A stretch of 64,000 bases of DNA from a virus, in the IMG/VR virus record IMGVR_UViG_3300045912_000789, positions 32,001-96,000 of that record; one strand, given 5' to 3'. Positions within the stretch are counted from its first letter, which is position 1; every line of letters begins with the position of its first letter. A model generated the notes under the pieces. It saw nothing but the letters and a program-made list of their open reading frames with translations. It searched no databases and had not been told where the DNA came from. The translations under genes were made by a program, and so were the position numbers. This document shows positions 1 to 64,000 of the stretch, piece by piece.

Positions 1-339
1 CTCGGGGTCGTAGTTCTTCCTAGCGACCACCATCATCCCGGGCACGAGATCGAACTTCGTGTGGTCCCACTTCGTCTTGCCGGCGTTGTTCCACCGGTAC
101 GCCATCATCGACGGCGAACTGGGGTCGATCGTCGGATCGCCCATCTGGACGCGGAGGGGAAGGTTGATGGGCGCTCGGGTGAGGTCGTCGAGCGTCATCG
201 GGCGGCCCATCCGCTTCTCCAGGCACGCGATGTGGAGGACGCCTCGCGGGCTCTCGTGGAACTTCTCCCACAGCTCGTTCTTGACCATGTACTGATCGTC
301 CACCGGCAGGTGGCACTCCGTGCACTTGTACTTGCTCAT
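1..339 (-). CDS. Hypothetical phage protein with N-terminal Cys/His metal-binding motif (partial, runs off window start)
   Basis: Not in the ORF track. ATG at 339 overlaps the stop of the upstream gene (ATGA). Translates MSKYKCTECHLPVDDQYMVKNELW...LHIACLEKRMGRPMTLDDL... and is open to position 1. Confidence 0.7.
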   Translation of the reverse strand, partial: MSKYKCTECHLPVDDQYMVKNELWEKFHESPRGVLHIACLEKRMGRPMTLDDLTRAPINLPLRVQMGDPTIDPSSPSMMAYRWNNAGKTKWDHTKFDLVPGMMVVARKNYDPE

Positions 340-692
340 GCTCTCTCCTTCGGGCCCGAGAAGCGCTTCCACTTGGAGCGCCCCATCCGTTCCCAACGTT
401 CACGAGGCCAGCGGCCGATCGCCAGCTCGGCGTCAGTCACCGGCCTCCAGTCGCGGTTCCTGGACCGCCGGGCGACGGCCCGGGCGTAGTCGATGTCGAG
501 TTCGTTCCCGATCATGATCAGGTCGCCTCGTTCGAGGTCCAGGCGGTACACGTGGTACCGGTAGCGGCGTCCCGATACGGCCGGGACGATGAGCGAGACG
601 CTGCGGTAGCCCGCGAACTGCTTCTCGTCGTTCTCGTAGATCTCCTTGACCTTCGAGAAGGACGAGAGGTGCTGGTACTTCCCGATGGTCAT
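336..692 (-). CDS. Hypothetical protein (118 aa)
   Basis: C-terminal part of track ORF 336..1082. ATG at 692 overlaps the stop of 689..1225 (ATGA coupling). Confidence 0.7.
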   Translation of the reverse strand: MTIGKYQHLSSFSKVKEIYENDEKQFAGYRSVSLIVPAVSGRRYRYHVYRLDLERGDLIMIGNELDIDYARAVARRSRNRDWRPVTDAELAIGRWPRERWERMGRSKWKRFSGPKERA

Positions 693-1225
693 CGCCGATC
701 CTTGTAGAACTCGGCGAGCATCGCCTTGCGCGTCTCCAGCTCCTTGATCTCTTCGAGCACGGTGTTGCGCTGGCCGGCGAGGGCCTTCATGTCCTCCTCG
801 ATGATGAGGATCTCGCCGCGCTTCTCCTCGATCATCGAGTCGACCGAGTTCAGCATGTCCCGGCCCATCGAGAGCCAGGCGTCCAGGTCGGACTTCCGAA
901 AGCTGTGTTCGCCGGAGGACGAGGCATCGAGCTGCGGCAGGGGCGCCGGCTGCGGAAGGGTGATCGCTTCCTCCTGAGCAGGAGGGGCCGGACGGTCGGC
1001 GCGCTTCAAGGAGAAGCGCTCCCCGGTGGCGGGATCGATCACGTCTTTGAAGCGGACGACGGTCTCCCTCGCGCCAGTCCACTTCTCGTCGGTGACGTTG
1101 ATCTGCACGGCGTCACCGAGCACCTGCTTCACCTTGCCCTTGTAGCGGCGGGCCCGGACATCTGCGCTGTCCGCGCCCCGAACGAACTCGATCTCCTGGT
1201 TCTTCTCCAGCTCAGGTCGTCGCAT
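689..1225 (-). CDS. Hypothetical protein with C-terminal coiled coil (178 aa)
   Basis: SD GAGGAG upstream, preceded by class B motif; heptad-like C-terminus. Confidence 0.75.
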   Translation of the reverse strand: MRRPELEKNQEIEFVRGADSADVRARRYKGKVKQVLGDAVQINVTDEKWTGARETVVRFKDVIDPATGERFSLKRADRPAPPAQEEAITLPQPAPLPQLDASSSGEHSFRKSDLDAWLSMGRDMLNSVDSMIEEKRGEILIIEEDMKALAGQRNTVLEEIKELETRKAMLAEFYKDRR

Positions 1226-1239
1226 GGTTCTCCTCTATC

Positions 1240-1248
1240 GCTTATAGG
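1240..1248 (-). promoter_or_regulatory. Class B motif CCTATAAGC (putative phage early promoter)
   Basis: Motif recurs upstream of at least seven genes; here 14 nt before ATG 1225. Confidence 0.6.
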
Positions 1249-1259
1249 CCGAACCGCGC

Positions 1260-1265
1260 TACCGT
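1260..1265 (+). promoter_or_regulatory. Class A -10 box TACCGT, leaderless
   Basis: Exactly 6 nt before ATG 1272; no SD. Confidence 0.6.
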
Positions 1266-1271
1266 TGGGGC

Positions 1272-4200
1272 ATGGCTGTCGGTCAGCATCTTCGCCTCCG
1301 CCTCTTCATCGAGGGTGTGGAGGTTCCCGTGATCTCCGCGAACATCCAGTCCGCGAAGAACGCCCCGGTCGCGTGCAGCATCCAGATCCCCGCGAACGAC
1401 TACGCCCTCGACTTCCGGCCCCGATCGCTCATCCACCTCTTCATGTACGACATCTACAACGGCGCACCGCCCGAGGAGATGGTCTCGGTGGGCGGGCCCG
1501 GAGTTCGCGTGGTGGACCGGGACGACGGTGTCGACCCCGAGCTGGGGGGCTTGTTCCCGCCCGAGCGCTTCGAGTCGACCACCGAGCAAAATCTCACGGA
1601 CCTGGAGAACGAGAACTACAAGCTGATCTTCGGCGGCGAGGTGGTCGGCATCAACTACTCGAAGTCGCCCACCAGCCGATCGGTCGTGCTCCAGTGCATG
1701 GACTGGTCGAGCTACTGGGACATCGCGTACCAGTACATGGTCAGCGGGATGAGCCTGGGAGGCGGTGGCATCCGGGCGGCGTTCACCGGCGCAGCCACAA
1801 CCGTCTTCAACGACTTCCTCGAAGGATCGGGCGACATCGTCGTGCGTCTGATGGAGACGCCGCCCCGCTCGTACCCCAGCCTGCGTGGGACGCTGCTCGG
1901 AGCCATCACACACATCATCGAGGCGATCGGCGGAACGTACTTCGGCCGGCGCGCGGTGCGTGGAGTGAACGACTTCTTCAGCCTCGCCGAGATGAGGCTG
2001 CACCTGACCCAGATGCTTGGGGCGAACCCGTTCCCCGAGCGGGACGAAGTGCGCCTGATGCGCGCACGGGGTTTCGGCAGCCTGTTCCGCCGCAGCCTGG
2101 CGGGCCTGGGGCGCCTCGTCACGATCCGCCAGGTGCTGCTCGCGCTCCAGCGCTACATCTTTCACGAGATCGTTCCCATCAACGCACCGCGGTACATCCC
2201 GCCGCTCTACGATCCCGCCCTGCCGCGGTACGAGACGCTGGGGATCGAGGAGGACAAGGAGACCCGCCCGCTCGCGCGTGCCGCCCGGACCATCAAGGCG
2301 CGGGCCGAGGAGCTGAAGGAGCGCCAGGAGGCTTCGACAGACACCAGCGCCGCGAGACGTCAGAGCGACCGCCGGGGCGGGCTCCAGGCGGAGATGCGGC
2401 AGCTCAGCCGGACGTGCCAGCGGGCAGCCGCCGCGGCCCGGCGCGTGGGTCTCCAGGGGGGCACGTACACCCGGCTGTCGGACTTCTTCGGGATCCCCGA
2501 GGTCAGCCGGGCGTTCGTCGTCTCGGGCAACAACTTCAACCAGCTCCTCGATGCGACCCGCCGCGGGCAGCGCGCGGACGTGCGGACGTACACCTTCTAC
2601 CCGCCCGGCAGCGACAGCGCGAATACGGTGAACGGGCTGTGCGATCAGATCATCGCGCTGATGCAGCAGGTGATCGAGTCGCGGCACAACCGCCGCATCC
2701 AGCGCACGACGTCGCAGCCCGACCCTCCGCCCCGTCTGATCACCCAGATCTACAGGCCGGACGTCTGGATGGTGGCGCCGCCGCGCTGCAACGTCTTCTT
2801 CCCCGAGCTGTACAGCCAGTTCTCCTACGGCCGGAACTTCCAGCAGGAGGTCACCCGCCTTCTGCTGCGCACGCACAGCGCGTTCTTCGGATCGGACATC
2901 CTCTTCGACGGCTTCTACATGGCGCCGTCGCGCCTCCTCGGCTCGCGTACCGGTCGTCCCATCGGACGAGGCCGGATCGGGGCAGACCCGCCCGACCTCA
3001 GCGATGCGCCGGCGTGGGTCGTGCGGGACATGCTCGACCACGAGCTGTTCACCGGCATCATCCCGGCGTTCGAGCGCATGAGCGATCTGAACCTGCACGC
3101 GCTCCGTGGCGGGTACGCCATGATCAATGGTGTGCGGGTCGGGTACGCGCAGCTCGCGGCCAACCACATCTTCTTCCAGTACCGCTTCCGATCTCGCGAG
3201 CTGATGCTCCAGGGGAAGTTCAATCCCTACGCGGTGCTCGGCTTCCCCACGCTGGTGATCGACAAGTACCTGCCCACCGACCTACTCCGCGAGGGCACGT
3301 ACGATCCCATCCTCGCAGCACGTCTCGCCGAGGCCGTGCGGGAAGGTGAAGGCGAGATCGGTCCCCCGAGCGACGAGCGTACTCGCATCGCGGAGGCGAA
3401 CAACGCGCGCGTGGCCGAGGTGCAGGCGGAGCTGCTCGCCGGACGCCCGAACACCCACTACCTCGGTACCCCCGCCATGATCGTGCACAGCATCGACGCC
3501 AGCAGCGGCGGTTCGACGCAGGTGCAGATGGAGTACGCGCGCACGACGAACGAGCGCACCGAGTTCCTCGGCGACAACGTGGGGCGCAGCGGGCGCACGC
3601 GCCGCACGCGCAACATCCAGCGGACGACCGTCGTCGCGGCTCTGGAGGCCCCGACGGTGGGGTCGCTGGGCTACTACGGCGGCGAGATCCAGGAGGTCAC
3701 GGACGTCACGGACCAGTACGAGCGCCGCTCGCGGCGTCGTTCGACCGACCGCACCGGCAGCAGCACGCGCCACGCGTCGAGCAGCCTGCTCCCCCTCTTC
3801 GTCCCCGACCGCCGCTTCACCGGCCGCTCCCGGCGCGGCACGCGGGTTCCCGTGGGCGTCGAGCAGACCGCCGCGAGCTACGGGCCCGAGGTCGTGGCGC
3901 TCGTCGGCGCAGCCGGCACCTTCGACGCCTCGACGTCGACTGACCGCGAGATCCTGGTCACGTTCCGTGCGTTCCGCATCGTGGAGCAGATCGGAGCCTA
4001 CCGGACCGAGGACGTCGAGCTGCCGCCCGAGGACCTCACGTTCCCGCCGTGGTACGGCGAGCACTACCGGACGAACCGGATCGGCGGCCTCTACGCCTAC
4101 TACTTCGGCACCGGAGCGATCACGGACCCGCTCTTCGTCCTGGAGCCCGGCGCGGACCCCGCGCAGTTCGACGGCACGGCTGCCTCTGAGGCCGCCTCGG

Positions 4201-4838
4201 AGACGGATGCCGAGGGCAGGGCGCGCGCCGCGAGCATCGCCTTCATCAACACGTTCTCCGAGATCATCCGGGCCAGCATCGGGTCCCCCGACATGCCGCC
4301 GCAGCCTGGAGACACCGCCCCGCCCGAGCTGTCGGCAGGTGAGGAGCCCGGACCTCCGGGCGAGGTCGCGCCGGCGGAGGACACCGGCCTCATCGCTGCC
4401 GTGCGTGCCAGGAGCCCCATCGCCGAGGCCACCGAAGAGATCGTGCGCGCCTACAGCCAGGTGAAGACCCGGAACTTCGACGTCCACCAGTTCATCCGTG
4501 CGTACACCTGGCGGCCCATCGCCTCGATGGTCGACCTCTTCGGGACGGCCAACCTGGAGATCAACGACAGCGGCGAGGTCGTGCGGGGGCGCGAGGGCTT
4601 CCACAGCCGGGCCTTCGGCGACTACGACGACCTGCGGCAGCTCGTGAACACGAGCGACGGCAGCCGGCCGCAGACCATCCTCGGGCTCACCACGCGCGAT
4701 CCCGACGAGACGGGAGACGACAGCGACACCAGCCGGGACGCGAACATCGCAGCCCGCCTGGACACCCGCAAGGAGAAGCGGATCGCGGTCCTGAAGTACC
4801 TCTTCCAGCTCGGCGCTTCTTGCGGCGTCCTGGGCTGA
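1272..4838 (+). CDS. Large virion structural protein, probable baseplate hub (gp27/late control D-like)
   Basis: 1188 aa. N-terminus LRLFIEGVEVPV...LIFGGEVVG...VVLQCMDW resembles hub proteins; C-terminal GKFNPYAVLGFP motif; located in structural cluster. Confidence 0.6.
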   Translation: MAVGQHLRLRLFIEGVEVPVISANIQSAKNAPVACSIQIPANDYALDFRPRSLIHLFMYDIYNGAPPEEMVSVGGPGVRVVDRDDGVDPELGGLFPPERFESTTEQNLTDLENENYKLIFGGEVVGINYSKSPTSRSVVLQCMDWSSYWDIAYQYMVSGMSLGGGGIRAAFTGAATTVFNDFLEGSGDIVVRLMETPPRSYPSLRGTLLGAITHIIEAIGGTYFGRRAVRGVNDFFSLAEMRLHLTQMLGANPFPERDEVRLMRARGFGSLFRRSLAGLGRLVTIRQVLLALQRYIFHEIVPINAPRYIPPLYDPALPRYETLGIEEDKETRPLARAARTIKARAEELKERQEASTDTSAARRQSDRRGGLQAEMRQLSRTCQRAAAAARRVGLQGGTYTRLSDFFGIPEVSRAFVVSGNNFNQLLDATRRGQRADVRTYTFYPPGSDSANTVNGLCDQIIALMQQVIESRHNRRIQRTTSQPDPPPRLITQIYRPDVWMVAPPRCNVFFPELYSQFSYGRNFQQEVTRLLLRTHSAFFGSDILFDGFYMAPSRLLGSRTGRPIGRGRIGADPPDLSDAPAWVVRDMLDHELFTGIIPAFERMSDLNLHALRGGYAMINGVRVGYAQLAANHIFFQYRFRSRELMLQGKFNPYAVLGFPTLVIDKYLPTDLLREGTYDPILAARLAEAVREGEGEIGPPSDERTRIAEANNARVAEVQAELLAGRPNTHYLGTPAMIVHSIDASSGGSTQVQMEYARTTNERTEFLGDNVGRSGRTRRTRNIQRTTVVAALEAPTVGSLGYYGGEIQEVTDVTDQYERRSRRRSTDRTGSSTRHASSSLLPLFVPDRRFTGRSRRGTRVPVGVEQTAASYGPEVVALVGAAGTFDASTSTDREILVTFRAFRIVEQIGAYRTEDVELPPEDLTFPPWYGEHYRTNRIGGLYAYYFGTGAITDPLFVLEPGADPAQFDGTAASEAASETDAEGRARAASIAFINTFSEIIRASIGSPDMPPQPGDTAPPELSAGEEPGPPGEVAPAEDTGLIAAVRARSPIAEATEEIVRAYSQVKTRNFDVHQFIRAYTWRPIASMVDLFGTANLEINDSGEVVRGREGFHSRAFGDYDDLRQLVNTSDGSRPQTILGLTTRDPDETGDDSDTSRDANIAARLDTRKEKRIAVLKYLFQLGASCGVLG

Positions 4839-4849
4839 AGTCGTACAAT
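4820..4849 (+). promoter_or_regulatory. Class A promoter TTGCGG-N18-TACAAT, leaderless
   Basis: -10 box at 4844-4849 lies 6 nt before in-frame GTG 4856. Confidence 0.6.
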
Positions 4850-4855
4850 CCGGCC

Positions 4856-5419
4856 GTGTCCATCACCTCGACCAGCAAGACGCTCGCCCGGGGCCTGTCC
4901 AAGACACGGTCGGGCTCGCCGTCCATCGGCATCCAGAACCTGATCGAGGCCTCGAAGCGCAAGGGCTTCTCGGACCGGATCAAGAAGGCGGTGAGCGAGG
5001 ACGAGGCGCTCGACGCGGCCAAGATGCTGTCGACGAAGGGCCGAGCCCGGCGGTACGTGGAGGGCGGCATGATCGGCGGTGCGAGCTACCCGATCATCAG
5101 TGCCGCCGGCGAGGCCGCCAAGGGGCTCACGGCCCACAGCGGGTCGGGGAAGCTCCGGGCCGCCGGCGCAGCAGCGCGCGCGGTCCTGAAGGGGCCCGAG
5201 GTCGCGAAGAGCGTCACGCGGGGTGCGATGGGCGGCGGGGTGATCCAGGCGGTTCGGGAGGGCGTCGAGCTGGGCCGCGCGAAGAAGACCGTCCGCCAGT
5301 TCATCGACGAGCGTACGAAGGGCTCGGGGGTCGAGCCCGCACCGCAGAGCGCTGGCGTTCCTCGTCGACGCCCTCACGAGCCGTGGCGGTACGATCCGCG
5401 TCCGGCGGGAGAGTTCTGA
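4856..5419 (+). CDS. Gly/Ala/Lys-rich putative virion (internal head) protein (187 aa)
   Basis: Start moved to GTG 4856 on the leaderless motif; glycine-zipper-like helices. Confidence 0.6.
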   Translation: MSITSTSKTLARGLSKTRSGSPSIGIQNLIEASKRKGFSDRIKKAVSEDEALDAAKMLSTKGRARRYVEGGMIGGASYPIISAAGEAAKGLTAHSGSGKLRAAGAAARAVLKGPEVAKSVTRGAMGGGVIQAVREGVELGRAKKTVRQFIDERTKGSGVEPAPQSAGVPRRRPHEPWRYDPRPAGEF

Positions 5420-5919
5420 TGCCGTTCCAGTCGAAGAGGCAGTGGCGCGCCGCCTTCTCCGGCCGGATCCCCGGCTTCAGCAAGGAGAAGGCGCGGGAGT
5501 GGGCGCATGAGACGAAGGGTGAGTTCAAGCAGCTCCCCGATCGTGCGCCTGCCGAGAAGGGCAAGCCCACTCTGCGATCGAAGGAGGCGTCCGCGGCACC
5601 CAAGGCGGTGTACGTCGCGAAGAAGCTGCGCGAGCAGCTCATCAGCAGCGGCACCGGGAAGAACGTCTTCGATGCGATGCAGAGCGAGCGCGAGCGGTCG
5701 CGCCGCAAGCAGGCGTCCGACGAGTTCGTCGACTTCTGCGCGAAGATCGCCTTCGCCGTGCCGCGCCCGGGCCAGGTCTCGATGGCCTCCCGCCACGTCG
5801 GCAGCTTCAGCGGTCAGGCGACGACGAACTTCCTGAAGGCTCCCGGATCGACCACCGCAGCCGTCACCAACCCCCGTCTGAGCCTCCGCAACGCGATGAC
5901 GAAGACCATGCGGACCTGA
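5419..5919 (+). CDS. Hypothetical virion-associated protein (166 aa)
   Basis: TGATG coupling. N-terminus MPFQSKRQWR...AREWAHET resembles a small recurrent phage domain; contains K-x-A motifs. Confidence 0.65.
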   Translation: MPFQSKRQWRAAFSGRIPGFSKEKAREWAHETKGEFKQLPDRAPAEKGKPTLRSKEASAAPKAVYVAKKLREQLISSGTGKNVFDAMQSERERSRRKQASDEFVDFCAKIAFAVPRPGQVSMASRHVGSFSGQATTNFLKAPGSTTAAVTNPRLSLRNAMTKTMRT

Positions 5920-5937
5920 CCTATCAGCAGGTGGAGG
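5920..5937 (+). promoter_or_regulatory. Class B motif plus SD, CCTATCAGCAGGTGGAGG
   Basis: Identical 18-mer on the - strand at 46573..46590; directly upstream of the sigma gene. Confidence 0.7.
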
Positions 5938-5943
5938 CGCCGT

Positions 5944-6774
5944 ATGGCGAACAAGAAGGAAATCGAGAAGGTCGAGAAGTTCATCAAGGATGCCGCCACG
6001 AGCCCGGCGAAGGTCGAGCGTGCGACGCAGCGGTACGGTGAGCTGCGAGGTCGGCGTGGTCAGGAGCTTCAGCTCTGGCACTCCTGGGATCAGAGCGGGC
6101 GGAAGCAGGAGCACCTCGAACCGCTGCTGAAGTCGCTCGATCCGCTCATCCGTTCCGAGACCACGAAGCGCATGCAGGGCCTGGGCGGGTCGATCTCGTC
6201 GCCGGCCCTGAAGAACGAGCTGCGCCGCGCCGCGGTGCGGGCGCTGGAGACGTACGACCCGAAGAAGGGCACCCAGCTCACGACGCACGTCGTGAACAAC
6301 TTCATGCGGATCACGGACTTCGTCGCCGCCAACCGCAACCCGAAGTACATGCCGCGCGAGGACGTCGAGCGCTTCGGGGCGTTCCAGAACGCCAAGCAGG
6401 AGTTCGTCGAGGAGCACGGCCGGGAGCCCACGCACTTCGAGCTGAAGATGAAGCTCCCGACCTGGAGCGATCGTCAGATCAAGAAGATGACCAAGGGCTT
6501 CGGCAGCGAGGCCTTCACGGACATGGGCACCGAGCTGGAGCACGACGTTCAGCACGAGGACCCGATGCAGCGTGTGCGCGGTGCGCTTCACCTGATGCGG
6601 AGCACGCTGACGCCCGAGCAGCAGACGTTCGCCGACATGCACTACCCCGCCGAGGGCGAGCCGCAGAAGTCGGTGTCCGCCATCGCCAAGGCGATGAAGA
6701 TCCCGGAGCACAAGGCCTACCGGATCAAGAAGAAGGTCGAGGCGAAGCTCGCCCCGATCATCAAGGGGCAGTGA
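5944..6774 (+). CDS. Phage-encoded sigma70-family RNA polymerase sigma factor (FliA/SigB-like architecture)
   Basis: Region 2-like ALETYDPKKGTQLTTHV, region 3-like EEHGREPTHFEL, region 4 HTH LTPEQQ...SVSAIAKAMKIPEHKAYRIKKK. Confidence 0.85.
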   Translation: MANKKEIEKVEKFIKDAATSPAKVERATQRYGELRGRRGQELQLWHSWDQSGRKQEHLEPLLKSLDPLIRSETTKRMQGLGGSISSPALKNELRRAAVRALETYDPKKGTQLTTHVVNNFMRITDFVAANRNPKYMPREDVERFGAFQNAKQEFVEEHGREPTHFELKMKLPTWSDRQIKKMTKGFGSEAFTDMGTELEHDVQHEDPMQRVRGALHLMRSTLTPEQQTFADMHYPAEGEPQKSVSAIAKAMKIPEHKAYRIKKKVEAKLAPIIKGQ

Positions 6775-6995
6775 TGCGCGCCGGAACCGTCTCCAGCAGC
6801 GCTCTCTCGGCACGCACCCTGCGCGCGAGGGACTACGTCTTCTCGCCGCAGCGCGAAGCCGACCGGCTCATCGACGCCTGGCTGAAGGACAACCCCGGCT
6901 TCATGCACAAGAGCACCCCGGCGATGAAGGACCTCCGGGAGAAGCTCATCGCGAAGATCGAAGAGGCGATGGCCTCGAACGCAACGAAGGAGTGA
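6771..6995 (+). CDS. Hypothetical protein (about 74 aa)
   Basis: Overlaps the sigma stop codon; start GTG 6771 or ATG 6774. Confidence 0.6.
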   Translation: MMRAGTVSSSALSARTLRARDYVFSPQREADRLIDAWLKDNPGFMHKSTPAMKDLREKLIAKIEEAMASNATKE

Positions 6996-6998
6996 CCG

Positions 6999-7235
6999 GT
7001 GACCGCGCAGGCCGACCTCGAACGCCGCAACGCCCTCCTCGACGAGCTGAAGGAAGCCGTCGATGACTGGGCTGACGCGGAGGAGGAGAAGGTCAACAAG
7101 GAGATCGACTTCATGAAGTCGGTCCTGCGCGGTCGTACGGGATCGGAGCGGCTCGCTCGCAGCAACACGGAGGAAGCACGAGTGCTCGTCATCGACGACA
7201 TCGACAGCTTCCTGACCGGTGACGGGGCCACCTGA
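6999..7235 (+). CDS. Hypothetical acidic helical protein (78 aa)
   Basis: SD AAGGAG upstream; codon usage typical of the genome. Confidence 0.65.
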   Translation: MTAQADLERRNALLDELKEAVDDWADAEEEKVNKEIDFMKSVLRGRTGSERLARSNTEEARVLVIDDIDSFLTGDGAT

Positions 7236-7267
7236 TCCCGCTATTCTTTTGCTCCCAGGAGGACACC

Positions 7268-7969
7268 ATGCGCTACGACATCTCCGGCGTCATCGATCTC
7301 ACGACCCAGCAGACCATGCCCCCGGGTCGGCCCGAGAAGTACATGATGAGGGGGAAGCAGGTCGTGGTGCGTGATCCGACGAAGGTCACGGGGATCGTCG
7401 TCCACCAGACCGCCTGCGAGTTCGGTGTCTCGAAGCGGCAGATCGAGGAAGCCGGCGGCGACCCGGTGCTGGCGAAGCACCGCCGCGCGCTGAACATCGC
7501 GGCGCACGTCACCGCGTTCATGACCGGCAAGGCCGTCTACGCGAACCAGCTCCCGTGGTACGTCTACCACGGCAACGGCTTCAACGCGTACACCTACGGC
7601 CTGGAGATCGAGGGGCTCTACTGCGGACTGAAGGGGAACCTCCGCACGGCCGCAGGCGATCCCAAGGACGTCACGAAGCTGACGCGCGCGACGATCGACG
7701 CGGCACGCACCGGCATCACCTTCCTCTACGAGCGAGGGCGCATGCTGGGCTCCCCGCTGGAGTGGGTGTACGCCCACCGCCAGTCGTCCTCGACTCGTCG
7801 TAGCGATCCTGGTCAGGAGATCTGGGAGGAGGTCGTGCTGAAGTACGCGGTGCCCGTGCTGGGCCTGAAGGTCAACAACGATCTCGTCCTGCCGGCCTCG
7901 AACCCGAAGAACGGTCCGGGCTACCCGATCCCGCGCGAGTGGGATCCTTCGGCGACGGCGCGGTACTGA
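7268..7969 (+). CDS. N-acetylmuramoyl-L-alanine amidase (Amidase_2 family) endolysin
   Basis: IVVHQTA (Zn His), AHV, YHGNGFN...GLEIEG, AHRQS...DPG motifs; SD AGGAGG. Confidence 0.85.
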   Translation: MRYDISGVIDLTTQQTMPPGRPEKYMMRGKQVVVRDPTKVTGIVVHQTACEFGVSKRQIEEAGGDPVLAKHRRALNIAAHVTAFMTGKAVYANQLPWYVYHGNGFNAYTYGLEIEGLYCGLKGNLRTAAGDPKDVTKLTRATIDAARTGITFLYERGRMLGSPLEWVYAHRQSSSTRRSDPGQEIWEEVVLKYAVPVLGLKVNNDLVLPASNPKNGPGYPIPREWDPSATARY

Positions 7970-7971
7970 GG

Positions 7972-7977
7972 TAGACT
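7972..7977 (+). promoter_or_regulatory. Class A -10 box TAGACT, leaderless
   Basis: 6 nt before ATG 7984. Confidence 0.65.
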
Positions 7978-7983
7978 CCTCCC

Positions 7984-8946
7984 ATGCCCGTCGTCACGCA
8001 GCAGCCCGTGCAGCTCTCGTACTTCGTCGCCGACCCGGCGACGGAGCTGCTGACGTACAACCGGCTGCGCTTCTGGCGAAGCCGCACCGGACAGGACGGA
8101 CTCTACGAGCCGGCGACGGCCGCTGCGGCAGCACCGGCAGAGTTGGAGGGCACTTCCGAGACCCCGCACCAGCTCAACGGCAAGACCCTGAGCTTCCGGG
8201 TAAGCGGCGTGACCCAGGTCGACGTGCTCTTCGCGGATCCCGACCCGGTCACGACCACGCAGGTCGTGGCGGCCATCACCGGCGCGACGGCGCTGGTCGT
8301 GGCCACCGACGTGGGCGGGAAGCTGCACCTCGCGTCCGTGGCGACCGGCAGCGGCGCCAGCATCGAGATCCTGGAGTGCGACGCGGCCCCGTTCCTCGGC
8401 TTCGATGTGGGGCAGGCGGCTGTCGGGCTCGACGCCGACCTCGTGCTCACCGCCGGCGTCCACGAGTACCTCTACACCGATCAGAACAGCTCGGTGGACT
8501 TCTGGTACCGGGTCGAGCTGCTCCACAGCGTGACTGCGCAGACGAAGGGGGCCGGCCCGGCGTTCCAGGCAGGGCCGATCGGAACGCCCAACAGCACCAA
8601 GATCTGGTGCTACATCCGGCTGACCGATCTGGGAGGCCGCCCGCTGGCCGGGCGGATCGTGACTCTTCTGAACCCGTTCATCCCGAACACCGTGGTGTCG
8701 GGAGCGTCTCGGTGGGGGATCTTCCGCCACTACGCGCAGATGACCACCGACAGCGAGGGCTACGCTCAGATCCGAGCGCTGCGTGGGATGCAGGTCGACG
8801 TGGCGGTCGACGGCACGAACTTCATCCGACGCCTCGGCATCCCCACCACGGGCGACAGCGTCGACCTGCTCGACCCGTCGCTGGTGGTCGAGGACGAGTT
8901 CGGCATCCAGGAGCCGAACATCGACTTCGCGGTGAGGACGTCGTGA
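7984..8946 (+). CDS. Virion structural protein with C-terminal beta-sandwich (carboxypeptidase-regulatory-like) domain
   Basis: Beta-rich. GRPLAG...TTDSEGYAQIRALRG domain is also present in 10149..11063. Confidence 0.6.
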   Translation: MPVVTQQPVQLSYFVADPATELLTYNRLRFWRSRTGQDGLYEPATAAAAAPAELEGTSETPHQLNGKTLSFRVSGVTQVDVLFADPDPVTTTQVVAAITGATALVVATDVGGKLHLASVATGSGASIEILECDAAPFLGFDVGQAAVGLDADLVLTAGVHEYLYTDQNSSVDFWYRVELLHSVTAQTKGAGPAFQAGPIGTPNSTKIWCYIRLTDLGGRPLAGRIVTLLNPFIPNTVVSGASRWGIFRHYAQMTTDSEGYAQIRALRGMQVDVAVDGTNFIRRLGIPTTGDSVDLLDPSLVVEDEFGIQEPNIDFAVRTS

Positions 8947-9284
8947 GCCGCGGCAAGCTCGTGACGGTGGTCCTCCCGGCAGCGATGCACCACGCCGGAG
9001 TGCCGAAGGAAGTGAGAGAGATCGTGGAGCACCCCGAGAAGAAGCTGGTCGAGGTCGTCGAGAAGCGTGCAGCCGTCGACCGAGCCATGTTCAAGGGCTT
9101 CGTCGATCGCGTCATGAAGTCGATCGAAGACGACGAGCCGAGCGAGATGCATACCGCGCTCGGCCTACTTCGTCTCGACCGGACCGGTCCGGCGAAGGAG
9201 GACCGTCCTCCACGTGCGGCCTACGCCCGCCAGGAAGTCGGCAAGGGCCTCGTCGACAACGTGATCCAGAAGGCCGCGACCTGA
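8943..9284 (+). CDS. Hypothetical protein (113 aa) with K-x-A motifs
   Basis: GTGA coupling to the upstream stop; C-terminal part of track ORF 8376..9284. Confidence 0.6.
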   Translation: MSRGKLVTVVLPAAMHHAGVPKEVREIVEHPEKKLVEVVEKRAAVDRAMFKGFVDRVMKSIEDDEPSEMHTALGLLRLDRTGPAKEDRPPRAAYARQEVGKGLVDNVIQKAAT

Positions 9285-9302
9285 GCAAACGGATGTGGTG
9301 CA

Positions 9303-9318
9303 GGCCCCCGAGGGGGCC
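9303..9318. terminator. GC hairpin between convergent genes
   Basis: GGCCCCC-GA-GGGGGCC inverted repeat; no U tract. Confidence 0.35.
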
Positions 9319-9330
9319 CGCACCGCTCCG

Positions 9331-10059
9331 TCAGCCCTCGTCGCCGCCGCTCAGGATCCGACGCAGCTCGGGCGGCAGGTCGCCGCCGCCCAGCTCCATC
9401 ACCTGGATGTCGAGGCCCGGGATGCCGCTCCGACCACGCCCGCGGCGACCGCCGGGCGGCCCGCCGAGGAGCATCTCGAAGAGGGCGCCGAGGACCCCGC
9501 CGGCCGACGGCCCGCCGAGCCCCATCTCGTTGGCGAGGTCGAGCAGGTTGCGCGCGGTCTCCCGCACGCCCTGCTTGTCCTCCTCGGTCTCGTCCCGGTT
9601 GAGGCTCTTGGTGAGGAAGTGATCGGTCGCCGGCCCGGGCATCCGACCGCGGTACTCGGCCGAGCGGATCTTGTCGGCCGACTCGACGCTCGCGCAGAGC
9701 GCACACGAGCAGCCCGGCGTGAGCCGCTCGGTGTGCATCCGCTCGCGCTCGTCGCCGGCGGCGACGAAGGCGCGCACGAGCTTCTCGCGCTCCGGCTTCA
9801 TCAGCCGGACGAAGAAGCTCTTGATCGACTCGCCCTCCGCCGAGCGCGAGTCGATGCCGTGGATCATCAGCGCGACCTCGACCTTCGCCGAGAAGTCGTC
9901 GGTCTTCCGCGCGTCGCTGAGCGGCAGCATCACGAGCGTCTTCATGAAGTCGCCGAAGGTCGCGTACCGCAGCGCCTTGGCGGAGAGGGCCTCGTTGTCC
10001 GCGCGCAGCTTCTGGTTCTCCTCGCGAAGCCGCTGCATCTCGATGTTCGTCGTGTTCAT
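9331..10059 (-). CDS. Hypothetical protein (242 aa) with CxCxxC motif
   Basis: SD GAGGAG; class B motif upstream; inserted against the structural strand. Confidence 0.7.
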   Translation of the reverse strand: MNTTNIEMQRLREENQKLRADNEALSAKALRYATFGDFMKTLVMLPLSDARKTDDFSAKVEVALMIHGIDSRSAEGESIKSFFVRLMKPEREKLVRAFVAAGDERERMHTERLTPGCSCALCASVESADKIRSAEYRGRMPGPATDHFLTKSLNRDETEEDKQGVRETARNLLDLANEMGLGGPSAGGVLGALFEMLLGGPPGGRRGRGRSGIPGLDIQVMELGGGDLPPELRRILSGGDEG

Positions 10060-10105
10060 GTGGGTGCTCTCCTCGTGTGTTCGGTGGGCCGGAGCCCGTT
10101 CACTG

Positions 10106-10114
10106 GCTTATAGG
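10106..10114 (-). promoter_or_regulatory. Class B motif CCTATAAGC inside a 9-bp inverted repeat (10090-10098/10120-10128)
   Basis: Same 9-mer as at 1240..1248. Confidence 0.6.
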
Positions 10115-10136
10115 GGCACCGGGCTCCGATTTCGTG

Positions 10137-10142
10137 TAGGAT
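10137..10142 (+). promoter_or_regulatory. Class A -10 box TAGGAT, leaderless
   Basis: 6 nt before ATG 10149. Confidence 0.65.
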
Positions 10143-10148
10143 TCCGGC

Positions 10149-11063
10149 ATGGCTCTGGAGACAGTCGAGATCACGGTTCAGGACGACCAGATCGTGCCGG
10201 CGCTGGTCGACGGCGTCGTCGTCCGGGTGTTCGACGTCACGGGGACCTCGCTGATCACCGAGGGGACCACCGGCGTGGTGCTTCCGGGGAAAGTCCAGTT
10301 CACGCTGGACGGCAACAACCCGGCGATCCGGTACCAGCTCCGGTTCTACATCAACGGTGGCTCGATCCCGTCTCCCCAGTACATCGACGTCTTCTCGCCC
10401 CCGGCAGCCGCGCCCACCGGCGCGAACAACTTCCTGATCACGGCGAGCCTCTTCACGCTGCCCACGGCGACCAACCCCCGGCTCTGCCGCGCCTCCGGGT
10501 ACATCTGGGGGCCGAACGGTCGCCCGAAGCTCGGGATCGACATCGCCTTCATCCCGATGTTCACGCCTCTGGTGGTCGACGGGATCGGCATCCTGGGCGA
10601 GCGCGTGAACATCAAGAGCGACAAGAACGGCTTCTTCCAGGTCGATCTGATCCGAGACGGGAAGTACGAAGCCGTCGTCGAGTCGCACGAGAATGTCACC
10701 AGGTGCGTGGTCGTGCCCGACCGTTCCTCGATCAACATCATGCACCTGCTCTTCCCCATCATCGTCGACGTGGACTTCGGCGTGGTCAGCCCCGTCGCCG
10801 TCCCCCTCGGAGGGATCATCACCCTCACACCGCAGATCACCGCCAGCAACTTCCAGGTACTGGAAGGGACAGCCGTGGAGGACGTACAGTACGCGGTGGA
10901 CGACCCCAGCGTGGTCGGGCTCACCATCAACCAAGGCACGATCGTTCTCAATGGACTCTCCGCAGGCAGCACATCCCTTCGTGTCACCCGCAAGGACACG
11001 TCGATCGTCTACATCCCCGATCCCGGCATCGATGGAGCGGTCGTTCCGATCACGGTCGCCTAG
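10149..11063 (+). CDS. Virion structural protein with beta-sandwich and C-terminal Ig-like (Big_2-like) domain
   Basis: C-terminus VQYAVDDPSVV...LNGLSAGSTSLRVT is Ig-like; shares a domain with 7984..8946. Confidence 0.65.
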   Translation: MALETVEITVQDDQIVPALVDGVVVRVFDVTGTSLITEGTTGVVLPGKVQFTLDGNNPAIRYQLRFYINGGSIPSPQYIDVFSPPAAAPTGANNFLITASLFTLPTATNPRLCRASGYIWGPNGRPKLGIDIAFIPMFTPLVVDGIGILGERVNIKSDKNGFFQVDLIRDGKYEAVVESHENVTRCVVVPDRSSINIMHLLFPIIVDVDFGVVSPVAVPLGGIITLTPQITASNFQVLEGTAVEDVQYAVDDPSVVGLTINQGTIVLNGLSAGSTSLRVTRKDTSIVYIPDPGIDGAVVPITVA

Positions 11064-11460
11064 CGTATCCGTCGACGCGGAGTACGCTGAGGGAAGGAAG
11101 CGGGGCACCACGCCGTCGCAGCGCCTCCTCGTGGCCATCATGCGCCGGGCGATCTGGGACTTCGTTCTGTACAAGGACGAGGATCCGTCCCAGTTCGATC
11201 CGGAGAAGTTCAAGAGCACCAAGGCGAAGAAGCGCGCGGAGAACGAGCGCAAGCGCGCGGAACGCGACCTCGCCATCGCGACCGACGCCGCGGGGTGGCT
11301 CTTCTGGGATGGCGAAGAGGAGATCGACGAGGAAGGGCGGTACACGTTCAAGTACATCTGCTCGATGCTCGATCTCGATCCGACCGAGGTCCGCCAGCGC
11401 GCGCTGTCGATGACCCGCGAGGACATCCAGACGCTGAACAACCACATCAAGGAGGACTGA
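11032..11460 (+). CDS. Hypothetical helical phage protein (start uncertain)
   Basis: QRLLVAIMRRAIWD...DAAGWLF...FKYICSMLDLDP resembles a small phage protein family; 3' part of track ORF 10693..11460. Confidence 0.55.
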   Translation: MERSFRSRSPSVSVDAEYAEGRKRGTTPSQRLLVAIMRRAIWDFVLYKDEDPSQFDPEKFKSTKAKKRAENERKRAERDLAIATDAAGWLFWDGEEEIDEEGRYTFKYICSMLDLDPTEVRQRALSMTREDIQTLNNHIKED

Positions 11461-11461
11461 C

Positions 11462-14059
11462 GTGGCGGGCTTCACCGACGAGGAAGTCGCAGCGGCGGTC
11501 GATCGCTTCCTGCTCAAGCAGCTCGAAGTCCCGCAGCTCAAGACTGGTGCGCGCGACGTGCTCACGCTGCGCGACCGAGTGTACGACCTCCTCTCGACGG
11601 CCCTCCTGCTTCGTCCGGACTCCTACTTCTACGTCATCTACCTCGCCAGGAACCGGCTGCTCGCACTGGTGAACCAGCAGATCGCCGCTATCGATGCCAT
11701 CACGGCTGCTGGGCCCAACACGACACGGTCCGCCAAGAAGATCAAGAGCACCACGGATCTCGCGGCTGCTCAGGCGGCCCTGCTCGACCTGAATGCCGGC
11801 CTGAATGCTCGGAACACCGGCGTGAGGGGGAGCATCGGTCCGGCGGTCGATCGCTTCCGGAAGAGCATCTCCAGCTTCGTGTCCTCCGAGCTGACGAAGA
11901 ACGTCGTGGTGTCGGGCCAGGTCACGGAGACGGGCCCCGAGCTTCGGACGCTCGTCGCACAGACTTGGGCCCAGGCCGTCGAGCGCCATCCGCAGATCGT
12001 CCAGCTCGCGACGAACATCGCCGGCGCCCTCTCCACGCTGGAGTCGGTGCGGCTGCCCGAGTCGTCCGTGCGCGACATCGTGTCGAGGATCCAAGATCGC
12101 CTCGCCGAGATCCGCGGGGTGATGGAAGGCAGCTCGGCCATCGAGCAGAGCCGCTCCTCGATGCTCGACCTGCTGACGATGCGCACGCTACTCACGAAGG
12201 CATCGACCTTCAGGAACCCCGAGCTGGTCCTGATGCCGAAGACCCGGGACACCTCCGTGGTCTCCTTCGTGGACAGCAGCGGTACCCAGGCGGGGATCCA
12301 GGGCACCGTCTCGGGCCCGTTCAACTACGACCCCGGTGCCGCGCTGAGCCTGTCGGTGAACGGCGGCACACCCGTCGCCGTGACGCTCCCTCGTTCGAGC
12401 ACGGGCTCCCGTGCTGAGCTGCGCTCTCGGGTCTTCTCGCCGTGGGTTGCGCCGACCCCAGGCGACGAAGCGGCCTTCACGGTGGATCTGGCCGGTACGT
12501 CGAGCTTCGTGATCGGTGCGGCCTACGCCAGCGGCCCTGTGGCGGCGGCTGCTCTGGACGCCGGTCTCGGGCCCAGCATGCAGGTGACGTGGGACGCGGC
12601 GACCAACCAGCTCGTGTTCCAGTCGACCAACGAGGGTGACGCCTCGCATCTGCGGCTGCTGACCGACACCCTCGTGCGTCAGCAGTTCAGGGCGTGGGCA
12701 TTCCCGGTCGCTGAGATCCTGTTCATCGAGAACAGGGGCGCCGGTGTTCCGATCGACGAGGTGGTGTCGGCAGTCGGGGCGGCGTCGCCGCTCCTCGACG
12801 CTCTCGCTGTTTCGGAGGACCTGGCCGGCTTCACCGCCGTGCGTACGGCAGTCGGTGGCGAAGAGGCGGTGCTCTGGGATCGGCGAGACAGCGGAAACGA
12901 TCTGGTGTCGACCGTCGGAGTGGCCGAGGTCATCAGCCCGAGCCGGAACTTCGAGTCGCTCGGAATCGCGCCTGGGATGGCGCTGCACACTACGGCGCCC
13001 GGCGTCGCGGACTACGAGATCGTCGCCGTGAGTGGTCCCCAGCTCACACTGAGCCCGACTCCCCCGACCGGACCCCTCACCTATTACATCGGGCCGGACT
13101 ACCGCACGATCCCCGATGGGGCGCGCGTGCAGGTCACAAGCGGCGGGAACCGCGACAACAGCGGACTCTACCGAGTAGCCGCGGGTGGCGGGCAGGTCGC
13201 GCGCATCGTGGTCGATCGGAATCTCCAGACCGCCGACACCGTCTCGGTGTCGGTCTTTCGGCAGTTCATCAGGATCGAGGCGCGGGGAACCACGACGTCT
13301 TCGGGCGTGGGCGTGTCCGCTCCGAGCCAGGGTGCCACGGCTCTCGGGCTGGTCGTGTCGGCCGAGACACGGCCGCTCCTCACCCGCCTCCAGCTCGTGG
13401 GTGCCGGCGACTTCATCGTCCGGGGAGTGCGCAGCGGCGACATCATCAAGCTCACGAGCCCGTCGCTGATCATCTACGAGGTTCTGATCGAGAGTGTGGC
13501 GACCACCACACTCTCGATCGAGCTGGACGGTGTGGTGTTCGAGCCGGGGAACTGGACGTACGAGATCAGGAGCTACAGGGCCGACCAGTTCACCGCGCTC
13601 CAGTCGAGCGCAAGCGCGTTCCTCGTCACCCCGTACGCCGAGGACTTCGCGGCGATCGATACGCTCGTCGGGCGCCTCATCCGCGGGGCTCGCTTCGCCG
13701 GAGAGATCGTGACGGGCCTGGCGCAGTACCGAAGCTCGCTGTCGGCGCTCGCGACGGCGCTCAGCACGTACACGGTCCCGAGAGAGCGGACCATCGACAA
13801 CGTCGTGCGCACGCTGCGGGAGCAGGGGCTCGACCGGGCCCTCGACCTGCTGCTGACGCTGGAGGTGGAGGAGCTGTTCAGCATGGAGCCCGACGGCGTC
13901 TCCTACACCACCTGGTTCATCAGGAAGTCGGCCACGGTGGCTCGGGAGGTCGTCCCCGTCTCGAAGTACGCCCGCAGTGATCGGGTCGTCCAGGAGTGGC
14001 GGACTACGAGCTTCCAGCCGGACCCCTTCGATCCGCGTGGCGAAGACACGCAGCGGTAG
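11462..14059 (+). CDS. Virion structural protein (tail/baseplate associated, 865 aa)
   Basis: Helical termini with a beta-rich core; SD GGAGG; immediately upstream of baseplate genes. Confidence 0.6.
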   Translation: MAGFTDEEVAAAVDRFLLKQLEVPQLKTGARDVLTLRDRVYDLLSTALLLRPDSYFYVIYLARNRLLALVNQQIAAIDAITAAGPNTTRSAKKIKSTTDLAAAQAALLDLNAGLNARNTGVRGSIGPAVDRFRKSISSFVSSELTKNVVVSGQVTETGPELRTLVAQTWAQAVERHPQIVQLATNIAGALSTLESVRLPESSVRDIVSRIQDRLAEIRGVMEGSSAIEQSRSSMLDLLTMRTLLTKASTFRNPELVLMPKTRDTSVVSFVDSSGTQAGIQGTVSGPFNYDPGAALSLSVNGGTPVAVTLPRSSTGSRAELRSRVFSPWVAPTPGDEAAFTVDLAGTSSFVIGAAYASGPVAAAALDAGLGPSMQVTWDAATNQLVFQSTNEGDASHLRLLTDTLVRQQFRAWAFPVAEILFIENRGAGVPIDEVVSAVGAASPLLDALAVSEDLAGFTAVRTAVGGEEAVLWDRRDSGNDLVSTVGVAEVISPSRNFESLGIAPGMALHTTAPGVADYEIVAVSGPQLTLSPTPPTGPLTYYIGPDYRTIPDGARVQVTSGGNRDNSGLYRVAAGGGQVARIVVDRNLQTADTVSVSVFRQFIRIEARGTTTSSGVGVSAPSQGATALGLVVSAETRPLLTRLQLVGAGDFIVRGVRSGDIIKLTSPSLIIYEVLIESVATTTLSIELDGVVFEPGNWTYEIRSYRADQFTALQSSASAFLVTPYAEDFAAIDTLVGRLIRGARFAGEIVTGLAQYRSSLSALATALSTYTVPRERTIDNVVRTLREQGLDRALDLLLTLEVEELFSMEPDGVSYTTWFIRKSATVAREVVPVSKYARSDRVVQEWRTTSFQPDPFDPRGEDTQR

Positions 14060-14061
14060 GG

Positions 14062-14067
14062 TAGAGT
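14062..14067 (+). promoter_or_regulatory. Class A -10 box TAGAGT, leaderless
   Basis: 6 nt before GTG 14074. Confidence 0.6.
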
Positions 14068-14073
14068 TCGGGG

Positions 14074-14406
14074 GTGACCGAGGAAGCCACCCCCAGGAGC
14101 AGCGCGCGCGAGCAGCAGCGTGAGTTCCGCCGCATCGTCGCGAATGCGGTGGGCGAGCTGCGCTCGAACGAGATCCGAGACAGCTACGCCGCCCTGAGCC
14201 TCGAAGAGCTGATCGATCAGCAGATCGATCGGCTGGAGGGGACGGAAGACGGGCTGAACCCCAGCCGGCTCCAGCGCATCCAGAGAGTGCGCCAGGAGCT
14301 GGCCGACAACATCGAGGCGATGAAGGCCACGCCGCCGTCGGACTTCCGCCGGCACGACCCGGACGGCGACGTGAACACGGCACCCGAGACCGAGGACGAG
14401 GGCTGA
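14074..14406 (+). CDS. Hypothetical protein (110 aa)
   Basis: ORF track; leaderless motif supports the start. Confidence 0.65.
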   Translation: MTEEATPRSSAREQQREFRRIVANAVGELRSNEIRDSYAALSLEELIDQQIDRLEGTEDGLNPSRLQRIQRVRQELADNIEAMKATPPSDFRRHDPDGDVNTAPETEDEG

Positions 14407-14407
14407 C

Positions 14408-15049
14408 ATGGACACCATCCAGGTCGTTCGCCTACTCGACGTGCTGCGCGTCAACAGCGCGCGCAACGCCCCAGGGGTCAGCCCGCGATCGCTCATCATC
14501 AAGGGAGAGGACTTCAGGAACGTCGAGCAGGTCATCATGGATGGCTTCGTCTCGCCGTCCTTCGTCGCCTATTCGATGACCGAGATGATCGCCGAAGTCC
14601 CGGCACCGCTTCGCCAGGCCGTCATCACGGACGTCAGCGTGCTCAGCGGATCGCTCACGCTGACGGAGCGCAGCCTCGTCGAGTTCACGTTCGGCACCCG
14701 GCCGAAGAAGGCGTCGGGGGTTCTGCGGCTGATGCAGAACTTCCTCCGCATCCTGCTGCGGTCGCCGGGGTCGAACCGCTTCCACCCCCGAAGCGGTGGA
14801 GGCCTGCTGAAGCGAATCGGTAGCACGGCGAACAACCAGACTGCGGCCGACATCGCGATCGCCGTGCAATCCGCCAAGCAGTACATGATCAACGTCCAGA
14901 CGGCCGACCGCAACATCCCGCCGTCCGAGAGGCTGCTGTCGGCAGAGATCCAGGCCCTGACGGTCGATCCCCAGAGCACGACGGCGTTCGTCACCATCGT
15001 GCTCACCTCGCATTCCGGCGCGCGTAGCGCCGCCACCATCCAGACGTAG
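14408..15049 (+). CDS. Baseplate wedge subunit, gp25-like, with N-terminal IPT/TIG-like domain
   Basis: LRILLRSPGSNRFHPRSGGGL resembles the gp25/W signature; precedes the J-like gene. Confidence 0.7.
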   Translation: MDTIQVVRLLDVLRVNSARNAPGVSPRSLIIKGEDFRNVEQVIMDGFVSPSFVAYSMTEMIAEVPAPLRQAVITDVSVLSGSLTLTERSLVEFTFGTRPKKASGVLRLMQNFLRILLRSPGSNRFHPRSGGGLLKRIGSTANNQTAADIAIAVQSAKQYMINVQTADRNIPPSERLLSAEIQALTVDPQSTTAFVTIVLTSHSGARSAATIQT

Positions 15050-15055
15050 TAGGAT
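15050..15055 (+). promoter_or_regulatory. Class A -10 box TAGGAT, leaderless
   Basis: 6 nt before ATG 15062. Confidence 0.65.
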
Positions 15056-15061
15056 CCCCGC

Positions 15062-18000
15062 ATGGCGAACAACGACACCCGCCAGTTCCTCCAGGACGCG
15101 CTCGTCAGGTACGACCCCGACATCGACCTGAGCGAAGGCTCGCGCGCGGACACAGAGCTGGTGCAGCCGATCCTCCAGCGAATCGGCATCGACCCGTTCG
15201 ACGACGACATCCTCACGTTCGTGCGAACGAGGGTGCAGCAGTCGTTCCCGAACCTCGCCATCACCGAGGACGATCCGCTCACCGACATTCTGCTCGACGC
15301 GATGCGCGTGCTCATCGAGCCGCTCGTGCGCGAGGTGAAGCTCGTCAAGCTCCGCGGCAGCCTGCGCAACATCGAGAGCCTCTCGGACGATGAGGTCGAG
15401 GCCCTCCTCGCGAACTTCTTCATCTCGCGGATCACCGGCGGCTTCTCGGTCGGCGTCGTGCGGGTCTACTTCGCCACCCCACAGAGCCTCAGCCTGACGC
15501 TGACGAACCCGGCCACCACGAAGGCCGGGCTTCGTTTCCGGCCGACTCGTCCGCAGGCGATCACGGCCGACCAGATGCTGCTCAACCGCGAGGGCAGCGA
15601 GTTCTACTTCGACGTGAACTACACCGCGGAGAAACGCGGGGACGAGTACAACGTCGAGCCGAACGAGATCGTCTCCGTGGCGAACCTGCCCACGGCCACG
15701 CGGATCCGGAACCCCCGTCGCTTCCGAGGCGGCGTCCCGCAGGAGGGGATCCTCGACTTCGCGGCGCGCGCTCAGCGCAGCCTGAGCGACAAGACGCTCA
15801 CCGTGGAGCGCGGCATCATCTCGACGCTCACCGAGAGCTTCCCCGCCATCCGTCGCATCTTCTCGGTCGGCTTCCGTGATCCCGAGATGCAGCGCGATGT
15901 GATCAAGGGCGGAAGCCTCGGCCCGGTCCCCGGCGCGGACATCTCCGGCGACTTCTTCGGCGCCGGCACCGCGGTCGACGATTTCGACGGCGACCTGCTC
16001 ACCCCCATCCTCGATGCTCCTGGCGGGGCCTTCGTGTCGCGCCTCGGGCCGGTCGGCGCGCAGCCGGAGGGGTGGTTCGTCACGGTCGTCTACACGGTGG
16101 GCGCGACGCTCGTCGTGGAGGACGTGGCGGTGCTGGAGGTGCTCAGCTCGACGCAGGTCCGGCTGGATCACGAGTTCCCGGTGACCTCGCCGGCCCAGTC
16201 CGTCACGTGGATGCTGCGCCAGCGCAGCCTGACGATCTCGGACATCCCGGGCGGCATCGTGCTTCCGGACACGGCGACCGGAACGCTGGAGATCAAGAAG
16301 GACGAAGTCCACATCGGCGGCAAGACCGACGTGTACATCGCGGGCGAGACCGAGCTGGCCACGGCGCAGATCGAGAGCCTCACCGACGAGAGCCCCGCGG
16401 CGAAGGGCACGAACGCCCAGACGCAGGGCCTCACCCCGGGAAGCGAAGACATCATCAGGATCAACGACCCCAGCGGGCTGATCGCCCCGGGGTCGAGCCT
16501 CGTTCTGGAAGAGGGCGTGGATGCCGGGAGCTACCGCATCCTGGAGATCGTGAGCGGCCCGTCCCCGCTCTACGTGCGGGTCGACACCGACATGACGGGC
16601 GCGCAGGGCTCGCTCGCGTGGAAGGTGGTGGACGAGATCGACGTCGAGCTGACCGACCCCAAGGACATCAAGGTCGAGGGAGCCGACATGGTCACCTCGG
16701 CCGGCAACCAGGTTGTCACGACGTCGAGCGCCACGAACTTCATCGACGCGAACGTCCAGCCCGGCGACGTGCTGGAGCTGTTCGACGAGGACTTCGGCGG
16801 CGAGTTCGCGGTCGACGAGGTGAACGCCGTGTCCCTGAAGGTCTCGCCGGCGCCGGCGCGGACCTTCACGTCCGTGTCGTACCGCGTGTTCCGCCGCTCG
16901 GAGGCGGTCGATCCGCCGCTCGTGCGGGTGTCCTCGATGGAGCTGCTCGACAGCACCGGCGCGCCGAGTGGCACCGTCATCCCGTACCGCGATCCCGTGC
17001 TCGCGCTGAGCAACGCGTTCCAGAACGAGGGCTCGGGCTTCGTGTTCGAGGGCCTCTGCCTCGTCGGCCTGGTGTCGGACCCCGAGCCGTCGGGCTCGGC
17101 GGCGTACGTGGTCGGCGGTCAGACGATCGACTGGGAGGTCTACAACCCCGACACGATCTGGCTGGACCCGGTGAACGTCGGCACGTTCACGTTCATCGCC
17201 GGCCCGGCCAAGACCGCAGCGCAGGTGGTCGCGGAGATCAACGCGGACGTCCTGCTCGATCTCATGGGCGTGAAGGCTCGCGTCATCACGAAGCTGAACA
17301 ACGACTACGTCGGGATCGTGACCTCCTCCCACATCCGATTCGTGGGCGGCACCGCGCTCAGTGCGTTCGGCTGGGGCGCCGGCGTCCGGAACTCGATGAT
17401 GCGGAGCGTGGAGGACCAGTTCTCCGATGCCGGTGTGCGCCTCGGAGATGCGATCGAGGTCGTCGAGGGGAACAGCGCTGGCATCCTCGGTCGGATCATC
17501 GCAGGCCCCATCGTCGGCGGACCGAGCGACACCGTGTTCGTCGGAACCGGTCCGGTCGGTCCCGAGGAGACGTCCGGCTTCTCTGGGCTCTTCAACAACG
17601 TCGTGTTCAACCCCGACGTGAACGTCCTGGTGAGGATCGGGCGCGCCTCGGTCGGTTCGGCCCGCGTCTTCTTCCTCGGGCCCACGGCCGCGGAGTTCGA
17701 CTACCGCACCACGCGGTTCACCGCGAGCGTCCCGGAGGCCACCCTGCTCTTCCGGCCCGACCCGGAGAACCTGCGGATCGTGCGCCCGCCTCCGCCGATC
17801 ACCGAGCTGCCGAACACCGGCATCACGGACAACACCACGCCGGGTCAACTCACCGACAACGACGCGAACTTCCTCCTGTTCGGCATCCAGCTCGGCGACC
17901 TCGTCGACGTCCTGTACGTCCCGATCGTGGGAACCGGGCCTCTGCCGCCCAGCGGCAACATCGCGTTCACCGGGCTGAACAACGTCCTGCGCATCCGGCT

Positions 18001-19087
18001 CGACACCGATCCCTTCATCACGGTGTCGTTCCCGTTCCCGATGCCGCGACAGGACGTCGTCGACTTCATCAACGAGCAGGTCGGTGAGGACATCGCTTCG
18101 CTCACCAGCGGCGGGAACCTGCGGCTGCGGTCGAGCCGCCGCATCGAGCTGGACCCGACGTCGACCGTCATTACGCACGCGTCGAACCCCCTGTTCCTCG
18201 CCGGCGCGGCGCTGAACACCGATCACCCCGACAAGGGCACGTACATCGTCCGCACCGTGTCGGAGAACGTCCTGACGTTCTCCACCAAGACGGGCCAGCA
18301 GATCACGAGCGGAACCACGGCGGACACGCTCTACCGCATCCGACGGTACGTCCAGCGCATCTCCCCCACGGAGATGAACCTGAACCTCGACTCCTCGGGG
18401 CTCTACTACGCCGACGTGCAGATGCTGTCGCTGGCGCCCGGCGACATCTACAACATCACGTCGGGGGTCTCGCTGGAGATCTCGGGCGTGCGCAGCGATG
18501 GCTATCGGCTGATCGTGGACAACCCCGTCACGTCGTTCAGCAGGGCGGAGGTGCTCCGCGCCGAGATCAGCCGGACGATGCTCCTCGTGGGCAGTGCAGA
18601 CGATCCGACCGAGGCGGTGCAGCTCAGCCAGCAGAACGTCCAGGTCACGTACGACCGCTCCCAGCTCGTCGACGAGGTCCAGAGCTTCGCCGACTCGGAC
18701 TTCCAGCGGGTGATCTGCGAGGAGATCCTCGTCCGCCACCTCCTCCCTCACTACGTCTCGATGACCTGGAACTACGCCGGCGGGTCGAGCGAGCCGGACA
18801 TGCTCCGCGCGATCCAGGATCTGCTCGATGGCATCGAGCCGGACGAGCAGCTCGAAGTCACCGACCTCACCAACGTGCTGCGTCGCCGGAGCGCGACATC
18901 GGTGTTCACGCCCGACTCCAGCAGCTCCACGGGCCGGACGGCTCCGTTCTTCATCGTCGTCTACCACGACGAGAACCGGGCCATCCACGCACTGATCGTC
19001 AAGGACTACGTGACGACCGTGCGGACCCAGCGCTACATCCCCGACAAGATCACGCTCACTCGTATCACCACGGGCGGCATCCGCTAG
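15062..19087 (+). CDS. Baseplate wedge protein, J/gp6-like with large insertions (1341 aa)
   Basis: LANFFISR...GVVRVYF, TAEKRGDEYNV, NPRRFRGG...E...RAQRSL are typical of baseplate J N-terminal regions. Confidence 0.75.
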   Translation: MANNDTRQFLQDALVRYDPDIDLSEGSRADTELVQPILQRIGIDPFDDDILTFVRTRVQQSFPNLAITEDDPLTDILLDAMRVLIEPLVREVKLVKLRGSLRNIESLSDDEVEALLANFFISRITGGFSVGVVRVYFATPQSLSLTLTNPATTKAGLRFRPTRPQAITADQMLLNREGSEFYFDVNYTAEKRGDEYNVEPNEIVSVANLPTATRIRNPRRFRGGVPQEGILDFAARAQRSLSDKTLTVERGIISTLTESFPAIRRIFSVGFRDPEMQRDVIKGGSLGPVPGADISGDFFGAGTAVDDFDGDLLTPILDAPGGAFVSRLGPVGAQPEGWFVTVVYTVGATLVVEDVAVLEVLSSTQVRLDHEFPVTSPAQSVTWMLRQRSLTISDIPGGIVLPDTATGTLEIKKDEVHIGGKTDVYIAGETELATAQIESLTDESPAAKGTNAQTQGLTPGSEDIIRINDPSGLIAPGSSLVLEEGVDAGSYRILEIVSGPSPLYVRVDTDMTGAQGSLAWKVVDEIDVELTDPKDIKVEGADMVTSAGNQVVTTSSATNFIDANVQPGDVLELFDEDFGGEFAVDEVNAVSLKVSPAPARTFTSVSYRVFRRSEAVDPPLVRVSSMELLDSTGAPSGTVIPYRDPVLALSNAFQNEGSGFVFEGLCLVGLVSDPEPSGSAAYVVGGQTIDWEVYNPDTIWLDPVNVGTFTFIAGPAKTAAQVVAEINADVLLDLMGVKARVITKLNNDYVGIVTSSHIRFVGGTALSAFGWGAGVRNSMMRSVEDQFSDAGVRLGDAIEVVEGNSAGILGRIIAGPIVGGPSDTVFVGTGPVGPEETSGFSGLFNNVVFNPDVNVLVRIGRASVGSARVFFLGPTAAEFDYRTTRFTASVPEATLLFRPDPENLRIVRPPPPITELPNTGITDNTTPGQLTDNDANFLLFGIQLGDLVDVLYVPIVGTGPLPPSGNIAFTGLNNVLRIRLDTDPFITVSFPFPMPRQDVVDFINEQVGEDIASLTSGGNLRLRSSRRIELDPTSTVITHASNPLFLAGAALNTDHPDKGTYIVRTVSENVLTFSTKTGQQITSGTTADTLYRIRRYVQRISPTEMNLNLDSSGLYYADVQMLSLAPGDIYNITSGVSLEISGVRSDGYRLIVDNPVTSFSRAEVLRAEISRTMLLVGSADDPTEAVQLSQQNVQVTYDRSQLVDEVQSFADSDFQRVICEEILVRHLLPHYVSMTWNYAGGSSEPDMLRAIQDLLDGIEPDEQLEVTDLTNVLRRRSATSVFTPDSSSSTGRTAPFFIVVYHDENRAIHALIVKDYVTTVRTQRYIPDKITLTRITTGGIR

Positions 19088-19395
19088 TCGCCGTGACCTC
19101 GGACGATCGGGAGCGCGTCGTCGACTCTGCGAGGATCCCCCGTGTCGAGCACGATGTTCGTACGGGGGTCCACGGTCGCGCCGCAGTCCTGGCAGTACGC
19201 CATCATCCGGGGAAGCGGGTCGTGCTCGGAGAAGACCTGCGGCGTGTAGAGCTGCGGCGACATGGCCGAACGGCAGCGCGGGCAGGGCATGGATTTGATG
19301 AACGCCGTCCGGCTCTCGGCGAGCGGGGTCAGCTCGTCGGGGATGCCCTGGATCATGCGCTGGGCTAGACCTGGCGGAAGCGGTCGAAACTTCAT
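19084..19395 (-). CDS. Small Zn-ribbon protein (CPRC...CQDC, 103 aa)
   Basis: ATG 19395. Fills the gap between two + strand baseplate genes on the opposite strand. Confidence 0.65.
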   Translation of the reverse strand: MKFRPLPPGLAQRMIQGIPDELTPLAESRTAFIKSMPCPRCRSAMSPQLYTPQVFSEHDPLPRMMAYCQDCGATVDPRTNIVLDTGDPRRVDDALPIVRGHGD

Positions 19396-19423
19396 CGCGG
19401 TACGAGTACGATAGCACAGCGAC

Positions 19424-22400
19424 ATGGCTCTCCCGACTTCGCCGACCTGGACTCTCGCCGACTTCAGCGGCCCCACGCTGGGCAGCCTGCTGTCGCTGGG
19501 CCCCAGTGATCTCACGATCACCCCGTCGACGTCGCCCTACTTCTCGTACAACGACGACTTCAGCGTCCTGACAGCTCGGTCGGCCGACGGAGCCCTGGCG
19601 ATGCTGGACTTCCACGTCCCGATTCCGCCTCGGTTCACGGTCGAGATGACGCTGCGGTTCCCCGAGATGCCACACAACCTCGCCGACCTCGAATCGCGAC
19701 GCGCGGGCCTCACCGTCGCCGATGACGGTGGACGCGGCATCGCGATCTACTTCGCTACCACCGGTCTGGCGGTCAGCCGAGTCGACGACTTCGGGAGCGT
19801 GACCGCGCTACCCGACACCACCGACACCACCGAGGAGATCGCCGTCACGTTCAAGACGATCCGCGTGGCCGTCGATTCGGGGCTCGGTCGTGCGTACGTC
19901 TTCATCGGGAACGAGTCCACCGTGGACCCCGAGGTCCGGTTCATCCTGCCGGTCGAGGCGACGCCGGCGACGGTGCTCGACGTCTTCCGCCTCTTCGTGA
20001 AGGGACTCTCGACGCAGCCTAGCCGAGTCGAGATCAAGGCGCTGCGGCTCGCCGGAGATCTGGTCATCCCGAACTTCCCGCCGACCGCCATCGCTGGGCC
20101 GGATCGGGTGGCTCCCGTCGGACAGGCGGTGCGCTTCGACGGCCGGTCCAGCTTCGACATCGAGGGGGCGCCGCTCACCTACCTCTGGAGGATCTTCGAC
20201 GCCCCGTTCGGCTCGCAGTACGCCGCCGAGAACAGCTCGGGCTCGACGGTGGACGACGGCGACGCCGATGGGTTCACCGATCTGCTCAGCTTCACCCCGA
20301 ACTCGCTCCCCGGCTGGGTGGCGCCCGGAGACATGCTCCGCATCGGAGCTGCTCGGCACATCATCGCCACCGTCGACAACCCCGGGGGACAGCTCACGAC
20401 CGAGGCCGAGACGATCCCCGACAACCTGTCGAACGTCCCGTTCCGCATCATCGATCAGAGCGCGCTCGTGGGCTCCGACACCGAGACCCCGTACCTCGTG
20501 GCGGACGTCCAGGGCGTCTACCGGGTCGAGTTGATCGTGAACGACGGCGAGTCCGACAGCGAGCCGGCCGAAGCTCTGGCCAGCATCGTCGGGGCCCGCG
20601 CCCCCTTCGGGGTCGAGCCGGACGTCTCCCCGATCTGGAAGGCGCTGGGTGACGAGTGGCAGCTCGTGCGCGGCAAGGAGGTCTTCGAGGAATCCTGGCG
20701 AGGGGTCGCGCAGATCCTGGCCGGGAGGCTGCTGGAGGTCTGGCAGCATCACTACAACTACAGCCTCCGCGATGCGCAGCGCACCTTCCAGCGCAAGTGG
20801 GTCGCGTACCGGTCGCTCATCACGGAGACAGATCCGGATGGTGCTGTGATCTCTCCGCGCTACGGCCTGGTGCGCGCCTCCCACGAGTTCGAGACCAGCG
20901 CTCCGGCCGTGGTGGGGCAGACCCTCGTGTTTGAGTACTTCACCGGCACGAGCGCTACGGCGGTCGAGCAGCGCACGGTCATCCTGACCGGCACCAGTCT
21001 GGCCAGCATCATCGCAGACGTGAACGCCGCGATGGTCGGCACCGGGATCTCGGCCTTCGGGTACGCGCTTCGCCGCGGTGACGCCACGTACCGCGCCATC
21101 ATCACGGGCGGCTCCACGACCGACGACGGAGACGGCGACGGGCTGACGCTGACGCTGTCGTTCCCCCCGCTCTCGCTCCCGTCGTGGGTGGCGGCGGGGG
21201 ACACGCTGGTCCTCGGGGGAGAACGCTTCACGATCGCTACGGTGAACAACCCCGGAGGCTCGCTCACGATCACGGCCGAAGAGCTGCCCGACAACCTGTC
21301 GGGTGTCACCTTCGTCGTCTACCGGATCGCTCGGCTCGGCTTCAAGGGGATGCGCGGGTTCCGGATCGCGTCCGGCACCGCCATGGCGACGCTGGGCATC
21401 ACCACGGCGTACAACTACCTGGAGGGTCTGGATGGGGCGCTGGTCACCGACCGAACGTACTACGCAGGCGACGGCGTCGACCTCAGCGAGCACGGCGTCA
21501 GTCGTGGTGATCTGCTCGTTCTCAACAACGGCCAGTCGTTCCGGATCGACCGCATTCTCACGGCCCAGGACGACCCCCTCCCCGGGCAGCGCCTTCTCCT
21601 CGTCGACGAACTGCCTTTCGACGCCAGCGAGTCTTGGAGCATCCCGTCGATCGTCCGATCGACCGTGGTCGACTACGAGTTCGAGGGCGCGTACCCGGGA
21701 GATCTCGTCAAGGCAGAGGTCTTCGATGCCGAGACGAACACCACCACGGATGTCCTGGGTCGTGTCGTGGCTCAGAAGGGCACGCAGCTCGCCGCGAACC
21801 TGACCGGGTTCTTCGGCGCGCTGCTCGACGACGAGCGGTACGAGATCCGGCTCCTGGGTGTGAAGCGGCGCAAGGCGATGCCGATCGCCGAAGACGTCGT
21901 CAGCATCCCCCGGCTCCAGGACATCATCCCCGTCAACAAGTACGACGAGAACGGCGCCAAGGTCCCCTCTGGCCAGACGATCTGGCGGGAGAACGAGCAC
22001 TACGTGCTGGAGCCGTTCTACCGAGACATCGGGGGCGCGCCCATCCCGCAGCTCCAGTTCCGGGACTCGGTCTTCATCGACCCCGACCTCGAACCGCCCG
22101 ACATCTTCTGGGCCGAGCTGACGATCTTCAGCAACGACCAGAACGTCGAGGACCTGTTCGGTCGGCTCGCTGGGTTCCTGCGCGACGATGCCTCCGTCTT
22201 CTCGTCCGACTTCAACTACGTCTCGGGCGTGGCGGGCCTGATCTACGCTCAGCAGCGCGGCCCGAGCGTGGAGGCTGTCCGCGTCGGTGCCCAGATCCTC
22301 TTCGGCCAGCCGTTCGCCGAGGTCTCCGGGACCATCGAGGAGATCAGCGACGACTTCTCGCCCACCACAGGCCGGATGCTCGTACGCGACTCCACTGGGG

Positions 22401-23152
22401 ACCCGAGTGTTCAGTCCGAGATCGTCCGGACCTACTACTACCGCAAGGACCCACTCGACCTGACCTCGACGAGCGGTCTGGCGGTGAACCCGAAGACGGG
22501 CGTGCCGTGGGCGGTGGGCGACACCATCCCGCAGTTCTCCCCCATCGGGGCAGGCGTCGAGATCATCGACCTGTACAACGACCCGAAGTGGTACGTGCCG
22601 TACGTCCGCAGCGGGCTGATGACCGAGATCGAGAAGTTCCACACCTTCCTCGTCCGGTACAACCTGGATTTCGTCACCCTGGCGAACCTCAGCCTGCTCT
22701 TCAACTTCATCACCACGGTGAAGCCGACGTACACGCACCACATGCTCGTGGGTCTTCGGCAGGCCGAGGAGGACATCGACGTCCAGGACGACCTCCGAAT
22801 GACGCTGGTGATGCACCTCTACGACAGCGTCTGCGGATCGCCGCGAGCCTTCATGTACGACGACTACCGCGGCGACGGGACGATCTGGTCCCTGTTCGAT
22901 GACGGGCTCACGTACTACGACGGCATCGTCGACTGCCCGCTCGACATCATCGAGTTCGTCCTCACGATCGTGTGGGGAGGCGGGATCATCACCTACGACT
23001 CGATCTTCTTCTTCGACACGCAGGTGGAGGACGTGAGCGGTACGCTGGGTCCGCCGGGCTCCTTCTTCACCCCGACCTATGATATGAATCTACCGGCAGG
23101 TACCTACCGCGTGACCGCGACGATCAAAGGCGGAGGAGTCGTGCTTCTATGA
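19424..23152 (+). CDS. Large baseplate/tail structural protein with PKD domain and internal repeat (1242 aa)
   Basis: PKD signature PPTAIAGPD...FDGRSSFDIEGAPLTYLW; C-terminal VKPTYTH resembles wedge/tail I-like proteins. Confidence 0.7.
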   Translation: MALPTSPTWTLADFSGPTLGSLLSLGPSDLTITPSTSPYFSYNDDFSVLTARSADGALAMLDFHVPIPPRFTVEMTLRFPEMPHNLADLESRRAGLTVADDGGRGIAIYFATTGLAVSRVDDFGSVTALPDTTDTTEEIAVTFKTIRVAVDSGLGRAYVFIGNESTVDPEVRFILPVEATPATVLDVFRLFVKGLSTQPSRVEIKALRLAGDLVIPNFPPTAIAGPDRVAPVGQAVRFDGRSSFDIEGAPLTYLWRIFDAPFGSQYAAENSSGSTVDDGDADGFTDLLSFTPNSLPGWVAPGDMLRIGAARHIIATVDNPGGQLTTEAETIPDNLSNVPFRIIDQSALVGSDTETPYLVADVQGVYRVELIVNDGESDSEPAEALASIVGARAPFGVEPDVSPIWKALGDEWQLVRGKEVFEESWRGVAQILAGRLLEVWQHHYNYSLRDAQRTFQRKWVAYRSLITETDPDGAVISPRYGLVRASHEFETSAPAVVGQTLVFEYFTGTSATAVEQRTVILTGTSLASIIADVNAAMVGTGISAFGYALRRGDATYRAIITGGSTTDDGDGDGLTLTLSFPPLSLPSWVAAGDTLVLGGERFTIATVNNPGGSLTITAEELPDNLSGVTFVVYRIARLGFKGMRGFRIASGTAMATLGITTAYNYLEGLDGALVTDRTYYAGDGVDLSEHGVSRGDLLVLNNGQSFRIDRILTAQDDPLPGQRLLLVDELPFDASESWSIPSIVRSTVVDYEFEGAYPGDLVKAEVFDAETNTTTDVLGRVVAQKGTQLAANLTGFFGALLDDERYEIRLLGVKRRKAMPIAEDVVSIPRLQDIIPVNKYDENGAKVPSGQTIWRENEHYVLEPFYRDIGGAPIPQLQFRDSVFIDPDLEPPDIFWAELTIFSNDQNVEDLFGRLAGFLRDDASVFSSDFNYVSGVAGLIYAQQRGPSVEAVRVGAQILFGQPFAEVSGTIEEISDDFSPTTGRMLVRDSTGDPSVQSEIVRTYYYRKDPLDLTSTSGLAVNPKTGVPWAVGDTIPQFSPIGAGVEIIDLYNDPKWYVPYVRSGLMTEIEKFHTFLVRYNLDFVTLANLSLLFNFITTVKPTYTHHMLVGLRQAEEDIDVQDDLRMTLVMHLYDSVCGSPRAFMYDDYRGDGTIWSLFDDGLTYYDGIVDCPLDIIEFVLTIVWGGGIITYDSIFFFDTQVEDVSGTLGPPGSFFTPTYDMNLPAGTYRVTATIKGGGVVLL
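20240..21322 (+). repeat. Two copies of an approximately 70-aa domain (about 20240-20452 and 21110-21322)
   Basis: GSTVDDGDADG...SLPGWVAPGD...IATVDNPGG...PDNLS versus GSTTDDGDGDG...SLPSWVAAGD...IATVNNPGG...PDNLS. Confidence 0.85.
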
Positions 23153-23781
23153 TGATCCTGACGGAGAAGATCGAGGCCACCTGGAACCTCGAAATCGACC
23201 TGATCGAGCGCGGCAAGAAGCGGCGGTGGCATCAGCGCACGCACAACATCGTCGTCAACACCGGACGCCAGATGTTCTGCGAGGTCATCACGCCGCAGTC
23301 GCTCGGGGTCGGCAGCTTCGTCCGGCACCAGGACACGGTCGTCCGCTACATCGGCTTCGGCATCGGCGGCAACCGGCAGAACAGCTCGTCGGCCTCCGGC
23401 GCGCCCTACTCGGTCGACTACCCCGGCACGAACGTGCAGACCGACACCGACGTGACGGTCGCGCGGCTGGAGCGCCCGGTGCGGGTCACCGCGGCCCCGC
23501 TCTGGATGCGGGAGATCTCCACCCCGGGCACGTTCCCCACCACGACCAGCACGCGGTTCATCGCGGTCTTCTCGGAGACCGACATCAACTACGGCGGCTA
23601 CACCAGCGTCCCGCTCTCGGAGATCGGTCTCTACAAGAGCAGCGCGGATCCTTCGCTACCCAACGGGTCGGCGGGAGCGTATCCTGGGACCGGCGGCCAC
23701 ACCATGGCCTACGACACCTTCGACACCATCCACAAGACGGGCCTGTTCTCGATCGAGGTGCGGTGGGAGTTCCGGTTCTGA
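23149..23781 (+). CDS. Baseplate/tail-fibre attachment protein (210 aa)
   Basis: HNIVVNTGR...YIGFGIG...LSEIGLY...IHKT...VRWEFRF pattern of phage tail-collar/baseplate proteins. Confidence 0.65.
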   Translation: MMILTEKIEATWNLEIDLIERGKKRRWHQRTHNIVVNTGRQMFCEVITPQSLGVGSFVRHQDTVVRYIGFGIGGNRQNSSSASGAPYSVDYPGTNVQTDTDVTVARLERPVRVTAAPLWMREISTPGTFPTTTSTRFIAVFSETDINYGGYTSVPLSEIGLYKSSADPSLPNGSAGAYPGTGGHTMAYDTFDTIHKTGLFSIEVRWEFRF

Positions 23782-23803
23782 GCAACCCGAGCGAGGCTGA
23801 CAC

Positions 23804-26089
23804 ATGGCGATCAAGACGAAGGAGGAGATGTTCGGCGACGGCGGCGGCTTCGGTCCCGCCGTTCCGTACTCCACCACGAACCCTCCGGGCACGAGCGCCG
23901 GGAACCGGGGCATCCAGTTCGGTGAGCAGCTCACAGCGGCCATCGCGAACCGGACCCACTACGCGCTCGCCCTGAACGACGAGGACCTCAACGCCCGCCT
24001 CGCCTCGTTCGAGGTGGGCGGCCTCAACGGCGCCTACGACAACGGCACCGTGGGCCCGTCCGGCGGAGGACGCGACATCACGAAGGACGCCGGCGCGGTC
24101 GAGACCGTCAGCTCGGTGGGCGCGATGTCGGGCGACACCGTCCGGGACAACGCGCACTTCCGGGCGAACGCGCTCGGCGACACCGCCGGCGGCTCGGTCG
24201 GCTTCGACTTCCTCGCTCGTCGCGTCGGCGCGAGCGGCCAGAGCGGATTCGACGCCATCGCCGGCCTGCTCGATCGTCGGGTGTTCGCGAAGACCACCGG
24301 CCTGACGCAGCTCACGAACTCGAACGTCGCCACGCTGAACCCGGGCGGCGCGCTGGCCACCACGGTGCGGCTGTCGGCCGGCCAGTTCCACAGCGGCGGC
24401 AACACGGATCTAGCGCGAGGCTACGATCTCGTCCAGATCAGTGGCACCGCAGGCTCCGACGGTCTCTACATCTTCTCGAACGTCGGCGGCCTGACCACCG
24501 ACGCCATCCTGGAGACCCTGGACGGTGGAGCGCCGGCGTTCGTCGCGAACGAGGCGTGCACGATCACGGTCTACCGGATCCGCTTCGGCACGTTCGGCAG
24601 CTTCACGAACCGCACGCGACTCTCGGCGGCGGTCTCGGTCGGCATGCCGGATGCCACGTCGGCCCTCGATGTCCTCGCTGCGCGGAACCAGAGCGACACC
24701 CCGGCCGGTGGGTCGGATCGCGCTCTCCGGGTGATGCGGAAGAACAACGACGGCTCCACCGAAGAGGGCCTGGTGATCGATCACCTGGGCCGGATGGAGC
24801 AACTGCTCGATCGATCGTCGGACATCATCGACGAAGTCGACAAGAACGTCCGGATGGGCGGTTACTACACGTGGAAGCAGTACGCCACGAACCCCGGAGT
24901 CGGGCACGTCCTCCAGTCGTACTCCACGATCTCGAATCGTTACGACTTCCTGTCCCTCGTGCCGTTCGACCCCGCGGTGGTTCCCGCGATCACGCCGCTG
25001 ACCGGCGTGACCATGACGTTCACGGCGAACTCGCCGGTCACCGGCGAGTTGCTCTTCAACGCGCCGCAGAGCGCGAACCTGCCGTTCTACCTGTTCGGCA
25101 TCGGCATGTTCGTCGAGATTTCGGGAGCCAGCACGGCCAACGGGCTCTACTACGTCGCCGAGCACATCGTGTCCGGTAACCAGGGCTTCCTGCTGCGTCG
25201 CGCCGACAACTCGGTCCCGACGCACTTCCCGGCAGCGGGCACGTGCACGCTCAACGCCGTCTACAGCTCGTCGGGTCTCGGACGGAAGGTGAACTTCCCC
25301 AACGCTCTCGGCCTCTCCGGAAGCGGCGCGACTGTCACCGCACACAACGTCCTCTCGGGCGGTCCCGAGGTGGATTCGGCGGCGCTCGCGCTGTTCATGC
25401 CGGACAAGACCATCGGCGGAGGCACGCGATCGTTCATCAAGATGTTCGCGTCCGCTCCCGGTCTCGGTGACAACTTCGGAGAGGCGGTGTCGATCGACGC
25501 GGATGGTGACATCCGAACGGTTGGCGTCGTCACGTCGCTTGGTCACGTCACCGGTGACCAGATGACGGTCTCCGGTAACTACTTCATCACGTGTGCACAG
25601 ACCGATCGCACGATCAACGTCGATCTGCGGAACGGCTACCCCGAGGAAGACGCATCCGGGAATCCTCTCTGGAGGTTCGACCGCACGAACGGCTGGTGGG
25701 AGCTGATCACCCTGGGCGGTGGTGGCGACTCTGCGCTCTACTTCCCGATCATGTTCACCGGGCGACTGATGCAGACGTATGCGCAGTCGTTCTCGTCGGC
25801 GGGCAGCATCCACACGGTCTACGCGGCTCTCCAGATCACGACCCCGAACTGGGGTACTCCGGCCAATCCCCCTGGTGTCACCAACGCGAACGAGTCCTCG
25901 ATCTCGTTCGGTAACGGCGTCTGGGGCGAGGGCTTCATCAGCCACAGCCTCGGGTCGGGTACGCTGATCAACCTGGGCTCCAACAACTACGCGATTCGCA
26001 TTCGTGGTGAGCGTGTGGGCGACAGGCTGCGGGCCCTCAAGCACGTCGTCCGCTACACCAGAATCGGACCGGGCGGCATCGGAGGCTGA
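23804..26089 (+). CDS. Tail fibre / receptor-binding protein (761 aa)
   Basis: Gly/Ser/Thr/Asn-rich modular protein after the baseplate genes; AIANRTHYAL resembles the N-terminal anchor of fibres. Confidence 0.65.
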   Translation: MAIKTKEEMFGDGGGFGPAVPYSTTNPPGTSAGNRGIQFGEQLTAAIANRTHYALALNDEDLNARLASFEVGGLNGAYDNGTVGPSGGGRDITKDAGAVETVSSVGAMSGDTVRDNAHFRANALGDTAGGSVGFDFLARRVGASGQSGFDAIAGLLDRRVFAKTTGLTQLTNSNVATLNPGGALATTVRLSAGQFHSGGNTDLARGYDLVQISGTAGSDGLYIFSNVGGLTTDAILETLDGGAPAFVANEACTITVYRIRFGTFGSFTNRTRLSAAVSVGMPDATSALDVLAARNQSDTPAGGSDRALRVMRKNNDGSTEEGLVIDHLGRMEQLLDRSSDIIDEVDKNVRMGGYYTWKQYATNPGVGHVLQSYSTISNRYDFLSLVPFDPAVVPAITPLTGVTMTFTANSPVTGELLFNAPQSANLPFYLFGIGMFVEISGASTANGLYYVAEHIVSGNQGFLLRRADNSVPTHFPAAGTCTLNAVYSSSGLGRKVNFPNALGLSGSGATVTAHNVLSGGPEVDSAALALFMPDKTIGGGTRSFIKMFASAPGLGDNFGEAVSIDADGDIRTVGVVTSLGHVTGDQMTVSGNYFITCAQTDRTINVDLRNGYPEEDASGNPLWRFDRTNGWWELITLGGGGDSALYFPIMFTGRLMQTYAQSFSSAGSIHTVYAALQITTPNWGTPANPPGVTNANESSISFGNGVWGEGFISHSLGSGTLINLGSNNYAIRIRGERVGDRLRALKHVVRYTRIGPGGIGG

Positions 26090-26091
26090 TC

Positions 26092-26283
26092 ATGAAGATC
26101 CTTCAGTGTGGGCAGCCGGGCTGCCTCAACAGCATCTCCTGCCCGGACCAGATGTCCGACGCGGACGTCGAGAAGGTCGCCGAGAAGAACGGCTGGACGA
26201 AGCAGGAGGACGGGACGTGGAAGGGCTGCTCGGCCCCTCAGTCCTGCCCCATGGCGCAGCCCGAGCCGACGGAGGAAGCATGA
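26092..26283 (+). CDS. Small Cys-rich protein (63 aa)
   Basis: SD GGAGG; five Cys; coupled to the next gene by ATGA. Confidence 0.6.
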   Translation: MKILQCGQPGCLNSISCPDQMSDADVEKVAEKNGWTKQEDGTWKGCSAPQSCPMAQPEPTEEA

Positions 26284-26768
26284 ACCCCATCGAGATTATC
26301 TACTCCTGGCAGGCCCTGCTCGTGGCCTGCGCGGCGACCGGGCTGACCCAGCTCACGAAGGTGATCATCGACATCGGGCGCGGGCATCGGCACGCGGTCC
26401 CGACACCGACCGTCCGCGACATGGCGAAGGTCGGCAAGGAGCTGCGCGAGAGCCGAGAGGAGCTGTTCAACCGCGTCCTCAACCGCCTCATCCTGCCGGG
26501 TCTGCCGATCGTCTACGGCACGGCATGCGCGTGCATCGTGCCGGCACGTCCCGAGGTCATCATCGAGTACGCGGCCACCCACGAGATCGCAGGTGCCGGC
26601 CTCTACCTGCTCTTCGCGGCGTGGGGTGCAGCGTGCGGGCAGTTCGCCGACTACCTCTTCTCGAAGGCCAAGGGCGCGATGGAGGTCTTCGCTCGCTCGG
26701 GCGGAAGCTCGTCGAGCAGCTCGAAGCCGCCCGAGGCCGACGAGAAGGACGAGGAGAACGCTGGGTGA
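26280..26768 (+). CDS. Putative holin (about three TM segments, charged C-terminal tail, 162 aa)
   Basis: Hydrophobic segments WQALLVACAATGLT, LILPGLPIVYGTACACIV and GLYLLFAAWGAAC; near spanin-like genes. Confidence 0.55.
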   Translation: MNPIEIIYSWQALLVACAATGLTQLTKVIIDIGRGHRHAVPTPTVRDMAKVGKELRESREELFNRVLNRLILPGLPIVYGTACACIVPARPEVIIEYAATHEIAGAGLYLLFAAWGAACGQFADYLFSKAKGAMEVFARSGGSSSSSSKPPEADEKDEENAG

Positions 26769-27466
26769 TGGATCCGGTCTTCCAGGTGTTCAGTGAGGAG
26801 CTGGAGAAGCGCGCGATCAGCGTCGGGCTTCTCCAGCGGACTCTCGCGGGTCGTGCGGCGCAGGGCGTCGGCGGTGCCGCCGCGCTCGGCCGCCAGGTCG
26901 CCGGTGCCGCAGCCGGCGGGGCCACGACGGCGCGCCAGGCTCTCGCTGCCGGCGGCGGGCTCGCGAAGGCGCGCATGGGCGGAGTCGTCGAGGGCGGGCT
27001 CGCCGCGCGCCGTGTCGAGTCAGCGTGGTCGGGCCCGAAGTCCGGGCTGCTCGCTCGCGTGCAGGCCGCCGAGGCGATGCCGGCCGCGCAGCGCTACGAC
27101 ATGTCGCGCCCGCTCCGCACCCACGAAGGCTACATGGGCGGCGAGCACGCGTACTCCGCAGCGCACCTGAAGCTGATCACCGGTGGCGCCGGTGTGATCC
27201 ACGACCCGAAGGGGCTGATGCGTGCGCAGCCGGCCGTGAGCGCGACGGGTGCCACGCAGATCGCTCCCACCCAGATCGCCGACCGCACGCAGCTCGGGCA
27301 AGTCGGTGGTCGTCGGATCTCCACGCCCGGCAACCCGTTCGGCGCCGAGGCTGCTGCGGGTGCGCCGGCTCCGCTCCAGCACATCCACTCCAACCCCGCC
27401 GGAGGCACAGCGGTCGCCAAGGTCCGGCGGCGTCCGCTCGGCGCGCCGGCTCCCGCGATGGCGTGA
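26768..27466 (+). CDS. Gly/Ala-rich putative internal head protein with N-terminal F-x-E-E-L-E-K-R-A motif (232 aa)
   Basis: TGATG coupling; begins MDPVFQVFSEELEKRA. Confidence 0.6.
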   Translation: MDPVFQVFSEELEKRAISVGLLQRTLAGRAAQGVGGAAALGRQVAGAAAGGATTARQALAAGGGLAKARMGGVVEGGLAARRVESAWSGPKSGLLARVQAAEAMPAAQRYDMSRPLRTHEGYMGGEHAYSAAHLKLITGGAGVIHDPKGLMRAQPAVSATGATQIAPTQIADRTQLGQVGGRRISTPGNPFGAEAAAGAPAPLQHIHSNPAGGTAVAKVRRRPLGAPAPAMA

Positions 27467-27468
27467 TC

Positions 27469-27843
27469 ATGAAGACCTGGTGGACCGAGAAGGGCTGGCC
27501 CTGGCTCAAGGGCAACTGGTGGGTGCTTCTGCTCCTGCCGCTGATGGCGCTCGTCGCGCTGGGCATGATCATGATGCGGGTGATGGGCGGCAAGACGGTC
27601 GTCGTGGATCCGACCGCGGCGGCCGACGAGCGCGCCCGCATCGAGGCCGAGACCCGGGCTCGTCAGCTCGAAGAGGAGCGGAACCGGCTGGCCCTGGAGC
27701 TGGCGGGGGTCACCCGCGAGCGCGACCAGCTCCGCGAGCAGTTCGAGCAGCGGCTCGCCAACGAGGTCCAGGCCCTCCGGGACGACCCCGAGAAGCTCCG
27801 GCAGGCGATGCTGGAGGCCGGCAAGCCGGGGAGGGGCCGATGA
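27469..27843 (+). CDS. Putative inner-membrane spanin-like protein (N-terminal TM plus coiled coil, 124 aa)
   Basis: WWVLLLLPLMALVALGMIMM followed by an E/R-rich coiled coil. Confidence 0.55.
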   Translation: MKTWWTEKGWPWLKGNWWVLLLLPLMALVALGMIMMRVMGGKTVVVDPTAAADERARIEAETRARQLEEERNRLALELAGVTRERDQLREQFEQRLANEVQALRDDPEKLRQAMLEAGKPGRGR

Positions 27844-28343
27844 GGCTCCTGGCTGCCCTCCTGGCCGTCGTGGCGCTCCTGGGCGCCCCGGAGGCCGTCC
27901 GGGCCCAGGACGAGGCCGCAGAGCCCGCCGTGGAGCCCCGGGAGCCCCCGGACCTGCCCCCGGGGGACGACGTCATCACGGCCGTGGCCGAGGGCTCCAG
28001 GGCGCCCCACAGCGGCATGCTCCTCGACACCGACACCGCCATCCGGTGGACCAACCGGCTGAGCTGGTTCCGGAACGAGCTGCGGCTGGTGATGCGGACC
28101 GACGCGGAGATCCTCGCCGCGGTGCGACGGTCCCACGAGACCGAGCTGCGGCTGGTCCGGGAGAGCTACGAGCGGGAGATCGAGGGGCTGCGCGGCGACC
28201 TTCGGCACCAGGCCGAGACCTTCGCCCAGGCGCAGGCCCGTGAGCACCCCTGGTTCGACACCTTCGCGTTCGGTGCGGTAGTCGGGATCGTGCTCGCCGG
28301 CGTCATCGTAGGTCTCACCGCCTGGGCCGCCAGCTCGATGTGA
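27840..28343 (+). CDS. Exported coiled-coil protein with C-terminal TM anchor (spanin-partner candidate, 167 aa)
   Basis: Signal peptide MRLLAALLAVVALLGAPEAVRA|Q with no lipobox Cys; C-terminal TM FAFGAVVGIVLAGVIVGLTAW; ATGA coupling. Confidence 0.55.
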   Translation: MRLLAALLAVVALLGAPEAVRAQDEAAEPAVEPREPPDLPPGDDVITAVAEGSRAPHSGMLLDTDTAIRWTNRLSWFRNELRLVMRTDAEILAAVRRSHETELRLVRESYEREIEGLRGDLRHQAETFAQAQAREHPWFDTFAFGAVVGIVLAGVIVGLTAWAASSM

Positions 28344-28361
28344 GCAAAGAGCTGGGGAGAG

Positions 28362-28381
28362 CCCCGGGCCGGCGCCCGGGG
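28362..28381. terminator. GC hairpin between convergent genes
   Basis: CCCCGGGC-CGGC-GCCCGGGG; no U tract. Confidence 0.4.
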
Positions 28382-28395
28382 ATCCCCAGAGGTGC

Positions 28396-28791
28396 TCACA
28401 GACCGGGCAAGACCACCTGAATCCAGGTGTCCAGGACCGCCTTGTCGACCGGCTTGGGGAACCACGGCTCGAAGCCGTCGATCGCCCCTCCCTCGCGCCC
28501 CGACATCACGGCGACCGGGAGCCCGGCTTCCTTGGCCTCGCGGTAGACGCGCTCGCCGGCATTGTCGCGCGGGAACTGCTCGTCTTCGCGGAACGGGAAC
28601 TGCCAGTCCGTGAGGACCGCGCCGATCTCACACTTCACCCCGATGAACTCGGCGCCCTCGCGGATGATGCGCACGGCCGTGACCATCGTGGTCGCGCGCA
28701 CCACCTGCACCTTGTGGAGTCCGAGGAGGCGGGTGATGGCGCGAGCCACGTGATCATCGTCTTCGACGAGCAGGATGCACTTCTTGGTCAT
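28396..28791 (-). CDS. Stand-alone response regulator receiver (CheY-like) domain protein
   Basis: ILLVEDD acidic pocket, phosphoacceptor in VLTDWQFP, VMSG and FPKPVD motifs are all present. Confidence 0.85.
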   Translation of the reverse strand: MTKKCILLVEDDDHVARAITRLLGLHKVQVVRATTMVTAVRIIREGAEFIGVKCEIGAVLTDWQFPFREDEQFPRDNAGERVYREAKEAGLPVAVMSGREGGAIDGFEPWFPKPVDKAVLDTWIQVVLPGL

Positions 28792-28813
28792 GTGTTCGGA
28801 TTCTCCTTCTACT

Positions 28814-28822
28814 GCTCATAGG
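28814..28822 (-). promoter_or_regulatory. Class B motif CCTATGAGC
   Basis: Followed by AG and SD AAGGAG before ATG 28791. Confidence 0.6.
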
Positions 28823-28838
28823 GGAATCCGACACGATC

Positions 28839-29441
28839 TCAGCGCTTCTGCCGGGCCTTCCAGTCGAGCCAGTTCTCCCCGTTCGGGCCCCACGGGTCGG
28901 TCTGGGCGTAGGCGCTCAGCTCGTGCTCGGCGTCACGGTAGACGTCACCGCGGCGCATCACCGCCGTGAGCATGTTCATGAGCTGCGAGAGGCCGCCGGA
29001 GAACCACAGCCCGAGGAAGAGGCCGACCGCGAGGCCCCAGTCCCCAGTGACCGGTCCGACGATCAGCATCGTGACGAGGCCCACGAGGAACATCCAGGCC
29101 ATGCGATCCTCCGACTGCCGGACGTGCACGTGCTCGTGCTGCTGCGTTCGGGTCATCGGGGCGCCGAGCGGGGCACGGGCGTTCGGCTGGTAGGCGATGG
29201 CACGGCACAGCGTGGTCGAGTAGCGCCAGAGCGGGATCAGCGCGCGGGTACCATCGGGGAGCTTCGGGACCCACGGCAACTTCCGGGGCTTCACGACCCA
29301 GTCGCGGAACACTGCGGTGAGCACGAGCGTGGGCTCCCAGCGGAAGTCCTTCACCGCGCCGATGCAGAACAGCAGAGCGAGCCAGCCCCAGCCGACGATC
29401 ACGCCGAACGGAGCAGTGAGGGCGAACAGCACGTAGTTCAT
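28839..29441 (-). CDS. Membrane protein with HExxH zinc-metallopeptidase-like motif (200 aa)
   Basis: QHEHVHVRQ followed by TM helices and YRDAEHELSAY (candidate third ligand). Confidence 0.6.
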   Translation of the reverse strand: MNYVLFALTAPFGVIVGWGWLALLFCIGAVKDFRWEPTLVLTAVFRDWVVKPRKLPWVPKLPDGTRALIPLWRYSTTLCRAIAYQPNARAPLGAPMTRTQQHEHVHVRQSEDRMAWMFLVGLVTMLIVGPVTGDWGLAVGLFLGLWFSGGLSQLMNMLTAVMRRGDVYRDAEHELSAYAQTDPWGPNGENWLDWKARQKR

Positions 29442-29466
29442 GAGATCCTCTTTCTCGAAGGGTAGC

Positions 29467-29508
29467 AAAAAATAGCGAGAGGGGCGGGGCCCTCACGGAC
29501 CCCACCCC
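29467..29508 (-). terminator. Rho-independent terminator
   Basis: GGGGTGGGGTCC-GTGA-GGGCCCCGCCCC 12-bp stem followed by TCTCGCTATTTTTT, just downstream of the stop at 29514. Confidence 0.65.
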
Positions 29509-29513
29509 ACCTC

Positions 29514-29681
29514 TTAGGACTCGATCGGCTCGACCTCAGCGGCGTGCTGCATGAGCCGGGTGTACAGGGCTGACTCTCGGTCCTCCAGACCCGCCAGGCT
29601 CACACCGATCTTCTGCGCGAACTCCTTCAGTTGAGGGAGGGTCATCTTGCGCAGCTTGTCGGCGTCGATCACGACCTCCAT
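29514..29681 (-). CDS. Small protein with Rho-N/HeH-like helical motif (start uncertain)
   Basis: DKLRKMTLPQLKEFAQKIGV. Confidence 0.5.
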   Translation of the reverse strand: MEVVIDADKLRKMTLPQLKEFAQKIGVSLAGLEDRESALYTRLMQHAAEVEPIES

Positions 29682-29755
29682 CCCCGGCGGGAGCGGCTCC
29701 ACACCGGGGATGGGCTGGATCGGCTTGCGTTCCCAGGCGGTCGGCCGGGAGGACG

Positions 29756-30214
29756 TCAGCCGTTTCCCAGCAGCTCGACCTTGATGTCCATGTCCTCGGC
29801 GTTCGCCTTCACCTTCGGGTCGGTGAAGATCTGGACGACGAGGAGGTCGTGGATCTTGCGCTGGAGCGCGATGCTCGTGTCGAGCTTCTCGCCCACCTCC
29901 TTCAGGAGCGCGCGGTCCGCCGCGGTCATGCCGCCGCCCCCGCCGCTCTCGGCCTTGCCGCCCTCGGCCTTGCTGACGGCGTCCTTCTTGCCGCCGCCCG
30001 AGGCCTTCGTCTCGGTCGCCGGGGCGCCCTCGCCCTGGTGCTTCATGATGATCGCGACGCGGTCCTCGGTGCTGAGCGGCATGTAGTCGGGCGACGCCAT
30101 GCCGAGCGCGCGGAGCGCGTCCGTGACCTGCTTGCGCTGCGCGGCGTCCTGGCTGTTGCCCAGCTCGATCCACTTCTCGCGCGACTTCGGCTCGATTCCG
30201 TTCGGGAGTGCCAT
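29756..30214 (-). CDS. Hypothetical protein (152 aa)
   Basis: SD GAGGAG before ATG 30214; strong codon bias. Confidence 0.7.
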   Translation of the reverse strand: MALPNGIEPKSREKWIELGNSQDAAQRKQVTDALRALGMASPDYMPLSTEDRVAIIMKHQGEGAPATETKASGGGKKDAVSKAEGGKAESGGGGGMTAADRALLKEVGEKLDTSIALQRKIHDLLVVQIFTDPKVKANAEDMDIKVELLGNG

Positions 30215-30227
30215 CTGTTCTATCTCC

Positions 30228-30560
30228 TCACTGTTTCCGGTTGCTGTGGTCGAAGATGATCGGGTTTCCGAGAGCGCACTCCGTGACCTGGACATCAGTA
30301 CACTGGAAGCACGCCCTAAGATCTCGTGTCTTGGCGGGACAGGCTTGGACGAGAGGCTCCACCTGCTTGAAGTTCTCGTCGATGAACGTCATGATCTTCA
30401 GTCGGATCTTGTCGACCTGCCGTTCAGGGAGGTCGATCTCTTCACCGAGGATGATCTTGGTGAGGACCTCGCGGCCGAGTCCTCTGTGTGCGTTGAGGTT
30501 GTTCTCCTGAGCGAGCAGCAGTAGCTCGCTGGCGTTCATCTCGTCAAGGAGATCCAGCAT
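30228..30560 (-). CDS. Hypothetical protein with C-terminal Cys cluster (110 aa)
   Basis: SD GGAGG; CP...CFQC...C. Confidence 0.65.
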   Translation of the reverse strand: MLDLLDEMNASELLLLAQENNLNAHRGLGREVLTKIILGEEIDLPERQVDKIRLKIMTFIDENFKQVEPLVQACPAKTRDLRACFQCTDVQVTECALGNPIIFDHSNRKQ

Positions 30561-30798
30561 CGGAACCTCCCGTCGAGACGAACTTCACGGAGAAGCGGCT
30601 GTGCGGGCAGATCTTGCACCGGCTGCCGAAGTACTGGCTGAGGCAGAGAGCCCGCAGGACGACGGTACGCTTGCCCTTCTCCACGCGGAAGAAGTGGCCC
30701 TCGGCCTTGAAGACCGAGCCCCGTGCGTAGCACACGGCGTAGCGCGGATCGTCGGCCTTGTCCTTGTTCAGCGTGACCAGTTCGGTCGCCTTGCTCAT
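30544..30798 (-). CDS. Hypothetical Cys-containing protein (84 aa)
   Basis: ATGA coupling with the rusA-like stop. Confidence 0.55.
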   Translation of the reverse strand: MSKATELVTLNKDKADDPRYAVCYARGSVFKAEGHFFRVEKGKRTVVLRALCLSQYFGSRCKICPHSRFSVKFVSTGGSDAGSP

Positions 30799-31391
30799 TC
30801 GTAGACCTTGTAGACGAGTACGATGCGGGGATCCAGACGATCTTCCCGCTTCTTGATAGCGACGTCGAGGTGCGCGGAATCGTCGATCCCGGTGCCCTTG
30901 ACGACGGCGTCTTCGATCAGCTTGATGTAGTTGCTGCCGTCCTTCTTCTGGTAGGGGGATCGGGGCTGGGGTTTCGCTGCCTTCTTCCCGGCCTTCGGCT
31001 TCTTCGGGACCGTCATGCTCCCGCCGACCTGCCACGCCCGGTTCAGGAGATCCTCCATGTAGAGCCAGATCGTGAGGTCAATGTGCCCCCCTTGCTTATA
31101 GACGGCATCCACCACGTGCTTCCACGCGATGGGCTGGGTGCCGAGCGCCGCAGCGGTGGCCGCCTTCAGCTTGTCCTCGAAGTTCCGGCCCTCCGCGGTC
31201 AGGAAGCGGTTCCCGACCCCTGAGTAGGCCTTGTTGATCGAGACCGGGCGGGGATCGCGGAGCACGGCCCAGAACTCGGTCGCCTGCACCCGCTGAGCTT
31301 CGTAGGCGCCGATGATCGACTTCTCGCGCTCCACCATCTCGACGTGGCGCCTGTTGTCGTCACCGGCGAAGAGGCCGAGCTGATCACCCAT
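30795..31391 (-). CDS. rusA: RusA-like Holliday junction resolvase
   Basis: PVSINKAY and KKDGSNYIKLIEDAV...GIDDS match the RusA D-x-x-N-x-x-K...D...DD pattern. Confidence 0.75.
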   Translation of the reverse strand: MGDQLGLFAGDDNRRHVEMVEREKSIIGAYEAQRVQATEFWAVLRDPRPVSINKAYSGVGNRFLTAEGRNFEDKLKAATAAALGTQPIAWKHVVDAVYKQGGHIDLTIWLYMEDLLNRAWQVGGSMTVPKKPKAGKKAAKPQPRSPYQKKDGSNYIKLIEDAVVKGTGIDDSAHLDVAIKKREDRLDPRIVLVYKVYE

Positions 31392-32019
31392 CGTCCTTGC
31401 TCCCCTTCGACGGCGCGGCGCGCTCGAACTGCCCGCCGCTGCCCAGCGGCTGGCGGCGGACCTGGTCCTTCCGCCGGTTCTGGATGGTGTGATCTCGCAT
31501 CGACTGGTTGAACTCCAGCTCCCGCAACGCGATGATCCGGGAGAGCGCCTCGGCCTGCTTGCTGTAGACCTTGTAGTGCGCCTCCAGGATCTCCTTCATC
31601 GCGAAGAGCTTGAGCACCTCCATCTCGTAGTCGATCCGGATCGGATCCTCGCGGACCATCGCCGGCACCTCGGCCTTCGGCACGTCCCTCGCGAAGAGCT
31701 TGAGCTTCAGCTTCGCGTCGAGCTGCTTCAGGCTGGTGTTGGCGGCGCGGTAGGCGATCTCGGCCTTCACCAGCTCACCGTTCACGTATTGCGCGTGCGC
31801 GGTGTACTGGCTGTAGAGGTTGCCGAGTTGGTTGTTCGGCAGTTCGCTGATGTCCATGTCGGCGAGGTTCTCGGGAACGTTCGTCGGCTTCGGGTAGGGC
31901 AGCAGGCCGAGCCGGGCCGCCTGGTTCCCCACCTCAGCGAGGAGATCGTCGGCGTTCTTGAACTGCTCCATCTCCTCCTTGTCGAGGAGCGGGGCGTTGT
32001 TGAGATCGATCTTGGGCAT
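31384..32019 (-). CDS. Helical/coiled-coil protein in the recombination cluster (possibly a UvsY-like mediator)
   Basis: All-helical; lies between nucleases. Function is inferred from context only. Confidence 0.55.
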   Translation of the reverse strand: MPKIDLNNAPLLDKEEMEQFKNADDLLAEVGNQAARLGLLPYPKPTNVPENLADMDISELPNNQLGNLYSQYTAHAQYVNGELVKAEIAYRAANTSLKQLDAKLKLKLFARDVPKAEVPAMVREDPIRIDYEMEVLKLFAMKEILEAHYKVYSKQAEALSRIIALRELEFNQSMRDHTIQNRRKDQVRRQPLGSGGQFERAAPSKGSKDDG

Positions 32020-32025
32020 GTTCTC

Positions 32026-32844
32026 CTACAGCCTGCCGCGGTTGCGAATCGCGTTCATCGCGGCGTTGTCGTCCTTCCTGCGAAGCTGGGTCAGGACCGA
32101 CGGCTTGCAGGTGTCTCGGTACTCGCAGCGCGGACACTCGAAGAAGTCCTCGTCCCGGGCAGGCAGGGTCTCTGCCTCGACGTGCTTCATCAACTGCTCG
32201 AAGTAGTCGATCGCGGTGGCGAAGACCGCGGGATCGAAGAGCGACGGGAAGACGTGTCGCTTCGAGTTGTCCTTGCAGTAGTACCAGTTGTAGATGATCG
32301 GGCAATCGTAGCGGTACGCGTAGAGGTGCGCCTGCATCAGGTGCTCCGTCTTCGGCGTGCCGCGCGCGACCATGGCCTCGAAGTTCTTGCGATTGATGCT
32401 CTTCGCCTCGATGATCGACCGCTGCTGCCAGTCGTCGCACCAGATGCGAAGAACCCCGTCCGCGGTTCCGCCGATGCCGAGATCGGAGAACAGCTTGTCC
32501 CACTTCGGATCGAAGGGGACCTCGCGGCACAGCTCGTAGCCGATGTTCCTCGGCTTCAGGACTCGGCCGACGTCTTCGAGCTTCTTGCCCACCAGCTCGT
32601 GGATGGCGTGCCCCATGTCGAAGATCTCTAGGGAGTCCGGGTCGAGGGTGGGGATGAAGGGCGCTCGGATGTACTCGTAGACCTGCTTCCGCCGGCACGC
32701 GCCGACGCCAGAGGGGTGGAAGTACCCCTGCCGGCTGCCGTCGCGGGTCACGGTGGCCAGGGCGAGCGTGTACGCGCCTTCGAGGTCGAAGATGTCGGAC
32801 TTGTCGAGTGCCGCGGCATCCGCGATCGTGATGGCGCTTCTCAT
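32026..32844 (-). CDS. Cas4-like PD-(D/E)xK exonuclease with Fe-S cluster cysteines
   Basis: HPSGVGAC, GHAIH, GTADG...IIEAKS, QAHLY and CPRCEYRDTC motifs. Confidence 0.85.
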   Translation of the reverse strand: MRSAITIADAAALDKSDIFDLEGAYTLALATVTRDGSRQGYFHPSGVGACRRKQVYEYIRAPFIPTLDPDSLEIFDMGHAIHELVGKKLEDVGRVLKPRNIGYELCREVPFDPKWDKLFSDLGIGGTADGVLRIWCDDWQQRSIIEAKSINRKNFEAMVARGTPKTEHLMQAHLYAYRYDCPIIYNWYYCKDNSKRHVFPSLFDPAVFATAIDYFEQLMKHVEAETLPARDEDFFECPRCEYRDTCKPSVLTQLRRKDDNAAMNAIRNRGRL

Positions 32845-33440
32845 CGCTGCTCCTTGGCCCACTGCTGCTCCCTGGTCTGGACGAGACGGAGGAGATCGCT
32901 GTAGGCGATGATCGTGATGTCGCCCTTCTTGCCGGGCTGTTCCAGGTCGAGCTTGAGCCACAGCCGACGACACGGGATGTTCCCCGCGCCCCAGCCGTCC
33001 GTCCGGACTCCACGCCCGACCTTGATGCTTCGTCTTCCGATGTCCTTGGTGGCCAGCGGCACGCTGCTCCACCCAGTCAGCTCGCTGAAGAAGTTCGAGT
33101 GGATCGCGGCGAACTTCCCGTACTCTGCGAGGCTCCCGATCCCGATCTCCATGACGAAGACCGGGGCTTGGCCCGCCTTCTCGGCGGCCACCAGGAGCTT
33201 CTGCCAGTCCGAGCTGCTCAGCGAGTAGCCCGAGCTGCGCGTCGTCTTCACCTCGACTCGGAAGGTGAACAGCGAGCTGTCTCGCAGTACGCCATCCGTG
33301 ATCTGGACCCGCGAGGGCACCACGACGTCGGCCTTCTCGTCGCCGGCGCCCGAGAGGAAGGTCTTGCGCCCACCGAGATCGGAGGCGGTCTGCCGCTCCG
33401 CCGCGGTGGCTCGCTTCTTCCTGCGTCTCTGGATCGTCAT
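32841..33440 (-). CDS. Hjc-like PD-(D/E)xK Holliday junction resolvase
   Basis: ERQTA..LGG...SGAG..KADV...VEVKTT...WQKL...PVFVM. Confidence 0.7.
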   Translation of the reverse strand: MTIQRRRKKRATAAERQTASDLGGRKTFLSGAGDEKADVVVPSRVQITDGVLRDSSLFTFRVEVKTTRSSGYSLSSSDWQKLLVAAEKAGQAPVFVMEIGIGSLAEYGKFAAIHSNFFSELTGWSSVPLATKDIGRRSIKVGRGVRTDGWGAGNIPCRRLWLKLDLEQPGKKGDITIIAYSDLLRLVQTREQQWAKEQR

Positions 33441-33481
33441 GTGGTCTCCACGGCCGTGCCCGGGGAAGGTCCCGAGCACGG

Positions 33482-33490
33482 CCTGATAGG
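33482..33490 (-). promoter_or_regulatory. Class B motif variant CCTATCAGG
   Basis: Directly after the recA stop, upstream of the Hjc-like gene. Confidence 0.5.
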
Positions 33491-34786
33491 TCAGCGGAAC
33501 CTGTAGATGATCCCGGAGCGCCGGAAGCACTCCGAACGAAGGAGGTCGATCAGCTCAGGGTGCTCGGTGATGTACCGGCGCACCTTGTCGCGGCCCTGGA
33601 GGTTGAAGCCGAACTCCTCGTGCTCGTACTTGATCCAGGTGGTGCCCTCGAACACGCCCAGCTTCAGGCAGGTGGTGACGAGATCGCCGATCTTGTCGAC
33701 GCCGATGTCGTAGTAGAAGTCGAACTCGCCGTTCTTGCCGTCGTGGGTCCCGAGCTTGCCCTTCGTCAGCTCCCACCGGACCTTGCGGCCGATGTTCACC
33801 TTCTCGACCGCATCGTGGTGGTAGGGACCCTTGTGGATCGACAGCTCGATCGCCTTGCCGTGCTTCAGCGCCCAGACCTTGGCTCCGCCCTCGTACTTGT
33901 CCTTCTCCATGACGGGGCGGCCACGCACCGGCGCCGCGTCTCGCTTCGCCCGCATCTGGTTGACGAGGAAGAGCGTGGTCTCGTTGCGCCCACTCCGATC
34001 GTTGTTGAGCGTCATGGCGAGCTTGGGCATGAACTTCGAGATCAGGGTGGCCTCGCTGCTCTGGCGCGCGAAGTCCTCGAAGCTCTCCTGCTCCTCCTTC
34101 GCCTCGGTCTGGAGCGAGCCGATGCTGTTGACGACGATCATCTGGCACCGGTTCGAGGCCACCAGCTTGATGATCGCGTCGAAGCCCTTCTCGGCCGTCA
34201 CGCCGTCGATGATGAGGATCTGGCCGACCTGCGTCTGAAGCTCGGCACGGCGTTCCTCGCTCATCGGCGGCTTGCCCTCCTTTACGAGAGCCTCGTCCAG
34301 CTCGTCCAGCTCCTTCGGCGAGAAGGCGATCTTCAGGCCGCAGAAGTCGCGCATGAAGAGCTTGTCCGCCTTGAACTCGGTGAAGAAGATGCACATGCCG
34401 AAGTCGTCGCCGTAGATGCGCTGGACCTCGGCAGCCGTGACCCAGAGCAGGTAGTCCTTGCCGGCGCCGTCCGGGCCGACCAGAACGGTGGTAGCGCTGG
34501 CCGGGAAGCCCCCTGCCAGCTCGATGTCGAGCGAGGTGATCCCCGTGGGACGGCGCAGCAGGTACAGCGTCTCCATGTCCGAGGCACGGCGCACCACGTT
34601 CATGCCCAGCTCTCGGTTCACCGAGTCCATCACGTCGTCGAGCGTGACGGCCTCCTTGGCCTCGCTGGGCTCGGTCTTGCTCCGCTGCTTCGTCTGGGGC
34701 TTCGCGCTCACCGCCTGCTTCGTCTGGCTGGCCGTGGTCGCCTTCTTGCTCTTGTTGCTCTTCGGTGCGGCCTTCCTCGTTGCCAT
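33491..34786 (-). CDS. recA: RecA/UvsX-family recombinase with atypical Walker motifs
   Basis: PTGITSLDIELAGGFP, GPDGAGKD, IVVNSIGSL, VNQMR, GG...LKH; basic N-terminal extension. Confidence 0.85.
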   Translation of the reverse strand: MATRKAAPKSNKSKKATTASQTKQAVSAKPQTKQRSKTEPSEAKEAVTLDDVMDSVNRELGMNVVRRASDMETLYLLRRPTGITSLDIELAGGFPASATTVLVGPDGAGKDYLLWVTAAEVQRIYGDDFGMCIFFTEFKADKLFMRDFCGLKIAFSPKELDELDEALVKEGKPPMSEERRAELQTQVGQILIIDGVTAEKGFDAIIKLVASNRCQMIVVNSIGSLQTEAKEEQESFEDFARQSSEATLISKFMPKLAMTLNNDRSGRNETTLFLVNQMRAKRDAAPVRGRPVMEKDKYEGGAKVWALKHGKAIELSIHKGPYHHDAVEKVNIGRKVRWELTKGKLGTHDGKNGEFDFYYDIGVDKIGDLVTTCLKLGVFEGTTWIKYEHEEFGFNLQGRDKVRRYITEHPELIDLLRSECFRRSGIIYRFR

Positions 34787-34788
34787 CT

Positions 34789-35223
34789 TCACTCCTGTTC
34801 GATCGGAAGACGAGGAAGAGGAATCCGCTTCTTCACCAGAAGGGCCTCGGCCTCGTCGCTGAGGTGGATCTCGAACTGCTGCTTGTACTGCTCGTACCGC
34901 TCTGCGCCAGTGGCGAGTACGTTCCGGACGAGCAGGTTGCGGATGGTGGTCGTCTCGTCTTGGCAGATGTCGCCGAGGTGGAACCCGGGATGGTCTTCGC
35001 AGATCTTGGTCTTCGTGGACAGCAGCCCCCGCGCCTCGTTGTAGTAGAGGCCCTGGAAGCCGCCCTCCCACGAAGTCCAGCCGATCAGGGGGCGAAGCTG
35101 AACGTGGAGACGGGCCCGCTCGCGCAGGCCCTCCTCCCCGTCCTGCTCGACCGCCACCGGCTCCATGGGCTCTGCACGGAGGAACACGCCGTACCACCCT
35201 CGTGCCTGTAGTAGCTGGGTCAC
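34789..35223 (-). CDS. Hypothetical protein (144 aa)
   Basis: GTGA coupling with the polA stop; C-terminal part of track ORF 34789..36828. Confidence 0.6.
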   Translation of the reverse strand: MTQLLQARGWYGVFLRAEPMEPVAVEQDGEEGLRERARLHVQLRPLIGWTSWEGGFQGLYYNEARGLLSTKTKICEDHPGFHLGDICQDETTTIRNLLVRNVLATGAERYEQYKQQFEIHLSDEAEALLVKKRIPLPRLPIEQE

Positions 35224-37229
35224 TTCACGTCCGTCCATCGGTGCCCGACGGCACCATCGGGATCGACCGGCACCGGGTAGGTGATCCGGATCGGTCCCCA
35301 GTTGTAGGGGTCGCCCATCTTCTCCTTCATGATCTCGGCGCACCGACGACTCGTCTCTTTGGGAGCGCGAGCGATCAGCTCGTCGTGGACCGTGAGGATG
35401 AGAATCCCCCCGAGTTCGTTGAACTCCTTGTCGTGGGCGATCTGAAGCATCGCGAGCTTCATCATCTCCGACCCGGAGCCCTGGATGAGGGTGTTGTAGG
35501 CCTGGCGGCGCTCGGCAGCCGCGATGCCGCGGTTGTACGCGTTGTTGATCCGGTAGAGACGCCGGACGCGGCCGAGCATCGTGTACGTGTACTCGTTCGC
35601 CTCGGCGAACCTGTGCATGTACTCGATGTGCGCTTCGATGTTCGCGTTCGTCCGGAAGAAGGTGTCGATCAGCTCCTGAGCCTCTTCCTTCGAGCACTTC
35701 AGGTCTTGCGCCATCTTCCCGGCGCCCTCGCCGTAGAGCGCGCCGAGACCCGAGGTCTTCGCACCGTCGCGCTTCTTCAGGAGGTACTTGTCGATGTCGC
35801 CGAAGGATGGGTCCTTGCGGTCCTTCTTGTCCTTCGCCGCCATGATCGCCTCGTACGTGACGAGAGGATCGCTCTTGTACATGGCGGCAGCGTTCGCGGA
35901 GTGGATGTCCCAGCCCTTGCGGATGGCCTCCATCATCTCTTCTTCGCCCGCGAGCGCCGCTGCGATGCGGAACTCGATCTGCGGGTAGTCGAAGTCGATG
36001 AGGTCGTAGCCGGGATCGGCGATGAAGCACCCTCGGATCTTGTAGGGGTCGTTCCTCACCGGGATGTTCTGCATGTTCGGGTTCGACGACGAGAGGCGCG
36101 AGGTGCGGGCTCCGCTCTGGTTCAGGCGGCAGTGCACGCGACCGTCCGGGCCCAGGTAGGTCCGGATCTTCTTCACGTACGTGCCGTAGAGCTTGTTGAG
36201 CTTCGCCAGCGCGAGCTTTGCGTCGATGAACTGGAACTCCGGCGAGTCGTGCGACACGCGGAGCTTCAGGATGTTCAGCGTCTTCTCGTCCACCGACGGC
36301 TTGGGCTCCGAGCCCTTGCCGCCCGAGGTGAACTTGATCGGCTTCATCCCGAAGTGGTCCTTGCCGTAGAGGATGTCGCGGATCTCGTCCTCGGCCTTCG
36401 TGTTGAAGCGGTACCCCATCAGGTCGTACAGCTTCTTCTCGGCCGCCGCGATGCCGTCCTTCATCGGGCCTTCGATCTTCTTCACCCAGTCGAGGTCGAC
36501 GAGGAAGCCCGCGCGCTCCATCCCCCAGAGGACCTTGGTGAGCGGCACCTCGATCGTCCGGTAGTAGTCGAACAGCGACGCCATGGGCGTCATCGTCGAC
36601 TCCAGCCCCACGTTCGCCAGGTTCTTCGCGAGATCCTGAGCGCGCATGAAGGTGAAGTACGAGTCGCAGCTCGCGTAGTTCTGCACCAGCTCGGGCTGCT
36701 CGTTGTAGACGAAGTTCAGCTTGTCGCCGCCCTCCATCTTCTTGAACTTCGCGAACGTGTACTTGTCGAGCCCGAGGGACTCCGAGACCATGTGAGGATC
36801 GAGGAACAGCTCCTTGAACTCGCCCCACCTCGCCTCGTACGCGAACCAGGCCTGATCTTTCAGACCGTGATCGCGCGTGTCGTCCTCCATGGCGTCCATG
36901 TCGATGATGTCCCAGACGTCACCGACGAGGCCGTAGCCCATGTTCCGGAGGATGTGCATGTCGTACTTGGCGTTCGCCAGGTACCACGTGATGTCGCGCC
37001 GCTGGAACAGTGGATCGAAGAAGCCCAGCAGCTCGTACGGGAAGAAGTACCGCCGGTCCTCAGTCGCCATCGACCAGAAGAGAACGCGGGACCTCATCAC
37101 GTCGAGGCCGGTCGTCTCCGTGTCGATCGCGACAGGACCGCCCCGATTCATGAGGTAGTTCAGAATCGGGGCGGCCTGTTCCGGCGTCTCAGCCGCCGTC
37201 ACCGGCGGAAGTAGACGCAGTCTCGGCAT
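35220..37229 (-). CDS. polA: DNA polymerase, family A, with 3'-5' exonuclease domain
   Basis: ExoI DTETTG, NAKYD, YASCD; RLSSSNPNMQNIP; motif A DYPQIEFR; motif B RDGAKTSGLGALYG; motif C TVHDEL. Confidence 0.95.
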   Translation of the reverse strand: MPRLRLLPPVTAAETPEQAAPILNYLMNRGGPVAIDTETTGLDVMRSRVLFWSMATEDRRYFFPYELLGFFDPLFQRRDITWYLANAKYDMHILRNMGYGLVGDVWDIIDMDAMEDDTRDHGLKDQAWFAYEARWGEFKELFLDPHMVSESLGLDKYTFAKFKKMEGGDKLNFVYNEQPELVQNYASCDSYFTFMRAQDLAKNLANVGLESTMTPMASLFDYYRTIEVPLTKVLWGMERAGFLVDLDWVKKIEGPMKDGIAAAEKKLYDLMGYRFNTKAEDEIRDILYGKDHFGMKPIKFTSGGKGSEPKPSVDEKTLNILKLRVSHDSPEFQFIDAKLALAKLNKLYGTYVKKIRTYLGPDGRVHCRLNQSGARTSRLSSSNPNMQNIPVRNDPYKIRGCFIADPGYDLIDFDYPQIEFRIAAALAGEEEMMEAIRKGWDIHSANAAAMYKSDPLVTYEAIMAAKDKKDRKDPSFGDIDKYLLKKRDGAKTSGLGALYGEGAGKMAQDLKCSKEEAQELIDTFFRTNANIEAHIEYMHRFAEANEYTYTMLGRVRRLYRINNAYNRGIAAAERRQAYNTLIQGSGSEMMKLAMLQIAHDKEFNELGGILILTVHDELIARAPKETSRRCAEIMKEKMGDPYNWGPIRITYPVPVDPDGAVGHRWTDVK

Positions 37230-37232
37230 CGG

Positions 37233-38507
37233 TCAGAACTTGATCGACTTGTTGCCGTCGCCGTCGTCGTCCTCGTCCCCACCGCCCTCGTCGGCGTAGG
37301 ACTCGGTGTCGCCGCCCTCGTCGGGGGCGTCGTCGTCCTTCTTCACGGCGAGGTCGGGGCGCAGGCCCTTGGTCAGCTCCTCGCCGCAGAGGAACTTCTG
37401 CGTGTCGAGGCTCTTCGGGACGAAGATCTCGGCCAGGTTGAGCGGGTTCTCGATCAGCTCCATCGCCCGCTTGTGGTCCTCGGCGTTGCCGGGCACGCCC
37501 GGCACGCGGATGGCCACGATCTCGGTGAGGTACTTCGTGCCGGTCTTCTTGCGGGTGATGCGGATGTCGAAGGACGTCAGACGACCCTCGACACCGTTGC
37601 CGCACTCCGCGCACTCGACCTTCGGCACGAAGGCGCCCTTCTCCCCGCAGGCCCCGCAGGAGCGGTTCTTGTTCCGCTCCATCGTGAGGTCCACGCCGCT
37701 GACCGTCTTCCCGATCGGGTGGACGGTCTCGCAGCCCGGGCAGATCACGTGGGTGGCGAAGAGGAGGTTCGCGCAGTTCGCGCAGTGGTTCTTCATCTTG
37801 TCGTCGGACTCGATGAGCACGCCCAGCTCCTCGGGCCCCATCGTCCAGTGCATGCGGTGCCCGAACTGGTACTTGAACTGCGCCAGCTCGGCGATGTCGT
37901 CGGCCCGCGCCTCCGCGAACGGAGCCGGGACGTACCGGTAGAGGATCTGCCCGGTGGCCTTCGACTTCTTCACCATGCCGCCGCTGTCGCGCAGCGGGAT
38001 GGCGAAGATCTTCTCCATCACCGTGATGCCGAGGGAGAACTGCGGCATGCTGCTGATCGGGGCCTTCGTGTCCGGCCGCACGCCCTTCTCCTGCTCGATC
38101 TTGTCGAGCTTGGCGTAGTGGTTCGAGCGGATGGCGCAGCCCCAGCAGGGGTGCTTCCGGTACGGACCGGCCGAGCAGATGAAGTCCGCGTCGACCCGCT
38201 TCCCGTTGTGGGTCCGGTTCTTGTTGCGCGGGATGTAGTGCTTCTGCGTCTCGTACCAGGTCGTCTCGGTCTGGACGACCGCCTTCTCCTTGCGATCGTA
38301 GATCTCCTGCTGGTACAGTGCGAACGGCGAGATGTTGATCCAGATCGGGGTCTCGCCGGGGTAGAAGCGGTCGAACTGGCCGACGGCGATCTTGCCGCTA
38401 CCACCTCCCCGCTTGTTGGCCTCCTGGCGGCGGCGACCCTGATCACCCAGGCGCGGGGCCCCGAGGGCGCCAGCGCTTCGCGTCTTCATGAAGGAACCGT
38501 TGGACAT
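37233..38507 (-). CDS. Putative single-stranded DNA-binding protein with multiple Zn-finger motifs
   Basis: Between primase and PolA; acidic C-terminal tail ending in Phe; CWGC, CANC, CPGC, CGAC and CAEC motifs. Confidence 0.6.
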   Translation of the reverse strand: MSNGSFMKTRSAGALGAPRLGDQGRRRQEANKRGGGSGKIAVGQFDRFYPGETPIWINISPFALYQQEIYDRKEKAVVQTETTWYETQKHYIPRNKNRTHNGKRVDADFICSAGPYRKHPCWGCAIRSNHYAKLDKIEQEKGVRPDTKAPISSMPQFSLGITVMEKIFAIPLRDSGGMVKKSKATGQILYRYVPAPFAEARADDIAELAQFKYQFGHRMHWTMGPEELGVLIESDDKMKNHCANCANLLFATHVICPGCETVHPIGKTVSGVDLTMERNKNRSCGACGEKGAFVPKVECAECGNGVEGRLTSFDIRITRKKTGTKYLTEIVAIRVPGVPGNAEDHKRAMELIENPLNLAEIFVPKSLDTQKFLCGEELTKGLRPDLAVKKDDDAPDEGGDTESYADEGGGDEDDDGDGNKSIKF

Positions 38508-39525
38508 GATCGTGTTGTCTCCAGTGGATGTATCGCTCAGCGTTTTTGATCGAAAGTCGAACTTCTTCAGTAGTCAGATCGTCAGGCTGTTCACGTTCGT
38601 CGGGATACGCCGCCACGCGGACGTCGATCCCGTACTGGGAGAGTATCCTCCCGGCGCGCACCGTACCACGCCAACCGGCCTCGTTGTTGTCGAGGAAGAG
38701 GATGACGTACTGGACGGTCGAAGCGATCAGCTCGGCGTGCAGACCCGTAAGATAAGCACCGATGAGGGCGACCGTGCTCTGATAGCCGGCTTGCCAGGTC
38801 CACATGCAGGCCTTGAATCCCTCGGTGACGATGAAGGGCTCGTCCTGCTCGGTGTTGGTGTAGAAGAACGGCCGGACCACGTGGGCGTGCCAGAGGACCG
38901 CGTCCTTCACCTCCTCCATCGAGTAGTCCTCCGGGATGTGGAACCCGTCCCGGAGCTTCATCTCGGAGTCGTAGATCTTGTAGCGAGGCTCCTGGTAGTC
39001 CAGGATGGCGCGGCCCGAGATGCCCACCAGCTCGCCGTAGATGTTCCGGATCGGGAACGTGATGCGCATGTTGCTCACGTCGTACCCGACCTCGAAGTGC
39101 CGAAGCGTGCGCTTGTCGAAGCCCTGCCGCATCAGCGCCTTCGGAGCCATGCGGTAGTCGTCGAGGATGTCCTCGTCGAGGATGAAGGGGCCGCGGTACA
39201 CGTTCGTGCTCGCCGTGAGGCGCGCGGCCACCTTCCCCCTCGCCGAGAGCGCGGGACCGGGCTTGTCCATCCCGGTCGCCTTCAGGATCGTGCTGACGCC
39301 CTCTCTGCCGAGCCCGAAGCTCTTCAGGATCTTCGAGAGGTGCCCAGACGCCTGGCAGGCGTGGCAGAAGAACACGGGCTTCTCCAGCGACACCGAGCAC
39401 GACGGGGTCTTCTCCTGACCGCTGCCGTGGAACGGGCACTGGATCATCACGTAGCCGCTGCCCCGCTTCGAGTTCGCCTGGAGCCCAGGCGCGAGGGAGA
39501 ACAGGGCCGACGCGACGTCCGTCAT
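38443..39525 (-). CDS. dnaG: DNA primase (DnaG-like, Zn finger plus TOPRIM)
   Basis: CPFH...FFCHAC zinc finger, RITFPIRN..GELVGISGR, IVTEG, FLDNNEAG. Confidence 0.85.
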   Translation of the reverse strand: MTDVASALFSLAPGLQANSKRGSGYVMIQCPFHGSGQEKTPSCSVSLEKPVFFCHACQASGHLSKILKSFGLGREGVSTILKATGMDKPGPALSARGKVAARLTASTNVYRGPFILDEDILDDYRMAPKALMRQGFDKRTLRHFEVGYDVSNMRITFPIRNIYGELVGISGRAILDYQEPRYKIYDSEMKLRDGFHIPEDYSMEEVKDAVLWHAHVVRPFFYTNTEQDEPFIVTEGFKACMWTWQAGYQSTVALIGAYLTGLHAELIASTVQYVILFLDNNEAGWRGTVRAGRILSQYGIDVRVAAYPDEREQPDDLTTEEVRLSIKNAERYIHWRQHDHVQRFLHEDAKRWRPRGPAPG

Positions 39526-41066
39526 CAGCCCCCCTCGCCCTCCGACACGAGCGGCGTGGTGTCGGTCTCCGCCGCATCGGGGAAGTCGTTCATGATGCGC
39601 TTCTCCTCCAGGCGGGCTGCGGCCTTCGCCTCAGCCTGCACGAGCTGCTTGTTCGCGCTGGTCTTGGTGCCGAAGTTGGAGGCCTTCTTCTTGACCTCCT
39701 CGGCCTCTTCCTTCGCCTCCTCTTCGTCCTCTTGCTTCAGCAGATCGGCGACCATCTTCTTGTTCGTGATGGTGGCCATCTCGCTGAAGTCCGAGCACGG
39801 CACGTTGTGGATGAGGATCCCGTCGAACGGGAACTCGCGACCACCGAGAGCGACCAGCGCGGACACGTCCTCGCCGTTCATCTTGCCGGTGATCACTCGG
39901 AAGCCGATGTCCATGTCCTGGCCGAAGGCGTCCGAGTAGCCGAGGTTCGAGAGCGAGCCGATCTTGTTGTCGGCCTCGCGGTTGAGCTGGTGCGTACCGA
40001 TCATCACGACGTTCATGGTCATCGCGAGATCCTTGAGGTTGCGCGAGAGCGCCGACATGACCTTCCAGTCGGTGTCGTTGCGCTTGGCGCCGTCCGCGAC
40101 CTGTCGGTAGAACGAGTCGCAGATGACGATGTCCGGCCGGAACAGCTCGATCTGAGACTCCATCCAGGACACCGGCCGGCCCGTCGACTCGATGATGTCG
40201 ATGGACGGCAGCGAACCGGGAGGGAGGTCGGGGATCGAGCTGCGCAGGCGGAACTCGTAGTGGTCGTCCTCTTCGTTCGGCCACTTCCCCCACGCCCGAG
40301 CCGCCTCGATGAGGCGCATCTCCTCGGCGGGGTCGAGCGAGCTGTCCTTGAACTCGCTGTAGCGCAGCTTGCAGAGCGTGGCGATCGCGCGGAGAAGGAC
40401 GAGTCGGCGCTTCATCTCCGGGGTGAAGATGAGCACCCGTGCGCGGTGGTAGGCGAAGGCGTGCACCCCGACACTGATCGCGGTGAACGTCTTCCGGGAC
40501 TTCGGGCGTCCCGCGATGATCGTGAACTCGCCGCGCTGCATGCCGCGCGTCGGCTTCTGTAGAGTCGGCCACGGCCACGGGATCCCCTCGGGCAAGATGA
40601 CCCCGTTGTCGTAGTCGGCGAGCACCTCATCGAACCCCGTGGCGAGGCTGATGTGCTTCGACCGCTGGAGCTTGTCCGTCATCCGACGCAGCTCTGCTTG
40701 CGTCTTGATGAGCGGATCGACGAGGCTGTCGGGCGACTTCGCGAGGTTGTCCAGCTCGATCGACATCTCCTGGATCCGCGACTTCATCTTCTGCGTCTGG
40801 GTCTCGTAGACCAGAGCTTCGAGAGTGTCGCCGGGATCCGGGTCGGGGAGGTCGATCGCGCCGCTCGTGAACCTGCTTCTCACCACAGACAGGGAAGGAA
40901 AACGCGCGACCCCGTCCGTGTTCGAGCGATACGTCGTGATGAAGTTGAAGACGACCGTCCCCTGTTCGGTCGTCATGTGCTCCGCGGTGATCTCACCCTG
41001 TTGGATCGGGGTGAAGTTCCCGCTGTGAAGCATCTTGGCGAGAAGTCGGAGTTCTACGTTGACCAC
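39525..41066 (-). CDS. dnaB: DnaB-like replicative helicase
   Basis: GEFTIIAGRPKSRKT, FTPEM, IVICDSFY, HQLNR and YSDAFGQDMD motifs; GTG start at 41066. Confidence 0.85.
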   Translation of the reverse strand: MVNVELRLLAKMLHSGNFTPIQQGEITAEHMTTEQGTVVFNFITTYRSNTDGVARFPSLSVVRSRFTSGAIDLPDPDPGDTLEALVYETQTQKMKSRIQEMSIELDNLAKSPDSLVDPLIKTQAELRRMTDKLQRSKHISLATGFDEVLADYDNGVILPEGIPWPWPTLQKPTRGMQRGEFTIIAGRPKSRKTFTAISVGVHAFAYHRARVLIFTPEMKRRLVLLRAIATLCKLRYSEFKDSSLDPAEEMRLIEAARAWGKWPNEEDDHYEFRLRSSIPDLPPGSLPSIDIIESTGRPVSWMESQIELFRPDIVICDSFYRQVADGAKRNDTDWKVMSALSRNLKDLAMTMNVVMIGTHQLNREADNKIGSLSNLGYSDAFGQDMDIGFRVITGKMNGEDVSALVALGGREFPFDGILIHNVPCSDFSEMATITNKKMVADLLKQEDEEEAKEEAEEVKKKASNFGTKTSANKQLVQAEAKAAARLEEKRIMNDFPDAAETDTTPLVSEGEGG

Positions 41067-41173
41067 TGACGCTCCCGGACCTGCCGTTCTAAGGGCCCTG
41101 CTCCCGCTGCGCAATAGGGGCGGCGCCGACCACAACCTGTTGTGGCTGCCCGCCCCGGGCTACGCTGCCGGAG

Positions 41174-42208
41174 CTACTTGATGAGCTGCATGAGCACGGC
41201 GCCCGCCAGCTCTGCGCTGACGTACGCGTCGTCGGGGCCTTCCTCCGTCTTCACGTTCGCGAGGATGGCCTCGAAGAGACCGAAGGCGTCGTGCACGGTG
41301 TGTGCGGCCTGGCGGTACACCGACTCGCAGCGGTGGATGAAGAGACGCTCGGCACCCGCCGCCTCCAGCATGTCGTTCATCGCCGAGATGGCGATGTCCT
41401 CGCTGGAGTAGGAGATCGTCCTGAGCTTCGAGAGCTTCTCCTCGATCGGACCCCAGAGGACCTTCGTCTTCTGGAGCGCCTCGGTGAACTTCTCGGTGAG
41501 GTTCGCGATGTCGCCCCGGTGGATGCGGCGGAGCACGGCCTGCTTCTTCAGCACGACCGGCACCCCGTGATCCGCGAGCCAGAGCATGGGGATGACCCAC
41601 AGGGAGGTGAACCCGACTTCGCTGTTCTTCAGCACGATGCCGGGGAAGCCGTAGAACGACGTGCCCGGGATGCCGATCCGTTCGTCCGTGACGGTGTACG
41701 CGTAGAACGCGCGGTCGGTCTTGCCGGAGTACGCGCTCACCGCGTAGCCGTTCGGCATCAGCTCGACGATCGCTCTCATGATGGCTACGTCGGGCAGGTC
41801 GGCGTACTTCGAGCTGACGATCCCTCGGATGAGCCGAAGGTCGGGCGAGTCGAAGCTCTGCATCGTCCGGAACATGAAGTTCCGGAGCGCGTGCAGTCGG
41901 ATGTTCAGCTCCTCGACCTCCTGCGTCCGCATGACGGTCTCGAACCACTTCTCGCGAGCGCCGAGGTGAGAGAGGAGCTGGCTACGGCTCCACTTCGTGA
42001 AGGCGTAGGGCATCGTCTTGGTGTCGTCACGCATCGAGATCGCGGCCAGGACGTCCGGCTTGTCGTCGCCCACGAAGGGCGCGATGTCGATCTCGATGAA
42101 CGTCATGTCGCGGGTCTCCGCGTCGGTGTAGACGAAGTCGGGGAGGCAGAGCGCAGCGAACGCCTCAACCCTCTTCGCCAGGGTCGTCAGCGGAGTCAGA
42201 CGATCCAT
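41174..42208 (-). CDS. DUF932-like phage protein
   Basis: WSRSQLLSHLG, RGIVSSKY, LKNSEVG.TSL and RRIHRG motifs; start uncertain. Confidence 0.6.
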   Translation of the reverse strand: MDRLTPLTTLAKRVEAFAALCLPDFVYTDAETRDMTFIEIDIAPFVGDDKPDVLAAISMRDDTKTMPYAFTKWSRSQLLSHLGAREKWFETVMRTQEVEELNIRLHALRNFMFRTMQSFDSPDLRLIRGIVSSKYADLPDVAIMRAIVELMPNGYAVSAYSGKTDRAFYAYTVTDERIGIPGTSFYGFPGIVLKNSEVGFTSLWVIPMLWLADHGVPVVLKKQAVLRRIHRGDIANLTEKFTEALQKTKVLWGPIEEKLSKLRTISYSSEDIAISAMNDMLEAAGAERLFIHRCESVYRQAAHTVHDAFGLFEAILANVKTEEGPDDAYVSAELAGAVLMQLIK

Positions 42209-42503
42209 GTAGGGCTTCAGAGATTCCACGTTGCAGTGCCTGTCGTACGGTGGGTGTCGAGGGGCTGGTGAAGTGGGCGTTTTCCGCGTGCCGCTTGCAC
42301 GCGTCGTGGAGCTTCTTGATCGCCTCCACGAAGGCCGGGTCCTCTCCCGCCGCCACCTCATGTCTCACCGTGCCGTGCACCGTGCCATCGGCATCGGAGA
42401 ACAGCGCGGTGTAGGAGACGGCGGGCCCCGCCGAGCCCTTGCCGATCACCTTCATGTCGGTGATCGAGACGATGCTTCCCTTGAAGCCGGTGTTGATGCT
42501 CAT
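42165..42503 (-). CDS. Hypothetical protein (112 aa)
   Basis: ATGA coupling. Confidence 0.6.
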   Translation of the reverse strand: MSINTGFKGSIVSITDMKVIGKGSAGPAVSYTALFSDADGTVHGTVRHEVAAGEDPAFVEAIKKLHDACKRHAENAHFTSPSTPTVRQALQRGISEALHGSSDSADDPGEEG

Positions 42504-42880
42504 CCGCCCTCGCGAACGTAGTGCGTCTTGAGGTGATCGTTGAGCATCTCGTACGCCACGCCGATGTTCGACTGGAGGAAGTCCAGGCACTCGTCGAGGC
42601 AGTACTGCTTCGCCATCTGCATCGAGTCGGCGTTCTGGTCGCAGGACAGCGTCACGCTGACGCTGATCTTCACGTTGCTGTAGCCGTACGGGCCACCGAT
42701 GCTCTCGCTCAGGTTGACGTTCACCTTCGCGTTGGCGTCGCCCAGGATGGCCTTGTACTTGTCGTTCGTCCTCATGATCTGCACCTTCCTCGAAGCGTCC
42801 TGTCCTCCGACCTGCACGATGACGTTCCCCCGCTCATCGCACAGCTCGATGTCCGCTTCGATGAACGCGGCGTCCCTCAT
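42500..42880 (-). CDS. Hypothetical protein (126 aa)
   Basis: ATGA coupling on both sides. Confidence 0.7.
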   Translation of the reverse strand: MRDAAFIEADIELCDERGNVIVQVGGQDASRKVQIMRTNDKYKAILGDANAKVNVNLSESIGGPYGYSNVKISVSVTLSCDQNADSMQMAKQYCLDECLDFLQSNIGVAYEMLNDHLKTHYVREGG

Positions 42881-43287
42881 GCTTCCTTCGGTCCGTAGAC
42901 CGTGACCGACCCGGTCGACTCGATCTGGTCGATCACGTCCTGCGGGATGAGGCCGGCCTTGCAGAGCTTGTTGTACTCCTCGCGGTCGATCTTGTACTCG
43001 ATCTTCACCGCCGCCTCGGCGTTCGGCATCAGGTCGAGCAGCTTCTTCGCGTCGACCTCGGTGCGCACCGAGATCTTGAACTCGCCGTACCGCGGGCCGA
43101 TGTCGTCGGCGTGCTTCTTCGCGAGACCCTTCGCCTCGGTGAGCGAGTCGTTGTAGCTCGTGACGAGCAGGTCGTACTGTTCGAGGATCCGGGCGTTCTG
43201 CGTACGGAAGGCGTTCAGGGCCTCCCGGGCCGCCTCCATCTTCGACACCGCGGCGACGAACACGAGCGGGGGGTTCTTGGCGGTCAC
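42877..43287 (-). CDS. Hypothetical protein (136 aa)
   Basis: GTGA coupling with the UDG-like stop. Confidence 0.65.
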   Translation of the reverse strand: MTAKNPPLVFVAAVSKMEAAREALNAFRTQNARILEQYDLLVTSYNDSLTEAKGLAKKHADDIGPRYGEFKISVRTEVDAKKLLDLMPNAEAAVKIEYKIDREEYNKLCKAGLIPQDVIDQIESTGSVTVYGPKEA

Positions 43288-43970
43288 TGTGCTTCCTCTT
43301 CCTTCTTCTTCAGCAGGTTGACGTAGCGCGACGCCTTCATGAAGGCCTCGATCGTGGTGGCGATCGGCCCGTGGGTGGCGACGCTGGGGTTGGCGATGAG
43401 CTGCTTGGGCGCGAGCGTCGCCATGACCGGATAGCGGACGGGGCGAAGCCGGCCCGGGATCCACGAGTCGAACAGCTCGCCCGCGGCGGTGCTGATGGTC
43501 TTGTGCTTGCCGCGGTGCTTCGTGGACACCAGCGCCTTCCACGGCTCGTCGCCCATCACGATGATGATCCGAGGATCGACCAGGTAGGCGATCTCCTCGA
43601 CGCGCGGCTGACACGCCTCGATCTCGGTCTTGTCCGGACCTCGGCTCTGCGTGCGCTCCGGCGTGTCGTCGGTCGCCGGGATGAGCACGTAGGGACGGCA
43701 CGCGACGATCGACGTGTAGAACACGTTCTTCCTCGCGTCGATGCCCGCTCGGTCGAGCATGTCCTCGACGAGCTGCCCTTCGTCGCCGCTGAGCAGCATG
43801 TTCTGGTTGATGTCCTCCTCGCTCGGCCCCTCGGTGATGACGAGGTAGTCGGCGTTGTAGGACCCGGCACCGAAGATGATCTCGGCGCTGCCGCGGAGCT
43901 TGGCCAGGCTGCACTTCGTGCAGCCCAGCCAGCGATCACGCAGCACGCGCAGCTTCTTCTGCGCGTCCAT
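43284..43970 (-). CDS. Uracil-DNA glycosylase family 4-like Fe-S protein with altered active-site motifs
   Basis: CTKCSL...IFGAG, TEGPSEED, ACRP, EIEAC and DPRIIIVMG motifs. Confidence 0.8.
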   Translation of the reverse strand: MDAQKKLRVLRDRWLGCTKCSLAKLRGSAEIIFGAGSYNADYLVITEGPSEEDINQNMLLSGDEGQLVEDMLDRAGIDARKNVFYTSIVACRPYVLIPATDDTPERTQSRGPDKTEIEACQPRVEEIAYLVDPRIIIVMGDEPWKALVSTKHRGKHKTISTAAGELFDSWIPGRLRPVRYPVMATLAPKQLIANPSVATHGPIATTIEAFMKASRYVNLLKKKEEEAQ

Positions 43971-43975
43971 CGACC

Positions 43976-44479
43976 TCAGCCCTTGACGAGCTGGACCCGC
44001 GGCGGGTCGAAGAACGCGAGGTACTCGCGGTACATCCACTCCTTGAAGCCCTCGTCCTGGTCGGCGACCCGGATGACGTACTCCCAGGAGTTGACCTCGA
44101 TCGTCGGCGTGCCGATGAAGTCGTACGGGACGAGGGCGTGGAGCTTCGTCCCGCCCTGCATGCCGACGATCCTCGGCTGGCCGTGGTCCATCACCGGCTG
44201 CCGCTTCTTCGGGCCCTCGGGGTTCCGGGGGTCCATCGGGACCTCTTCCATCTCCACGACCGGCGAGAAGCTCAGCTCGGAGATGTAGAGCAGCGACGCG
44301 TAGAGCTTGAAGCCCGGCTTGATCTCCGCGTTCTCGTCGAGGATGCCGACGAGGCGGTGGGGGACGGCGGAGACCAGGACGAGGCGCTCGCGCCAGGTCT
44401 GCTTGCCCATCGGGGTGTCCTGGGCGAGGTCGATCTCGCCCTTCTCGGTCTTGAACTTCGTGGGGGGCTTGTTCCTCAT
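43976..44479 (-). CDS. Hypothetical protein (167 aa)
   Basis: SD GAGG; C-terminal part of track ORF 43976..44776. Confidence 0.65.
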   Translation of the reverse strand: MRNKPPTKFKTEKGEIDLAQDTPMGKQTWRERLVLVSAVPHRLVGILDENAEIKPGFKLYASLLYISELSFSPVVEMEEVPMDPRNPEGPKKRQPVMDHGQPRIVGMQGGTKLHALVPYDFIGTPTIEVNSWEYVIRVADQDEGFKEWMYREYLAFFDPPRVQLVKG

Positions 44480-44490
44480 GTTCGGTCCTC

Positions 44491-45888
44491 TCAGATCTTC
44501 ATGGTCGTGTACGGGATCTTGCCGCCCTTGTGGGCGGGCCAGTGGCTCAAGAGCCAGCGGATCTTGCCACAGAGCGCAGCGAGCTGCTTGATGTACTTGT
44601 CCTCGAAGACGATCACCATCGGGTGCTTCTTGCCGTAGTACTTCCGGAGCACCCGACCCATCGTCTGTTGGAGCACGCCCTTCTTCGCGAACGGCTCGAC
44701 GAGGAACAGCGTGTCGAGCATCGGCTTGTTCAGCGCCTGCTTGCCCAGCGTCATGATGGCGATGACGGGGTTGCACTCCCTGATACGCCGTCTGCGCTCC
44801 TTTCCTTTCACGTCGCCGTTCACCACGCCGGCGTTGGGGAAACGAGCGCCCAGGATCTCGGTCATCTCCTTGCTGTGCGCGAGCACGAGCACCTGACGGT
44901 CCGAGTCGAGGGCGGCCTGGATGTCCTTCACGATGCGATCGGTGCGGCCGTCCTTGTTGGTGCGCGCGATGAAGCCGTACGTCATCCCGAAGTGGAACTT
45001 GTTCGTCTTGTCGTGCGTGTTCTCGTGGACGACCTTGTCGGCGAGGTTGAGGGTCGTCGGGAGCTGGCGGAAGACGAAGTCAGGACGCAGGTCCGGTGTG
45101 AGGTACGTGTAGACCACCTCGCCGATCGTGTATCGGAGCAAGGTGTCGAAGCCGTCCTCGCGATCCGGGGTCGCGCTGAGCCCCCATCGCCTGCCGTGGA
45201 ACGGCGGGATCGCGTTGTTGAAGTACGGAGCGCCCATCACGTGCGCCTCGTCGGAGATGATGACCCCGAAGTGGTGCAGCATCTCGGGAGGCAGGCGGTC
45301 CTCGTCGGCACGCTTCGCCAGGGTGTTGACCTGGGCGATCGTGATCGCCTTCTTCCAGTTGAACTTCCCGCCGCCGACGTACCCGATGTCCTTCGAGTCG
45401 ATGCCGAGGAAGTCCTCGATCTCTTCCATCCACTGCTCGGCCAGGCCCTCGTCCGTGACCGTGATGAGGATCGGTACTCCGAGCTGGGCGGCGCTGTGTA
45501 GGCCCACCACCGTCTTCCCCGCACCGCACCGCAGGCAAAGAATGCCGTCATGCGTGGCGAGCAGAGCCGCGCTCCCTCGCCGCTGGTAGTCCTTCTCGGG
45601 CTCCTTGGCGTCGAGGACGACGCGACTGGTGAAGCTCACCTTCGGGAACGATCGCACGCGTGCGTCGTAGATCTTGAAGGGCAGCTTCGACAACGTCTCC
45701 ATGCGCAGGTAGTTGCGGGGGACGCGGAAGTGGTGAGGCTCGTCCCTCCACGCTTCGATCGCTTCGTTGTTGCGACCGACGTAGGTGAAGGTCGACTCCA
45801 CCTGCGCCTGCGCGACGTGCGTCTTCGGGAGCCAGAGCCACGAGTCGATGTACCCGACGCCGGGTTCGCGCTTGTAGAACGTCGTCAT
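44491..45888 (-). CDS. Superfamily 2 DNA helicase (UvsW/XPB/ResIII-like)
   Basis: CGAGKT, DEAH, LSATPDREDG and QTMGRVLR motifs. Confidence 0.9.
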   Translation of the reverse strand: MTTFYKREPGVGYIDSWLWLPKTHVAQAQVESTFTYVGRNNEAIEAWRDEPHHFRVPRNYLRMETLSKLPFKIYDARVRSFPKVSFTSRVVLDAKEPEKDYQRRGSAALLATHDGILCLRCGAGKTVVGLHSAAQLGVPILITVTDEGLAEQWMEEIEDFLGIDSKDIGYVGGGKFNWKKAITIAQVNTLAKRADEDRLPPEMLHHFGVIISDEAHVMGAPYFNNAIPPFHGRRWGLSATPDREDGFDTLLRYTIGEVVYTYLTPDLRPDFVFRQLPTTLNLADKVVHENTHDKTNKFHFGMTYGFIARTNKDGRTDRIVKDIQAALDSDRQVLVLAHSKEMTEILGARFPNAGVVNGDVKGKERRRRIRECNPVIAIMTLGKQALNKPMLDTLFLVEPFAKKGVLQQTMGRVLRKYYGKKHPMVIVFEDKYIKQLAALCGKIRWLLSHWPAHKGGKIPYTTMKI

Positions 45889-45897
45889 GATAGAGGT

Positions 45898-45917
45898 GGG
45901 GCGGCTTTCGCCGCCCC
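45898..45917 (-). terminator. GAAA-tetraloop hairpin between co-oriented genes
   Basis: GGGGCGGC-GAAA-GCCGCCCC; no U tract. Confidence 0.4.
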
Positions 45918-45920
45918 CGA

Positions 45921-46568
45921 TCACTTCCTTCGTCCGAAGAGGTCGACGGTGCGAGAGTAGTCGTAGACGTGCCAGCCGGTCGAGGCGATCCAGCCTTGAG
46001 CGACGTTCTTGAAGAGGCGGCCGAGAACGGACTCCTCCTCGTGGGGCAGGAACGTGGGCGAGACGCCTCCGCTGTGCGAGGGCATCGGCGCAGCATAGGG
46101 CGTCTGCATCGCCACCGGCCACTCCACCGGCGGCTGCACCGGGTACGGCAGGGGAGCCGGCACCTGGAACGGGGTGGGCAGCACGGCACCGGGGCGAGGC
46201 GGGCCGTCTGCTTTCGGGATCGTGGTGGGCGCGGTGCCCCAGGCACCCCAGCCCTTCAGGTGGTCGGCCAGGTTGGGCGTTCGGCCGAGGAGCTGGCTGC
46301 CGTTTCCTCTGTCGCCGAAGGGCTTGGGTTCGTTCGTGTGGACGGGGAGCGATCTACGATCGCTCGTCATGGACTTCGCGCGGATCGTGGCCGCGACGCA
46401 TTCCGCCTTCGACTTGCACTCGTTGTAGTACTCGCCCTTGTACCAGCCTCCGTTGCACATGTTCGCGGTCGAGCTGCTCCCGGGCGTCTCGTACTCGGCC
46501 CAGGACGTGCAGTTCTTCGGGCTTCCAGTCGGACCGAGCAGGGTGAGCCCGGTCTGGGGTCGCTGCAT
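45921..46568 (-). CDS. Hypothetical protein with Cys-rich N-terminus and Pro-rich linker (215 aa)
   Basis: First gene of the replication block; class B motif plus SD upstream. Confidence 0.7.
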   Translation of the reverse strand: MQRPQTGLTLLGPTGSPKNCTSWAEYETPGSSSTANMCNGGWYKGEYYNECKSKAECVAATIRAKSMTSDRRSLPVHTNEPKPFGDRGNGSQLLGRTPNLADHLKGWGAWGTAPTTIPKADGPPRPGAVLPTPFQVPAPLPYPVQPPVEWPVAMQTPYAAPMPSHSGGVSPTFLPHEEESVLGRLFKNVAQGWIASTGWHVYDYSRTVDLFGRRK

Positions 46569-46572
46569 AGTA

Positions 46573-46590
46573 CCTCCACCTGCTGATAGG
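46573..46590 (-). promoter_or_regulatory. Class B motif plus SD, CCTATCAGCAGGTGGAGG
   Basis: Exact match to 5920..5937 (+). Confidence 0.7.
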
Positions 46591-46595
46591 CTCGT

Positions 46596-46625
46596 TTGAC
46601 CGCTTTCCCCTCTCCGAGATACGCT
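46596..46625 (+). promoter_or_regulatory. Class A promoter TTGACC-N18-TACGCT, leaderless
   Basis: -10 box ends 6 nt before ATG 46632. Confidence 0.7.
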
Positions 46626-46631
46626 TCGGGC

Positions 46632-48206
46632 ATGCGAATCGCCGGGATCGTGCTCGACCTCTACGACGATCCGAAGGGTGTCGTCCTTCGGAACAAGCTC
46701 GCGTCGTCCGACCGTCAACTGCCGCCGAAGCTCGCTTCGGCTCGCGTCCTCAGCGCCGAAGAGCTGGAGCGCCTGCCGGACCGGCTCTTCGCCATGGTCG
46801 CGACCAACGGCGACGAGGTCGTCCGCAAGTACGCGATGCACGACGAGGCACACCTCGTCCTGTCGATGATCTACTTCGACGAGGCCGGGCACCTCCTTCC
46901 TCCCGAGGTGCAGCAGAAGGTCGCGGCGAACCTGATCAATGGCTGCTCGTGGTATGCGATGGATCCGCCCGAGGCGCTGGTGAAGCGCGCGATGATCGGC
47001 GGAGCCCTCACGGCGCTCACCGCGGGCATGGGCGTCATGGACATGGCGTCGAAGGCGCGCGAGGGGGCACAGCAGGGCCGGGAGCGCATGGAGGCGTTCC
47101 GTCAGGCGCAAGCGAGCGGCACGAAGACCTCGTCGGGCCGGGAGATCCAGCTCTCGCTGGATCAGGACTCCGCGATGCAGCGCGGCGAAGGCCCCGAAGG
47201 CGGTCACATCTGGGACGCCTTCTCGCACTTCTCCGATCTCGAAGCCACGCACCGCAAGCTCGATGCCCAGCTCGCGAAGCGCGACCAGCCGGATCCGGTG
47301 CTCGGCGGGCACCCCCACCGCCACAAGAAGGCCGATCTCGTCGGGACCGAGGCGATGCCGCAGGCGACCCTGCGGTCGGGGAGCGGCCGGCCGTCGCCGA
47401 CCTCGCGCCTCAACCTCCCGATGAAGACGGCGGCGGGGAAGATCGCCGCGGTGATGGTCCCCGAGGGCTGGGTTCACGCCGGCGACATCACACGGGCCGA
47501 GGCTCCGGTGACGGTGAAGAAGGCGAGCCACACGCACTTCGCCCTTCCCCACCTCCAGCGCTACCCGATCGACAGCGCCGCCCTCGTCACGAAGGCGGCG
47601 TCCTATTTCGACGAGCACCTCTTCGACTTCCCGCTCACCGAGCGACGCGTGTTCGCGCAGTCGGTCGTGTCGCGCGCCGACGAGCTGGGGGTGAAGGTCG
47701 CCGGGCGCGTCCTCGACTACGCCGGCGAGGGCTACGGCCCGAACCTCGTGCCCGAGCTGCACGCCCGCATCCACCAGTTCGAGGGGACGGGTCACGAGGC
47801 GGTCTACGAGCTGCTGCTGGAGAAGCGCGCCGAGGTCGATCCGATGATCATGGCGGAGATGCTCCGCGAGGCCGACGAGGAGACCGGCGCGTCCCGCTCG
47901 TACGGCCGGCCGGGCGTCGGGCTGCTCGATCCGTACGCGGCCGTCTACGGTGGCGCGAAGGTCGCGGCCAAGAAGCCGAAGGAAGAGGAGACGTACTCCT
48001 GGAACGAGGGAGGCGACTACGTCTCGGGCATGCAGCTCATGGCCCTGGCGAAGCAGGGGCTCAAGCTCAACGAGATGTTCGGCGCGGGGTTCGCCGACGA
48101 GTTCCAGAAGGACCCGATCGGGGTCTTCAAGAGCATGCCGAGCCCCCAGAAGGTGGTACTCTCGCGGCTCGCGGGCGACAGCAACGCCGGCACGTTCAGG
48201 GTCTGA
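46632..48206 (+). CDS. Putative head-associated/morphogenesis protein (524 aa) with repeated K-x-A motifs
   Basis: First gene of the operon ending in the portal; two similar FA...KY/RYP segments. Confidence 0.6.
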   Translation: MRIAGIVLDLYDDPKGVVLRNKLASSDRQLPPKLASARVLSAEELERLPDRLFAMVATNGDEVVRKYAMHDEAHLVLSMIYFDEAGHLLPPEVQQKVAANLINGCSWYAMDPPEALVKRAMIGGALTALTAGMGVMDMASKAREGAQQGRERMEAFRQAQASGTKTSSGREIQLSLDQDSAMQRGEGPEGGHIWDAFSHFSDLEATHRKLDAQLAKRDQPDPVLGGHPHRHKKADLVGTEAMPQATLRSGSGRPSPTSRLNLPMKTAAGKIAAVMVPEGWVHAGDITRAEAPVTVKKASHTHFALPHLQRYPIDSAALVTKAASYFDEHLFDFPLTERRVFAQSVVSRADELGVKVAGRVLDYAGEGYGPNLVPELHARIHQFEGTGHEAVYELLLEKRAEVDPMIMAEMLREADEETGASRSYGRPGVGLLDPYAAVYGGAKVAAKKPKEEETYSWNEGGDYVSGMQLMALAKQGLKLNEMFGAGFADEFQKDPIGVFKSMPSPQKVVLSRLAGDSNAGTFRV

Positions 48207-48231
48207 AGGAAGAACACAGGAGGATACGATC

Positions 48232-49308
48232 ATGGGACTTTCCAAGGCATTCGGCAGCAAGTCGCCCGCTCGCCCGCACCTCGTCGTCGGGCCCGGGGGT
48301 CAGGCGAACGAGATCGAGAAGCTGCGGTCGGACGTCGACGAGGCCTTCCTCTCGCTGGAGAAGGGCGGCATCATCGTCAAGTACTTCACCCAGGTGCCGA
48401 CCGACGCGGTCGACGCCGACGGGATCAAGACGACCTTCGTGTCGTCGGTCGCGCCGGTCGTCCTCACGGGCACCGACTTCGACGGCATCCTCGCCCCGGG
48501 CACCGGCTCGGCGCTGATCAAGTCGCCCAAGCGCGTGACGCTCACGGTCGGCGGTGGCGGCACGCCGGCTCACTGGACGGGCGGCGATCTCGTCTTCACC
48601 GGCAAGGACGTCGACGGCAAGGCGCTCAGCGAGACCGTCGCGTCGGGCGCGGGCGCGGGCACCACGACCACGGTCAACTACTTCGCCCAGCTCGACAGCG
48701 TGTCGATCCCGGCGCAGGGCGGCGCGCTCGCGCAGCTCACGCTCGGCGTGGCGGCCGACGCCGCGAACATCGCGTCGCTCGTCGCCTCGACCTCGGCGCA
48801 GGTCATCGACACGAACGCGGAGTTCAACCGCGCGCGCGTCGGCAACCGTCCGATGCCGTACGGTCGGCGCATCTCGTTCATCTTCGGCGCCAGCGCGGAC
48901 TGGATCACCTCGAACATCACGATCGAGGGTCTCGACGTCCGCGGCAAGCGGATCTCCGAGACCATCGCGGTCCCGAACGGTGGCGGCGGCACCGTGAACA
49001 CCACGAAGTTCTACGCCCAGGTGCTGAAGATCAGCATCCCGGCGCAGGGCGGTTCGGTGGGCACGGCGACGGTCGGCTTCCTCAACACCGAGCTGGGCGT
49101 GGACGTCAACCCGCTCAGCGACGTCGAGGCGGTCGCGGTCATCCGCGAGGCGAACGATCCGGGCACCGGCGTGTGGGCGGTGCCCGCGGCCGGCGCGCTC
49201 GATCCGGAGAGCGTCACGAACGCGGACCCCTACGGGCGCTACATCCCGGCGACGGCTCCGGACGGGATCCGCAGCTACGTCATCGCCTACCTGCCCTCCC
49301 CCGCCTGA
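48232..49308 (+). CDS. Virion structural protein with tandem duplicated beta domain (decoration-like, 358 aa)
   Basis: TGKDVDGKALSETV...YFAQLDSVSIPAQGG versus EGLDVRGKRISETI...FYAQVLKISIPAQGG; SD AGGAGG. Confidence 0.7.
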   Translation: MGLSKAFGSKSPARPHLVVGPGGQANEIEKLRSDVDEAFLSLEKGGIIVKYFTQVPTDAVDADGIKTTFVSSVAPVVLTGTDFDGILAPGTGSALIKSPKRVTLTVGGGGTPAHWTGGDLVFTGKDVDGKALSETVASGAGAGTTTTVNYFAQLDSVSIPAQGGALAQLTLGVAADAANIASLVASTSAQVIDTNAEFNRARVGNRPMPYGRRISFIFGASADWITSNITIEGLDVRGKRISETIAVPNGGGGTVNTTKFYAQVLKISIPAQGGSVGTATVGFLNTELGVDVNPLSDVEAVAVIREANDPGTGVWAVPAAGALDPESVTNADPYGRYIPATAPDGIRSYVIAYLPSPA

Positions 49309-49311
49309 TCG

Positions 49312-50265
49312 ATGAGCATCCTGCTCGACGAGAGCAGCATGCGGGTCTGGCCTCCTCGTGGGGCCGGATCCGCTGCTGCGTCGGGTGGCTCGGACGAAGC
49401 GCCACCGCCCGAGGAGGCCATCAGCATCGAGTCGCTGGTGTCCCGGGCGGTGTCGTGCGTCGACGAGGAAGAGAAGACCGCCGCGCTCAAGAGCGACGCG
49501 TCGATCGACCTCGCGGGCCAGGTGCCGTCCATGAAGGACATCTGGCGGCATCCCAACGCGCACCCGATCGTCCTCATGCTGCTCCTGCTCGACAAGTACG
49601 GGCAGGAGTACCTGGAGTGGCATCCCGACGTCCTCAAGATGACGCTGGAGCGAGACGGGATCGCGCTCTCCAACAAGGTCTGGAACAAGATCCTGGCCGG
49701 ACGAGTCGTGCTGATGTCGCCGTCGCCGTGGCGCCAGTGGGAGGTCTTCCACTGGGTGTCGCGTGCGCTGAGCGGCGAGAGCCCGAACTTCGTCTTCTAC
49801 GAGGAGGCTGAGATCGGTCACCTCGTGGTCGGGATGGAGATCATGAAGCTCGTCGACCCGAAGCGTCAGACCTCGTACGAGGTCGACAAGTTCGTGGCCG
49901 CCGTCTTCAAGCACGAGGGGATCCCGTTCATCCCGGCACCGCTCGACTTCGCCCAGCGTGAGCTGGAGGAGCCCAAGATCGAATGCACCCACTGCCTGGC
50001 CGTCCATCGTGACGACAACGACGTGCGGTGCGTGACCTGTGGGGAAGCGAAGCTGCGCAAGATCCCGTTCGAGTTCGAGGAGCTGAAGGCCGAGTGCAAG
50101 CAGCTCTGGGACGCGCGCAAGAAGCTGCCCCTGGCGGATGCCGTCGAGAACCTTCCTGACACCGGTGCCGGTTCTGCGGTATACCGGTTGCTGGTCGAGT
50201 GGGACCTCGTCAAGACCGTGAAGTCCCAGATGATCCAGCAGCTCAGGATGATCGGCGGCAGGTGA
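49312..50265 (+). CDS. Head-cluster protein with CxxC...CxxC zinc ribbon (317 aa)
   Basis: CTHC...CVTC; in the portal operon. Confidence 0.65.
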   Translation: MSILLDESSMRVWPPRGAGSAAASGGSDEAPPPEEAISIESLVSRAVSCVDEEEKTAALKSDASIDLAGQVPSMKDIWRHPNAHPIVLMLLLLDKYGQEYLEWHPDVLKMTLERDGIALSNKVWNKILAGRVVLMSPSPWRQWEVFHWVSRALSGESPNFVFYEEAEIGHLVVGMEIMKLVDPKRQTSYEVDKFVAAVFKHEGIPFIPAPLDFAQRELEEPKIECTHCLAVHRDDNDVRCVTCGEAKLRKIPFEFEELKAECKQLWDARKKLPLADAVENLPDTGAGSAVYRLLVEWDLVKTVKSQMIQQLRMIGGR

Positions 50266-51221
50266 TGAACGCGTACGACGTCTTCTACGAGGAGGTCACG
50301 AAGTCGGCGACAGCCACACGGGCGCTCACCCGTGCTGCTCGCTGGCTGACCGAATCGCCCGGGCGAACCGCCCTGGTCGGTGCCGGAGTCGGTGCCGCCC
50401 AGGGCGCGCTCATGCACGGGGACGAAGGCGTCGGTGCGGCAGCCCTCAAGGGCGGCCTTCGAGGGGCGGCGGTCGGTGGAGCTGCCGGCGGGCTCGGGCG
50501 CGCCTACCGCGACACCCGTCTGCTCAACCCGGCGCTGTCGTCGGGCGCGGCGGTGGGCGAGACCGCGAAGCGGATCGGTCAGGGCATCAAGGACTTCGGC
50601 AAGCGTCAGATCCACGGCTTCACCGGCGCGTACGCCGACCAGGCCGGTGAGATCGGCATGCGCAGTCGAGCTGCTGCGTCCAAGAAGATTGATCTCCTTC
50701 GCAAGCGCCAGGCCGATCTGGCCGCTCACGGAGAGCTGACCGACAAGGCGAAGAAGAAGCTCGTCGAGGAGGCGAAGGGTCTCCGCGAGTGGGGCGCCGG
50801 CGGAGACGCGGCGCTCAAGGCGGGGATCACGAACATCCCCGGCATCGTGAAGGGCATGGCGACGCGCCCGTTCTCCACGATGAAGGCGATGGGCAAGGAC
50901 ATGGTCGGCGGAGGCGGAGCCCTGGGTACCTCGGTCGCGCTCGGGCTCCCCCTCGCCATCGCAACTCCCGATCTGGCTCGCGGAGACGAGAGTGCGCACG
51001 GCGGGCGGTCCATGAGGCAGAAGCTCGTGGGCGTCGGCTCGGGTCTCGTCGGAGGCGCACTCACCGCGGGCGTTCCCGTTCTTCCCCAGCTCGTGGGCGG
51101 CGTGGCCGTCGACGCAGCAGCGAGCAAGGCGCTCGGCGGGAAGAAGCGTCTCGCGAAGGCCTCTCGTGAGGCCGGACAAGAGGCGATCAACACCACCCTC
51201 GGCGTTCCCGGAGGGACCTGA
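50265..51221 (+). CDS. Gly/Ala-rich glycine-zipper putative internal head/ejection protein (318 aa)
   Basis: TGATG coupling; begins MNAYDVFYEEVTKSA; repeated GAGVGAAQG-type segments. Confidence 0.6.
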   Translation: MNAYDVFYEEVTKSATATRALTRAARWLTESPGRTALVGAGVGAAQGALMHGDEGVGAAALKGGLRGAAVGGAAGGLGRAYRDTRLLNPALSSGAAVGETAKRIGQGIKDFGKRQIHGFTGAYADQAGEIGMRSRAAASKKIDLLRKRQADLAAHGELTDKAKKKLVEEAKGLREWGAGGDAALKAGITNIPGIVKGMATRPFSTMKAMGKDMVGGGGALGTSVALGLPLAIATPDLARGDESAHGGRSMRQKLVGVGSGLVGGALTAGVPVLPQLVGGVAVDAAASKALGGKKRLAKASREAGQEAINTTLGVPGGT

Positions 51222-53143
51222 TGTTCTTCAGCGGCGTTTCAGGTTCTGCCCTCGGCATGGGTGGTCGGATGGCGGTGAGCGGCAACGCGAACCGCAGCGA
51301 GATCCTCGGCCGTAGGTACCAGCCCTTCGCGAACCCCTTCTTCGATCAGGCGAGCACGTACACGCCGCCGTCGATCAAGGCACTGTTCGGGTTCTGTCGG
51401 TTCTACTTCCTGACGCACGGCATCATCAACGCCGTCGTCACCAAGGCCGCCGAGTACCCGGTCACCGATCTCATCCTCCAGCACAAGGACGAGGGCGTCC
51501 GCTCGCGGTGGGAGGAGCTGCTGCTGGGCGTGATGAACTACCGCGTCCACCAGTACGAGATCAACCTCGACTACTTCGTCTACGGCAACGCGTTCCTCAG
51601 CGCGAGCTTCCCGTTCCGCAAGAAGCTGATCTGCGGCAACAGCATGTGCCGCGCAGAGCACGACTGCCTCAACGTCCGGCCGAGCTGGCGCTACATCAGC
51701 GGTCGGTTCTGGTTCCAGTGCCCGACCTGCGGTCAGACCGACTTCGCTCGGAGCCGCGACGACTACTATCCGAAGTACAGCGAGATCGGTCTGATCCGCT
51801 GGAACCCGGAGTACGTCCACATCTTCTACAACGAGGCCACCGGCCGGATGGACTACGGGCTCGACATCAGCCCGGACTTCCGCGCGCAGGTCATGATGGG
51901 CCGCAAGGATCTCGTCGCGACCACACCCGAGATCTTCCTCGAAGCCGTCCGCACGCACCGTCAGCTCGTGTTCGACAAGTCCGAGGTCTTCCACATGCGG
52001 AGGCCCGGGCTGTCCACGATGTCGCGCGGCTGGGGCATCCCGCTGCTCATGCCGGTGCTGAAGGATGCCTTCTACATCCAGGTGATGCGCAAGGCGCAGG
52101 AGGCCGTGCTCCTCACGCACCTCGTGCCGCAGATCTTCCTGTTCCCGCAGCCGGCCACCGCCGGCGCGGATCCGTTCACGACGGTGGACCTCGCGAACTG
52201 GCGAGACCACATCCGGCGCGAGCTGGCGCGCCAGCGCGTCGACCCCAGCTACTACGGCATCCTGCCGTTCCCGCTCGGTCACCAGGTCATCGGCGAGAAC
52301 GGGCGCAGCCTGCTGCTGATGCCGGAGATCCAGCAGATGTACGAGATCATGGTGGCGGGCCTCGGCTTCCCCATCGATCTCGTCTTCGGTCACGGCACGT
52401 ACGCCGGCACCAGCGTGTCGATGCGCATGCTGGAGAACTTCTTCCTCTCGAACGTGCTCGGCCATCACCGCCTGCTCGACTGGGTGCTGAAGCGGATGGG
52501 CGCGTACATGAACTGGCCGCTGCCGCAGGGCCGCTTCAAGCCGTTCCGCATGGCGGACGATCTCCAGCGCCAGGCGATGATGATGCAGCTCAACCAGTTC
52601 GGGAAGGTGAGCGACGCCACCCTGCTCTCGTACACCGATCTCAAGGTCGAGGACGAGGCGGAGCTGATGCTCAAGGAGGCGAAGGTCAAGGCGGAGGCGC
52701 TCCGACAGAAGACGCTCGTCGAGGCCGAGGCCCAGGGTGAGGCTCAGCTCGTGATCGCCAAGTACCAGGCACAAGCCCAGGCGGCGATGCAGAAGGGCAT
52801 GCTGAAGGAGACCGCGCCGAAGCGGACGCCGTTCGACGAGATCCAGGGTCAGAGCGCAGCAGCCCAGCCGGGCGGCTACTCGATGGACGCCGTCGCGGCG
52901 GCTCTGGCGAACAAGATCAAGACGATGCCGCCCGAGCAGCAGAAGGTGTACCTCCAGCAGCTCCAGCAGAAGGCCCCCGAGATGGGCGAGCTGCTGGCGC
53001 AGCAGGGGCTCATGATGCCGCCCGAGGCCGGGGCGGTCCTGCCGGGCCAGGACGGCTCCCAGGGCGCGATGCCGGCCCCTCCGGCGGTCGACATGCGCCC
53101 GATGCCCGAGCAGCTCCCTCCGCGCCGCGCAGGGGCCGTCTGA
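51221..53143 (+). CDS. Portal protein with inserted Zn finger
   Basis: IINAVVTKAAEYP, LDYFVYGNAFLS, FHMRRP...GWGIPLLMP and LGFPIDLVFG are typical of portals; Q/P/M-rich C-terminal tail. Confidence 0.75.
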   Translation: MFFSGVSGSALGMGGRMAVSGNANRSEILGRRYQPFANPFFDQASTYTPPSIKALFGFCRFYFLTHGIINAVVTKAAEYPVTDLILQHKDEGVRSRWEELLLGVMNYRVHQYEINLDYFVYGNAFLSASFPFRKKLICGNSMCRAEHDCLNVRPSWRYISGRFWFQCPTCGQTDFARSRDDYYPKYSEIGLIRWNPEYVHIFYNEATGRMDYGLDISPDFRAQVMMGRKDLVATTPEIFLEAVRTHRQLVFDKSEVFHMRRPGLSTMSRGWGIPLLMPVLKDAFYIQVMRKAQEAVLLTHLVPQIFLFPQPATAGADPFTTVDLANWRDHIRRELARQRVDPSYYGILPFPLGHQVIGENGRSLLLMPEIQQMYEIMVAGLGFPIDLVFGHGTYAGTSVSMRMLENFFLSNVLGHHRLLDWVLKRMGAYMNWPLPQGRFKPFRMADDLQRQAMMMQLNQFGKVSDATLLSYTDLKVEDEAELMLKEAKVKAEALRQKTLVEAEAQGEAQLVIAKYQAQAQAAMQKGMLKETAPKRTPFDEIQGQSAAAQPGGYSMDAVAAALANKIKTMPPEQQKVYLQQLQQKAPEMGELLAQQGLMMPPEAGAVLPGQDGSQGAMPAPPAVDMRPMPEQLPPRRAGAV

Positions 53144-53155
53144 GGGCAAAGTAGA

Positions 53156-53182
53156 CGGGCGAAGCCCGGGGCTGTCCCCGGG
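53156..53182. terminator. Overlapping GC hairpins between convergent genes
   Basis: CGGGC-GAA-GCCCG and CCCGGGG-CTGT-CCCCGGG. Confidence 0.35.
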
Positions 53183-54625
53183 CTACGACCACAGCTTGTA
53201 GAGGTTCGGCGGGGTGTAGTCCGCCAGGACCCTCTCGATGTGCTTCCACTGGGGGTGGGAGCGTACGGCGTTCTCGATGTCCGGGCTCGATGCCCCGTGC
53301 GGCTTCAGGAGCGCGAGGAACGAGATCGTGTCGTTCTCCGTGACGTCCCGCAGAGCCTCACGGACCATGATCGATTCACGGTTCATGCGGTGCAGACGGT
53401 CCATCACTGTCTCCCAGTCGGCGATCGACGAGGCGTCGGTGATGCGGAGGTTCTTGGCGGCGCGGTCCGCCTCGTTCTCGATGTTCGGCAGACGCTTCAC
53501 TCGGCCTGGGTGATCGGTGAGGAAGCGCCTGAGCACGACCGGCCCGAGCTTCTCGGCGTACGGCAGAGCCGCAGCCCGCAGCCCAGGCTGCTTCGTCACC
53601 GGCTCGATCAGCATCCAGTCCATCTCGTCGAGGATGTTGATGATCCCGATTGAGCGCACAGCGCGGACCTCGTCGATGGTGGGGGCGCGCCCGATGCGCT
53701 CCAGGATCTCCTTGCGGACGTCCGGAGCGCTCTGGGCGAGCTGGCGCAGGCCCATCACGTAGTGCTCTTCGGAGGTGTCGCTTCGGAAGAGCGCCACCAT
53801 CTTCCGCGACCCTTGGAGATCGTCGAACAGGCTCGCGGCTCTCTGTGGCGTGCAGAGCCGGACGAAGACGGCCATGTCCGCGTAGCGGAACCCGCCCTTC
53901 TTGTCGCCGGTGCACAGCTTGCGGGCCTGGTCGAACGCTGCCTCGCGCATGGCAGGCAGCACGTCGCGGTTCTTCAGGCCCGAGATCATCGCGAACGCTT
54001 CGATGTTCTGGGGCCCGAGCCGCTGCTTCAGGCGGTGGGTGTAGCTCTCGGGCGTGAACGCACCTTCGAGGTAGAACGAGTCGACCTGATCATCCATCGC
54101 GACACGAGGGAGCCGAAGCTCCTCGAAGTCGGGGATGACCCAGGTGCGCGTCATGTTCCGATCCGTGAACCACTTCCCCCAGTCCATCTTGCCGAGGTCG
54201 GGGTCGCGGAAGAACTCCGGCATCTTCGCCGCCGCCCACCGATCCCGCGACTTGATCAGCGCCGCACGCTCTTCGAGGACGAGCTTCGCCGCTTCCTCGT
54301 TCCCGAACACGGCGTAGTACGCGGCGATGTGGAGCGGGTCGCTGAGTCCGTGATCGTCGTCGGTCTTGTACGGGTTCTTGTACCCGATGCCAGCCGTTCG
54401 TAGCCGCACCGGGTTGATCCCGTACGCCACCGCCTTCGACCACGTCACGTCGCTGTCGAGCTGGCTGGTCTCCTGCACGAGGCCCAGGATCTGTCGTAGA
54501 CGATCCCCGGACGCCATGAGCATCGCGTCGAAGGTCCGGTTCTCCGAGACGCTGATGTAGCTGTACCTGAAGAACCGCTCTCGGATGATCTGGTTCGCCA
54601 GGTTCTGGATGAGAGAGATCACCAT
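53183..54625 (-). CDS. Hypothetical protein (480 aa)
   Basis: ATG 54625 overlaps the end of the VWA gene; no recognised motif. Confidence 0.65.
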   Translation of the reverse strand: MVISLIQNLANQIIRERFFRYSYISVSENRTFDAMLMASGDRLRQILGLVQETSQLDSDVTWSKAVAYGINPVRLRTAGIGYKNPYKTDDDHGLSDPLHIAAYYAVFGNEEAAKLVLEERAALIKSRDRWAAAKMPEFFRDPDLGKMDWGKWFTDRNMTRTWVIPDFEELRLPRVAMDDQVDSFYLEGAFTPESYTHRLKQRLGPQNIEAFAMISGLKNRDVLPAMREAAFDQARKLCTGDKKGGFRYADMAVFVRLCTPQRAASLFDDLQGSRKMVALFRSDTSEEHYVMGLRQLAQSAPDVRKEILERIGRAPTIDEVRAVRSIGIINILDEMDWMLIEPVTKQPGLRAAALPYAEKLGPVVLRRFLTDHPGRVKRLPNIENEADRAAKNLRITDASSIADWETVMDRLHRMNRESIMVREALRDVTENDTISFLALLKPHGASSPDIENAVRSHPQWKHIERVLADYTPPNLYKLWS

Positions 54626-55830
54626 GAGACGTCCATGAAGAAGTTGCGCCCCCAGGGCTGAGGTCGACCGTTCTGCGGGATGACCCAGATCGTGTTGGGG
54701 TAGGCCCGCTCGGGCAGGAAGATGTGCCCGTCCGTGAGGCATGCGCAGGCCTTCGGCTTGAACTTGTCGTACAGCTCGAAGACGCCGCGCACCGAGGTGT
54801 GGCTGTGGGCTCCGGAGAGGAACTTCACGTTCTCCAGGATCTTCGCCGGATGCTTGGTCCGATGGACCTCGCGGACCACGGCGTCGAAGGTCACGACGAT
54901 CGTCTCGGTTGCGCGCATTGCTGCGGGCATCACGTTCGAGATGAAGGTCTTCATCAGGGTAGGTCCGACGGAAGCCGAGACGTCGATCGCGAGCAGGAGC
55001 TTCTGTTCCTTCACCGACCGCATCGACGGCAGCGTGATGTCGGGGAAGTATCTCGCCTTCGGAGGGGCGTACGTCGGCATGTCGTAGCCCATGTCGGCGA
55101 GGAGCCGGCCGCGCAGCAGCCTCGACCAGGGCACGCTGCCCTTGATGATCTCTTCGAGTCGGCTGGATACGGTCTTGCCGAACATCTGCTCCAGCGTCTG
55201 GTTCTTCACCTGCTGCTGGATCAGGACGGCCTGCTGAAGCTCCTCGGTGAACTTCCGGCGGAACTCCTCCTCCTCCTGACCGACCGTCGACTTGTTCTCC
55301 GCGTCCCGATCGAACAGGAAGTCGGTGCCCTTCTCGATCTCGCCCTTGCCCTTCGCCGGAGCCGGCATGGGGTGCTTCTTCTCGATGAGGGCGTCGTAGA
55401 TCTGCTCGGCGGTCATGTCCTTCGCCCACTCCGGCGGGATCACGCCGTCCTCCGGCGGCTTCCACTGCTTGCCACCGTCTCGCGAGAGGATGCTGCACGC
55501 CTCTCGGACGACCACGATGTCCGCGGCGATGTTCCAGACCTTGCGGTTGCGATCACCGCATCGGGCGACGTGGTTGAAAAAGATGTGCAGCCACTCGTGG
55601 AGCGTGTCGAACACGCGCCCGTCGTGCTCGTTCTTCTTGATCCACTTCGGGGCGTAGTGCACGCGGCGCCCGTCGGTGGCCATGGTGTCGATCGTGGGGT
55701 CTTCCACGACCTCTACGGCCTCTCCCAGGTAGGAGAGGCCGCAGAGCGGGAAGAACAGCAGCAGGTCCTGGAGGGCCCGCCGGAACATCTCGTAGGCCTC
55801 ACGGTCCTTGATGCTGTTCTCGATGATCAC
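54619..55830 (-). CDS. HExxH metallopeptidase-like plus VWA domain protein (DUF2201-like)
   Basis: TMATDG, HEWLH, WNIAAD; MIDAS DVSAS...LTDG; GTGA coupling. Confidence 0.85.
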   Translation of the reverse strand: MIIENSIKDREAYEMFRRALQDLLLFFPLCGLSYLGEAVEVVEDPTIDTMATDGRRVHYAPKWIKKNEHDGRVFDTLHEWLHIFFNHVARCGDRNRKVWNIAADIVVVREACSILSRDGGKQWKPPEDGVIPPEWAKDMTAEQIYDALIEKKHPMPAPAKGKGEIEKGTDFLFDRDAENKSTVGQEEEEFRRKFTEELQQAVLIQQQVKNQTLEQMFGKTVSSRLEEIIKGSVPWSRLLRGRLLADMGYDMPTYAPPKARYFPDITLPSMRSVKEQKLLLAIDVSASVGPTLMKTFISNVMPAAMRATETIVVTFDAVVREVHRTKHPAKILENVKFLSGAHSHTSVRGVFELYDKFKPKACACLTDGHIFLPERAYPNTIWVIPQNGRPQPWGRNFFMDVSW

Positions 55831-57032
55831 GACGTGGTTCCTTGGTCTGTGGCAGCCGAGATCTTGCTGCCCGGGACGGCCTTCTGCTTCCCGTCGGAGG
55901 TCAGCGTGTACTCGGCGAGCATCTCGTCTCCCGTCTCGGGGAAGTGGCTCGCGATGTTCACGCGGACCTTGTGCTTGAGCTGCACGATCAGCGCGACGCG
56001 CATCTCGCCGTCGAGAGCAGGGACCCACTTCTTCAAGCCCACGTGCTTCTTCTCGACGCCCTTCACGTTGAGGTACTGGGCGACGGCGAAGACCGAAGCG
56101 TACTGCTGCATCCGGCGAGCAGCGGCGTCGCCGGAGAGCTGAAGGTTCCCGCGGTGTAGGATCTCCTGGACGTCGACCTTCTGGATGATCTCGTACCAAG
56201 CCCAGAAGTCGTTCGCGACGTGGTCGCCGACCTTGCGCGCGACGATGCCCTTCCAGTTCTCCTTCGCTCCGTTCTGGAACACGTCCTCCACCGGGTTGAA
56301 GTACTCGAAGAGCTGCTGCGAGGCCTCCCACCACCCGCGCGGGGTGGGGAACCGCGCCACGCCTTCCTTCCACTCGTGGAGGTGGGCCGGCTTGAACTGG
56401 AGGTAGCCGATCACGGCTTCGTGGATCTCGCCGCTGTCGCGGCCGTACTCGGTGAAGCTGAGGATGTCCGGTGCCATCTCGATGATGGTCATGCGGGTCC
56501 GCAGCGACTCCGAGATCTCGTTCGCGTAGATGTCGTCGTCGAGCCTGTTCCCGGCGCCCATGATGAGGGTGCCGGGGTGCAGGTCCTTGTCGCGGAACTT
56601 GCGGTTCGCGGTGACGCCGAGCAGGGCGCCCTGCACGACCGGCGGAGCCTTGTCGAGGTCGTCGAAGAAGAGGAAGCCCGGCTGGATGCACGCCATGGCG
56701 GCGTAGCGGTTCAGCACCCACTCCATGTACGCGCCCCGCGCGCCGGCCTTCTCCGACTCGGTGCCGTTCTGCATCAGCCACCGGATCATGCCGGGAACGG
56801 GCACCCCCGACACGTCCGTGGCGTCGCTGTTCTCGCCGCAGTTGATCGCGAGGAGCGTGAGCGAGTAGTGCTCACAGGCGCGACGAGCGATGGCGGTCTT
56901 GCCGCCGCCCACCGGCCCGAGGAGCAGCGGGTTGTTGAGCGGGTGTTCGACGCCCTTCTGGATCAGCTTCGTCTGCATCTCCAGCTCGCGGCGTACCAAG
57001 ATCTCGGCCGGCTTGAACCCGTACGTCGTCAT
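55827..57032 (-). CDS. MoxR-like AAA+ ATPase
   Basis: Walker A GPVGGGKT, Walker B FLFFDDLDK, GAGNR, arginine finger ESLRTR, FPTPRGW. Confidence 0.85.
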   Translation of the reverse strand: MTTYGFKPAEILVRRELEMQTKLIQKGVEHPLNNPLLLGPVGGGKTAIARRACEHYSLTLLAINCGENSDATDVSGVPVPGMIRWLMQNGTESEKAGARGAYMEWVLNRYAAMACIQPGFLFFDDLDKAPPVVQGALLGVTANRKFRDKDLHPGTLIMGAGNRLDDDIYANEISESLRTRMTIIEMAPDILSFTEYGRDSGEIHEAVIGYLQFKPAHLHEWKEGVARFPTPRGWWEASQQLFEYFNPVEDVFQNGAKENWKGIVARKVGDHVANDFWAWYEIIQKVDVQEILHRGNLQLSGDAAARRMQQYASVFAVAQYLNVKGVEKKHVGLKKWVPALDGEMRVALIVQLKHKVRVNIASHFPETGDEMLAEYTLTSDGKQKAVPGSKISAATDQGTTS

Positions 57033-57412
57033 TCGTCCTCCTCGTCTTCCTCTTCTTCGTCTTCGTCTTCGTCGTCTTCGGCTTCCTCGGCGTACATCGC
57101 CTGTTCGACGAGATCCGTGTAGCACTGCTCGTGCGCGTACTTCGTGACTGTCTCGTCCGTGACGAAGCCGAGCTGGTTGTTCGGCAGCTTCACGATCTGG
57201 AGCTTGGCGTCCGGGTCCGGCACGAACATCGGGACGTCGAACTCTCGGCTCGGGAAGATCATCCCCGGGATCATCATGATGACGGGGGTGCCCACCCCGA
57301 CGTTCTCTTCCCCGCAGAGATCGCACGGGGCGGTGATGTCGTCGAAGCCCTCGAAGTTGTTCGGGGGCTCCGCTTCGGCTTCCATCTGCTCTCTGCTGAT
57401 CTTGTCCTTCAT
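57029..57412 (-). CDS. Acidic hypothetical protein with CxxC...HxxC (127 aa)
   Basis: CDLC...HEQC; poly-D/E tail; ATGA coupling. Confidence 0.65.
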   Translation of the reverse strand: MKDKISREQMEAEAEPPNNFEGFDDITAPCDLCGEENVGVGTPVIMMIPGMIFPSREFDVPMFVPDPDAKLQIVKLPNNQLGFVTDETVTKYAHEQCYTDLVEQAMYAEEAEDDEDEDEEEEDEEDE

Positions 57413-57520
57413 TCAGCCTCCGATGAGCCATCTCCAGAACGGGCTGTTTGTCACGGCGTCGACCACACCGAGGGCGAAGCCAGCGGCGAACGACCAGAAC
57501 ACGACCGAGAAGAGGCTCAC
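57413..57520 (-). CDS. Small membrane peptide (35 aa)
   Basis: Not in the ORF track. MSLFSVVFWSFAAGFALGVVDAVTNSPFWRWLIGG; GTGA coupling upstream and stop abutting the next ATG. Confidence 0.55.
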   Translation of the reverse strand: MSLFSVVFWSFAAGFALGVVDAVTNSPFWRWLIGG

Positions 57521-57657
57521 CCGGGTTCCTCCGAGAGGCCCTCGATGGACTTCTCCAGCGCCTCGTTCAGGTCGTTCTCGAACCTGGTCAGGCTGTCGTC
57601 GTGCTCGTACTGGTCCTGGTCTTCGGCTTCCTTCGTCTGTTCGTTGGGATCGTGCAT
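57517..57657 (-). CDS. Small acidic protein (46 aa)
   Basis: SD GGAGG and class B motif upstream of ATG 57657. Confidence 0.55.
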   Translation of the reverse strand: MHDPNEQTKEAEDQDQYEHDDSLTRFENDLNEALEKSIEGLSEEPG

Positions 57658-57673
57658 CTGGTCCTCCACGCCT

Positions 57674-57682
57674 GCTGATAGC
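57674..57682 (-). promoter_or_regulatory. Class B motif GCTATCAGC(AGG)
   Basis: Shares CTATCAGCAGG with the sites at 5920 and 46590. Confidence 0.65.
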
Positions 57683-57698
57683 TGCGAGGACGCTCGCG

Positions 57699-57728
57699 TT
57701 GACCCATATTCGAGGGCGCGGGTAGACT
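57699..57728 (+). promoter_or_regulatory. Class A promoter TTGACC-N18-TAGACT, leaderless, driving the RNAP gene
   Basis: Same geometry as 46596..46625; -10 box 6 nt before GTG 57735. Confidence 0.7.
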
Positions 57729-57734
57729 GCGTGG

Positions 57735-60700
57735 GTGCTGACATCGGACCCCCACCACCAGTTCGAGGAACTGAAGGATCAGCTCCTTCAGCAGATCGGC
57801 CAGACTTTCCCGGTGAAGGACCGGTCGGGTCGGTTCGAGGTGCGCGTGAGCGACCTCAAGATCGAGGATCGTCTCGGGGTCGACGACATCAAGGACCAGT
57901 TCAAGGCGAAGATGGAGGGCCGGTCGTGGGCCGCTCCCGTCGTCGGAACGATCGAGATCGTCGACACCACGTCGGGGAAGACGCTGGTCAGCAAGAAGAA
58001 CTCGCCGGTCGCCAAGATCCCGAAGCTGACGCGTCACTACAGCTACATCATCGGCGGGTCGGAGAAGTTCATCGCGAACCAGTGGCGCCTGCGTCCGGGC
58101 GTCTACGTGAAGGCGACCGAGAAGCCCGGCGAGTTCGAGGCGCAGTTCCAGCTCGCCAAGGGCCGCAGCTTCGATCTCCAGACCGGTGACAGTGGCGAGA
58201 TCTACATGAAGCTGGGGTCGCGGAAGATCCCGCTCTACAGCGTTCTGAACGCCATGGGCGTCGACGACGAGGCGATGAAGAAGGCGTGGGGTGCCGACGC
58301 CTACGAGGCATCGCGCAAGAAGGCCAACGTCGCGCGCGACCTCAAGTCGCTCTACGAGACCTGGCGCAAGGAACCGCTCGGGGAGAAGGCCGATCCGGTC
58401 CTGGAGACGAAGGCCATCTTCGAGGGCACCCGCATCGATCCGGTCGTGGCGCACGCCAACGTCGGTGTGAAGTCCGAGCGGGTCGACAGTAGCGTGCTCT
58501 TCGAGGCCTCGAAGAAGCTGCTGGACGTCGCCGCCAAGCGGAAGGATCCGGACCCCATCGACAGCCTCCGATACAAGGAGCTGTGGACCGCGAAGGACCA
58601 GTTCGTCGATCGGATCGCCAAGGCCGCACCCGACATCGAGTCTCGGATCCAGCGCGCGCTGGGGAAGCCCACGGTTCAGCGTCGTCTGGCGTCGGGCGAC
58701 CACAGCGTCCTGCGCGACGTGTTCATGCCCGACCTCATCCAGCGCCCGCTCTACCACGTCTTCACGACGTCCCTGGCGGCGAACGGGAAGCAGACGAACC
58801 CCGTCTCGATGCTCTCGGACCGGTCCATGGTGACGATCACGGGACCGGGCGGCATCCAGAACCCGCACGCGCTGTCGAAGAGCAACACGTCGCTCGACCC
58901 GTCGCACCTCGGCTTCCTCGACCCGGTGTTCACGCCCGAGTCGAACGCCGGCGTGAACACGCACCTCACCTTCGGTGTGTCGATCAAGGATCGGAAGCCG
59001 TACGTCCGGCTCTACAACACGAAGACCGGGAAGATGGAGGACGTCGACGCCGCGACCGCGGCAGTCTCGAACGTTGTCCTCCCCGACCAGGTGCGGTGGG
59101 AGAAGGGCACGCCGAAGCCCCTCAGCAAGACGGTCCGGATGTCGGACTCCCGCGGCCACATGCGCGACGACATCGCGTTCTCCTCGGCCGACTACGTGAT
59201 GCCGAGCGCGGCGCAGGTCTTCGCCGTCGAGACGAACCTCGTGCCGTTCATGCAGAACGACAGCGCCGGACGCTCGACGATGTCGGCTCGGCACATGGCC
59301 CAGGCCATCTCGGTGGTCGGCCGTGAGCCGCCCAAGGTGCAGGTCGAGGCCGGCGCCGGGAAGTCGTTCGAGGCGATCATGGGCTCCGGGTTCCTCGCGC
59401 ACCGCGCCAAGGCGGACGGTGTGGTGAAGGAGATCAAGAAGGACGAGATCGTCATCCAGGGCAAGGACGGGACGCATTCGGTTCACCTCTATCACCACTA
59501 CCCAACGAACGATCCGAAGGGCCAGCTTCACAGCTCGCCGCTGGTGAAGCCGGGGGACCGCGTCCGAGCCGGGCAGATCGTCGCGGACAACAACTACACG
59601 AAGAACGGCACGCTCGCGCTGGGCGCGAACCTGCGCGTGGCGTACCTGGCCAACGGCTCGAACCACGAGGACGGCATCGTCATCTCGCGAAGCGCCGCCG
59701 ACCGCTTGGCGTCCGAGCACCTCTACAAGCCCAGCATGCTCCTCTCCGACACCCACGTGCTCGGGAAGAAGGAGTTCCTGATCGGCAAGCCGGGGGTCTA
59801 CTCGAAGGATCGCATCGACAAGATCGGTGACGACGGCATCGTCAAGCCCGGTACGAAGGTGAAGCCGGGCGACCCGCTCGTGCTGGCGCTCGGCGAGGTC
59901 ATGCTGCCCGGGACCGCCGACATCAACGCGAAGTACAAGATCGGCAAGCGCCTCCGCAACAAGTACCAGAACAGCTCGATGGTCTGGGACGGCGACTACG
60001 AGGCCGAGGTCGTGCGTGCGGAGCGCGTCGGCAAGAACGTCGTCGTCCACCTCAAGACCCTGGAGCCGGCGCAGATCGGCTCGAAGATCTCCACGCGCCA
60101 CAGTGCGAAGGGCATCGTCACGGAGATCATCGACGACAAGGACATGCCCCACGACGAGAAGGGCAAGCCCGTGGAGATGCTGATCAACCCGGTCAGCGTG
60201 CCCGGACGCATGAACCCCGGCCAGCTCCTGGAGACGGCCGCGGGGAAGATCGCGGACAAGACGGGACGCCCGTACTTCGTCCGCAACTTCCAGGGAGGCA
60301 CCGACTACCTCAAGAAGATCCAGGACGAGCTGAAGCAGCACGGACTGAAGGACACCGAGACGCTCTACGACCCGAAGACGGGCCGGAAGCTCGGCGACGT
60401 GATGGTCGGTCCGCACTACGCCTTCCAGCTCGAACACCAGATCGACAAGAAGACGCACGTGCGCGCCGGCGGCTACGGCAGCGAGCTGCTCCAGTTCGAC
60501 GCGCCGAAGATCCACTACGACAACGACACGCGTGTCCCTCGCGGTGGCGGCCACACCGGCGCGCAGAGCCTCGGCAGCCTTGGCATCTACGCCGCGCTGG
60601 CCGCCGGCCTGAAGGACAACCTGCGCGAGATGCAGACGCTGAAGTCGGACCAGCCGCAGGCCCGTGAGGTCTGGGGCGCGCTGGCGAACGGTGAGCGCAT

Positions 60701-63700
60701 CCCGGCACCGAAGATCCCGTTCGTCTTCAAGAAGTTCGAGTCGATGCTCACGGGCCTCGGCGTGAACGTCGAGAAGTCGGGCGCTGAGATCCGCCTGATG
60801 CCGCGCAGCGACGCCGAGACGCGAGCCATGAGCCGTGGCGAGATCACGCGCCCCACCCGTAGCATCCGCGGCAAGGACGACAAGCCGGAGCAGGGCGGGC
60901 TCTTCGACCCGAACATCACCGGCGGTCCTGCGGGCCAGCACTGGGGCCACGTCGAGCTGGTCGAGCCGATGCCGAACCCGGTGTACGCCCGGGCCATCGC
61001 GCACACGCTCGGCATCAAGGAGACCGACATCCCCAAGATCATCGAGGGGAAGGCGAAGCTGCCGAACGGAGAGATCGGCGGCAAGGCGTTCCGCGACGCT
61101 CTGAAGTCGATCGACATCGACAAGGAGATGAAGGCGACGGCCGCGGCGCTGAAGGATCCCAAGGTGAAGGGCGCGCAGCTCGACAAGCTGCACTTCAAGT
61201 ACCGCGCGCTGAAGACCGTGAAGGACGCCGGCAAGCGGCTCGACGAGGCCTGGACCATCAAGGCCGTGCCGGTGCTGCCGCCCGTGTTCCGCCCGCAGGC
61301 CACGCTGCCGGACGGGACGATCAAGAACAACCCCCTCAACGCGCTCTACAAGCGTCTCGGCATGGTGAACGAGTCGCTCAAGAAGGGCGAGGGCAAGGTT
61401 CCCTACAACAACACGCTCGATGCGCGCGCCGGTCTCTACCAGGAGCTGTCGAACCTCTTCGGCACCACGCCGAAGGGGAAGAAGGCGCTCGACCTCGACA
61501 TGCGCGGCACGAAGGAAGATCCCGACAAGACGCTGCCCGGCATCATCCACATGATCTCGGGTGACCAGCCGAAGGACGGGTTCTTCCAGGACAAGATGAT
61601 CGCGAAGAAGCAGGACTACACGTCCCGTGCGACCATCGTCGTGGACCCGAACCTGTCGGTGGACGAGATTGGTCTGCCGAAGAAGATTGCCATCGAGCTG
61701 ATGCGCCCGATGGTGGCGCGCCGCCTCGTCCAGGCCCGCATCCGGCCGGACGAGGCGCAGAAGATGATCAGCCGCAAGGACCCCATCGCCATCAAGGCTC
61801 TGGAGCAGGAGGTCCAGCACCGTCCCGTCCTGATGAAGCGCGACCCCGTGCTGCACCAGTACGGTCTCGTCGCCCAGCGGGCGAAGCTCACCGACGACCC
61901 GGCGATCAAGGTGAGCCCGCTCATCCTGCCGCCGCTCGGCGGCGACATCGACGGCGACACCGTGGCGCTGATGGTCCCCCTCACCCAGGAGGCGATCGAA
62001 GAGGCGAAGCGCATCATGCCGTCGCAGCGCACGCTCAGCGACAGCTCGGGCGACGTGCTGTTCTCGCCGGCGAACGAGTCGGCCCTCAGCCTCTACCGCA
62101 TGTCGATCCCCCGCGGGAAGCACCAGGGGGCGCTGAAGGACAAGGACGAGGCGGAGGCGCTGTTCCGCTCGAACCGCATCCACCTCAACCAGCAGATCCA
62201 CGTGAAGGGCGTGGGCGACACCACGCTCGGACGGCTCCGCATCGCCGAAGTCCTGCCGGAGAAGTTCCGCCCCGACGTCCTCACCAAGCTCGACAAGCCG
62301 TTCGATCGCAAGGTCCAGGAAAGCATCCTGAAGGACGTCGCGAAGAACATGCCGAAGCACTTCGTCGAGACCGTCGACGGGATGAGCCGGCTGGGCTTCA
62401 AGATGGCCTACGAGTCGGGCCACACCGTCGGGCTGAAGGACATCGAGCCGCTGCGTGAGCACCGCGACAAGATCATCGCCGACGCCACCAAGGAGGTCGC
62501 GGCGATGAAGGCGCGCGGCGCGGACGCCGCAGAGACGACCGAGGCCTGGCTCCGGGCGACCCGGAAGATCCACGACGTCTACAACGACGTGCTCAAGGGC
62601 AAGCCCACGAACGTCTCGGACATGGCACCGGCGCCGCTGGGCTCCGGCATCAAGGCGAAGCGCGAGCAGTTCCAGGGGCTCATCATGGCCCCCATGCTGG
62701 TCGAGGATCACCTCGGCACCCCCTCGAAGGTGCCGATCACGAAGAGCTTCGCCGAGGGCATCGACCTCGGCGGCTACTTCCTCCAGGCCGCCGGCGCGCG
62801 TCGCGGCGTCATCCAGAAGACCGACTCGGTGCGCGAGCCCGGCTACATGAGCAAGCTGCTCGTGCAGGCGAACATCGACCAGCCGATCACCTCGGCCGAC
62901 TGCGGAACGACCCACGGGATGTCGATGCCGGTGACCCACAAGGACATCGTGGATCGGCACCTCGCCAGCGACGTGAAGATCGGCGACCACCTGTTCAAGG
63001 CCGGCACGGTCGTCACTCCAGACGTGCTGTCGAAGGCCAAGGAGAAGGGTGTCGATCAGCTCGTCGTCCACAGTCCGCTGAAGTGCCGGATGCCGCAGGG
63101 CGTCTGCTCGAAGTGCATGGGCGTGCACCCCAGCGGCAAGGAGTATCACCTCGGTGAGAACGTCGGCATCGTGGCGGCCCAGGCGCTCGGTGAGCGAGCG
63201 GCGCAGCTCATGCTGAAGCAAACGCACGGCGGCGGTATCGTGTCCACGGCCGGCCACAGCGTCTCGGAGTTCAGCGACGTGCAGCGTCTCTTCGACGCCG
63301 CGAAGCGGGGGCGCGAGGACGCAGCCCTGGCTCCCAACAACGGCAAGATCGTCGGTGTCCACCAGAGCAAGGCGGGCGACTGGGTCATCCAGTTCGAGCG
63401 CGGCAAGGTGAAGACCCGGCAGAAGCCGCTCCCGCACGTGAAGCCGGGCACCGAGGTGAAGCGCGGCGACACGCTCACCGCAGGCGACCCGAACATCCAC
63501 GATCTCCTGGCGACGAAGGGTCTCGACGCCGTCCAGGCTCACATGGTCGACAAGATCGGTACCATCTACGGCCGTGAGGGTGTGCTTCGTCGTCACGTCG
63601 AGCTGGCGGTTCGGAACGCCACGGGCGTCGTGCGGGTCACCGATCCCGGAGACCACGACGGCTACGTCCGTGGCGACTACGTCCAGAAGTCGGTGCTCGA

Positions 63701-63965
63701 CGAGATCAACCGCGGCGTCCTCAAGGGCAAGGAGGCGGTGAAGTACCAGCCGATGCTGCTGCCCACGAAGATGATCCCGCTGCGCCGGCAGGAGGACTGG
63801 ATCGCGCGCCTTCAGGGCGAGCGCATCGGCCAGAGCGTCCTGCGCGGCATCCAGCACGGCCACAAGTCGGACGTGACCGGACGACACCCCATCCCCGCTC
63901 TCGCCGTCGGTGTGACGGTCGGCGCGCCCGCCGACGCTCGCCCGTTCGGCACCGCTGCACGCTGA
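57735..63965 (+). CDS. rpoBC: Single-chain fused beta-beta' DNA-directed RNA polymerase (2076 aa)
   Basis: Beta motifs GPGGI, DPSHLGFLDPVFTPE, LVPFMQND, NHEDGIVIS, GSKISTRHSAKG, INPVSVPGRMNPGQ, LREMQTLKSD; then in frame beta' motifs PVLPPVFRP, KQDYTSRATI, KRDPVLH, catalytic DIDGD, bridge helix GARRG...GYMSKLLV, trigger loop AQALGE..QLMLKQTH. Confidence 0.95.
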   Translation: MLTSDPHHQFEELKDQLLQQIGQTFPVKDRSGRFEVRVSDLKIEDRLGVDDIKDQFKAKMEGRSWAAPVVGTIEIVDTTSGKTLVSKKNSPVAKIPKLTRHYSYIIGGSEKFIANQWRLRPGVYVKATEKPGEFEAQFQLAKGRSFDLQTGDSGEIYMKLGSRKIPLYSVLNAMGVDDEAMKKAWGADAYEASRKKANVARDLKSLYETWRKEPLGEKADPVLETKAIFEGTRIDPVVAHANVGVKSERVDSSVLFEASKKLLDVAAKRKDPDPIDSLRYKELWTAKDQFVDRIAKAAPDIESRIQRALGKPTVQRRLASGDHSVLRDVFMPDLIQRPLYHVFTTSLAANGKQTNPVSMLSDRSMVTITGPGGIQNPHALSKSNTSLDPSHLGFLDPVFTPESNAGVNTHLTFGVSIKDRKPYVRLYNTKTGKMEDVDAATAAVSNVVLPDQVRWEKGTPKPLSKTVRMSDSRGHMRDDIAFSSADYVMPSAAQVFAVETNLVPFMQNDSAGRSTMSARHMAQAISVVGREPPKVQVEAGAGKSFEAIMGSGFLAHRAKADGVVKEIKKDEIVIQGKDGTHSVHLYHHYPTNDPKGQLHSSPLVKPGDRVRAGQIVADNNYTKNGTLALGANLRVAYLANGSNHEDGIVISRSAADRLASEHLYKPSMLLSDTHVLGKKEFLIGKPGVYSKDRIDKIGDDGIVKPGTKVKPGDPLVLALGEVMLPGTADINAKYKIGKRLRNKYQNSSMVWDGDYEAEVVRAERVGKNVVVHLKTLEPAQIGSKISTRHSAKGIVTEIIDDKDMPHDEKGKPVEMLINPVSVPGRMNPGQLLETAAGKIADKTGRPYFVRNFQGGTDYLKKIQDELKQHGLKDTETLYDPKTGRKLGDVMVGPHYAFQLEHQIDKKTHVRAGGYGSELLQFDAPKIHYDNDTRVPRGGGHTGAQSLGSLGIYAALAAGLKDNLREMQTLKSDQPQAREVWGALANGERIPAPKIPFVFKKFESMLTGLGVNVEKSGAEIRLMPRSDAETRAMSRGEITRPTRSIRGKDDKPEQGGLFDPNITGGPAGQHWGHVELVEPMPNPVYARAIAHTLGIKETDIPKIIEGKAKLPNGEIGGKAFRDALKSIDIDKEMKATAAALKDPKVKGAQLDKLHFKYRALKTVKDAGKRLDEAWTIKAVPVLPPVFRPQATLPDGTIKNNPLNALYKRLGMVNESLKKGEGKVPYNNTLDARAGLYQELSNLFGTTPKGKKALDLDMRGTKEDPDKTLPGIIHMISGDQPKDGFFQDKMIAKKQDYTSRATIVVDPNLSVDEIGLPKKIAIELMRPMVARRLVQARIRPDEAQKMISRKDPIAIKALEQEVQHRPVLMKRDPVLHQYGLVAQRAKLTDDPAIKVSPLILPPLGGDIDGDTVALMVPLTQEAIEEAKRIMPSQRTLSDSSGDVLFSPANESALSLYRMSIPRGKHQGALKDKDEAEALFRSNRIHLNQQIHVKGVGDTTLGRLRIAEVLPEKFRPDVLTKLDKPFDRKVQESILKDVAKNMPKHFVETVDGMSRLGFKMAYESGHTVGLKDIEPLREHRDKIIADATKEVAAMKARGADAAETTEAWLRATRKIHDVYNDVLKGKPTNVSDMAPAPLGSGIKAKREQFQGLIMAPMLVEDHLGTPSKVPITKSFAEGIDLGGYFLQAAGARRGVIQKTDSVREPGYMSKLLVQANIDQPITSADCGTTHGMSMPVTHKDIVDRHLASDVKIGDHLFKAGTVVTPDVLSKAKEKGVDQLVVHSPLKCRMPQGVCSKCMGVHPSGKEYHLGENVGIVAAQALGERAAQLMLKQTHGGGIVSTAGHSVSEFSDVQRLFDAAKRGREDAALAPNNGKIVGVHQSKAGDWVIQFERGKVKTRQKPLPHVKPGTEVKRGDTLTAGDPNIHDLLATKGLDAVQAHMVDKIGTIYGREGVLRRHVELAVRNATGVVRVTDPGDHDGYVRGDYVQKSVLDEINRGVLKGKEAVKYQPMLLPTKMIPLRRQEDWIARLQGERIGQSVLRGIQHGHKSDVTGRHPIPALAVGVTVGAPADARPFGTAAR

Positions 63966-64000
63966 TGGCACGGACCACTGGATCGCCGTCCCACAACCGC
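63965..64000 (+). CDS. Start of a gene translationally coupled to the RNAP (partial)
   Basis: TGATG overlap; MARTTGSPSHNR... open to the window end. Confidence 0.4.
   Translation, partial: MARTTGSPSHNR

Follow-up and report, generated by a model that had tools for sequence, protein, structure and literature searches.

A fused RNA polymerase gene beside virion-type genes

The phage genome is 171,909 bp (~172 kb) long, high in GC and roughly 8% non-coding. We analysed a window of 64,000 nucleotides of it (positions 32,001 to 96,000 of IMG/VR record IMGVR_UViG_3300045912_000789), to which all coordinates below refer. Near the right end of the window, one frame with a GTG start (57735..63965, plus strand) encodes an RNA polymerase (RNAP) of 2076 aa. 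Its Pfam domains run from beta (Rpb2_2/3/6; Rpb2_6 with E 2e-55) to beta' (Rpb1_1/2/3/5), which bears out the original prediction of a single-chain beta-beta' enzyme. The catalytic loop, of the DxDxD type, reads GGDIDGD and is unchanged in five orthologues; RNAP orthologues in IMG/VR share 76-83% identity with the enzyme. We found no second RNAP in the 171,909-bp genome. Alpha (RNA_pol_A_bac) and omega (Rpb6/omega) subunits gave no match genome-wide, and host subunits could still serve.

The RNAP stop codon overlaps the ATG of a gene for a gp5/VgrG-like baseplate spike (63965..64000, plus strand, extending past the window end), so that the two are translationally coupled. The spike protein matches Phage_base_V and Gp5_C weakly in Pfam, and PF04717, PF06715 or PF22178 was found in many of its homologues. 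There are more than 400 of these, on contigs of up to 198 kb, and members of the clade occur widely in soil, sludge, mats and water. The operon comprises the genes for RNAP, spike and the terminase TerL. These neighbours, and a promoter class shared with virion-type genes (class A, below), support a late-type operon as the setting of the RNAP gene.

Three further blocks lie in the window. A virion-type block (1272..28343, plus strand), broken by two minus-strand genes (9331-10059 and 19084-19356), encodes an Amidase_2 protein (7268-7969), proteins with Ig-like and PKD domains, and homologues of the virion proteins gp8, gp12 and gp13 of Salmonella phage Arash; putative leaderless class A starts lie inside it at 1272, 4856, 7984, 10149, 14074 and 15062. 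The replication/recombination block (28396..46568, minus strand) encodes a DEAD helicase, UDG, DnaB, DnaG, PolA, a RecA-like protein, a PD-(D/E)XK protein and RusA, with candidate class B promoters at 46589, 38785, 33489 and 28821. A class A operon (46632..53143, plus strand) ends with the portal gene (51257-53143), which matches the Arash portal gp204 (tblastn, E 1e-68).

Two promoter classes

Class A consists of TANNNT, 6 nt and the start codon, with no Shine-Dalgarno sequence. TANNNT-N6-[AG]TG occurs 18 times genome-wide and ends exactly at a called gene start in 12 cases; with spacings of 3-5 or 7-11 nt, TANNNT gave 0-2 matches at gene starts. A Shine-Dalgarno sequence precedes 1 of 11 class A starts, compared with 127 of 201 other genes. 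Placed in this way, class A would start transcription on the start codon and yield leaderless mRNA. The genes behind it include the RNAP and homologues of Arash virion proteins, and its -10 is preserved at orthologous gene starts in relatives.

The RNAP-operon promoter (57699..57728, plus strand) has a -35 TTGACC (57699-57704), an 18-nt spacer and a -10 TAGACT (57723-57728) that ends 6 nt before the GTG start. In a footprint of six genomes, both hexamers are invariant at this junction and the spacers vary. One more distant relative keeps the promoter, two others have TGnTACNCT-N5-ATG instead, and extended -10 elements (TGn) are found at class A in distant relatives. A canonical -35 (TTGACC, 18-nt spacer) occurs only at the RNAP promoter and at the portal-operon promoter at 46632; the remaining 9 of 11 class A promoters are -10-only. 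Thus, the suggestion that the RNAP gene shares the promoter of the structural genes was right for the leaderless -10; it was not right for the whole promoter, since the -35 sets the RNAP promoter apart from most of class A. Because these two promoters carry a canonical -35, class A looks like an ordinary bacterial primary-sigma promoter, and the RNAP gene carries the strongest host-like promoter of the genome. Here, 'host-like' denotes the generic bacterial consensus only. In high-GC bacteria, leaderless promoters of the primary sigma place TANNNT ~6-7 nt ahead of the start codon (Streptomyces-type consensus TTGACN/TAGRRT); the predicted architecture of class A is the same, likewise with no Shine-Dalgarno sequence. 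A hint of a host among the Proteobacteria, in which leaderless genes are uncommon, comes from the tmRNA tag and from the MAG labels that distant relatives carry.

Class B has the form cCTAT[ACG]AGc-N3-GTG, with an optional (T/C)CAAA at -20. CTAT[ACG]AG occurs in 35 copies in the genome; the ~30 intergenic ones face a gene, mostly 10-60 nt downstream. Their targets are accessory genes (small ORFs), replication/recombination genes and the tmRNA gene, and class B is preserved at orthologous units in relatives. Raw counts in the window are only ~2x chance, so the signal lies in placement and not in number. Motif discovery had originally been proposed as a check; in three genomes, the upstream hexamers with the highest enrichment stem from class B (12 observed, 0.3 expected). 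In many copies, GTG[A/G]AGG runs into the Shine-Dalgarno sequence, which lies 5-10 nt ahead of the start codon; other copies are at least 50 nt from the start and have a separate one. A terminator-like hairpin with T-tract adjoins 18 of 80 class B sites, compared with 8 of 900 positions chosen at random. Since the tmRNA gene lies behind one copy, the element would act at the level of transcription, and with the abutting hairpins we conclude that class B behaves as a promoter.

Some of the same observations bear on whether class B could instead be an RNA-level element beside the ribosome-binding site, active in processing or translation. The fusion of GTG[A/G]AGG with the Shine-Dalgarno sequence in many copies is what such an element would predict. 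We regard this as highly improbable, given the tmRNA gene behind one copy, the copies at least 50 nt from the start, those directly after terminators, and the divergent junctions headed by class B, where a promoter must exist.

There are four such junctions in the window, and reading the sequence at each confirmed the predicted back-to-back arrangement. At 1241..1265, class B CTATAAG (1241-1247, minus strand) faces away from the -10 TACCGT (1260-1265) of the ATG at 1272. At 10107..10142, CTATAAG (10107-10113, minus strand) is paired with TAGGAT (10137-10142) before the ATG at 10149, and both elements are preserved in the genome G002. The junction at 46583..46625 combines CTATCAG (46583-46589, minus strand), at the head of the replication/recombination block, with a -35 TTGACC (46596-46601) and a -10 TACGCT (46620-46625) before the ATG at 46632. 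At the RNAP junction, CTATCAG (57675-57681, minus strand) lies back-to-back with the class A promoter described above and heads a unit from ATG 57657 of small ORFs, an AAA_5 ATPase and DUF2201/VWA; on the plus strand, it reads CTGATAG and is invariant in every relative aligned, distant ones included. The division into virion-type genes (class A) and replication/accessory genes (class B) had been foreseen as well, and relatives keep both classes.

A divergent sigma factor

Within the virion-type block, the gene at 5944..6774 (plus strand) encodes the sole sigma-70-family factor of the genome (276 aa), a divergent one. A family profile searched against PDB matched RpoD/SigA (E 3.8e-13), with positions 96-266 aligned to sigma70 413-599, so that the homology spans regions 2 to 4, and all 60 matches listed were sigma factors. 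NCBIfam gave weak colinear matches. Pfam Sigma70_r2/r4 had no match at E<=1 in six frames and nothing on the protein itself; Sigma70_r3 appeared faintly in some homologues. An AF2 model (pLDDT 80.5) retrieved sigma chains as all of the top 50 Foldseek matches in PDB (E about 2e-6), at a TM of only 0.23-0.33 because the domain arrangement differs. By profile homology and predicted fold, we consider membership of the sigma-70 family genuine.

A phmmer alignment, approximate because of its low identity, places H/N/N at sigma70 Y430/W433/W434 and E/H/Y at R584/E585/R588. On this approximate mapping, the phage sigma appears to have lost the canonical residues that read the -10 and -35. In a complex model, sigma 82-98 is placed on RNAP 1202-1237, the clamp helices (ipSAE 0.81; best control 0.00), with contacts that agree by at least 71% between runs and a partner pLDDT of at least 74. 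Among solved complexes, 58 of 80 attain this mark, and among mismatched pairs 2 of 110. We read the model as a likeness only, since sigma on the clamp helices is a textbook pairing that the prediction may reproduce from solved structures.

The only plus-strand class B motif in the window (CTATCAG, 5921..5927) precedes the sigma gene, and CCTATCAGCAGGTGGAGG is located 23 nt upstream of the start codon. Of five lineages, two have a class B site before sigma, and the genome G001 belongs to one of these. In the other three it is missing, and the sigma gene abuts the upstream virion gene and continues the virion operon. The claim that the sigma gene carries class B along with the replication and accessory genes thus holds here and does not extend to these three lineages.

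Relation to phage Arash

The phage records matched by the sigma are only Arash (OQ632216) and Vibrio phages D69, D181 and D148, which are also those with the strongest RNAP matches. They are likewise of myovirus type, about 180 kb long, and encode a beta/beta' RNAP of the bacterial type as well as an orthologous sigma (Gp10 in Arash) embedded in the virion-gene block. Portal, TerL and several virion proteins are homologous to those of the present phage; its class A-driven virion block and TerL match Arash gp6, gp8, gp12, gp13, portal and TerL. Identity is only 28-32%, and for Arash 29% in RNAP and 32% in sigma. The Arash RNAP consists of two genes adjoining the portal gene, whereas here it is one fused chain; the second Arash sigma (gp196) has no counterpart in the present genome; and the Arash genome, at 53% GC, is without the CTATNAG motif, unlike that of the present phage.

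In mass spectrometry of Arash virion preparations, RNAP and sigma were abundant: the RNAP protein Gp206 gave the highest count (3516 spectra), with 1210 for Gp216 and 467 for sigma Gp10, and the RNAP counts per residue were comparable with those of major structural proteins (PMC10585845). The preparation was purified by sucrose gradient only and contained 116 proteins including RNR, ligase and primase, and the authors allow carry-over (PMC10585845). Published work on Arash does not include an analysis of its promoters or transcription. From these preparations, packaging of the RNAP in the virion is plausible for the present phage. The combination had been put forward as undescribed. This is right in part only, since the Arash paper of 2023 had reported both RNAP and sigma from virion preparations (PMC10585845).

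Which polymerase reads which class

The A/B split fits a virion-carried polymerase. Class B would be a phage-specific promoter heading about 30 units, read most likely by the fused RNAP with the divergent sigma as its specificity subunit. Class A would drive the virion-type genes and the RNAP operon with RNAP, spike and TerL, and its reader is most likely the host RNAP holoenzyme; the sigma gene would also be transcribed by read-through inside the virion block.

Phage N4 uses a virion RNAP for early genes and host sigma-70 RNAP for late genes. The logic proposed here is alike, with the polymerase gene among late/virion genes, phage-specific early promoters and host-like late ones. The N4 enzyme, however, is single-subunit and T7-like and reads hairpin promoters, whereas here a fused multisubunit-type enzyme with a sigma-70-family factor would be packaged; N4 also has a second phage RNAP for middle genes, and the present phage has one RNAP. 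The RNAPs of phiKZ and AR9 are related to beta/beta' and lack alpha and omega, as here, and one set is packaged for early transcription. They comprise 4-5 polypeptides in two paralogous sets, in contrast to one fused chain, and in phiKZ/AR9 no protein is recognisable as a member of the sigma-70 family (gp68 and gp226 being no more than structural or functional analogues), where the present phage has a true homologue.

We favour, at a confidence somewhat short of even, a programme like that of N4, in which an RNAP-sigma holoenzyme, probably delivered by the virion, would read class B and host RNAP would take class A late. Judging from the Arash homology, packaging and injection of the holoenzyme are probable, which would make class B early or middle. 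That the sigma serves these early-type promoters rather than late ones is the more likely assignment. More tentative is the full scheme, in which the injected enzyme with its re-tooled sigma fires about 30 phage promoters, host polymerase is left with the leaderless consensus promoters, from which it makes the virion and a new generation of RNAP, and the overlapping A/B pairs form a competition switch. Several observations count against the holoenzyme model. A -35-like CAAA occurs in only 10 of 80 class B sites. If sigma is the class B factor, the extra class B site before its own gene, in the present genome and in G001, is not needed. Arash is distant and without CTATNAG, and its virion preparation is open to carry-over.

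The strong host-like promoter of the RNAP gene would fit early synthesis by host RNAP equally well. In a forward cascade of the T7 type, host RNAP would read class A on entry and make RNAP and, by read-through, sigma, which would then turn on class B as middle genes, with the RNAP no functional part of the virion. The start would require no phage factor, the RNAP promoter has the best primary-sigma consensus and does not vary among relatives, a class B site ahead of sigma would supply positive feedback, and the Arash spectra could be carry-over. But virion genes would then come first, as the RNAP is coupled to the spike in an operon with TerL and the portal operon has the same promoter type; class B units resemble early cassettes, in that small ORFs come with a promoter and a terminator apiece; and the spectra per residue of the Arash RNAP are comparable in number with those of major structural proteins. 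We hold this cascade to be unlikely, if a serious contender.

Less probable again is the original prediction, in which the packaged beta-beta' enzyme reads class B without sigma and an early, class B-made sigma takes host or phage core to class A. The class B site before sigma in the present genome and G001 suits it, 9 of 11 class A promoters are -10-only and T4-late-like, and T4 gp55 and SPO1 gp33/34 are well-known examples of phage sigmas that activate late genes. The idea of an early sigma driving leaderless late genes is not borne out, in that class A has a canonical -35 or an extended -10 and the sigma appears to lack the matching contact residues. The three lineages without class B before sigma, where the gene abuts a virion gene, and the presence of the Arash orthologue itself in virion preparations speak against it too, and a bacterial-type core without sigma would require another specificity factor for class B. 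The phage RNAP might also serve both classes, with its own sigma at one and, at the other, either the host primary sigma or a phage factor that went unrecognised, so that host RNAP is dispensable. Phages of the phiKZ type do without host RNAP altogether, and the clamp-helix region resembles the bacterial one closely enough for modelling with sigma region 2. We think this slightly less probable still: there is one RNAP with one detectable sigma, a second factor was not found in the genome, and there is no sign of host-RNAP shut-off.

Virion RNAPs with mapped promoters have so far been either T7-like (N4) or of the fragmented multisubunit type. In the present clade, a single fused core of the bacterial type appears to be joined by a true sigma of altered specificity and a compact promoter of 16 bp. 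The predictions can be tested directly, since phage Arash on Salmonella is a relative in culture. If the holoenzyme model is true, this would be the first sigma-dependent virion RNAP, and a packaged sigma-RNAP would mark out a large clade of environmental phages. Should the pairing hold, it would provide a natural orthogonal set of sigma, core and promoter, a test case for the rewiring of sigma specificity, and a third way of starting infection without the host polymerase.

Two promoter classes in back-to-back arrangement

The original prediction described four back-to-back junctions between class A promoters (a TANNNT −10 element and 6 nt, followed directly by the start codon) and class B promoters (a CTAT[ACG]AG-type motif). 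All four were confirmed by reading the sequence, and further junctions of this kind occur elsewhere in the genome. At genome positions 30125–30142 (L002), a minus-strand class B motif, CTATCAG, and a plus-strand class A −10 element, TAGGCT, share bases (CTGATAGGCT), and this overlap is kept in the genome of a relative, G001.

Genome-wide, TANNNT-N6-[AG]TG was present in 18 copies, 12 of which ended on a called gene start. When spacings of 3 to 11 were compared, 6 alone placed TANNNT on gene starts. Class A starts in the window are located at 1272, 4856, 7984, 10149, 14074, 15062, 46632 and 57735. We predict that class A gene starts are leaderless because a Shine–Dalgarno sequence was found at 1/11 of them versus 127/201 other genes. 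At orthologous starts in two relatives (60–63 % GC) the −10 element was retained and the flanks had diverged. TTGACC at an 18-nt spacer was detected only at two class A promoters, those of the RNAP operon and of the operon whose last gene encodes the portal (chance of a match, ~0.001 per site). At the RNAP junction, GCGTTGACCC and GTAGACT were invariant in six genomes, with variable spacers between them; a more distant relative retained TTGACC/TAAGCT-N6-GTG, and two other relatives carried GTGATACNCT-N5-ATG, an extended −10. TANNNT combined with a −35 element or an extended −10 is a hallmark of ordinary primary-sigma promoters, and the RNAP promoter appears to be the strongest host-type promoter.

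The class B motif CTAT[ACG]AG occurred in 35 copies, about 30 of them within the non-coding ~8 % of the genome. Intergenic copies point at a gene, mostly 10–60 nt away. Motif counts were barely above chance compared with shuffles, so the argument rests on placement and conservation. In an unbiased list of upstream enrichment, class B-related hexamers ranked top in 3/3 genomes. The logo from 80 intergenic sites was cCTAT[C/A/G]AGca.GTG[A/G][A/G]G, with G at position +12 in 75/80 sites; CAAA at −20 was sharply positioned and present in only 10/80. By a fold-based count, a hairpin plus T-tract directly preceded 18/80 class B sites versus 8/900 random positions; this count was used as a simple scan on L007 overlooked hairpins visible by eye. 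Some copies lie at least 50 nt from the start codon, and class B is therefore predicted to be a promoter and not a translation signal. It may resemble sigma-28 promoters (TAAA-N15-GCCGATAA).

A class B motif was also found 42 nt upstream of a one-piece tmRNA gene (L005:16619–17027, genome 147719–148127; Rfam, 119.9 bits), with a hairpin between them. Its tag ANDNSYAPAALAA was searched as a degenerate pattern, and none of the bacterial genomes in the collection encoded it. The labels of MAGs with distant homologues (Gammaproteobacteria, Rhizobacter) hint only weakly at the host.

The RNAP gene and its operon

Window 57735–63965 (+) forms a single reading frame of 2076 aa, in which Pfam places beta domains ahead of beta′ domains. 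No other RNAP is encoded in the genome, and neither alpha nor omega subunits were detectable there. On inspection of residues about 1040–1090 and 1399–1409, the catalytic loop reads GGDIDGD, not NADFDGD, and by eye the N-terminal zinc-binding cysteines of beta′ are apparently missing (consensus LFDP.ITGG..GQHWGHIELVEP).

The start of a 374-aa gene overlaps the RNAP stop codon. This gene and many homologues match Phage_base_V, Gp5_C and Gp5_trimer_C, which mark the baseplate spike, and we assign it as the spike gene from these matches. Three more genes on the same strand follow, then TerL, with the genes for the major capsid protein and the sheath found beyond it in the downstream direction. 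Divergent from RNAP, window 54619–57032 (−) encodes a paired MoxR-like AAA_5 ATPase and DUF2201 metallopeptidase/VWA-like protein, a pair kept in distant relatives (L044–L046). The synteny AAA/DUF2201, RNAP, spike, three genes, TerL and then an opposite-strand topoisomerase is conserved. The clade is large (68 sigma and >434 spike homologues; L008–L017, L040–L046; proteins P0002–P0189), with contigs of 150–198 kb from many habitats.

The sigma factor

The product of window 5944–6774 (+) had no match in Pfam. A profile of 30 homologues matched RpoD/SigA (E 3.8e-13) across regions 2–4, and a structure search with the AF2 model (pLDDT 80.5) retrieved sigma chains only. A search of the genome for a second sigma found none, the A2 HMM matching this gene alone. 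In the best alignment, which has low identity, sigma70 residues Y430/W433/W434 are replaced by H/N/N and R584/E585/R588 by E/H/Y. Given these replacements, the phage sigma probably does not recognise TANNNT or TTGACC, which makes it a natural candidate factor for class B, a non-canonical promoter.

A complex model placed sigma residues 82–98 on the predicted clamp helices of RNAP (1202–1237), with an ipSAE of 0.81 versus 0.00 for the best control, agreement between runs for 71 % or more of the contacts and a partner pLDDT of 74 or higher; because this is a textbook pair, the model shows likeness, not binding. The mark it reached was attained by 58/80 solved complexes and 2/110 mismatched pairs.

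A class B site precedes the sigma gene in this phage and in G001. Lineages in which sigma is 86 %, 84 % and 74 % identical lack the site, and their sigma gene directly adjoins the virion gene before it. The early-made sigma of the original prediction is therefore not a feature of the clade; what the clade conserves is the placement of the sigma gene within a virion operon.

Genome and gene content

The phage record (171,909 bp, 66 % GC) was complete by CheckV, and about 215 genes were called with a codon-usage model. The window spans bases 32001–96000 of this IMG/VR record. Near-identical DNA was detected in hot-spring and microbial-mat metagenomes by a search of sequencing runs; soil, sludge, biofilm and water runs gave partial word matches, which may come from relatives. 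None of the listed runs with window 52001–62000 was recorded as RNA. Only contigs, mostly of relatives, came from X1 and from X20, which is probably DNA despite its RNA-Seq label; they carry no signal of transcript starts or levels.

Most large plus-strand proteins had no match in PHROGs and Pfam. A replication/recombination block at window 28396–46568 (−) encodes RusA, a PD-(D/E)XK nuclease, a RecA-like protein, PolA, DnaG, DnaB, UDG and a DEAD helicase. The small gene at 28396–28791 (−) is preceded by a class B promoter of its own (CTATGAG, 28815–28821); its 131-aa product had no Pfam match at E≤0.001. Three unusually long stretches without a called gene (about 400–940 bp) stand out in an otherwise 94 % coding genome: L001:3757–4337, L006:3911–4851 (genome 151510–152450) and L007:400–815 (genome 166199–166614). 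Rfam gave no match in any of the three. A divergent intergenic region of 208 bp (L005; genome 137050–137257) is unusually AT-rich with repeated TAGTTAGTA words and matched neither promoter class; it may serve as an origin or in some other regulatory role.

Comparison with phage Arash

The closest cultured relative is Salmonella phage Arash (PMC10585845). Its RNAP is split into two ORFs, Gp206 and Gp216, and two ORFs are also found in one distant relative (L046). Its Gp10 is the orthologue of the sigma described here and likewise sits in a block of virion genes. The Arash virion proteins gp6, gp8, gp12, gp13 and portal are matched by class A-driven virion-block genes, and gp1 by TerL of the RNAP operon; gp196, a second sigma, has no homologue in this genome. 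In the phage collection, sigma matched only four records, Arash and three Vibrio phages, which were also those with the strongest RNAP matches. CTATNAG in Arash occurs inside genes only, which marks it as a clade-specific motif.

In sucrose-gradient virions of Arash, Gp206 was the most-detected protein (3516 spectra), with 1210 spectra for Gp216 and 467 for Gp10 at 100 % coverage (PMC10585845). As 116 proteins were listed and the authors allowed for carry-over, these data are only suggestive of packaging.

Discussion

The promoter architecture of the original prediction stood, and its interpretation was supported in part. There, a packaged RNAP read class B and the early-made sigma then switched on the leaderless class A genes. 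This role of the sigma as late switch is the reading least consistent with our data. We propose instead that class B is read by a phage holoenzyme, probably virion-borne, and that class A would be read by the host RNAP, yielding virion proteins and RNAP, with sigma supplied by host read-through from class A. This logic is N4-like. At the junctions, the A and B promoters overlap each other's upstream regions, and occupancy may therefore, speculatively, be mutually exclusive.

A T7-like order, in which host RNAP would first produce RNAP and sigma and class B would be transcribed next, remains an alternative because the RNAP promoter is apparently the strongest host-type promoter.

Our literature searches turned up no study of transcription in Arash-like phages, and phage RNAPs of this type are missing from reviews up to 2026. 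The N4-like arrangement proposed here would be a new form of virion-RNAP strategy, one that the Arash study (PMC10585845) foreshadowed in part, and this two-promoter RNAP/sigma phage system is worth following up experimentally.

Follow-up and report, generated by a model that had tools for sequence, protein, structure and literature searches.

A CTATVAG element as a probable phage-specific promoter in an uncultured phage with its own RNA polymerase and sigma factor

From what signal, and by which enzyme, are the non-structural genes of a phage transcribed when that phage encodes both an RNA polymerase (RNAP) and a sigma factor? The question is raised by a short motif, (C/G)CTAT(A/C/G)AG(C/G), which an earlier note on this DNA had listed at seven sites and proposed as a promoter for the phage RNAP. 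The DNA analysed (the window) is a stretch of 64,000 nt, positions 32001-96000 of the 171.9-kb genome of an uncultured phage. A literature search for the motif, or for a promoter of this phage family, turned up no relevant publication. The phage's tmRNA hints at a tag of proteobacterial type; a tblastn search with PolA gave no clue to the host, and megablast of 20 kb returned only a trivial 40-bp match.

Distribution of the motif

All seven 9-mers are real, at the positions and on the strands reported, against 1.81 expected in the window, and none of 100 shuffles reached seven. Over the whole genome the 9-mer occurs 27 times and its reversed control twice; there are 35 copies of the core CTATVAG and none of CTATTAG. 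The last base of the box is G in all 35 CTATVAG copies, and a single intergenic CTATVA lacks the following G. An eighth, weaker copy had been claimed before dnaB (CCTATTGCGCAG, 41107-41118, - strand); it is unsupported because its PWM score is below 9 bits, where true sites score 13-26, and it was rejected as a motif copy.

Placement is strongly skewed. Intergenic DNA, 6-8% of the genome, holds 29-31 of the 35 CTATVAG copies; with corrected gene calls the figures are 29 copies and 6.1% (binomial P = 7e-30). All 28 copies that could be tested for orientation face the following feature's 5' end (P = 4e-9), and the seven sites of the window are, as had been claimed, all intergenic and on the strand of the downstream gene. 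The G that ends the full element, G(+12), lies 9-18 nt from the start codon at five window sites and 37-42 nt at the other two (Table 1).

The motif was also said to head non-structural genes, and this holds: genes for sigma, tmRNA, topoisomerase II, helicase, UDG, DnaB, primase, PolA, a RecA-like protein, resolvase and an AAA+/VWA pair are headed by it, while terminase, major head protein and tail sheath were recognised in motif-free blocks. Nearly all early, replication and accessory units of the genome have a copy in front of them.

Table 1. Motif copies (class B), host-type promoters (class A) and transcription genes of the window
Feature	Position	Strand	Context
Class B copy CCTATAAGC	1235..1248	-	G(+12) at 1235; heads 178-aa gene 689-1225 and three more - strand genes
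Class B copy CCTATCAGC	5920..5933	+	G(+12) at 5933; abuts upstream gene's stop codon; heads sigma gene, leader 11 nt; orthologues in relatives L034, L035, L036, G001
Class B copy CCTATAAGC	10101..10114	-	Heads 242-aa gene 9331-10059, leader 42 nt
Class B copy CCTATGAGC	28809..28822	-	Heads 131-aa gene 28396-28791
Class B copy CCTATCAGG	33477..33490	-	Abuts RecA-like gene's stop codon; followed by 13-bp hairpin; heads resolvase gene 32841-33440 and trailing - strand block
Class B copy CCTATCAGC	46577..46590	-	Heads replication block 33491-46568 (215 aa, helicase, UDG, DnaB, primase, PolA, RecA-like); orthologues in relatives G001, G003
Class B copy GCTATCAGC	57669..57682	-	Divergent from RNAP gene; heads 46-aa ORF and block 53183-57657 (AAA+ ATPase, DUF2201/VWA proteins), with terminator-like hairpin 53168-53156 beyond the unit's end; retained in relatives G001, G003, L009, L014
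Additional CTATVAG	31094	-	Inside 198-aa gene; outside noted pattern
Additional CTATVAG	38779	-	Inside primase gene (G-Y-Q; G-Y-E in a relative); outside noted pattern
Class A box	1260..1271	+	TACCGT-N6-ATG; leaderless start of 1188-aa gene at 1272; 12 nt from class B copy 1240-1248
Class A box	10137..10148	+	TAGGAT-N6-ATG, 304-aa gene; back to back with class B copy at 10106
Class A promoter	46596..46631	+	TTGACC-N18-TACGCT-N6-ATG, 524-aa gene; back to back with class B copy at 46582
Class A promoter of RNAP gene	57699..57734	+	TTGACC-N18-TAGACT-N6-GTG, leaderless
Phage sigma factor, 276 aa	5944..6774	+	Very divergent sigma70-family, regions 2-4
Fused beta-beta' multisubunit RNAP, 2076 aa	57735..63965	+	Pfam Rpb2_6, E=2e-55

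Promoter geometry and a second, host-type class

The full element can be written as sCTATVAG-N5-G, where a pyrimidine precedes the terminal G and purines come after it. T-A-T is invariant in the box, and a conserved purine lies 6-7 nt past it. G(+12), a downstream continuation that the earlier note had not described, is present in 90 of 100 copies from three genomes. About half of the sites carry an upstream A-rich box (G.CAAAAc) 15-17 nt before the motif, with A at -19 in 46 of 90. A TTGACA-like -35 element at 16-18 nt is not a feature of the class, the A-rich box being found in only about half of the sites and a terminator adjoining many. Nor is the element built like a T7-like promoter, in which about 23 bp are conserved (-17 to +6); here there are about 9 nt plus G(+12). 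From its sequence it looks like a -10-type box with a start site.

The likeness to a housekeeping -10 (TATAAT, or actinobacterial TANNNT) extends to T, A, T, then A in the fifth position, to a distance of about 7 nt to the start, and to an optional upstream box at 15-17 nt. The two differ in the last base, an invariant G here and a near-invariant T there, and in the upstream box, G.CAAAAc here and TTGACA there. The poor fit to TANNNT remarked on earlier is therefore confirmed, the final T being replaced by G in all copies. A host holoenzyme with a housekeeping or alternative sigma, perhaps helped by a phage co-factor, might nevertheless read the motif without involvement of the phage RNAP and sigma, since the first five positions, cTATv(A), are like many bacterial -10 regions and the sigma specificities of an unidentified host cannot be excluded. 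We think this improbable: a housekeeping -10 needs T where G is invariant, a consensus sigma70 promoter scanner flagged none of the motif copies, the corresponding TATAAG box of Salmonella and Vibrio phages (see below) is not the sigma70 consensus there, and this genome also has a distinct class that is clearly host-like.

That second promoter class, class A, has the form TANNNT-N6-start, is leaderless, and precedes the polymerase gene and large + strand blocks. In 45.5-58.5 kb the consensus scanner gives a single sigma70-type hit, the promoter of the RNAP gene, whose -35 is retained in relatives; the RNAP gene is the first of a + strand block that includes terminase. The label "virion genes" for class A blocks is only partly verified, because Pfam and PHROGs gave no match for most of the large proteins headed by class A.

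Other signals near the motif bear on what kind of signal it is. Terminators were restricted to hairpins of -25 kcal/mol or below, the unfiltered finder being too permissive (191 hits). Of the five strongest, four stop no more than about 8 nt from a class B box and one adjoins a class A box, so close that no space is left for another promoter. One motif copy heads the tmRNA gene, so the motif is a transcription signal and not a translation signal. Orthologous copies are kept in relatives G001 and G003 while their flanks diverge.

A role in RNA, as a processing site, a translation enhancer or the SD-occluding arm of a hairpin in the 5' leader, would account for the box adjoining the SD at about half of the sites. 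We give this very little weight. The tmRNA and tRNA genes that the motif heads have no SD, terminators ending just upstream make it unlikely that an upstream transcript carries the motif, and G(+12) is kept in all 13 copies whose SD is more than 25 nt away. RNA structure or SD occlusion as the general cause was rejected, since at six of the seven window sites folding is no better than that of shuffled sequence (z -0.8 to +1.9), and the single strong hairpin among the seven lies downstream of the box. Location, orientation, the copies at tmRNA and tRNA genes, terminators, conservation and -10-like geometry together strongly support the motif as a promoter, the central proposal of the earlier note.

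Related phages and the reader of the box

The genome's sole RNAP gene is the single-copy fused beta-beta' gene, whose product also matches Rpb1 domains 1, 2, 3 and 5 (Pfam). A PF00940 search for a T7-like RNAP found no gene, and control genomes gave no match either. The sigma factor is easily missed: Pfam and PHROGs gave no match for the single sequence, six-frame Sigma70_r2/r4 searches did not detect it, and its single-sequence AF2 model was poor (pLDDT 54). A profile of its family (40 sequences) searched against PDB did find RpoD (E=1.2e-12), and all 60 matches listed are sigma factors; the MSA-based AF2 model reached pLDDT 80, and its best 50 Foldseek matches are all sigma-factor chains or models. 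In the segment that reads the -10, the alignment places H, N and N at the positions of E. coli sigma70 Y430, W433 and W434.

Sigma and RNAP occur together in four of four deposited phages, and every relative examined has both; a search of 50,697 phage records found full-length sigma-family proteins only in the four phages that have the long RNAP matches. All relatives checked carry the motif ahead of the sigma gene, even where sigma identity falls to 41%, and over 57-66% GC. Region 2.3 of sigma is common to the whole family, as is the TAT.AG core, and regions 2.4-3.0 vary where the promoter flank varies, a comparison of two lineages only.

Among the deposited phages are Salmonella phage Arash (OQ632216.1) and Vibrio phages D69, D181 and D148, which share the RNAP (~28% identity) and the sigma family with our phage; Arash encodes beta and beta' separately, whereas they are fused here. 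An unbiased upstream-word search, which recovered CTATVAG in our phage, returned GGTATAAG and GTTATAAG as top words in Arash and D69. TGnTATAAG occurs 18 and 25 times in Arash and D69, against 3 and 2 for controls, and nearly all copies lie on one strand. Exact CTATVAG is not enriched in these two genomes; only the TATAAG core is shared.

The Arash/D69 element resembles ours in its TAT-A-AG core with invariant final G, in a start-like T-G 5-6 nt downstream, and in its co-orientation with non-structural and tRNA genes; in Arash a TATAAG-type box heads a tRNA gene. It often follows a T-run, and one copy lies upstream of the sigma operon. The differences are (i) the flank, TGn as in an extended -10 there and sC here; (ii) position 4, a fixed A there and A, C or G here; and (iii) the start-like G, one base farther there than here (TATAAG-N6-G in Arash). 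On sequence grounds, TGnTATAAG is the equivalent element in Arash and D69, unpublished as a promoter. A 6-nt AT-rich word may, as a separate caution, owe its enrichment ahead of genes to something else.

Which protein reads the box is a matter of inference. We regard the phage sigma, which the earlier note had not linked to the motif, as the more likely direct reader. The fused RNAP, alone or with an unrecognised small subunit, could do so instead, with sigma serving class A or other promoters: the RNAPs of phiKZ and AR9 read short boxes 6 nt before a G start without any sigma70-family factor (PMC5312081), and class A (TTGACC / TANNNT) is closer to typical sigma70-family targets. Such a sigma-independent mode seems improbable to us, as the box, read base by base (T, A, T, x, A, then G), resembles a -10, the TGn of Arash and D69 stands where it would in an extended -10, the family-wide region 2.3 parallels the shared core, and the sigma gene always bears the motif.

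Our main reading, to which we assign a probability of about 0.65, is that class B promoters are read by the phage sigma on the phage beta-beta' RNAP. Start site and reading enzyme remain inferences, because no transcript 5' ends, enzyme assay or host are at hand, and timing is inferred as well. Of the earlier proposal, the promoter itself stands; the phage RNAP as its reader has comparative support only, from the TATAAG-type box in Arash and D69, which have the same RNAP and sigma.

Under this main reading class B would be a phage-specific promoter class with the core sCTATVAG-N5-G, in which TATVAG would act as a -10-like element with G and not T as its last base, and transcription would most likely start at the conserved purine 6-7 nt downstream. 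The mRNAs would then begin almost at the SD, with leaders of 9-18 nt at about half of the sites. About half of the sites would add the A-rich box, and at the rest, directly after a terminator, the box is apparently sufficient. The divergent phage sigma, bound to the single-chain beta-beta' RNAP, would read the box, and the predicted targets of this holoenzyme are the sigma gene itself, replication and recombination genes, tmRNA and about 20 small accessory units. The host-type leaderless promoters, some with a TTGACC -35, would drive the polymerase gene and the large + strand blocks. Class B expression may belong to the early phase, given a virion-borne holoenzyme of the kind suggested by the Arash proteome, or to the middle phase, given a holoenzyme whose first copies depend on host RNAP. 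The class B promoter of the sigma gene itself raises the question of how sigma is first made; injection of the holoenzyme, or read-through from the class A box at 1260, would resolve this bootstrapping problem.

The phage sigma could also appropriate the host core RNAP and redirect it to CTATVAG, leaving the fused RNAP to other promoters or another purpose. To our knowledge all experimentally known phage sigmas work with the host core (e.g. SPO1 gp28 and T4 gp55); the present one is a genuine member of the sigma70 family that has regions 2-4, and the -10-like geometry would suit any sigma-dependent holoenzyme. We judge this unlikely, though the least so of the alternatives. The co-occurrence of sigma and RNAP described above speaks against it, and so does the same box being found in phages of Salmonella, Vibrio and a host of 57-66% GC, whose core enzymes differ. 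So, too, does the detection by mass spectrometry of RNAP beta, beta' and sigma in virion preparations of the distant relative Arash, with the authors' caveat that purified particles could retain proteins that are abundant during infection (PMC10585845).

Known systems and wider meaning

Promoters peculiar to a phage and read by its own polymerase or sigma are already known. T4 late promoters consist of a -10 only, as do many copies here. The T4 late box TATAAATA with gp55, and the SPO1 gp28 and gp33/34 promoters, are cases in which a phage sigma-family protein confers a new -10 specificity, as proposed here; these sigmas work on the host core, the sequences differ, and gp55 is a minimal region-2 protein as against regions 2-4 here.

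The AR9 virion-RNAP early promoter is AAATATATATTAT-(6N)-G+1 (PMC5312081). AR9 and phiKZ share with our phage a short box with a conserved G start at a fixed 5-6 nt, and a phage-encoded beta/beta'-type RNAP that (here only proposed) serves early genes from promoters divergent from those of non-early virion genes. Their enzymes consist of split beta/beta' fragments in two sets (virion and non-virion) with no sigma70-family factor, whereas our phage has one fused RNAP and a sigma70-family protein; their boxes are long and AT-rich, against a 7-nt box in 66% GC DNA.

N4 may share a logic with our phage: a virion-delivered phage RNAP uses special early promoters, and late promoters are of host sigma70 type and are read by the host RNAP (PMC4496689). 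The N4 vRNAP is a single-subunit, T7-like enzyme that reads DNA hairpins, and N4 has a second phage RNAP; for our phage, virion delivery is no more than a possibility.

A wider scheme can be drawn, which we consider possible but hold only tentatively. A virion-carried two-gene machine of RNAP and sigma would read TAT.AG with a T-to-G switch at -7, the base of the -10 element that would be flipped out, in phages of Gammaproteobacteria and of a high-GC host. It would run an inverted N4-like programme, its own enzyme transcribing early and replication genes and host-type leaderless promoters driving the polymerase gene and the other + strand blocks, and at back-to-back promoters the two polymerases would compete.

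The compact promoter would need only two proteins for in vitro work, and the system could yield an orthogonal two-component expression system of bacterial type. If sigma does read the box, the invariant G, where almost all sigma70-family proteins need T, would be a natural case of re-specified -10 recognition. For this large uncharacterised phage family, whose transcription machinery (fused beta-beta' chain and sigma) is unstudied, the motif predicts about 30 transcription units per genome and splits two gene classes without expression data, and the finding reaches cultured phages, Arash of Salmonella and D69 of Vibrio.

Occurrence and anatomy of the motif

The earlier note had reported seven (C/G)CTAT(A/C/G)AG(C/G) 9-mers as a candidate promoter for the phage RNAP, and all seven are present exactly where it placed them, against 1.8 expected in the window, and no shuffle reached seven. 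The viral record whose positions 32001-96000 make up the window (171,909 bp, 66% GC, CheckV 100% complete) has 27 copies of the 9-mer and two of a reversed control; the 7-nt core, CTATVAG, is present in 35 copies, and CTATTAG is absent. Genes were called by a codon model trained on long ORFs, with three calls (the primase ORF, the leaderless start at window 1272 and the tmRNA) corrected before placement statistics were taken. With the corrected calls, 29/35 core copies are intergenic, in a genome whose intergenic share is 6.1% (P = 7e-30), and all 28 copies having a downstream feature are aimed into its 5' end (P = 4e-9). Degenerate variants were nearly absent from a genome scan with a PWM made from the sites, GTATCAG at genome 140011 being one of the few; a "weaker" site once suggested before dnaB scores under threshold.

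Two window copies lie inside genes (Table). The copy in the primase gene is plainly coding, while that at 31094 may be an internal promoter or else merely conserved coding sequence, because its +12 base is G and the relative G001 conserves it. Outside the window, copies at genome 3914 (+) and 22858 (-) lie ~400 nt from the next confidently called gene. A 101-aa ORF opens at the ATG within CCTATGAGC, genome 3916; no Rfam families were found downstream of these two copies.

The motif heads units for the sigma factor, the tmRNA, topoisomerase II, the replication block (SF2 helicase, UDG, DnaB, primase, PolA, RecA-like), a Holliday-junction resolvase and an AAA+ ATPase with a DUF2201/VWA protein, and many small unknown genes, chiefly at 140-172 kb. 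The label "non-structural" given to these genes was apt, because terminase, major head protein and tail sheath are in + strand blocks without a copy. Just beyond the end of the - strand unit headed by the motif at 57674 lies a hairpin resembling a terminator, its tail rich in T (window 53156-53168, -), consistent with a discrete transcription unit of ~4.5 kb.

The element, here class B, extends further than first noticed, to sCTATVAG-N5-G. Counting from the C of CTAT as 0, position -1 is C or G, position 7 mostly C, position 11 mostly pyrimidine and positions 13-16 rich in purines. Position 12 is G in 29/31 intergenic copies, and in 90/100 when two complete relatives are pooled; it is G at 13/13 sites whose Shine-Dalgarno (SD) sequence lies >25 nt further downstream, and is therefore not part of the SD. 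With this pyrimidine-purine step 5-7 nt past it, the T-A-T-x-A-x box is spaced like a -10 element and start site, the start being inferred without 5'-end data. Supposing transcription to start at the conserved G region, leaders are 9-18 nt at 15/28 sites, which would put the 5' ends of these mRNAs almost at the SD. An A-rich box (G.CAAAAc) lies 15-17 nt upstream in about half of the sites, with A at -19 in 46/90. The five strongest hairpin-plus-T-run terminators of the genome (<= -25 kcal/mol) all end within ~8 nt of a promoter box, four before class B and one before class A (below), leaving no room for another promoter.

The evidence points to a signal for transcription rather than one acting at the RNA level. 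One copy, at genome 147677 (+), lies 35 nt ahead of a tmRNA gene (identified by ARAGORN, with the Rfam match spanning the full model), with no ORF and no SD in between. The tmRNA tag is proteobacterial in look, we presume, the host being unresolved; G001 also has a tmRNA (tag ANDSSYAQARAA), and another relative, G003, has a tRNA-Val in its place. Folding of the seven window sites was no better than shuffled sequence in 6/7. The sole strong hairpin (33440-33477, -; z = -3.9; 13 bp, GC-rich) lies downstream of the box, directly past it, ahead of the resolvase gene. Its stem is kept with changed bases at the orthologous G001 site (28144, +), and it may serve either as a stabilising stem-loop at the 5' terminus or in regulation.

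Probable leaderless promoters and divergent junctions

Genes without an SD have TANNNT exactly 6 nt ahead of ATG or GTG (13 cases genome-wide at a spacing of 6; 3, 2 and 0 at 7, 8 and 5), all on the + strand. This class A has a leaderless, host-type architecture. Two cases have a good -35 (TTGACC at N18), among them the RNAP gene, whose -35 is conserved in relatives and whose promoter is the only sigma70-type promoter found by a consensus scanner within 13 kb. Wherever - and + strand blocks diverge in the window, the box facing the former is class B and that facing the latter class A, with 12-40 nt between them. Simultaneous binding by two polymerases would hardly be possible there, so the back-to-back boxes may form a competition switch between them.

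Table. Coordinates of proposed promoter sites and associated genes
Feature	Position	Strand	Details
Class A site	window 1260-1272	+	TANNNT-N6-start
Class A site	window 7972-7984	+	TANNNT-N6-start
Class A site	window 10137-10149	+	TANNNT-N6-start
Class A site	window 14062-14074	+	TANNNT-N6-start
Class A site	window 15050-15062	+	TANNNT-N6-start
Class A site	window 46596-46632	+	TANNNT-N6-start
Class A site, RNAP gene	window 57699-57735	+	TTGACC-N18-TAGACT-N6-GTG
Divergent B/A junctions	window 1240-1265; 10106-10142; 46582-46625; 57674-57728	B on -, A on +	
Overlapping class B and A boxes	genome 30125-30135		GCTGATAGGCT
CTATVAG copy inside primase gene	window 38778-38786 (copy 38779)	-	G-Y-Q
CTATVAG copy inside gene	window 31094-31102	-	TCTATAAGC
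tmRNA, outside window	genome 147719-148127 (L041:11719-12127)	+	tag ANDNSYAPAALAA; Rfam 119.9 bits
Fused beta + beta' RNAP, 2076 aa	window 57735-63965		Pfam Rpb2_6 at 2e-55, Rpb1 domains
Sigma factor, 276 aa	window 5944-6774		family profile vs PDB, predicted structure

The phage sigma factor and the family-wide box

The genome has no RNAP gene besides the fused one. The 276-aa sigma factor escaped detection by Pfam, by PHROGs and by six-frame searching for sigma domains. When 40 homologues were combined in a profile, it hit primary sigma factors of the PDB (RpoD E = 1.2e-12), with collinearity over regions 2.2-4.2, and for an MSA-based model (pLDDT 80) each of the 50 best Foldseek hits is a sigma-factor chain or model. 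E. coli sigma70 handles the -10 element with Y430, W433 and W434, where the phage sigma has H, N and N in the alignment.

The fused RNAP occurs in seven viral contigs (55-83% identity). Two complete relatives (63% and 60.5% GC) have 35 and 30 CTATVAG copies with an identical extended consensus, and orthologous copies are retained despite diverging flanks. Contigs encoding sigma homologues (41-52% identity) have a copy directly ahead of the sigma gene. Among deposited phages, long RNAP matches are limited to Salmonella phage Arash (OQ632216.1) and Vibrio phages D69 (OZ195729.1), D181 and D148, which alone among 50,697 records have full-length members of the sigma family (E = 1.5e-32 in Arash, 1.7e-28 in D69).

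Neither Arash nor D69 shows enrichment of CTATVAG. When 7-mers over-represented ahead of genes were sought without bias, a procedure that recovered CTATVAG in our phage as positive control, the top words were GGTATAAG in Arash and GTTATAAG in D69, extended to tgGTATAAGtAAagTGTAa and tGTTATAAGtAAtaTgtA. TGnTATAAG occurs 18 and 25 times, respectively, versus 3 and 2 for controls, nearly all on one strand; in Arash, one copy heads a tRNA gene and the sole intergenic + strand copy is just upstream of the sigma operon. Of these cultured relatives, Arash has 25 tRNA genes (46.6-62.3 kb) and D69 22 (97.5-101.6 kb), all on the strand of the TATAAG boxes; the high-GC clade has merely a tmRNA or single tRNA. 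Judged from sequence, a TAT-A-AG box with invariant final G and a start-like purine 6-7 nt on is common to the family, across hosts differing greatly in composition, which argues for a phage-encoded reader. Sigma region 2.3 (G-x-x-L-S/T-T-H-V-x-N) is common to all, as is the core of the box. In regions 2.4-3.0 the high-GC clade departs from Arash/D69, and the promoter flank divides the same way (sC vs TGn). This parallel, seen in alignments alone, is suggestive only.

Reading enzyme and timing

We propose that phage sigma, bound to the phage RNAP, recognises the box as a -10-type promoter element, and that class A promoters would be read by host RNAP. Start site, reading enzyme and timing are all inferences, made in the absence of 5'-end data, biochemistry and a known host. 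Three rival readers stay open: the phage sigma on the host core enzyme, which is unlikely, and the phage RNAP without sigma or a host holoenzyme, either of which is very unlikely. In virion preparations of Arash, RNAP beta, beta' and sigma were all identified by mass spectrometry, beta being the most abundant protein; a packaged enzyme transcribing early was the authors' suggestion, with carry-over noted as possible (PMC10585845). The Arash RNAP beta gene is two genes past the portal gene, and the RNAP gene here is first in a + strand block containing terminase. Timing stays open between two programmes. A packaged enzyme would give one akin to N4 or AR9/phiKZ; early promoters of the AR9 virion RNAP, AAATATATATTAT-(6N)-G+1, have the same box-to-start geometry as class B and likewise sit opposite non-early promoters of virion genes (PMC5312081). 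If not packaged, RNAP would first be made by host RNAP and sigma by read-through off the class A promoter at window 1260, with class B a middle class and sigma auto-amplifying. We found no paper on the CTATVAG motif or on any promoter of this phage family, for which the finding would be a phage-specific promoter serving phage-encoded transcription machinery.

Follow-up and report, generated by a model that had tools for sequence, protein, structure and literature searches.

A bacterial-type RNA polymerase with beta and beta' in a single chain, and a divergent sigma-70-family protein, in the complete genome of an uncultured tailed phage

The gene described here lies on the plus strand at positions 57,735–63,965 of the window, by which we mean the whole 64,000-nucleotide stretch of DNA that was analysed (IMGVR_UViG_3300045912_000789:32001-96000); window coordinates are used throughout. 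From a GTG start codon the gene runs for 2076 aa without an in-frame stop, and it is the only RNA polymerase (RNAP) copy in the phage genome. Its GC content at the three codon positions (0.64/0.41/0.93) is what is expected in a genome of 66% GC, which indicates a real gene. An antisense ORF of 2127 aa at 57,588–63,971 was rejected as a high-GC shadow, its translation being of low complexity and rich in Arg, Leu, Ala and Val. The source genome is an IMG/VR virus record of 171,909 bp, rated 100% complete by CheckV, which encodes a terminase, a portal protein and a gp5-like hub and is syntenic with Salmonella phage Arash. The phage is thus a complete 172-kb uncultured tailed phage with both large RNAP subunits in one protein.

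Within the protein, beta is followed by beta'. In Pfam searches the N-terminal part matches Rpb2_6 (residues 558–918, E 2e-55) and, more weakly, Rpb2_3 and Rpb2_2; after these come Rpb1_1 (1018–1090), Rpb1_2, Rpb1_3 and Rpb1_5 (1675–1840). Profile-profile alignment with hhalign pairs residues 1–1017 with residues 38–1342 of Salmonella RpoB and residues 1000–2067 with residues 3–1362 of RpoC, each at a probability of 100%, and a profile of the fused family matches Thermus beta' in the PDB at E 1.6e-163. Judged by its sequence the protein is clearly of bacterial type; it shares only ~27% identity with bacterial RpoB and RpoC. The original prediction had described a phage-encoded, stop-free 2076-aa frame with bacterial-type motifs of beta and then beta', and the ORF call, the Pfam domains, the profile alignments and the genome context all bear this out.

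The same fused architecture is found in more than 110 clusters (clustered at 90% identity), which are 52–100% identical and come from independent assemblies; the homologues are mostly 2000–2150 aa long and lie on independent phage contigs of 150–200 kb. A 501-aa query that spans the junction retrieved 961 clusters at 50% identity (E <= 1e-30), and among the best 150 of these almost all span the junction in one stretch. The record itself is one metagenomic contig, which would be compatible with an assembly or frameshift artefact, or with a cellular contig that carries ordinary rpoBC. Such an origin is extremely improbable, because the uninterrupted end-to-end architecture and the length are the same in hundreds of independent assemblies, which excludes chance or misassembly and leaves no stop or frameshift at the junction. 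In addition, GC at third codon positions is uniform at 0.93, the terminase, portal and hub genes belong to a complete phage genome, and identity with bacterial RpoB and RpoC is low. Phylogeny also speaks against a cellular gene: in a tree whose bacterial RNAPs were only three, all unfused, the protein belongs to a clade of phages opposite them, with Arash and the Vibrio phages D69, D181 and D148 as its sister clade. The fused family is present in MAG bins of many phyla, and the hosts of its relatives are as different as Salmonella and Vibrio. We found no paper that describes a fully fused phage RNAP family as such; the family is very large and uncharacterised, and in it the fused RNAP is the standard form and not a singular oddity.

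The junction between beta and beta' (60,759–60,809, plus strand, placed by family alignment and AF2; residues 1009–1023 correspond to 60,759–60,803) has no linker. The last beta strand, GVNVEK, and the first of beta', AEIRLMP, are separated only by a turn of two residues, SG; alignment thus places the junction where a seamless one had been proposed, near 60,770–60,790. The same linker-less arrangement is conserved in 16 fused homologues, in Arash gp206 and in D69 0261, so that what had been singled out is a true one-frame fusion but is not singular, its junction being common to cultured Arash and Vibrio D69. In an AF2 model of residues 870–1190 the two strands occupy model residues 141–146 and 149–154, and the 10-residue block means of pLDDT are 77 over the first strand and 93 thereafter; Foldseek matches of this model are bacterial beta' chains. 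Strands and turn are predicted to form a beta-hairpin. In cellular RNAPs, the C-terminal strand of beta and the N-terminal strand of beta' are adjacent in the clamp.

The protein is 673 aa shorter than E. coli beta plus beta' (1342 + 1407 − 2076), as the original prediction had calculated; however, its label of a miniaturised enzyme is overstated, since ~60% of the shortfall corresponds to three inserts of the E. coli lineage that it lacks, SI1 and SI2 in beta and SI3 in beta'. Against Staphylococcus RNAP the deficit is ~310 aa, accounted for by the zinc-binding domain of beta', ~95 aa in the lobe of beta, and loops and tails. Relative to E. coli, the beta module (57,735–60,773 by alignment, plus strand, residues 1 to ~1013) lacks SI1, SI2 and the first 37 aa, and beta' has no counterpart of the C-terminal tail that in E. 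coli wraps around omega. At 60,912–60,953 on the plus strand, ITGGPAGQHWGHV is what is left at the site of the beta' N-terminal zinc-binding domain, with zero cysteines; in the alignment, residues 67–98 of E. coli and 48–79 of Staphylococcus have no counterpart, and no family member has the domain, nor do Arash and D69. The genuine losses are this zinc-binding domain, the ~95 aa missing from the beta lobe, and the termini.

The catalytic elements are intact. The beta module keeps the fork loop, the RH..KG active-site segment (residues 779–799) and the flap tip (719–746). In the equivalent of rifampicin-binding cluster I (58,764–58,844, plus strand, residues 344–370 by alignment) the replacements are, in E. 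coli numbering, Q513 to A, D516 to K, H526 to D, R529 to M and S531 to T; because the pocket residues are rewritten, the phage RNAP is probably insensitive to rifampicin. In beta', the clamp helices, a predicted docking site for sigma, lie at 61,326–61,475 (plus strand, residues 1198–1247), and the catalytic loop, GGDIDGD, at 61,938–61,958 (plus strand, residues 1402–1408). All three Asp residues of the loop are present and the Asn-Ala-Phe of NADFDGD is replaced; D1404, D1406, G1407 and D1408 show no variation among 40 homologues, the loop reading GGD(I/V)DGD, NGDIDGD or GADVDGD in the protein's own subclade, and a more distant fused subclade retains NADFDGD. The bridge helix (residues ~1683–1715), the second zinc site (C1723, C1784, C1791 and C1794) and the trigger loop (~1808–1862, without the SI3 insert) were located by alignment within 62,781–63,320 on the plus strand, the C-terminal helix of the trigger loop being assigned by eye because hhalign gaps are scattered there.

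The 40 homologues, which are 38–90% identical, are invariant not only in the Asp triad but also in the bridge helix, at R1369 (R425 in E. coli), at the His of the trigger loop and at all four cysteines of the second zinc site. This invariance of catalytic and zinc residues, in a family of 961 clusters, indicates strong purifying selection on the fused RNAP over a large radiation. Some relatives carry inteins precisely at catalytic motifs (NPVS|VPGRMN and DGD|TV), a location typical of essential enzymes. The loss of the zinc-binding domain and the replacement of the NADFDGD Asn may mean that some canonical functions are altered.

Neither alpha (PF01000, PF01193) nor omega (PF01192) is matched by the Pfam models anywhere in the 172-kb genome, whereas they do match in 14 of 14 cellular control genomes, so that the lack of a visible alpha or omega gene in the window extends to the whole genome by these models. 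Cells of Helicobacter and Wolbachia that have RpoBC fusions retain alpha and omega. The occurrence of those fusions (PMC7483510) in cells that keep both subunits, the well-conserved bacterial-type fold and the undetectable phage alpha and omega would be consistent with a hybrid enzyme, in which the fused protein needs host alpha, and perhaps omega, for folding or function. We regard a hybrid as unlikely. With relatives in hosts as diverse as Salmonella and Vibrio, and with the fused family in MAG bins of many phyla, a conserved interface with host alpha seems improbable; the beta' tail that would contact omega is gone; and other phage multisubunit RNAPs are active without host alpha or omega (PMC13282480). 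The phage core could recruit either host subunit, and the chance that it is independent of host alpha is about even. As to how it might do without, the two-residue turn links the last strand of beta directly to the first of beta' and makes the RNAP core one polypeptide, and because both strands are already adjacent in the cellular clamp, the covalent linkage could plausibly replace the alpha-dimer scaffold that brings beta and beta' together.

A second gene, which the original prediction had passed over, changes the mechanistic picture of the fused RNAP. Homology, profile and fold all point to a sigma factor at 5944–6774 on the plus strand: the 276-aa product is a homologue of Arash gp10 (32% identity, E 1e-21, tblastn), and a 30-sequence profile matches RpoD, SigA, RpoS and FliA in the PDB, with E down to 1.4e-13, across regions 2–4 (profile positions 41–271). 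The single sequence has no match among the Pfam models, and some homologues carry PF04539. The AF2 model has a pLDDT of 80, and its best 50 Foldseek matches are all sigma factors; profile and model together assign the protein to the sigma-70 family as a divergent member. The gene is surrounded by homologues of the Arash structural genes gp8, gp12 and gp13.

It is likely that this sigma pairs with the phage's single-chain core. Sigma homologues and the fused RNAP share contigs of 172,748, 188,773, 180,808, 170,146, 159,778 and 179,829 bp, and the two occur together in Arash; in the more distant Cobetia phage Carin-5, genes annotated as sigma, beta and beta' follow one another, and the phage core keeps both the clamp helices and the flap. 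A predicted complex of sigma with RNAP residues 1018–1340 scores 0.84, against 0.00 for the best of three controls, although this may echo likeness to solved sigma-beta' complexes; of 80 solved complexes, 58 reach the mark applied, as do 2 of 110 mismatched pairs. At least 58% of the contacts agree between runs, with a partner pLDDT of at least 73, and the predicted interface, RNAP 1193–1237 with sigma 55–98, is the canonical clamp-helix one, for which the prediction cannot tell phage core from host core. Phage sigmas that redirect the host core are common, T4 gp55 and SPO1 gp28 among them, and the present one is near enough to cellular sigma to match RpoD at E 1e-13. According to reviews, moreover, the jumbo phages known to have an RNAP have no sigma, and those with a sigma have no RNAP (PMC7824862). 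On these grounds the sigma might serve the host RNAP, the single-chain enzyme using some other initiation factor or none; given the co-occurrence and the retained docking elements, we find this quite unlikely.

The timing of expression bears on whether the enzyme enters the virion. A sigma-70-like promoter, TTGACC-N18-TAGACT (57,699–57,728, plus strand), ends 6 nt before the RNAP GTG, ahead of which there is no Shine-Dalgarno sequence; together these imply a putatively leaderless RNAP mRNA. Both hexamers are invariant in five relatives (76–83% protein identity) while the spacer varies, and this is the only full match to the host-type −35/−10 consensus found in the 172-kb genome. On the minus strand, a promoter-like motif, GCTATCAGC, at 57,674–57,682 is followed by a Shine-Dalgarno sequence and the ATG, at 57,657, of a small divergent gene; the CTGATAG of this motif is invariant in relatives. 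The sigma gene is preceded not by a host-type promoter but by CCTATCAGC (5920–5928, plus strand), 23 nt upstream of its start codon. The RNAP gene lies between the portal gene (51,221–53,143, plus strand; tblastn to Arash gp204 and D69 0259, E 2e-70) and the gp5-like hub gene, whose start its stop codon overlaps by one base; in Arash and D69 the portal gene is directly upstream of the RNAP gene. In purified Arash particles, gp206 has the highest spectral count, and gp216 and the sigma gp10 are detected too; the authors warn that enzymes present in large amounts may be contaminants of such preparations (PMC10585845). By analogy with Arash, we put carriage of the RNAP in the virion at an evenly balanced probability.

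Alternatively, host RNAP could transcribe the RNAP gene early, as in a T7-like cascade, after which the single-chain enzyme and the phage sigma would take over, the RNAP being no functional component of the virion. The unique consensus directly before the RNAP start, the hexamers held invariant while the spacer drifts, and the possible co-purification of abundant enzymes noted for Arash (PMC10585845) agree with such a cascade, and the conserved host-type promoter is no less compatible with early transcription by the host RNAP than with late expression ahead of packaging. However, with CCTATCAGC before the sigma gene, it is not obvious how host RNAP could produce the holoenzyme by itself, both genes lie within structural modules, gp206 tops the virion counts of Arash (PMC10585845), and the phage sigma, with regions 2–4, might itself read the −35/−10 promoter. 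The cascade seems to us somewhat unlikely.

We consider it fairly likely that the phage encodes a functional single-chain core which, together with the phage sigma, is independent of alpha and omega and most likely sits in the virion. RNAP activity is here inferred from sequence. The divergent sigma-70-family protein would supply promoter recognition, its region 2 docking on the retained beta' clamp helices, and sigma and core would transcribe phage genes without relying on the host polymerase; the RNAP would most likely be expressed together with the structural genes and packaged in the particle, as in the cultured relative. The fused RNAP and its sigma thus look like a two-gene transcription machine.

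The closest known systems are Arash (gp206 and gp216) and the Vibrio phages D69, D181 and D148, which have the linker-less junction (gp206, D69 0261) and the deleted zinc-binding domain in common with the window RNAP. The Arash sigma, gp10, is homologous to the window sigma; in Arash and D69 the portal gene adjoins the RNAP gene, and genome size is similar. In the four phages, however, the polymerase is split, beta and the first ~510 aa of beta' forming one protein (1525–1527 aa) and the C-terminal part of beta' another (~606–609 aa), and the two genes are separated by others, one of which, in D181 and D148, encodes a homing endonuclease. Identity to the window RNAP is only ~28%, and the catalytic loop reads AADYDGD where GGDIDGD is found here. 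The published annotations name these proteins beta and beta' and leave the fusion unmentioned.

The multisubunit-RNAP-encoding Caudovirales, or mReC (Weinheimer & Aylward 2020, PMC7481178), are likewise uncultured tailed phages of 100–200+ kb whose bacterial-like beta and beta' branch outside the cellular clades. They were defined by separate COG0085 and COG0086 matches of at least 800 aa and by an NADxDGD motif, and they have a T4-type Gp23 capsid where one is detected (PMC7481178); the window RNAP, with GGDIDGD, would have been filtered out. No PF07068 (Gp23) match was found in the window genome, in a search whose control genomes cannot give a positive signal for a phage family. The mReC paper (PMC7481178) discusses neither fusion within mReC nor sigma. 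RpoB-RpoC fusions are cited as natural in Helicobacteraceae and Wolbachia in PMC7483510, and, compared by description only, these resemble the phage protein in having beta and beta' head to tail in one polypeptide; they are nevertheless cellular and full-size and work with alpha, omega and host sigma, whereas the window fusion belongs to a phage clade.

Other phage RNAPs are more remote. Those of the jumbo phages phiKZ and AR9 are also two-barrel enzymes without alpha or omega and independent of the host, one set being packaged in the virion (PMC7824862, PMC13282480), but they consist of 4–5 highly diverged polypeptides, compared with one chain here that matches bacterial beta' at E 1e-163, and they lack a sigma-70-family gene, its role falling to gp68 and gp226, compared with a recognisable sigma here. 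The crAss-like gp66, YonO and the TMP-fused RNAP of P23-45 are single-polypeptide two-barrel phage enzymes, some of them delivered by the virion; in contrast, their beta/beta' homology is barely detectable, most accessory domains are missing, and they have no sigma-70 factor. Finally, Cobetia phage Carin-5 encodes bacterial-type subunits of small size, beta with 1083 aa and beta' with 927 aa, beside an annotated sigma gene. Its subunits are separate, and it forms a long branch, of uncertain placement, outside the clade of Arash and the fused proteins; Carin-5 shows that the module of RNAP plus sigma is wider than the fused clade.

The RNAP gene is a stop-free open reading frame with a GTG start (57735-63965, plus strand; 2076 aa), present in a single copy in a 171,909-bp IMG/VR virus genome with 66% GC that CheckV rates as 100% complete; the window spans positions 32001-96000 of that record. 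GC contents at the three codon positions of the frame are 0.64/0.41/0.93, a pattern that marks true genes of this genome. An antisense ORF that is longer still (57588-63971) was rejected as a high-GC shadow, its translation being of low complexity and rich in Arg, Leu, Ala and Val. Along the protein, Pfam places β first (Rpb2_6, E 2e-55), followed by the β′ domains Rpb1_1, Rpb1_2, Rpb1_3 and Rpb1_5. With a 42-sequence family profile, residues 1-1017 matched Salmonella RpoB 38-1342 and residues 1000-2067 matched RpoC 3-1362, each with a probability of 100%. The coordinates, junction position and shortfall of about 670 aa in the original prediction, made from the sequence alone, are all correct (the protein is 673 aa shorter than the E. 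coli subunits), and the β-β′ fusion that it described is genuine and not rare, recurring with the same length and an uninterrupted junction in many clusters.

Among 5.8 billion proteins searched, the RNAP protein has more than 110 homologous clusters with 52-100% identity, nearly all of them 2040-2150 aa long and covering 99-100% of the query, with many from contigs of 150-200 kb; the same search gave an additional set of same-length homologues at 37-39% identity. A 501-aa query across the junction, run against 1.84 billion representatives, matched 961 clusters at 50% identity (E ≤ 1e-30). Almost all of the top 150 matches cross the junction in one stretch, and their lengths group at 2000-2100 aa, or at 2400-4739 aa where inteins are present. 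With this number of clusters the family is very large; it is found on phage genomes of 150-200 kb, and is annotated only as "β′" or hypothetical. At the junction, only two residues separate the last β strand (GVNVEK) from the first β′ strand (AEIRLMP), a linker-less layout conserved in all fused homologues compared. An AF2 model of residues 870-1190 (mean pLDDT 80) predicts that the two strands form an antiparallel hairpin, and the Foldseek matches of the model are bacterial β′ clamps.

Inteins or homing-endonuclease inserts, one or several per protein, are present in many of the homologues of 2400-4739 aa (P0013, P0015, P0036, P0042, P0051, P0061 and others). There are at least four insertion sites in relatives: after approximately residues 796, 821 (between NPVS and VPGRMN), 971 and 1408-1416, the last within the catalytic DGD loop or directly behind it. 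The RNAP gene of the window has no intein.

That the gene is phage-encoded, as proposed, is borne out by its surroundings. The genome encodes a large terminase (PHROG 675, E 5e-44) and a portal homologous to gp204 of Salmonella phage Arash (E 2e-70), a gp5-like baseplate hub (a weak match) lies directly downstream of the RNAP gene, and the gene order agrees with that of Arash. Further genes are PolA, DnaB, UvsX-like and topoisomerase II. In a 24-sequence tree, one clade holds all fully fused proteins (SH-aLRT 99); its sister is Arash plus Vibrio phage D69, and Cobetia phage Carin-5, in which β and β′ are separate, lies further out on a long branch. Three bacterial RNAPs stand opposite the phage clade across a branch of total length 1.0, which describes separation from those three and not a position among all Bacteria. 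Megablast found no cultured-phage match to the RNAP locus. In genome contigs, a single-protein scan gave no match and a profile scan gave only fused relatives at 33-38% identity, on contigs of 30-176 kb in MAGs of unrelated phyla; no host can be read from these bins. Those fused-RNAP contigs that are 160-176 kb long fall in MAGs labelled Desulfatibacillum, Anaerolineales, Myxococcales and Leptolyngbyaceae, and probably represent entire phage genomes placed in bacterial bins by mistake.

The portal and RNAP genes are neighbours in Arash and D69; in the window they are separated by a minus-strand block (53183-57657) with a 771-aa protein without family match, an AAA_5-type ATPase (55827-57431) and a small ORF from the ATG at 57657. 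Elsewhere in the window are five very large plus-strand proteins of 761-1341 aa (1272-4838, 11462-14059, 15062-19087, 19424-23152 and 23804-26089); none has a PHROG match and the first has no Pfam match either, and the first and third show weak homology to the Arash virion proteins gp8 and gp13. No tRNA genes were found in the window.

The description of the enzyme as miniaturised holds in part. True losses exist, in the zinc-binding domain, β lobe, loops and tails; however, roughly 60% of the 673-aa deficit consists of SI1, SI2 and SI3, inserts specific to the lineage of E. coli and its relatives. In E. coli numbering, β lacks SI1 (about 231-359), SI2 (938-1048), two short segments and its first 37 aa, and β′ lacks SI3 (about 943-1130), the zinc-binding domain (67-98) and its last 45 aa. 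Compared with Staphylococcus RNAP (about 2390 aa, counted from its two open frames), the deficit is about 310 aa, made up of about 95 aa of β lobe, the 32-aa zinc-binding domain, several loops of 8-23 aa and the C-terminal tail. The hhalign gaps are scattered around the trigger loop and jaw; read by eye, the trigger-loop C-terminal helix and the jaw are both present in that region, and SI3 alone is missing there. Invariant or nearly so in 40 homologues are the Asp triad, the R425 equivalent, the bridge helix, the four cysteines of the second zinc site and the β RH..KG segment, as well as both trigger-loop helices (without SI3), the lid, rudder, clamp helices and flap tip. In the catalytic loop, GGDIDGD stands in place of the canonical NADFDGD, a deviation found throughout the subclade, whereas a more distant fused subclade keeps NADFDGD. 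Residues of the rifampicin pocket are substituted (D516K, H526D, R529M, S531T and Q513A), and it is reasonable to conclude from the alignment that the enzyme is probably rifampicin-insensitive.

The original prediction saw no α or ω gene in the window, and this extends to the whole genome, where Pfam models for the α N-terminal domain, α dimerisation domain and ω, positive in 14 of 14 control genomes, found no match. A T7-type RNAP (PF00940) also gave no match, the control being uninformative. What had been overlooked is a sigma gene (5944-6774, plus strand; 276 aa), a homologue of Arash gp10 (32% identity, E 1e-21). Its identity is revealed only by a family profile and a fold search: the single sequence has no match in Pfam (including PF04542, PF04545 and PF08281) or PHROGs, whereas a 30-sequence profile matched the structures of RpoD, SigA, RpoS and FliA over regions 2-4 (E down to 1.4e-13), and an AF2 model (pLDDT 80) had only sigma factors among the fold-search matches listed. 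Homologues of this sigma share large contigs with the fused RNAP. A predicted complex of sigma with RNAP residues 1018-1340 scored 0.84 and the best of three controls 0.00. Of 80 solved complexes 58 attained the mark for this score, as did 2 of 110 mismatched pairs; because sigma-β′ complexes have already been solved, the score shows likeness and is not proof of binding. The runs share at least 58% of contacts, with partner pLDDT of at least 73, and the predicted contact is canonical, with sigma residues 55-98 on clamp helices 1193-1237.

Two other candidate partners were rejected. The small protein preceding the RNAP gene in Arash and D69 (gp205 and 0260), considered as an accessory subunit, has no homologue in the genome. 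A 116-aa protein (record positions 29755-30105, minus strand, about 1.9 kb before the window start), considered as an α substitute, has only three close homologue clusters and is not a conserved subunit; its N-terminal helix-hairpin-helix scores 21.5 bits against the α C-terminal domain (PF03118; cut-off 23.8), and its gene is preceded by a CCTATCAGC motif.

The RNAP gene has a predicted promoter, TTGACC-N18-TAGACT, that ends six bases before the GTG on the plus strand, with no Shine-Dalgarno (SD) sequence, an arrangement that implies a leaderless mRNA. It is the sole match to TTGAC-N17-20-TAnACT in the genome, and in five relatives the spacer has diverged, with both hexamers unchanged. A second, promoter-like motif, (C/G)CTATNAG(C/G), is enriched genome-wide (28 occurrences compared with 8.6 ± 3.2 in shuffles); in 16 cases (0.3 expected) an SD and a start codon follow it at a distance of no more than about 30 nt, the motif usually lying about 8-10 nt before the SD and 20-25 nt before the start codon. 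Many non-structural genes, and the sigma gene itself, have it upstream; examples in the window are 1240-1248(-), 5920-5928(+), 10106-10114(-), 28814-28822(-), 46582-46590(-) and 57674-57682(-), the last of which, GCTATCAGC, shares a 77-bp spacer with the RNAP promoter, on the opposite strand. Several plus-strand genes, structural-module genes among them, lack an SD and carry a TAnnnT hexamer that precedes the start codon by 6-8 nt (1255-1271, 10131-10148, 19404-19423, 46614-46631 and 57723-57734), which suggests, as far as sequence goes, that their mRNAs are leaderless as well; among these genes only that for RNAP has a consensus -35 in addition.

Bacterial RNA polymerase is thought to need an α dimer as its assembly platform. 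In the best-supported reading, the core is a single chain in which covalent joining of two neighbouring clamp strands would replace α-mediated assembly, and the phage's own sigma would direct this core to promoters. As to how the enzyme reaches the cell, gp206, one of the two Arash RNAP pieces, has the highest spectral count in virion proteomics, and the other piece, gp216, and the sigma gp10 are also present (PMC10585845). Together with the location of the RNAP and sigma genes in structural modules, this suggests delivery in the virion, for which we consider the chances about even. The conserved host-type promoter before the RNAP gene fits equally well with a T7-like scheme, in which RNAP is synthesized early. 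Combining virion delivery with the single-chain core, one can propose that the fused clade has a minimal natural holoenzyme of two proteins, a 230-kDa chain and a 31-kDa sigma, that would assemble and initiate without α, ω or the β′ zinc-binding domain, and would be packed in the capsid and injected to give rifampicin-resistant transcription from CCTATNAGC-type promoters, with the Asn-less GGDIDGD altering discrimination between ribo- and deoxyribonucleotides. We regard this joint proposal as tentative and, taken whole, rather unlikely; if true, it would represent a new infection strategy for tailed phages of less than 200 kb and an orthogonal transcription system of two genes, ready for use. 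More generally, a naturally selected single chain that lacks the zinc-binding domain and has a small sigma could reveal the minimum of the cellular enzyme that is needed, and a two-gene, probably rifampicin-insensitive system with its own promoters would be attractive for structural work and orthogonal gene expression.

Among known systems, Arash and D69 have the same junction fusion as the window RNAP but differ in that their β′ is split near residue 1490-1500 of the window protein. The Arash paper labels the pieces β and β′ and does not mention the fusion (PMC10585845). The pieces are separated by small ORFs in D69 (locus 8555-9192), by a homing endonuclease in Vibrio phages D181 and D148, and by nine genes in Arash, and because of these intervening elements the split may be secondary, caused by mobile elements. 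Carin-5, a cultured phage of 155 kb, has an annotated sigma-β-β′ gene string (locus 1541-8366) with separate, very small subunits (1083 and 927 aa), and an RNAP-plus-sigma module therefore exists beyond the fused clade. Cellular RpoBC fusions occur in Helicobacteraceae and Wolbachia, as cited in PMC7483510. A study of multisubunit-RNAP-encoding Caudovirales (mReC) admitted sequences by an NADxDGD motif and by separate hits of 800 aa or longer; it describes T4-type capsids, and takes up neither sigma nor fusion inside mReC (PMC7481178). Given its GGDIDGD motif, the window subclade was probably excluded by that filter and so missed by the published screen. Reviews of jumbo-phage RNAPs state that RNAP-encoding phages are without sigma and sigma-encoding phages without RNAP (PMC7824862). 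A literature search found no published description of a single-chain-plus-sigma RNAP family. The feature is real, and the fused RNAP is a widespread, uncharacterised form of phage-encoded cellular-type RNAP, one that bridges the cellular enzymes, the fragmented phiKZ/AR9 type and the unrecognisable crAss/YonO type.
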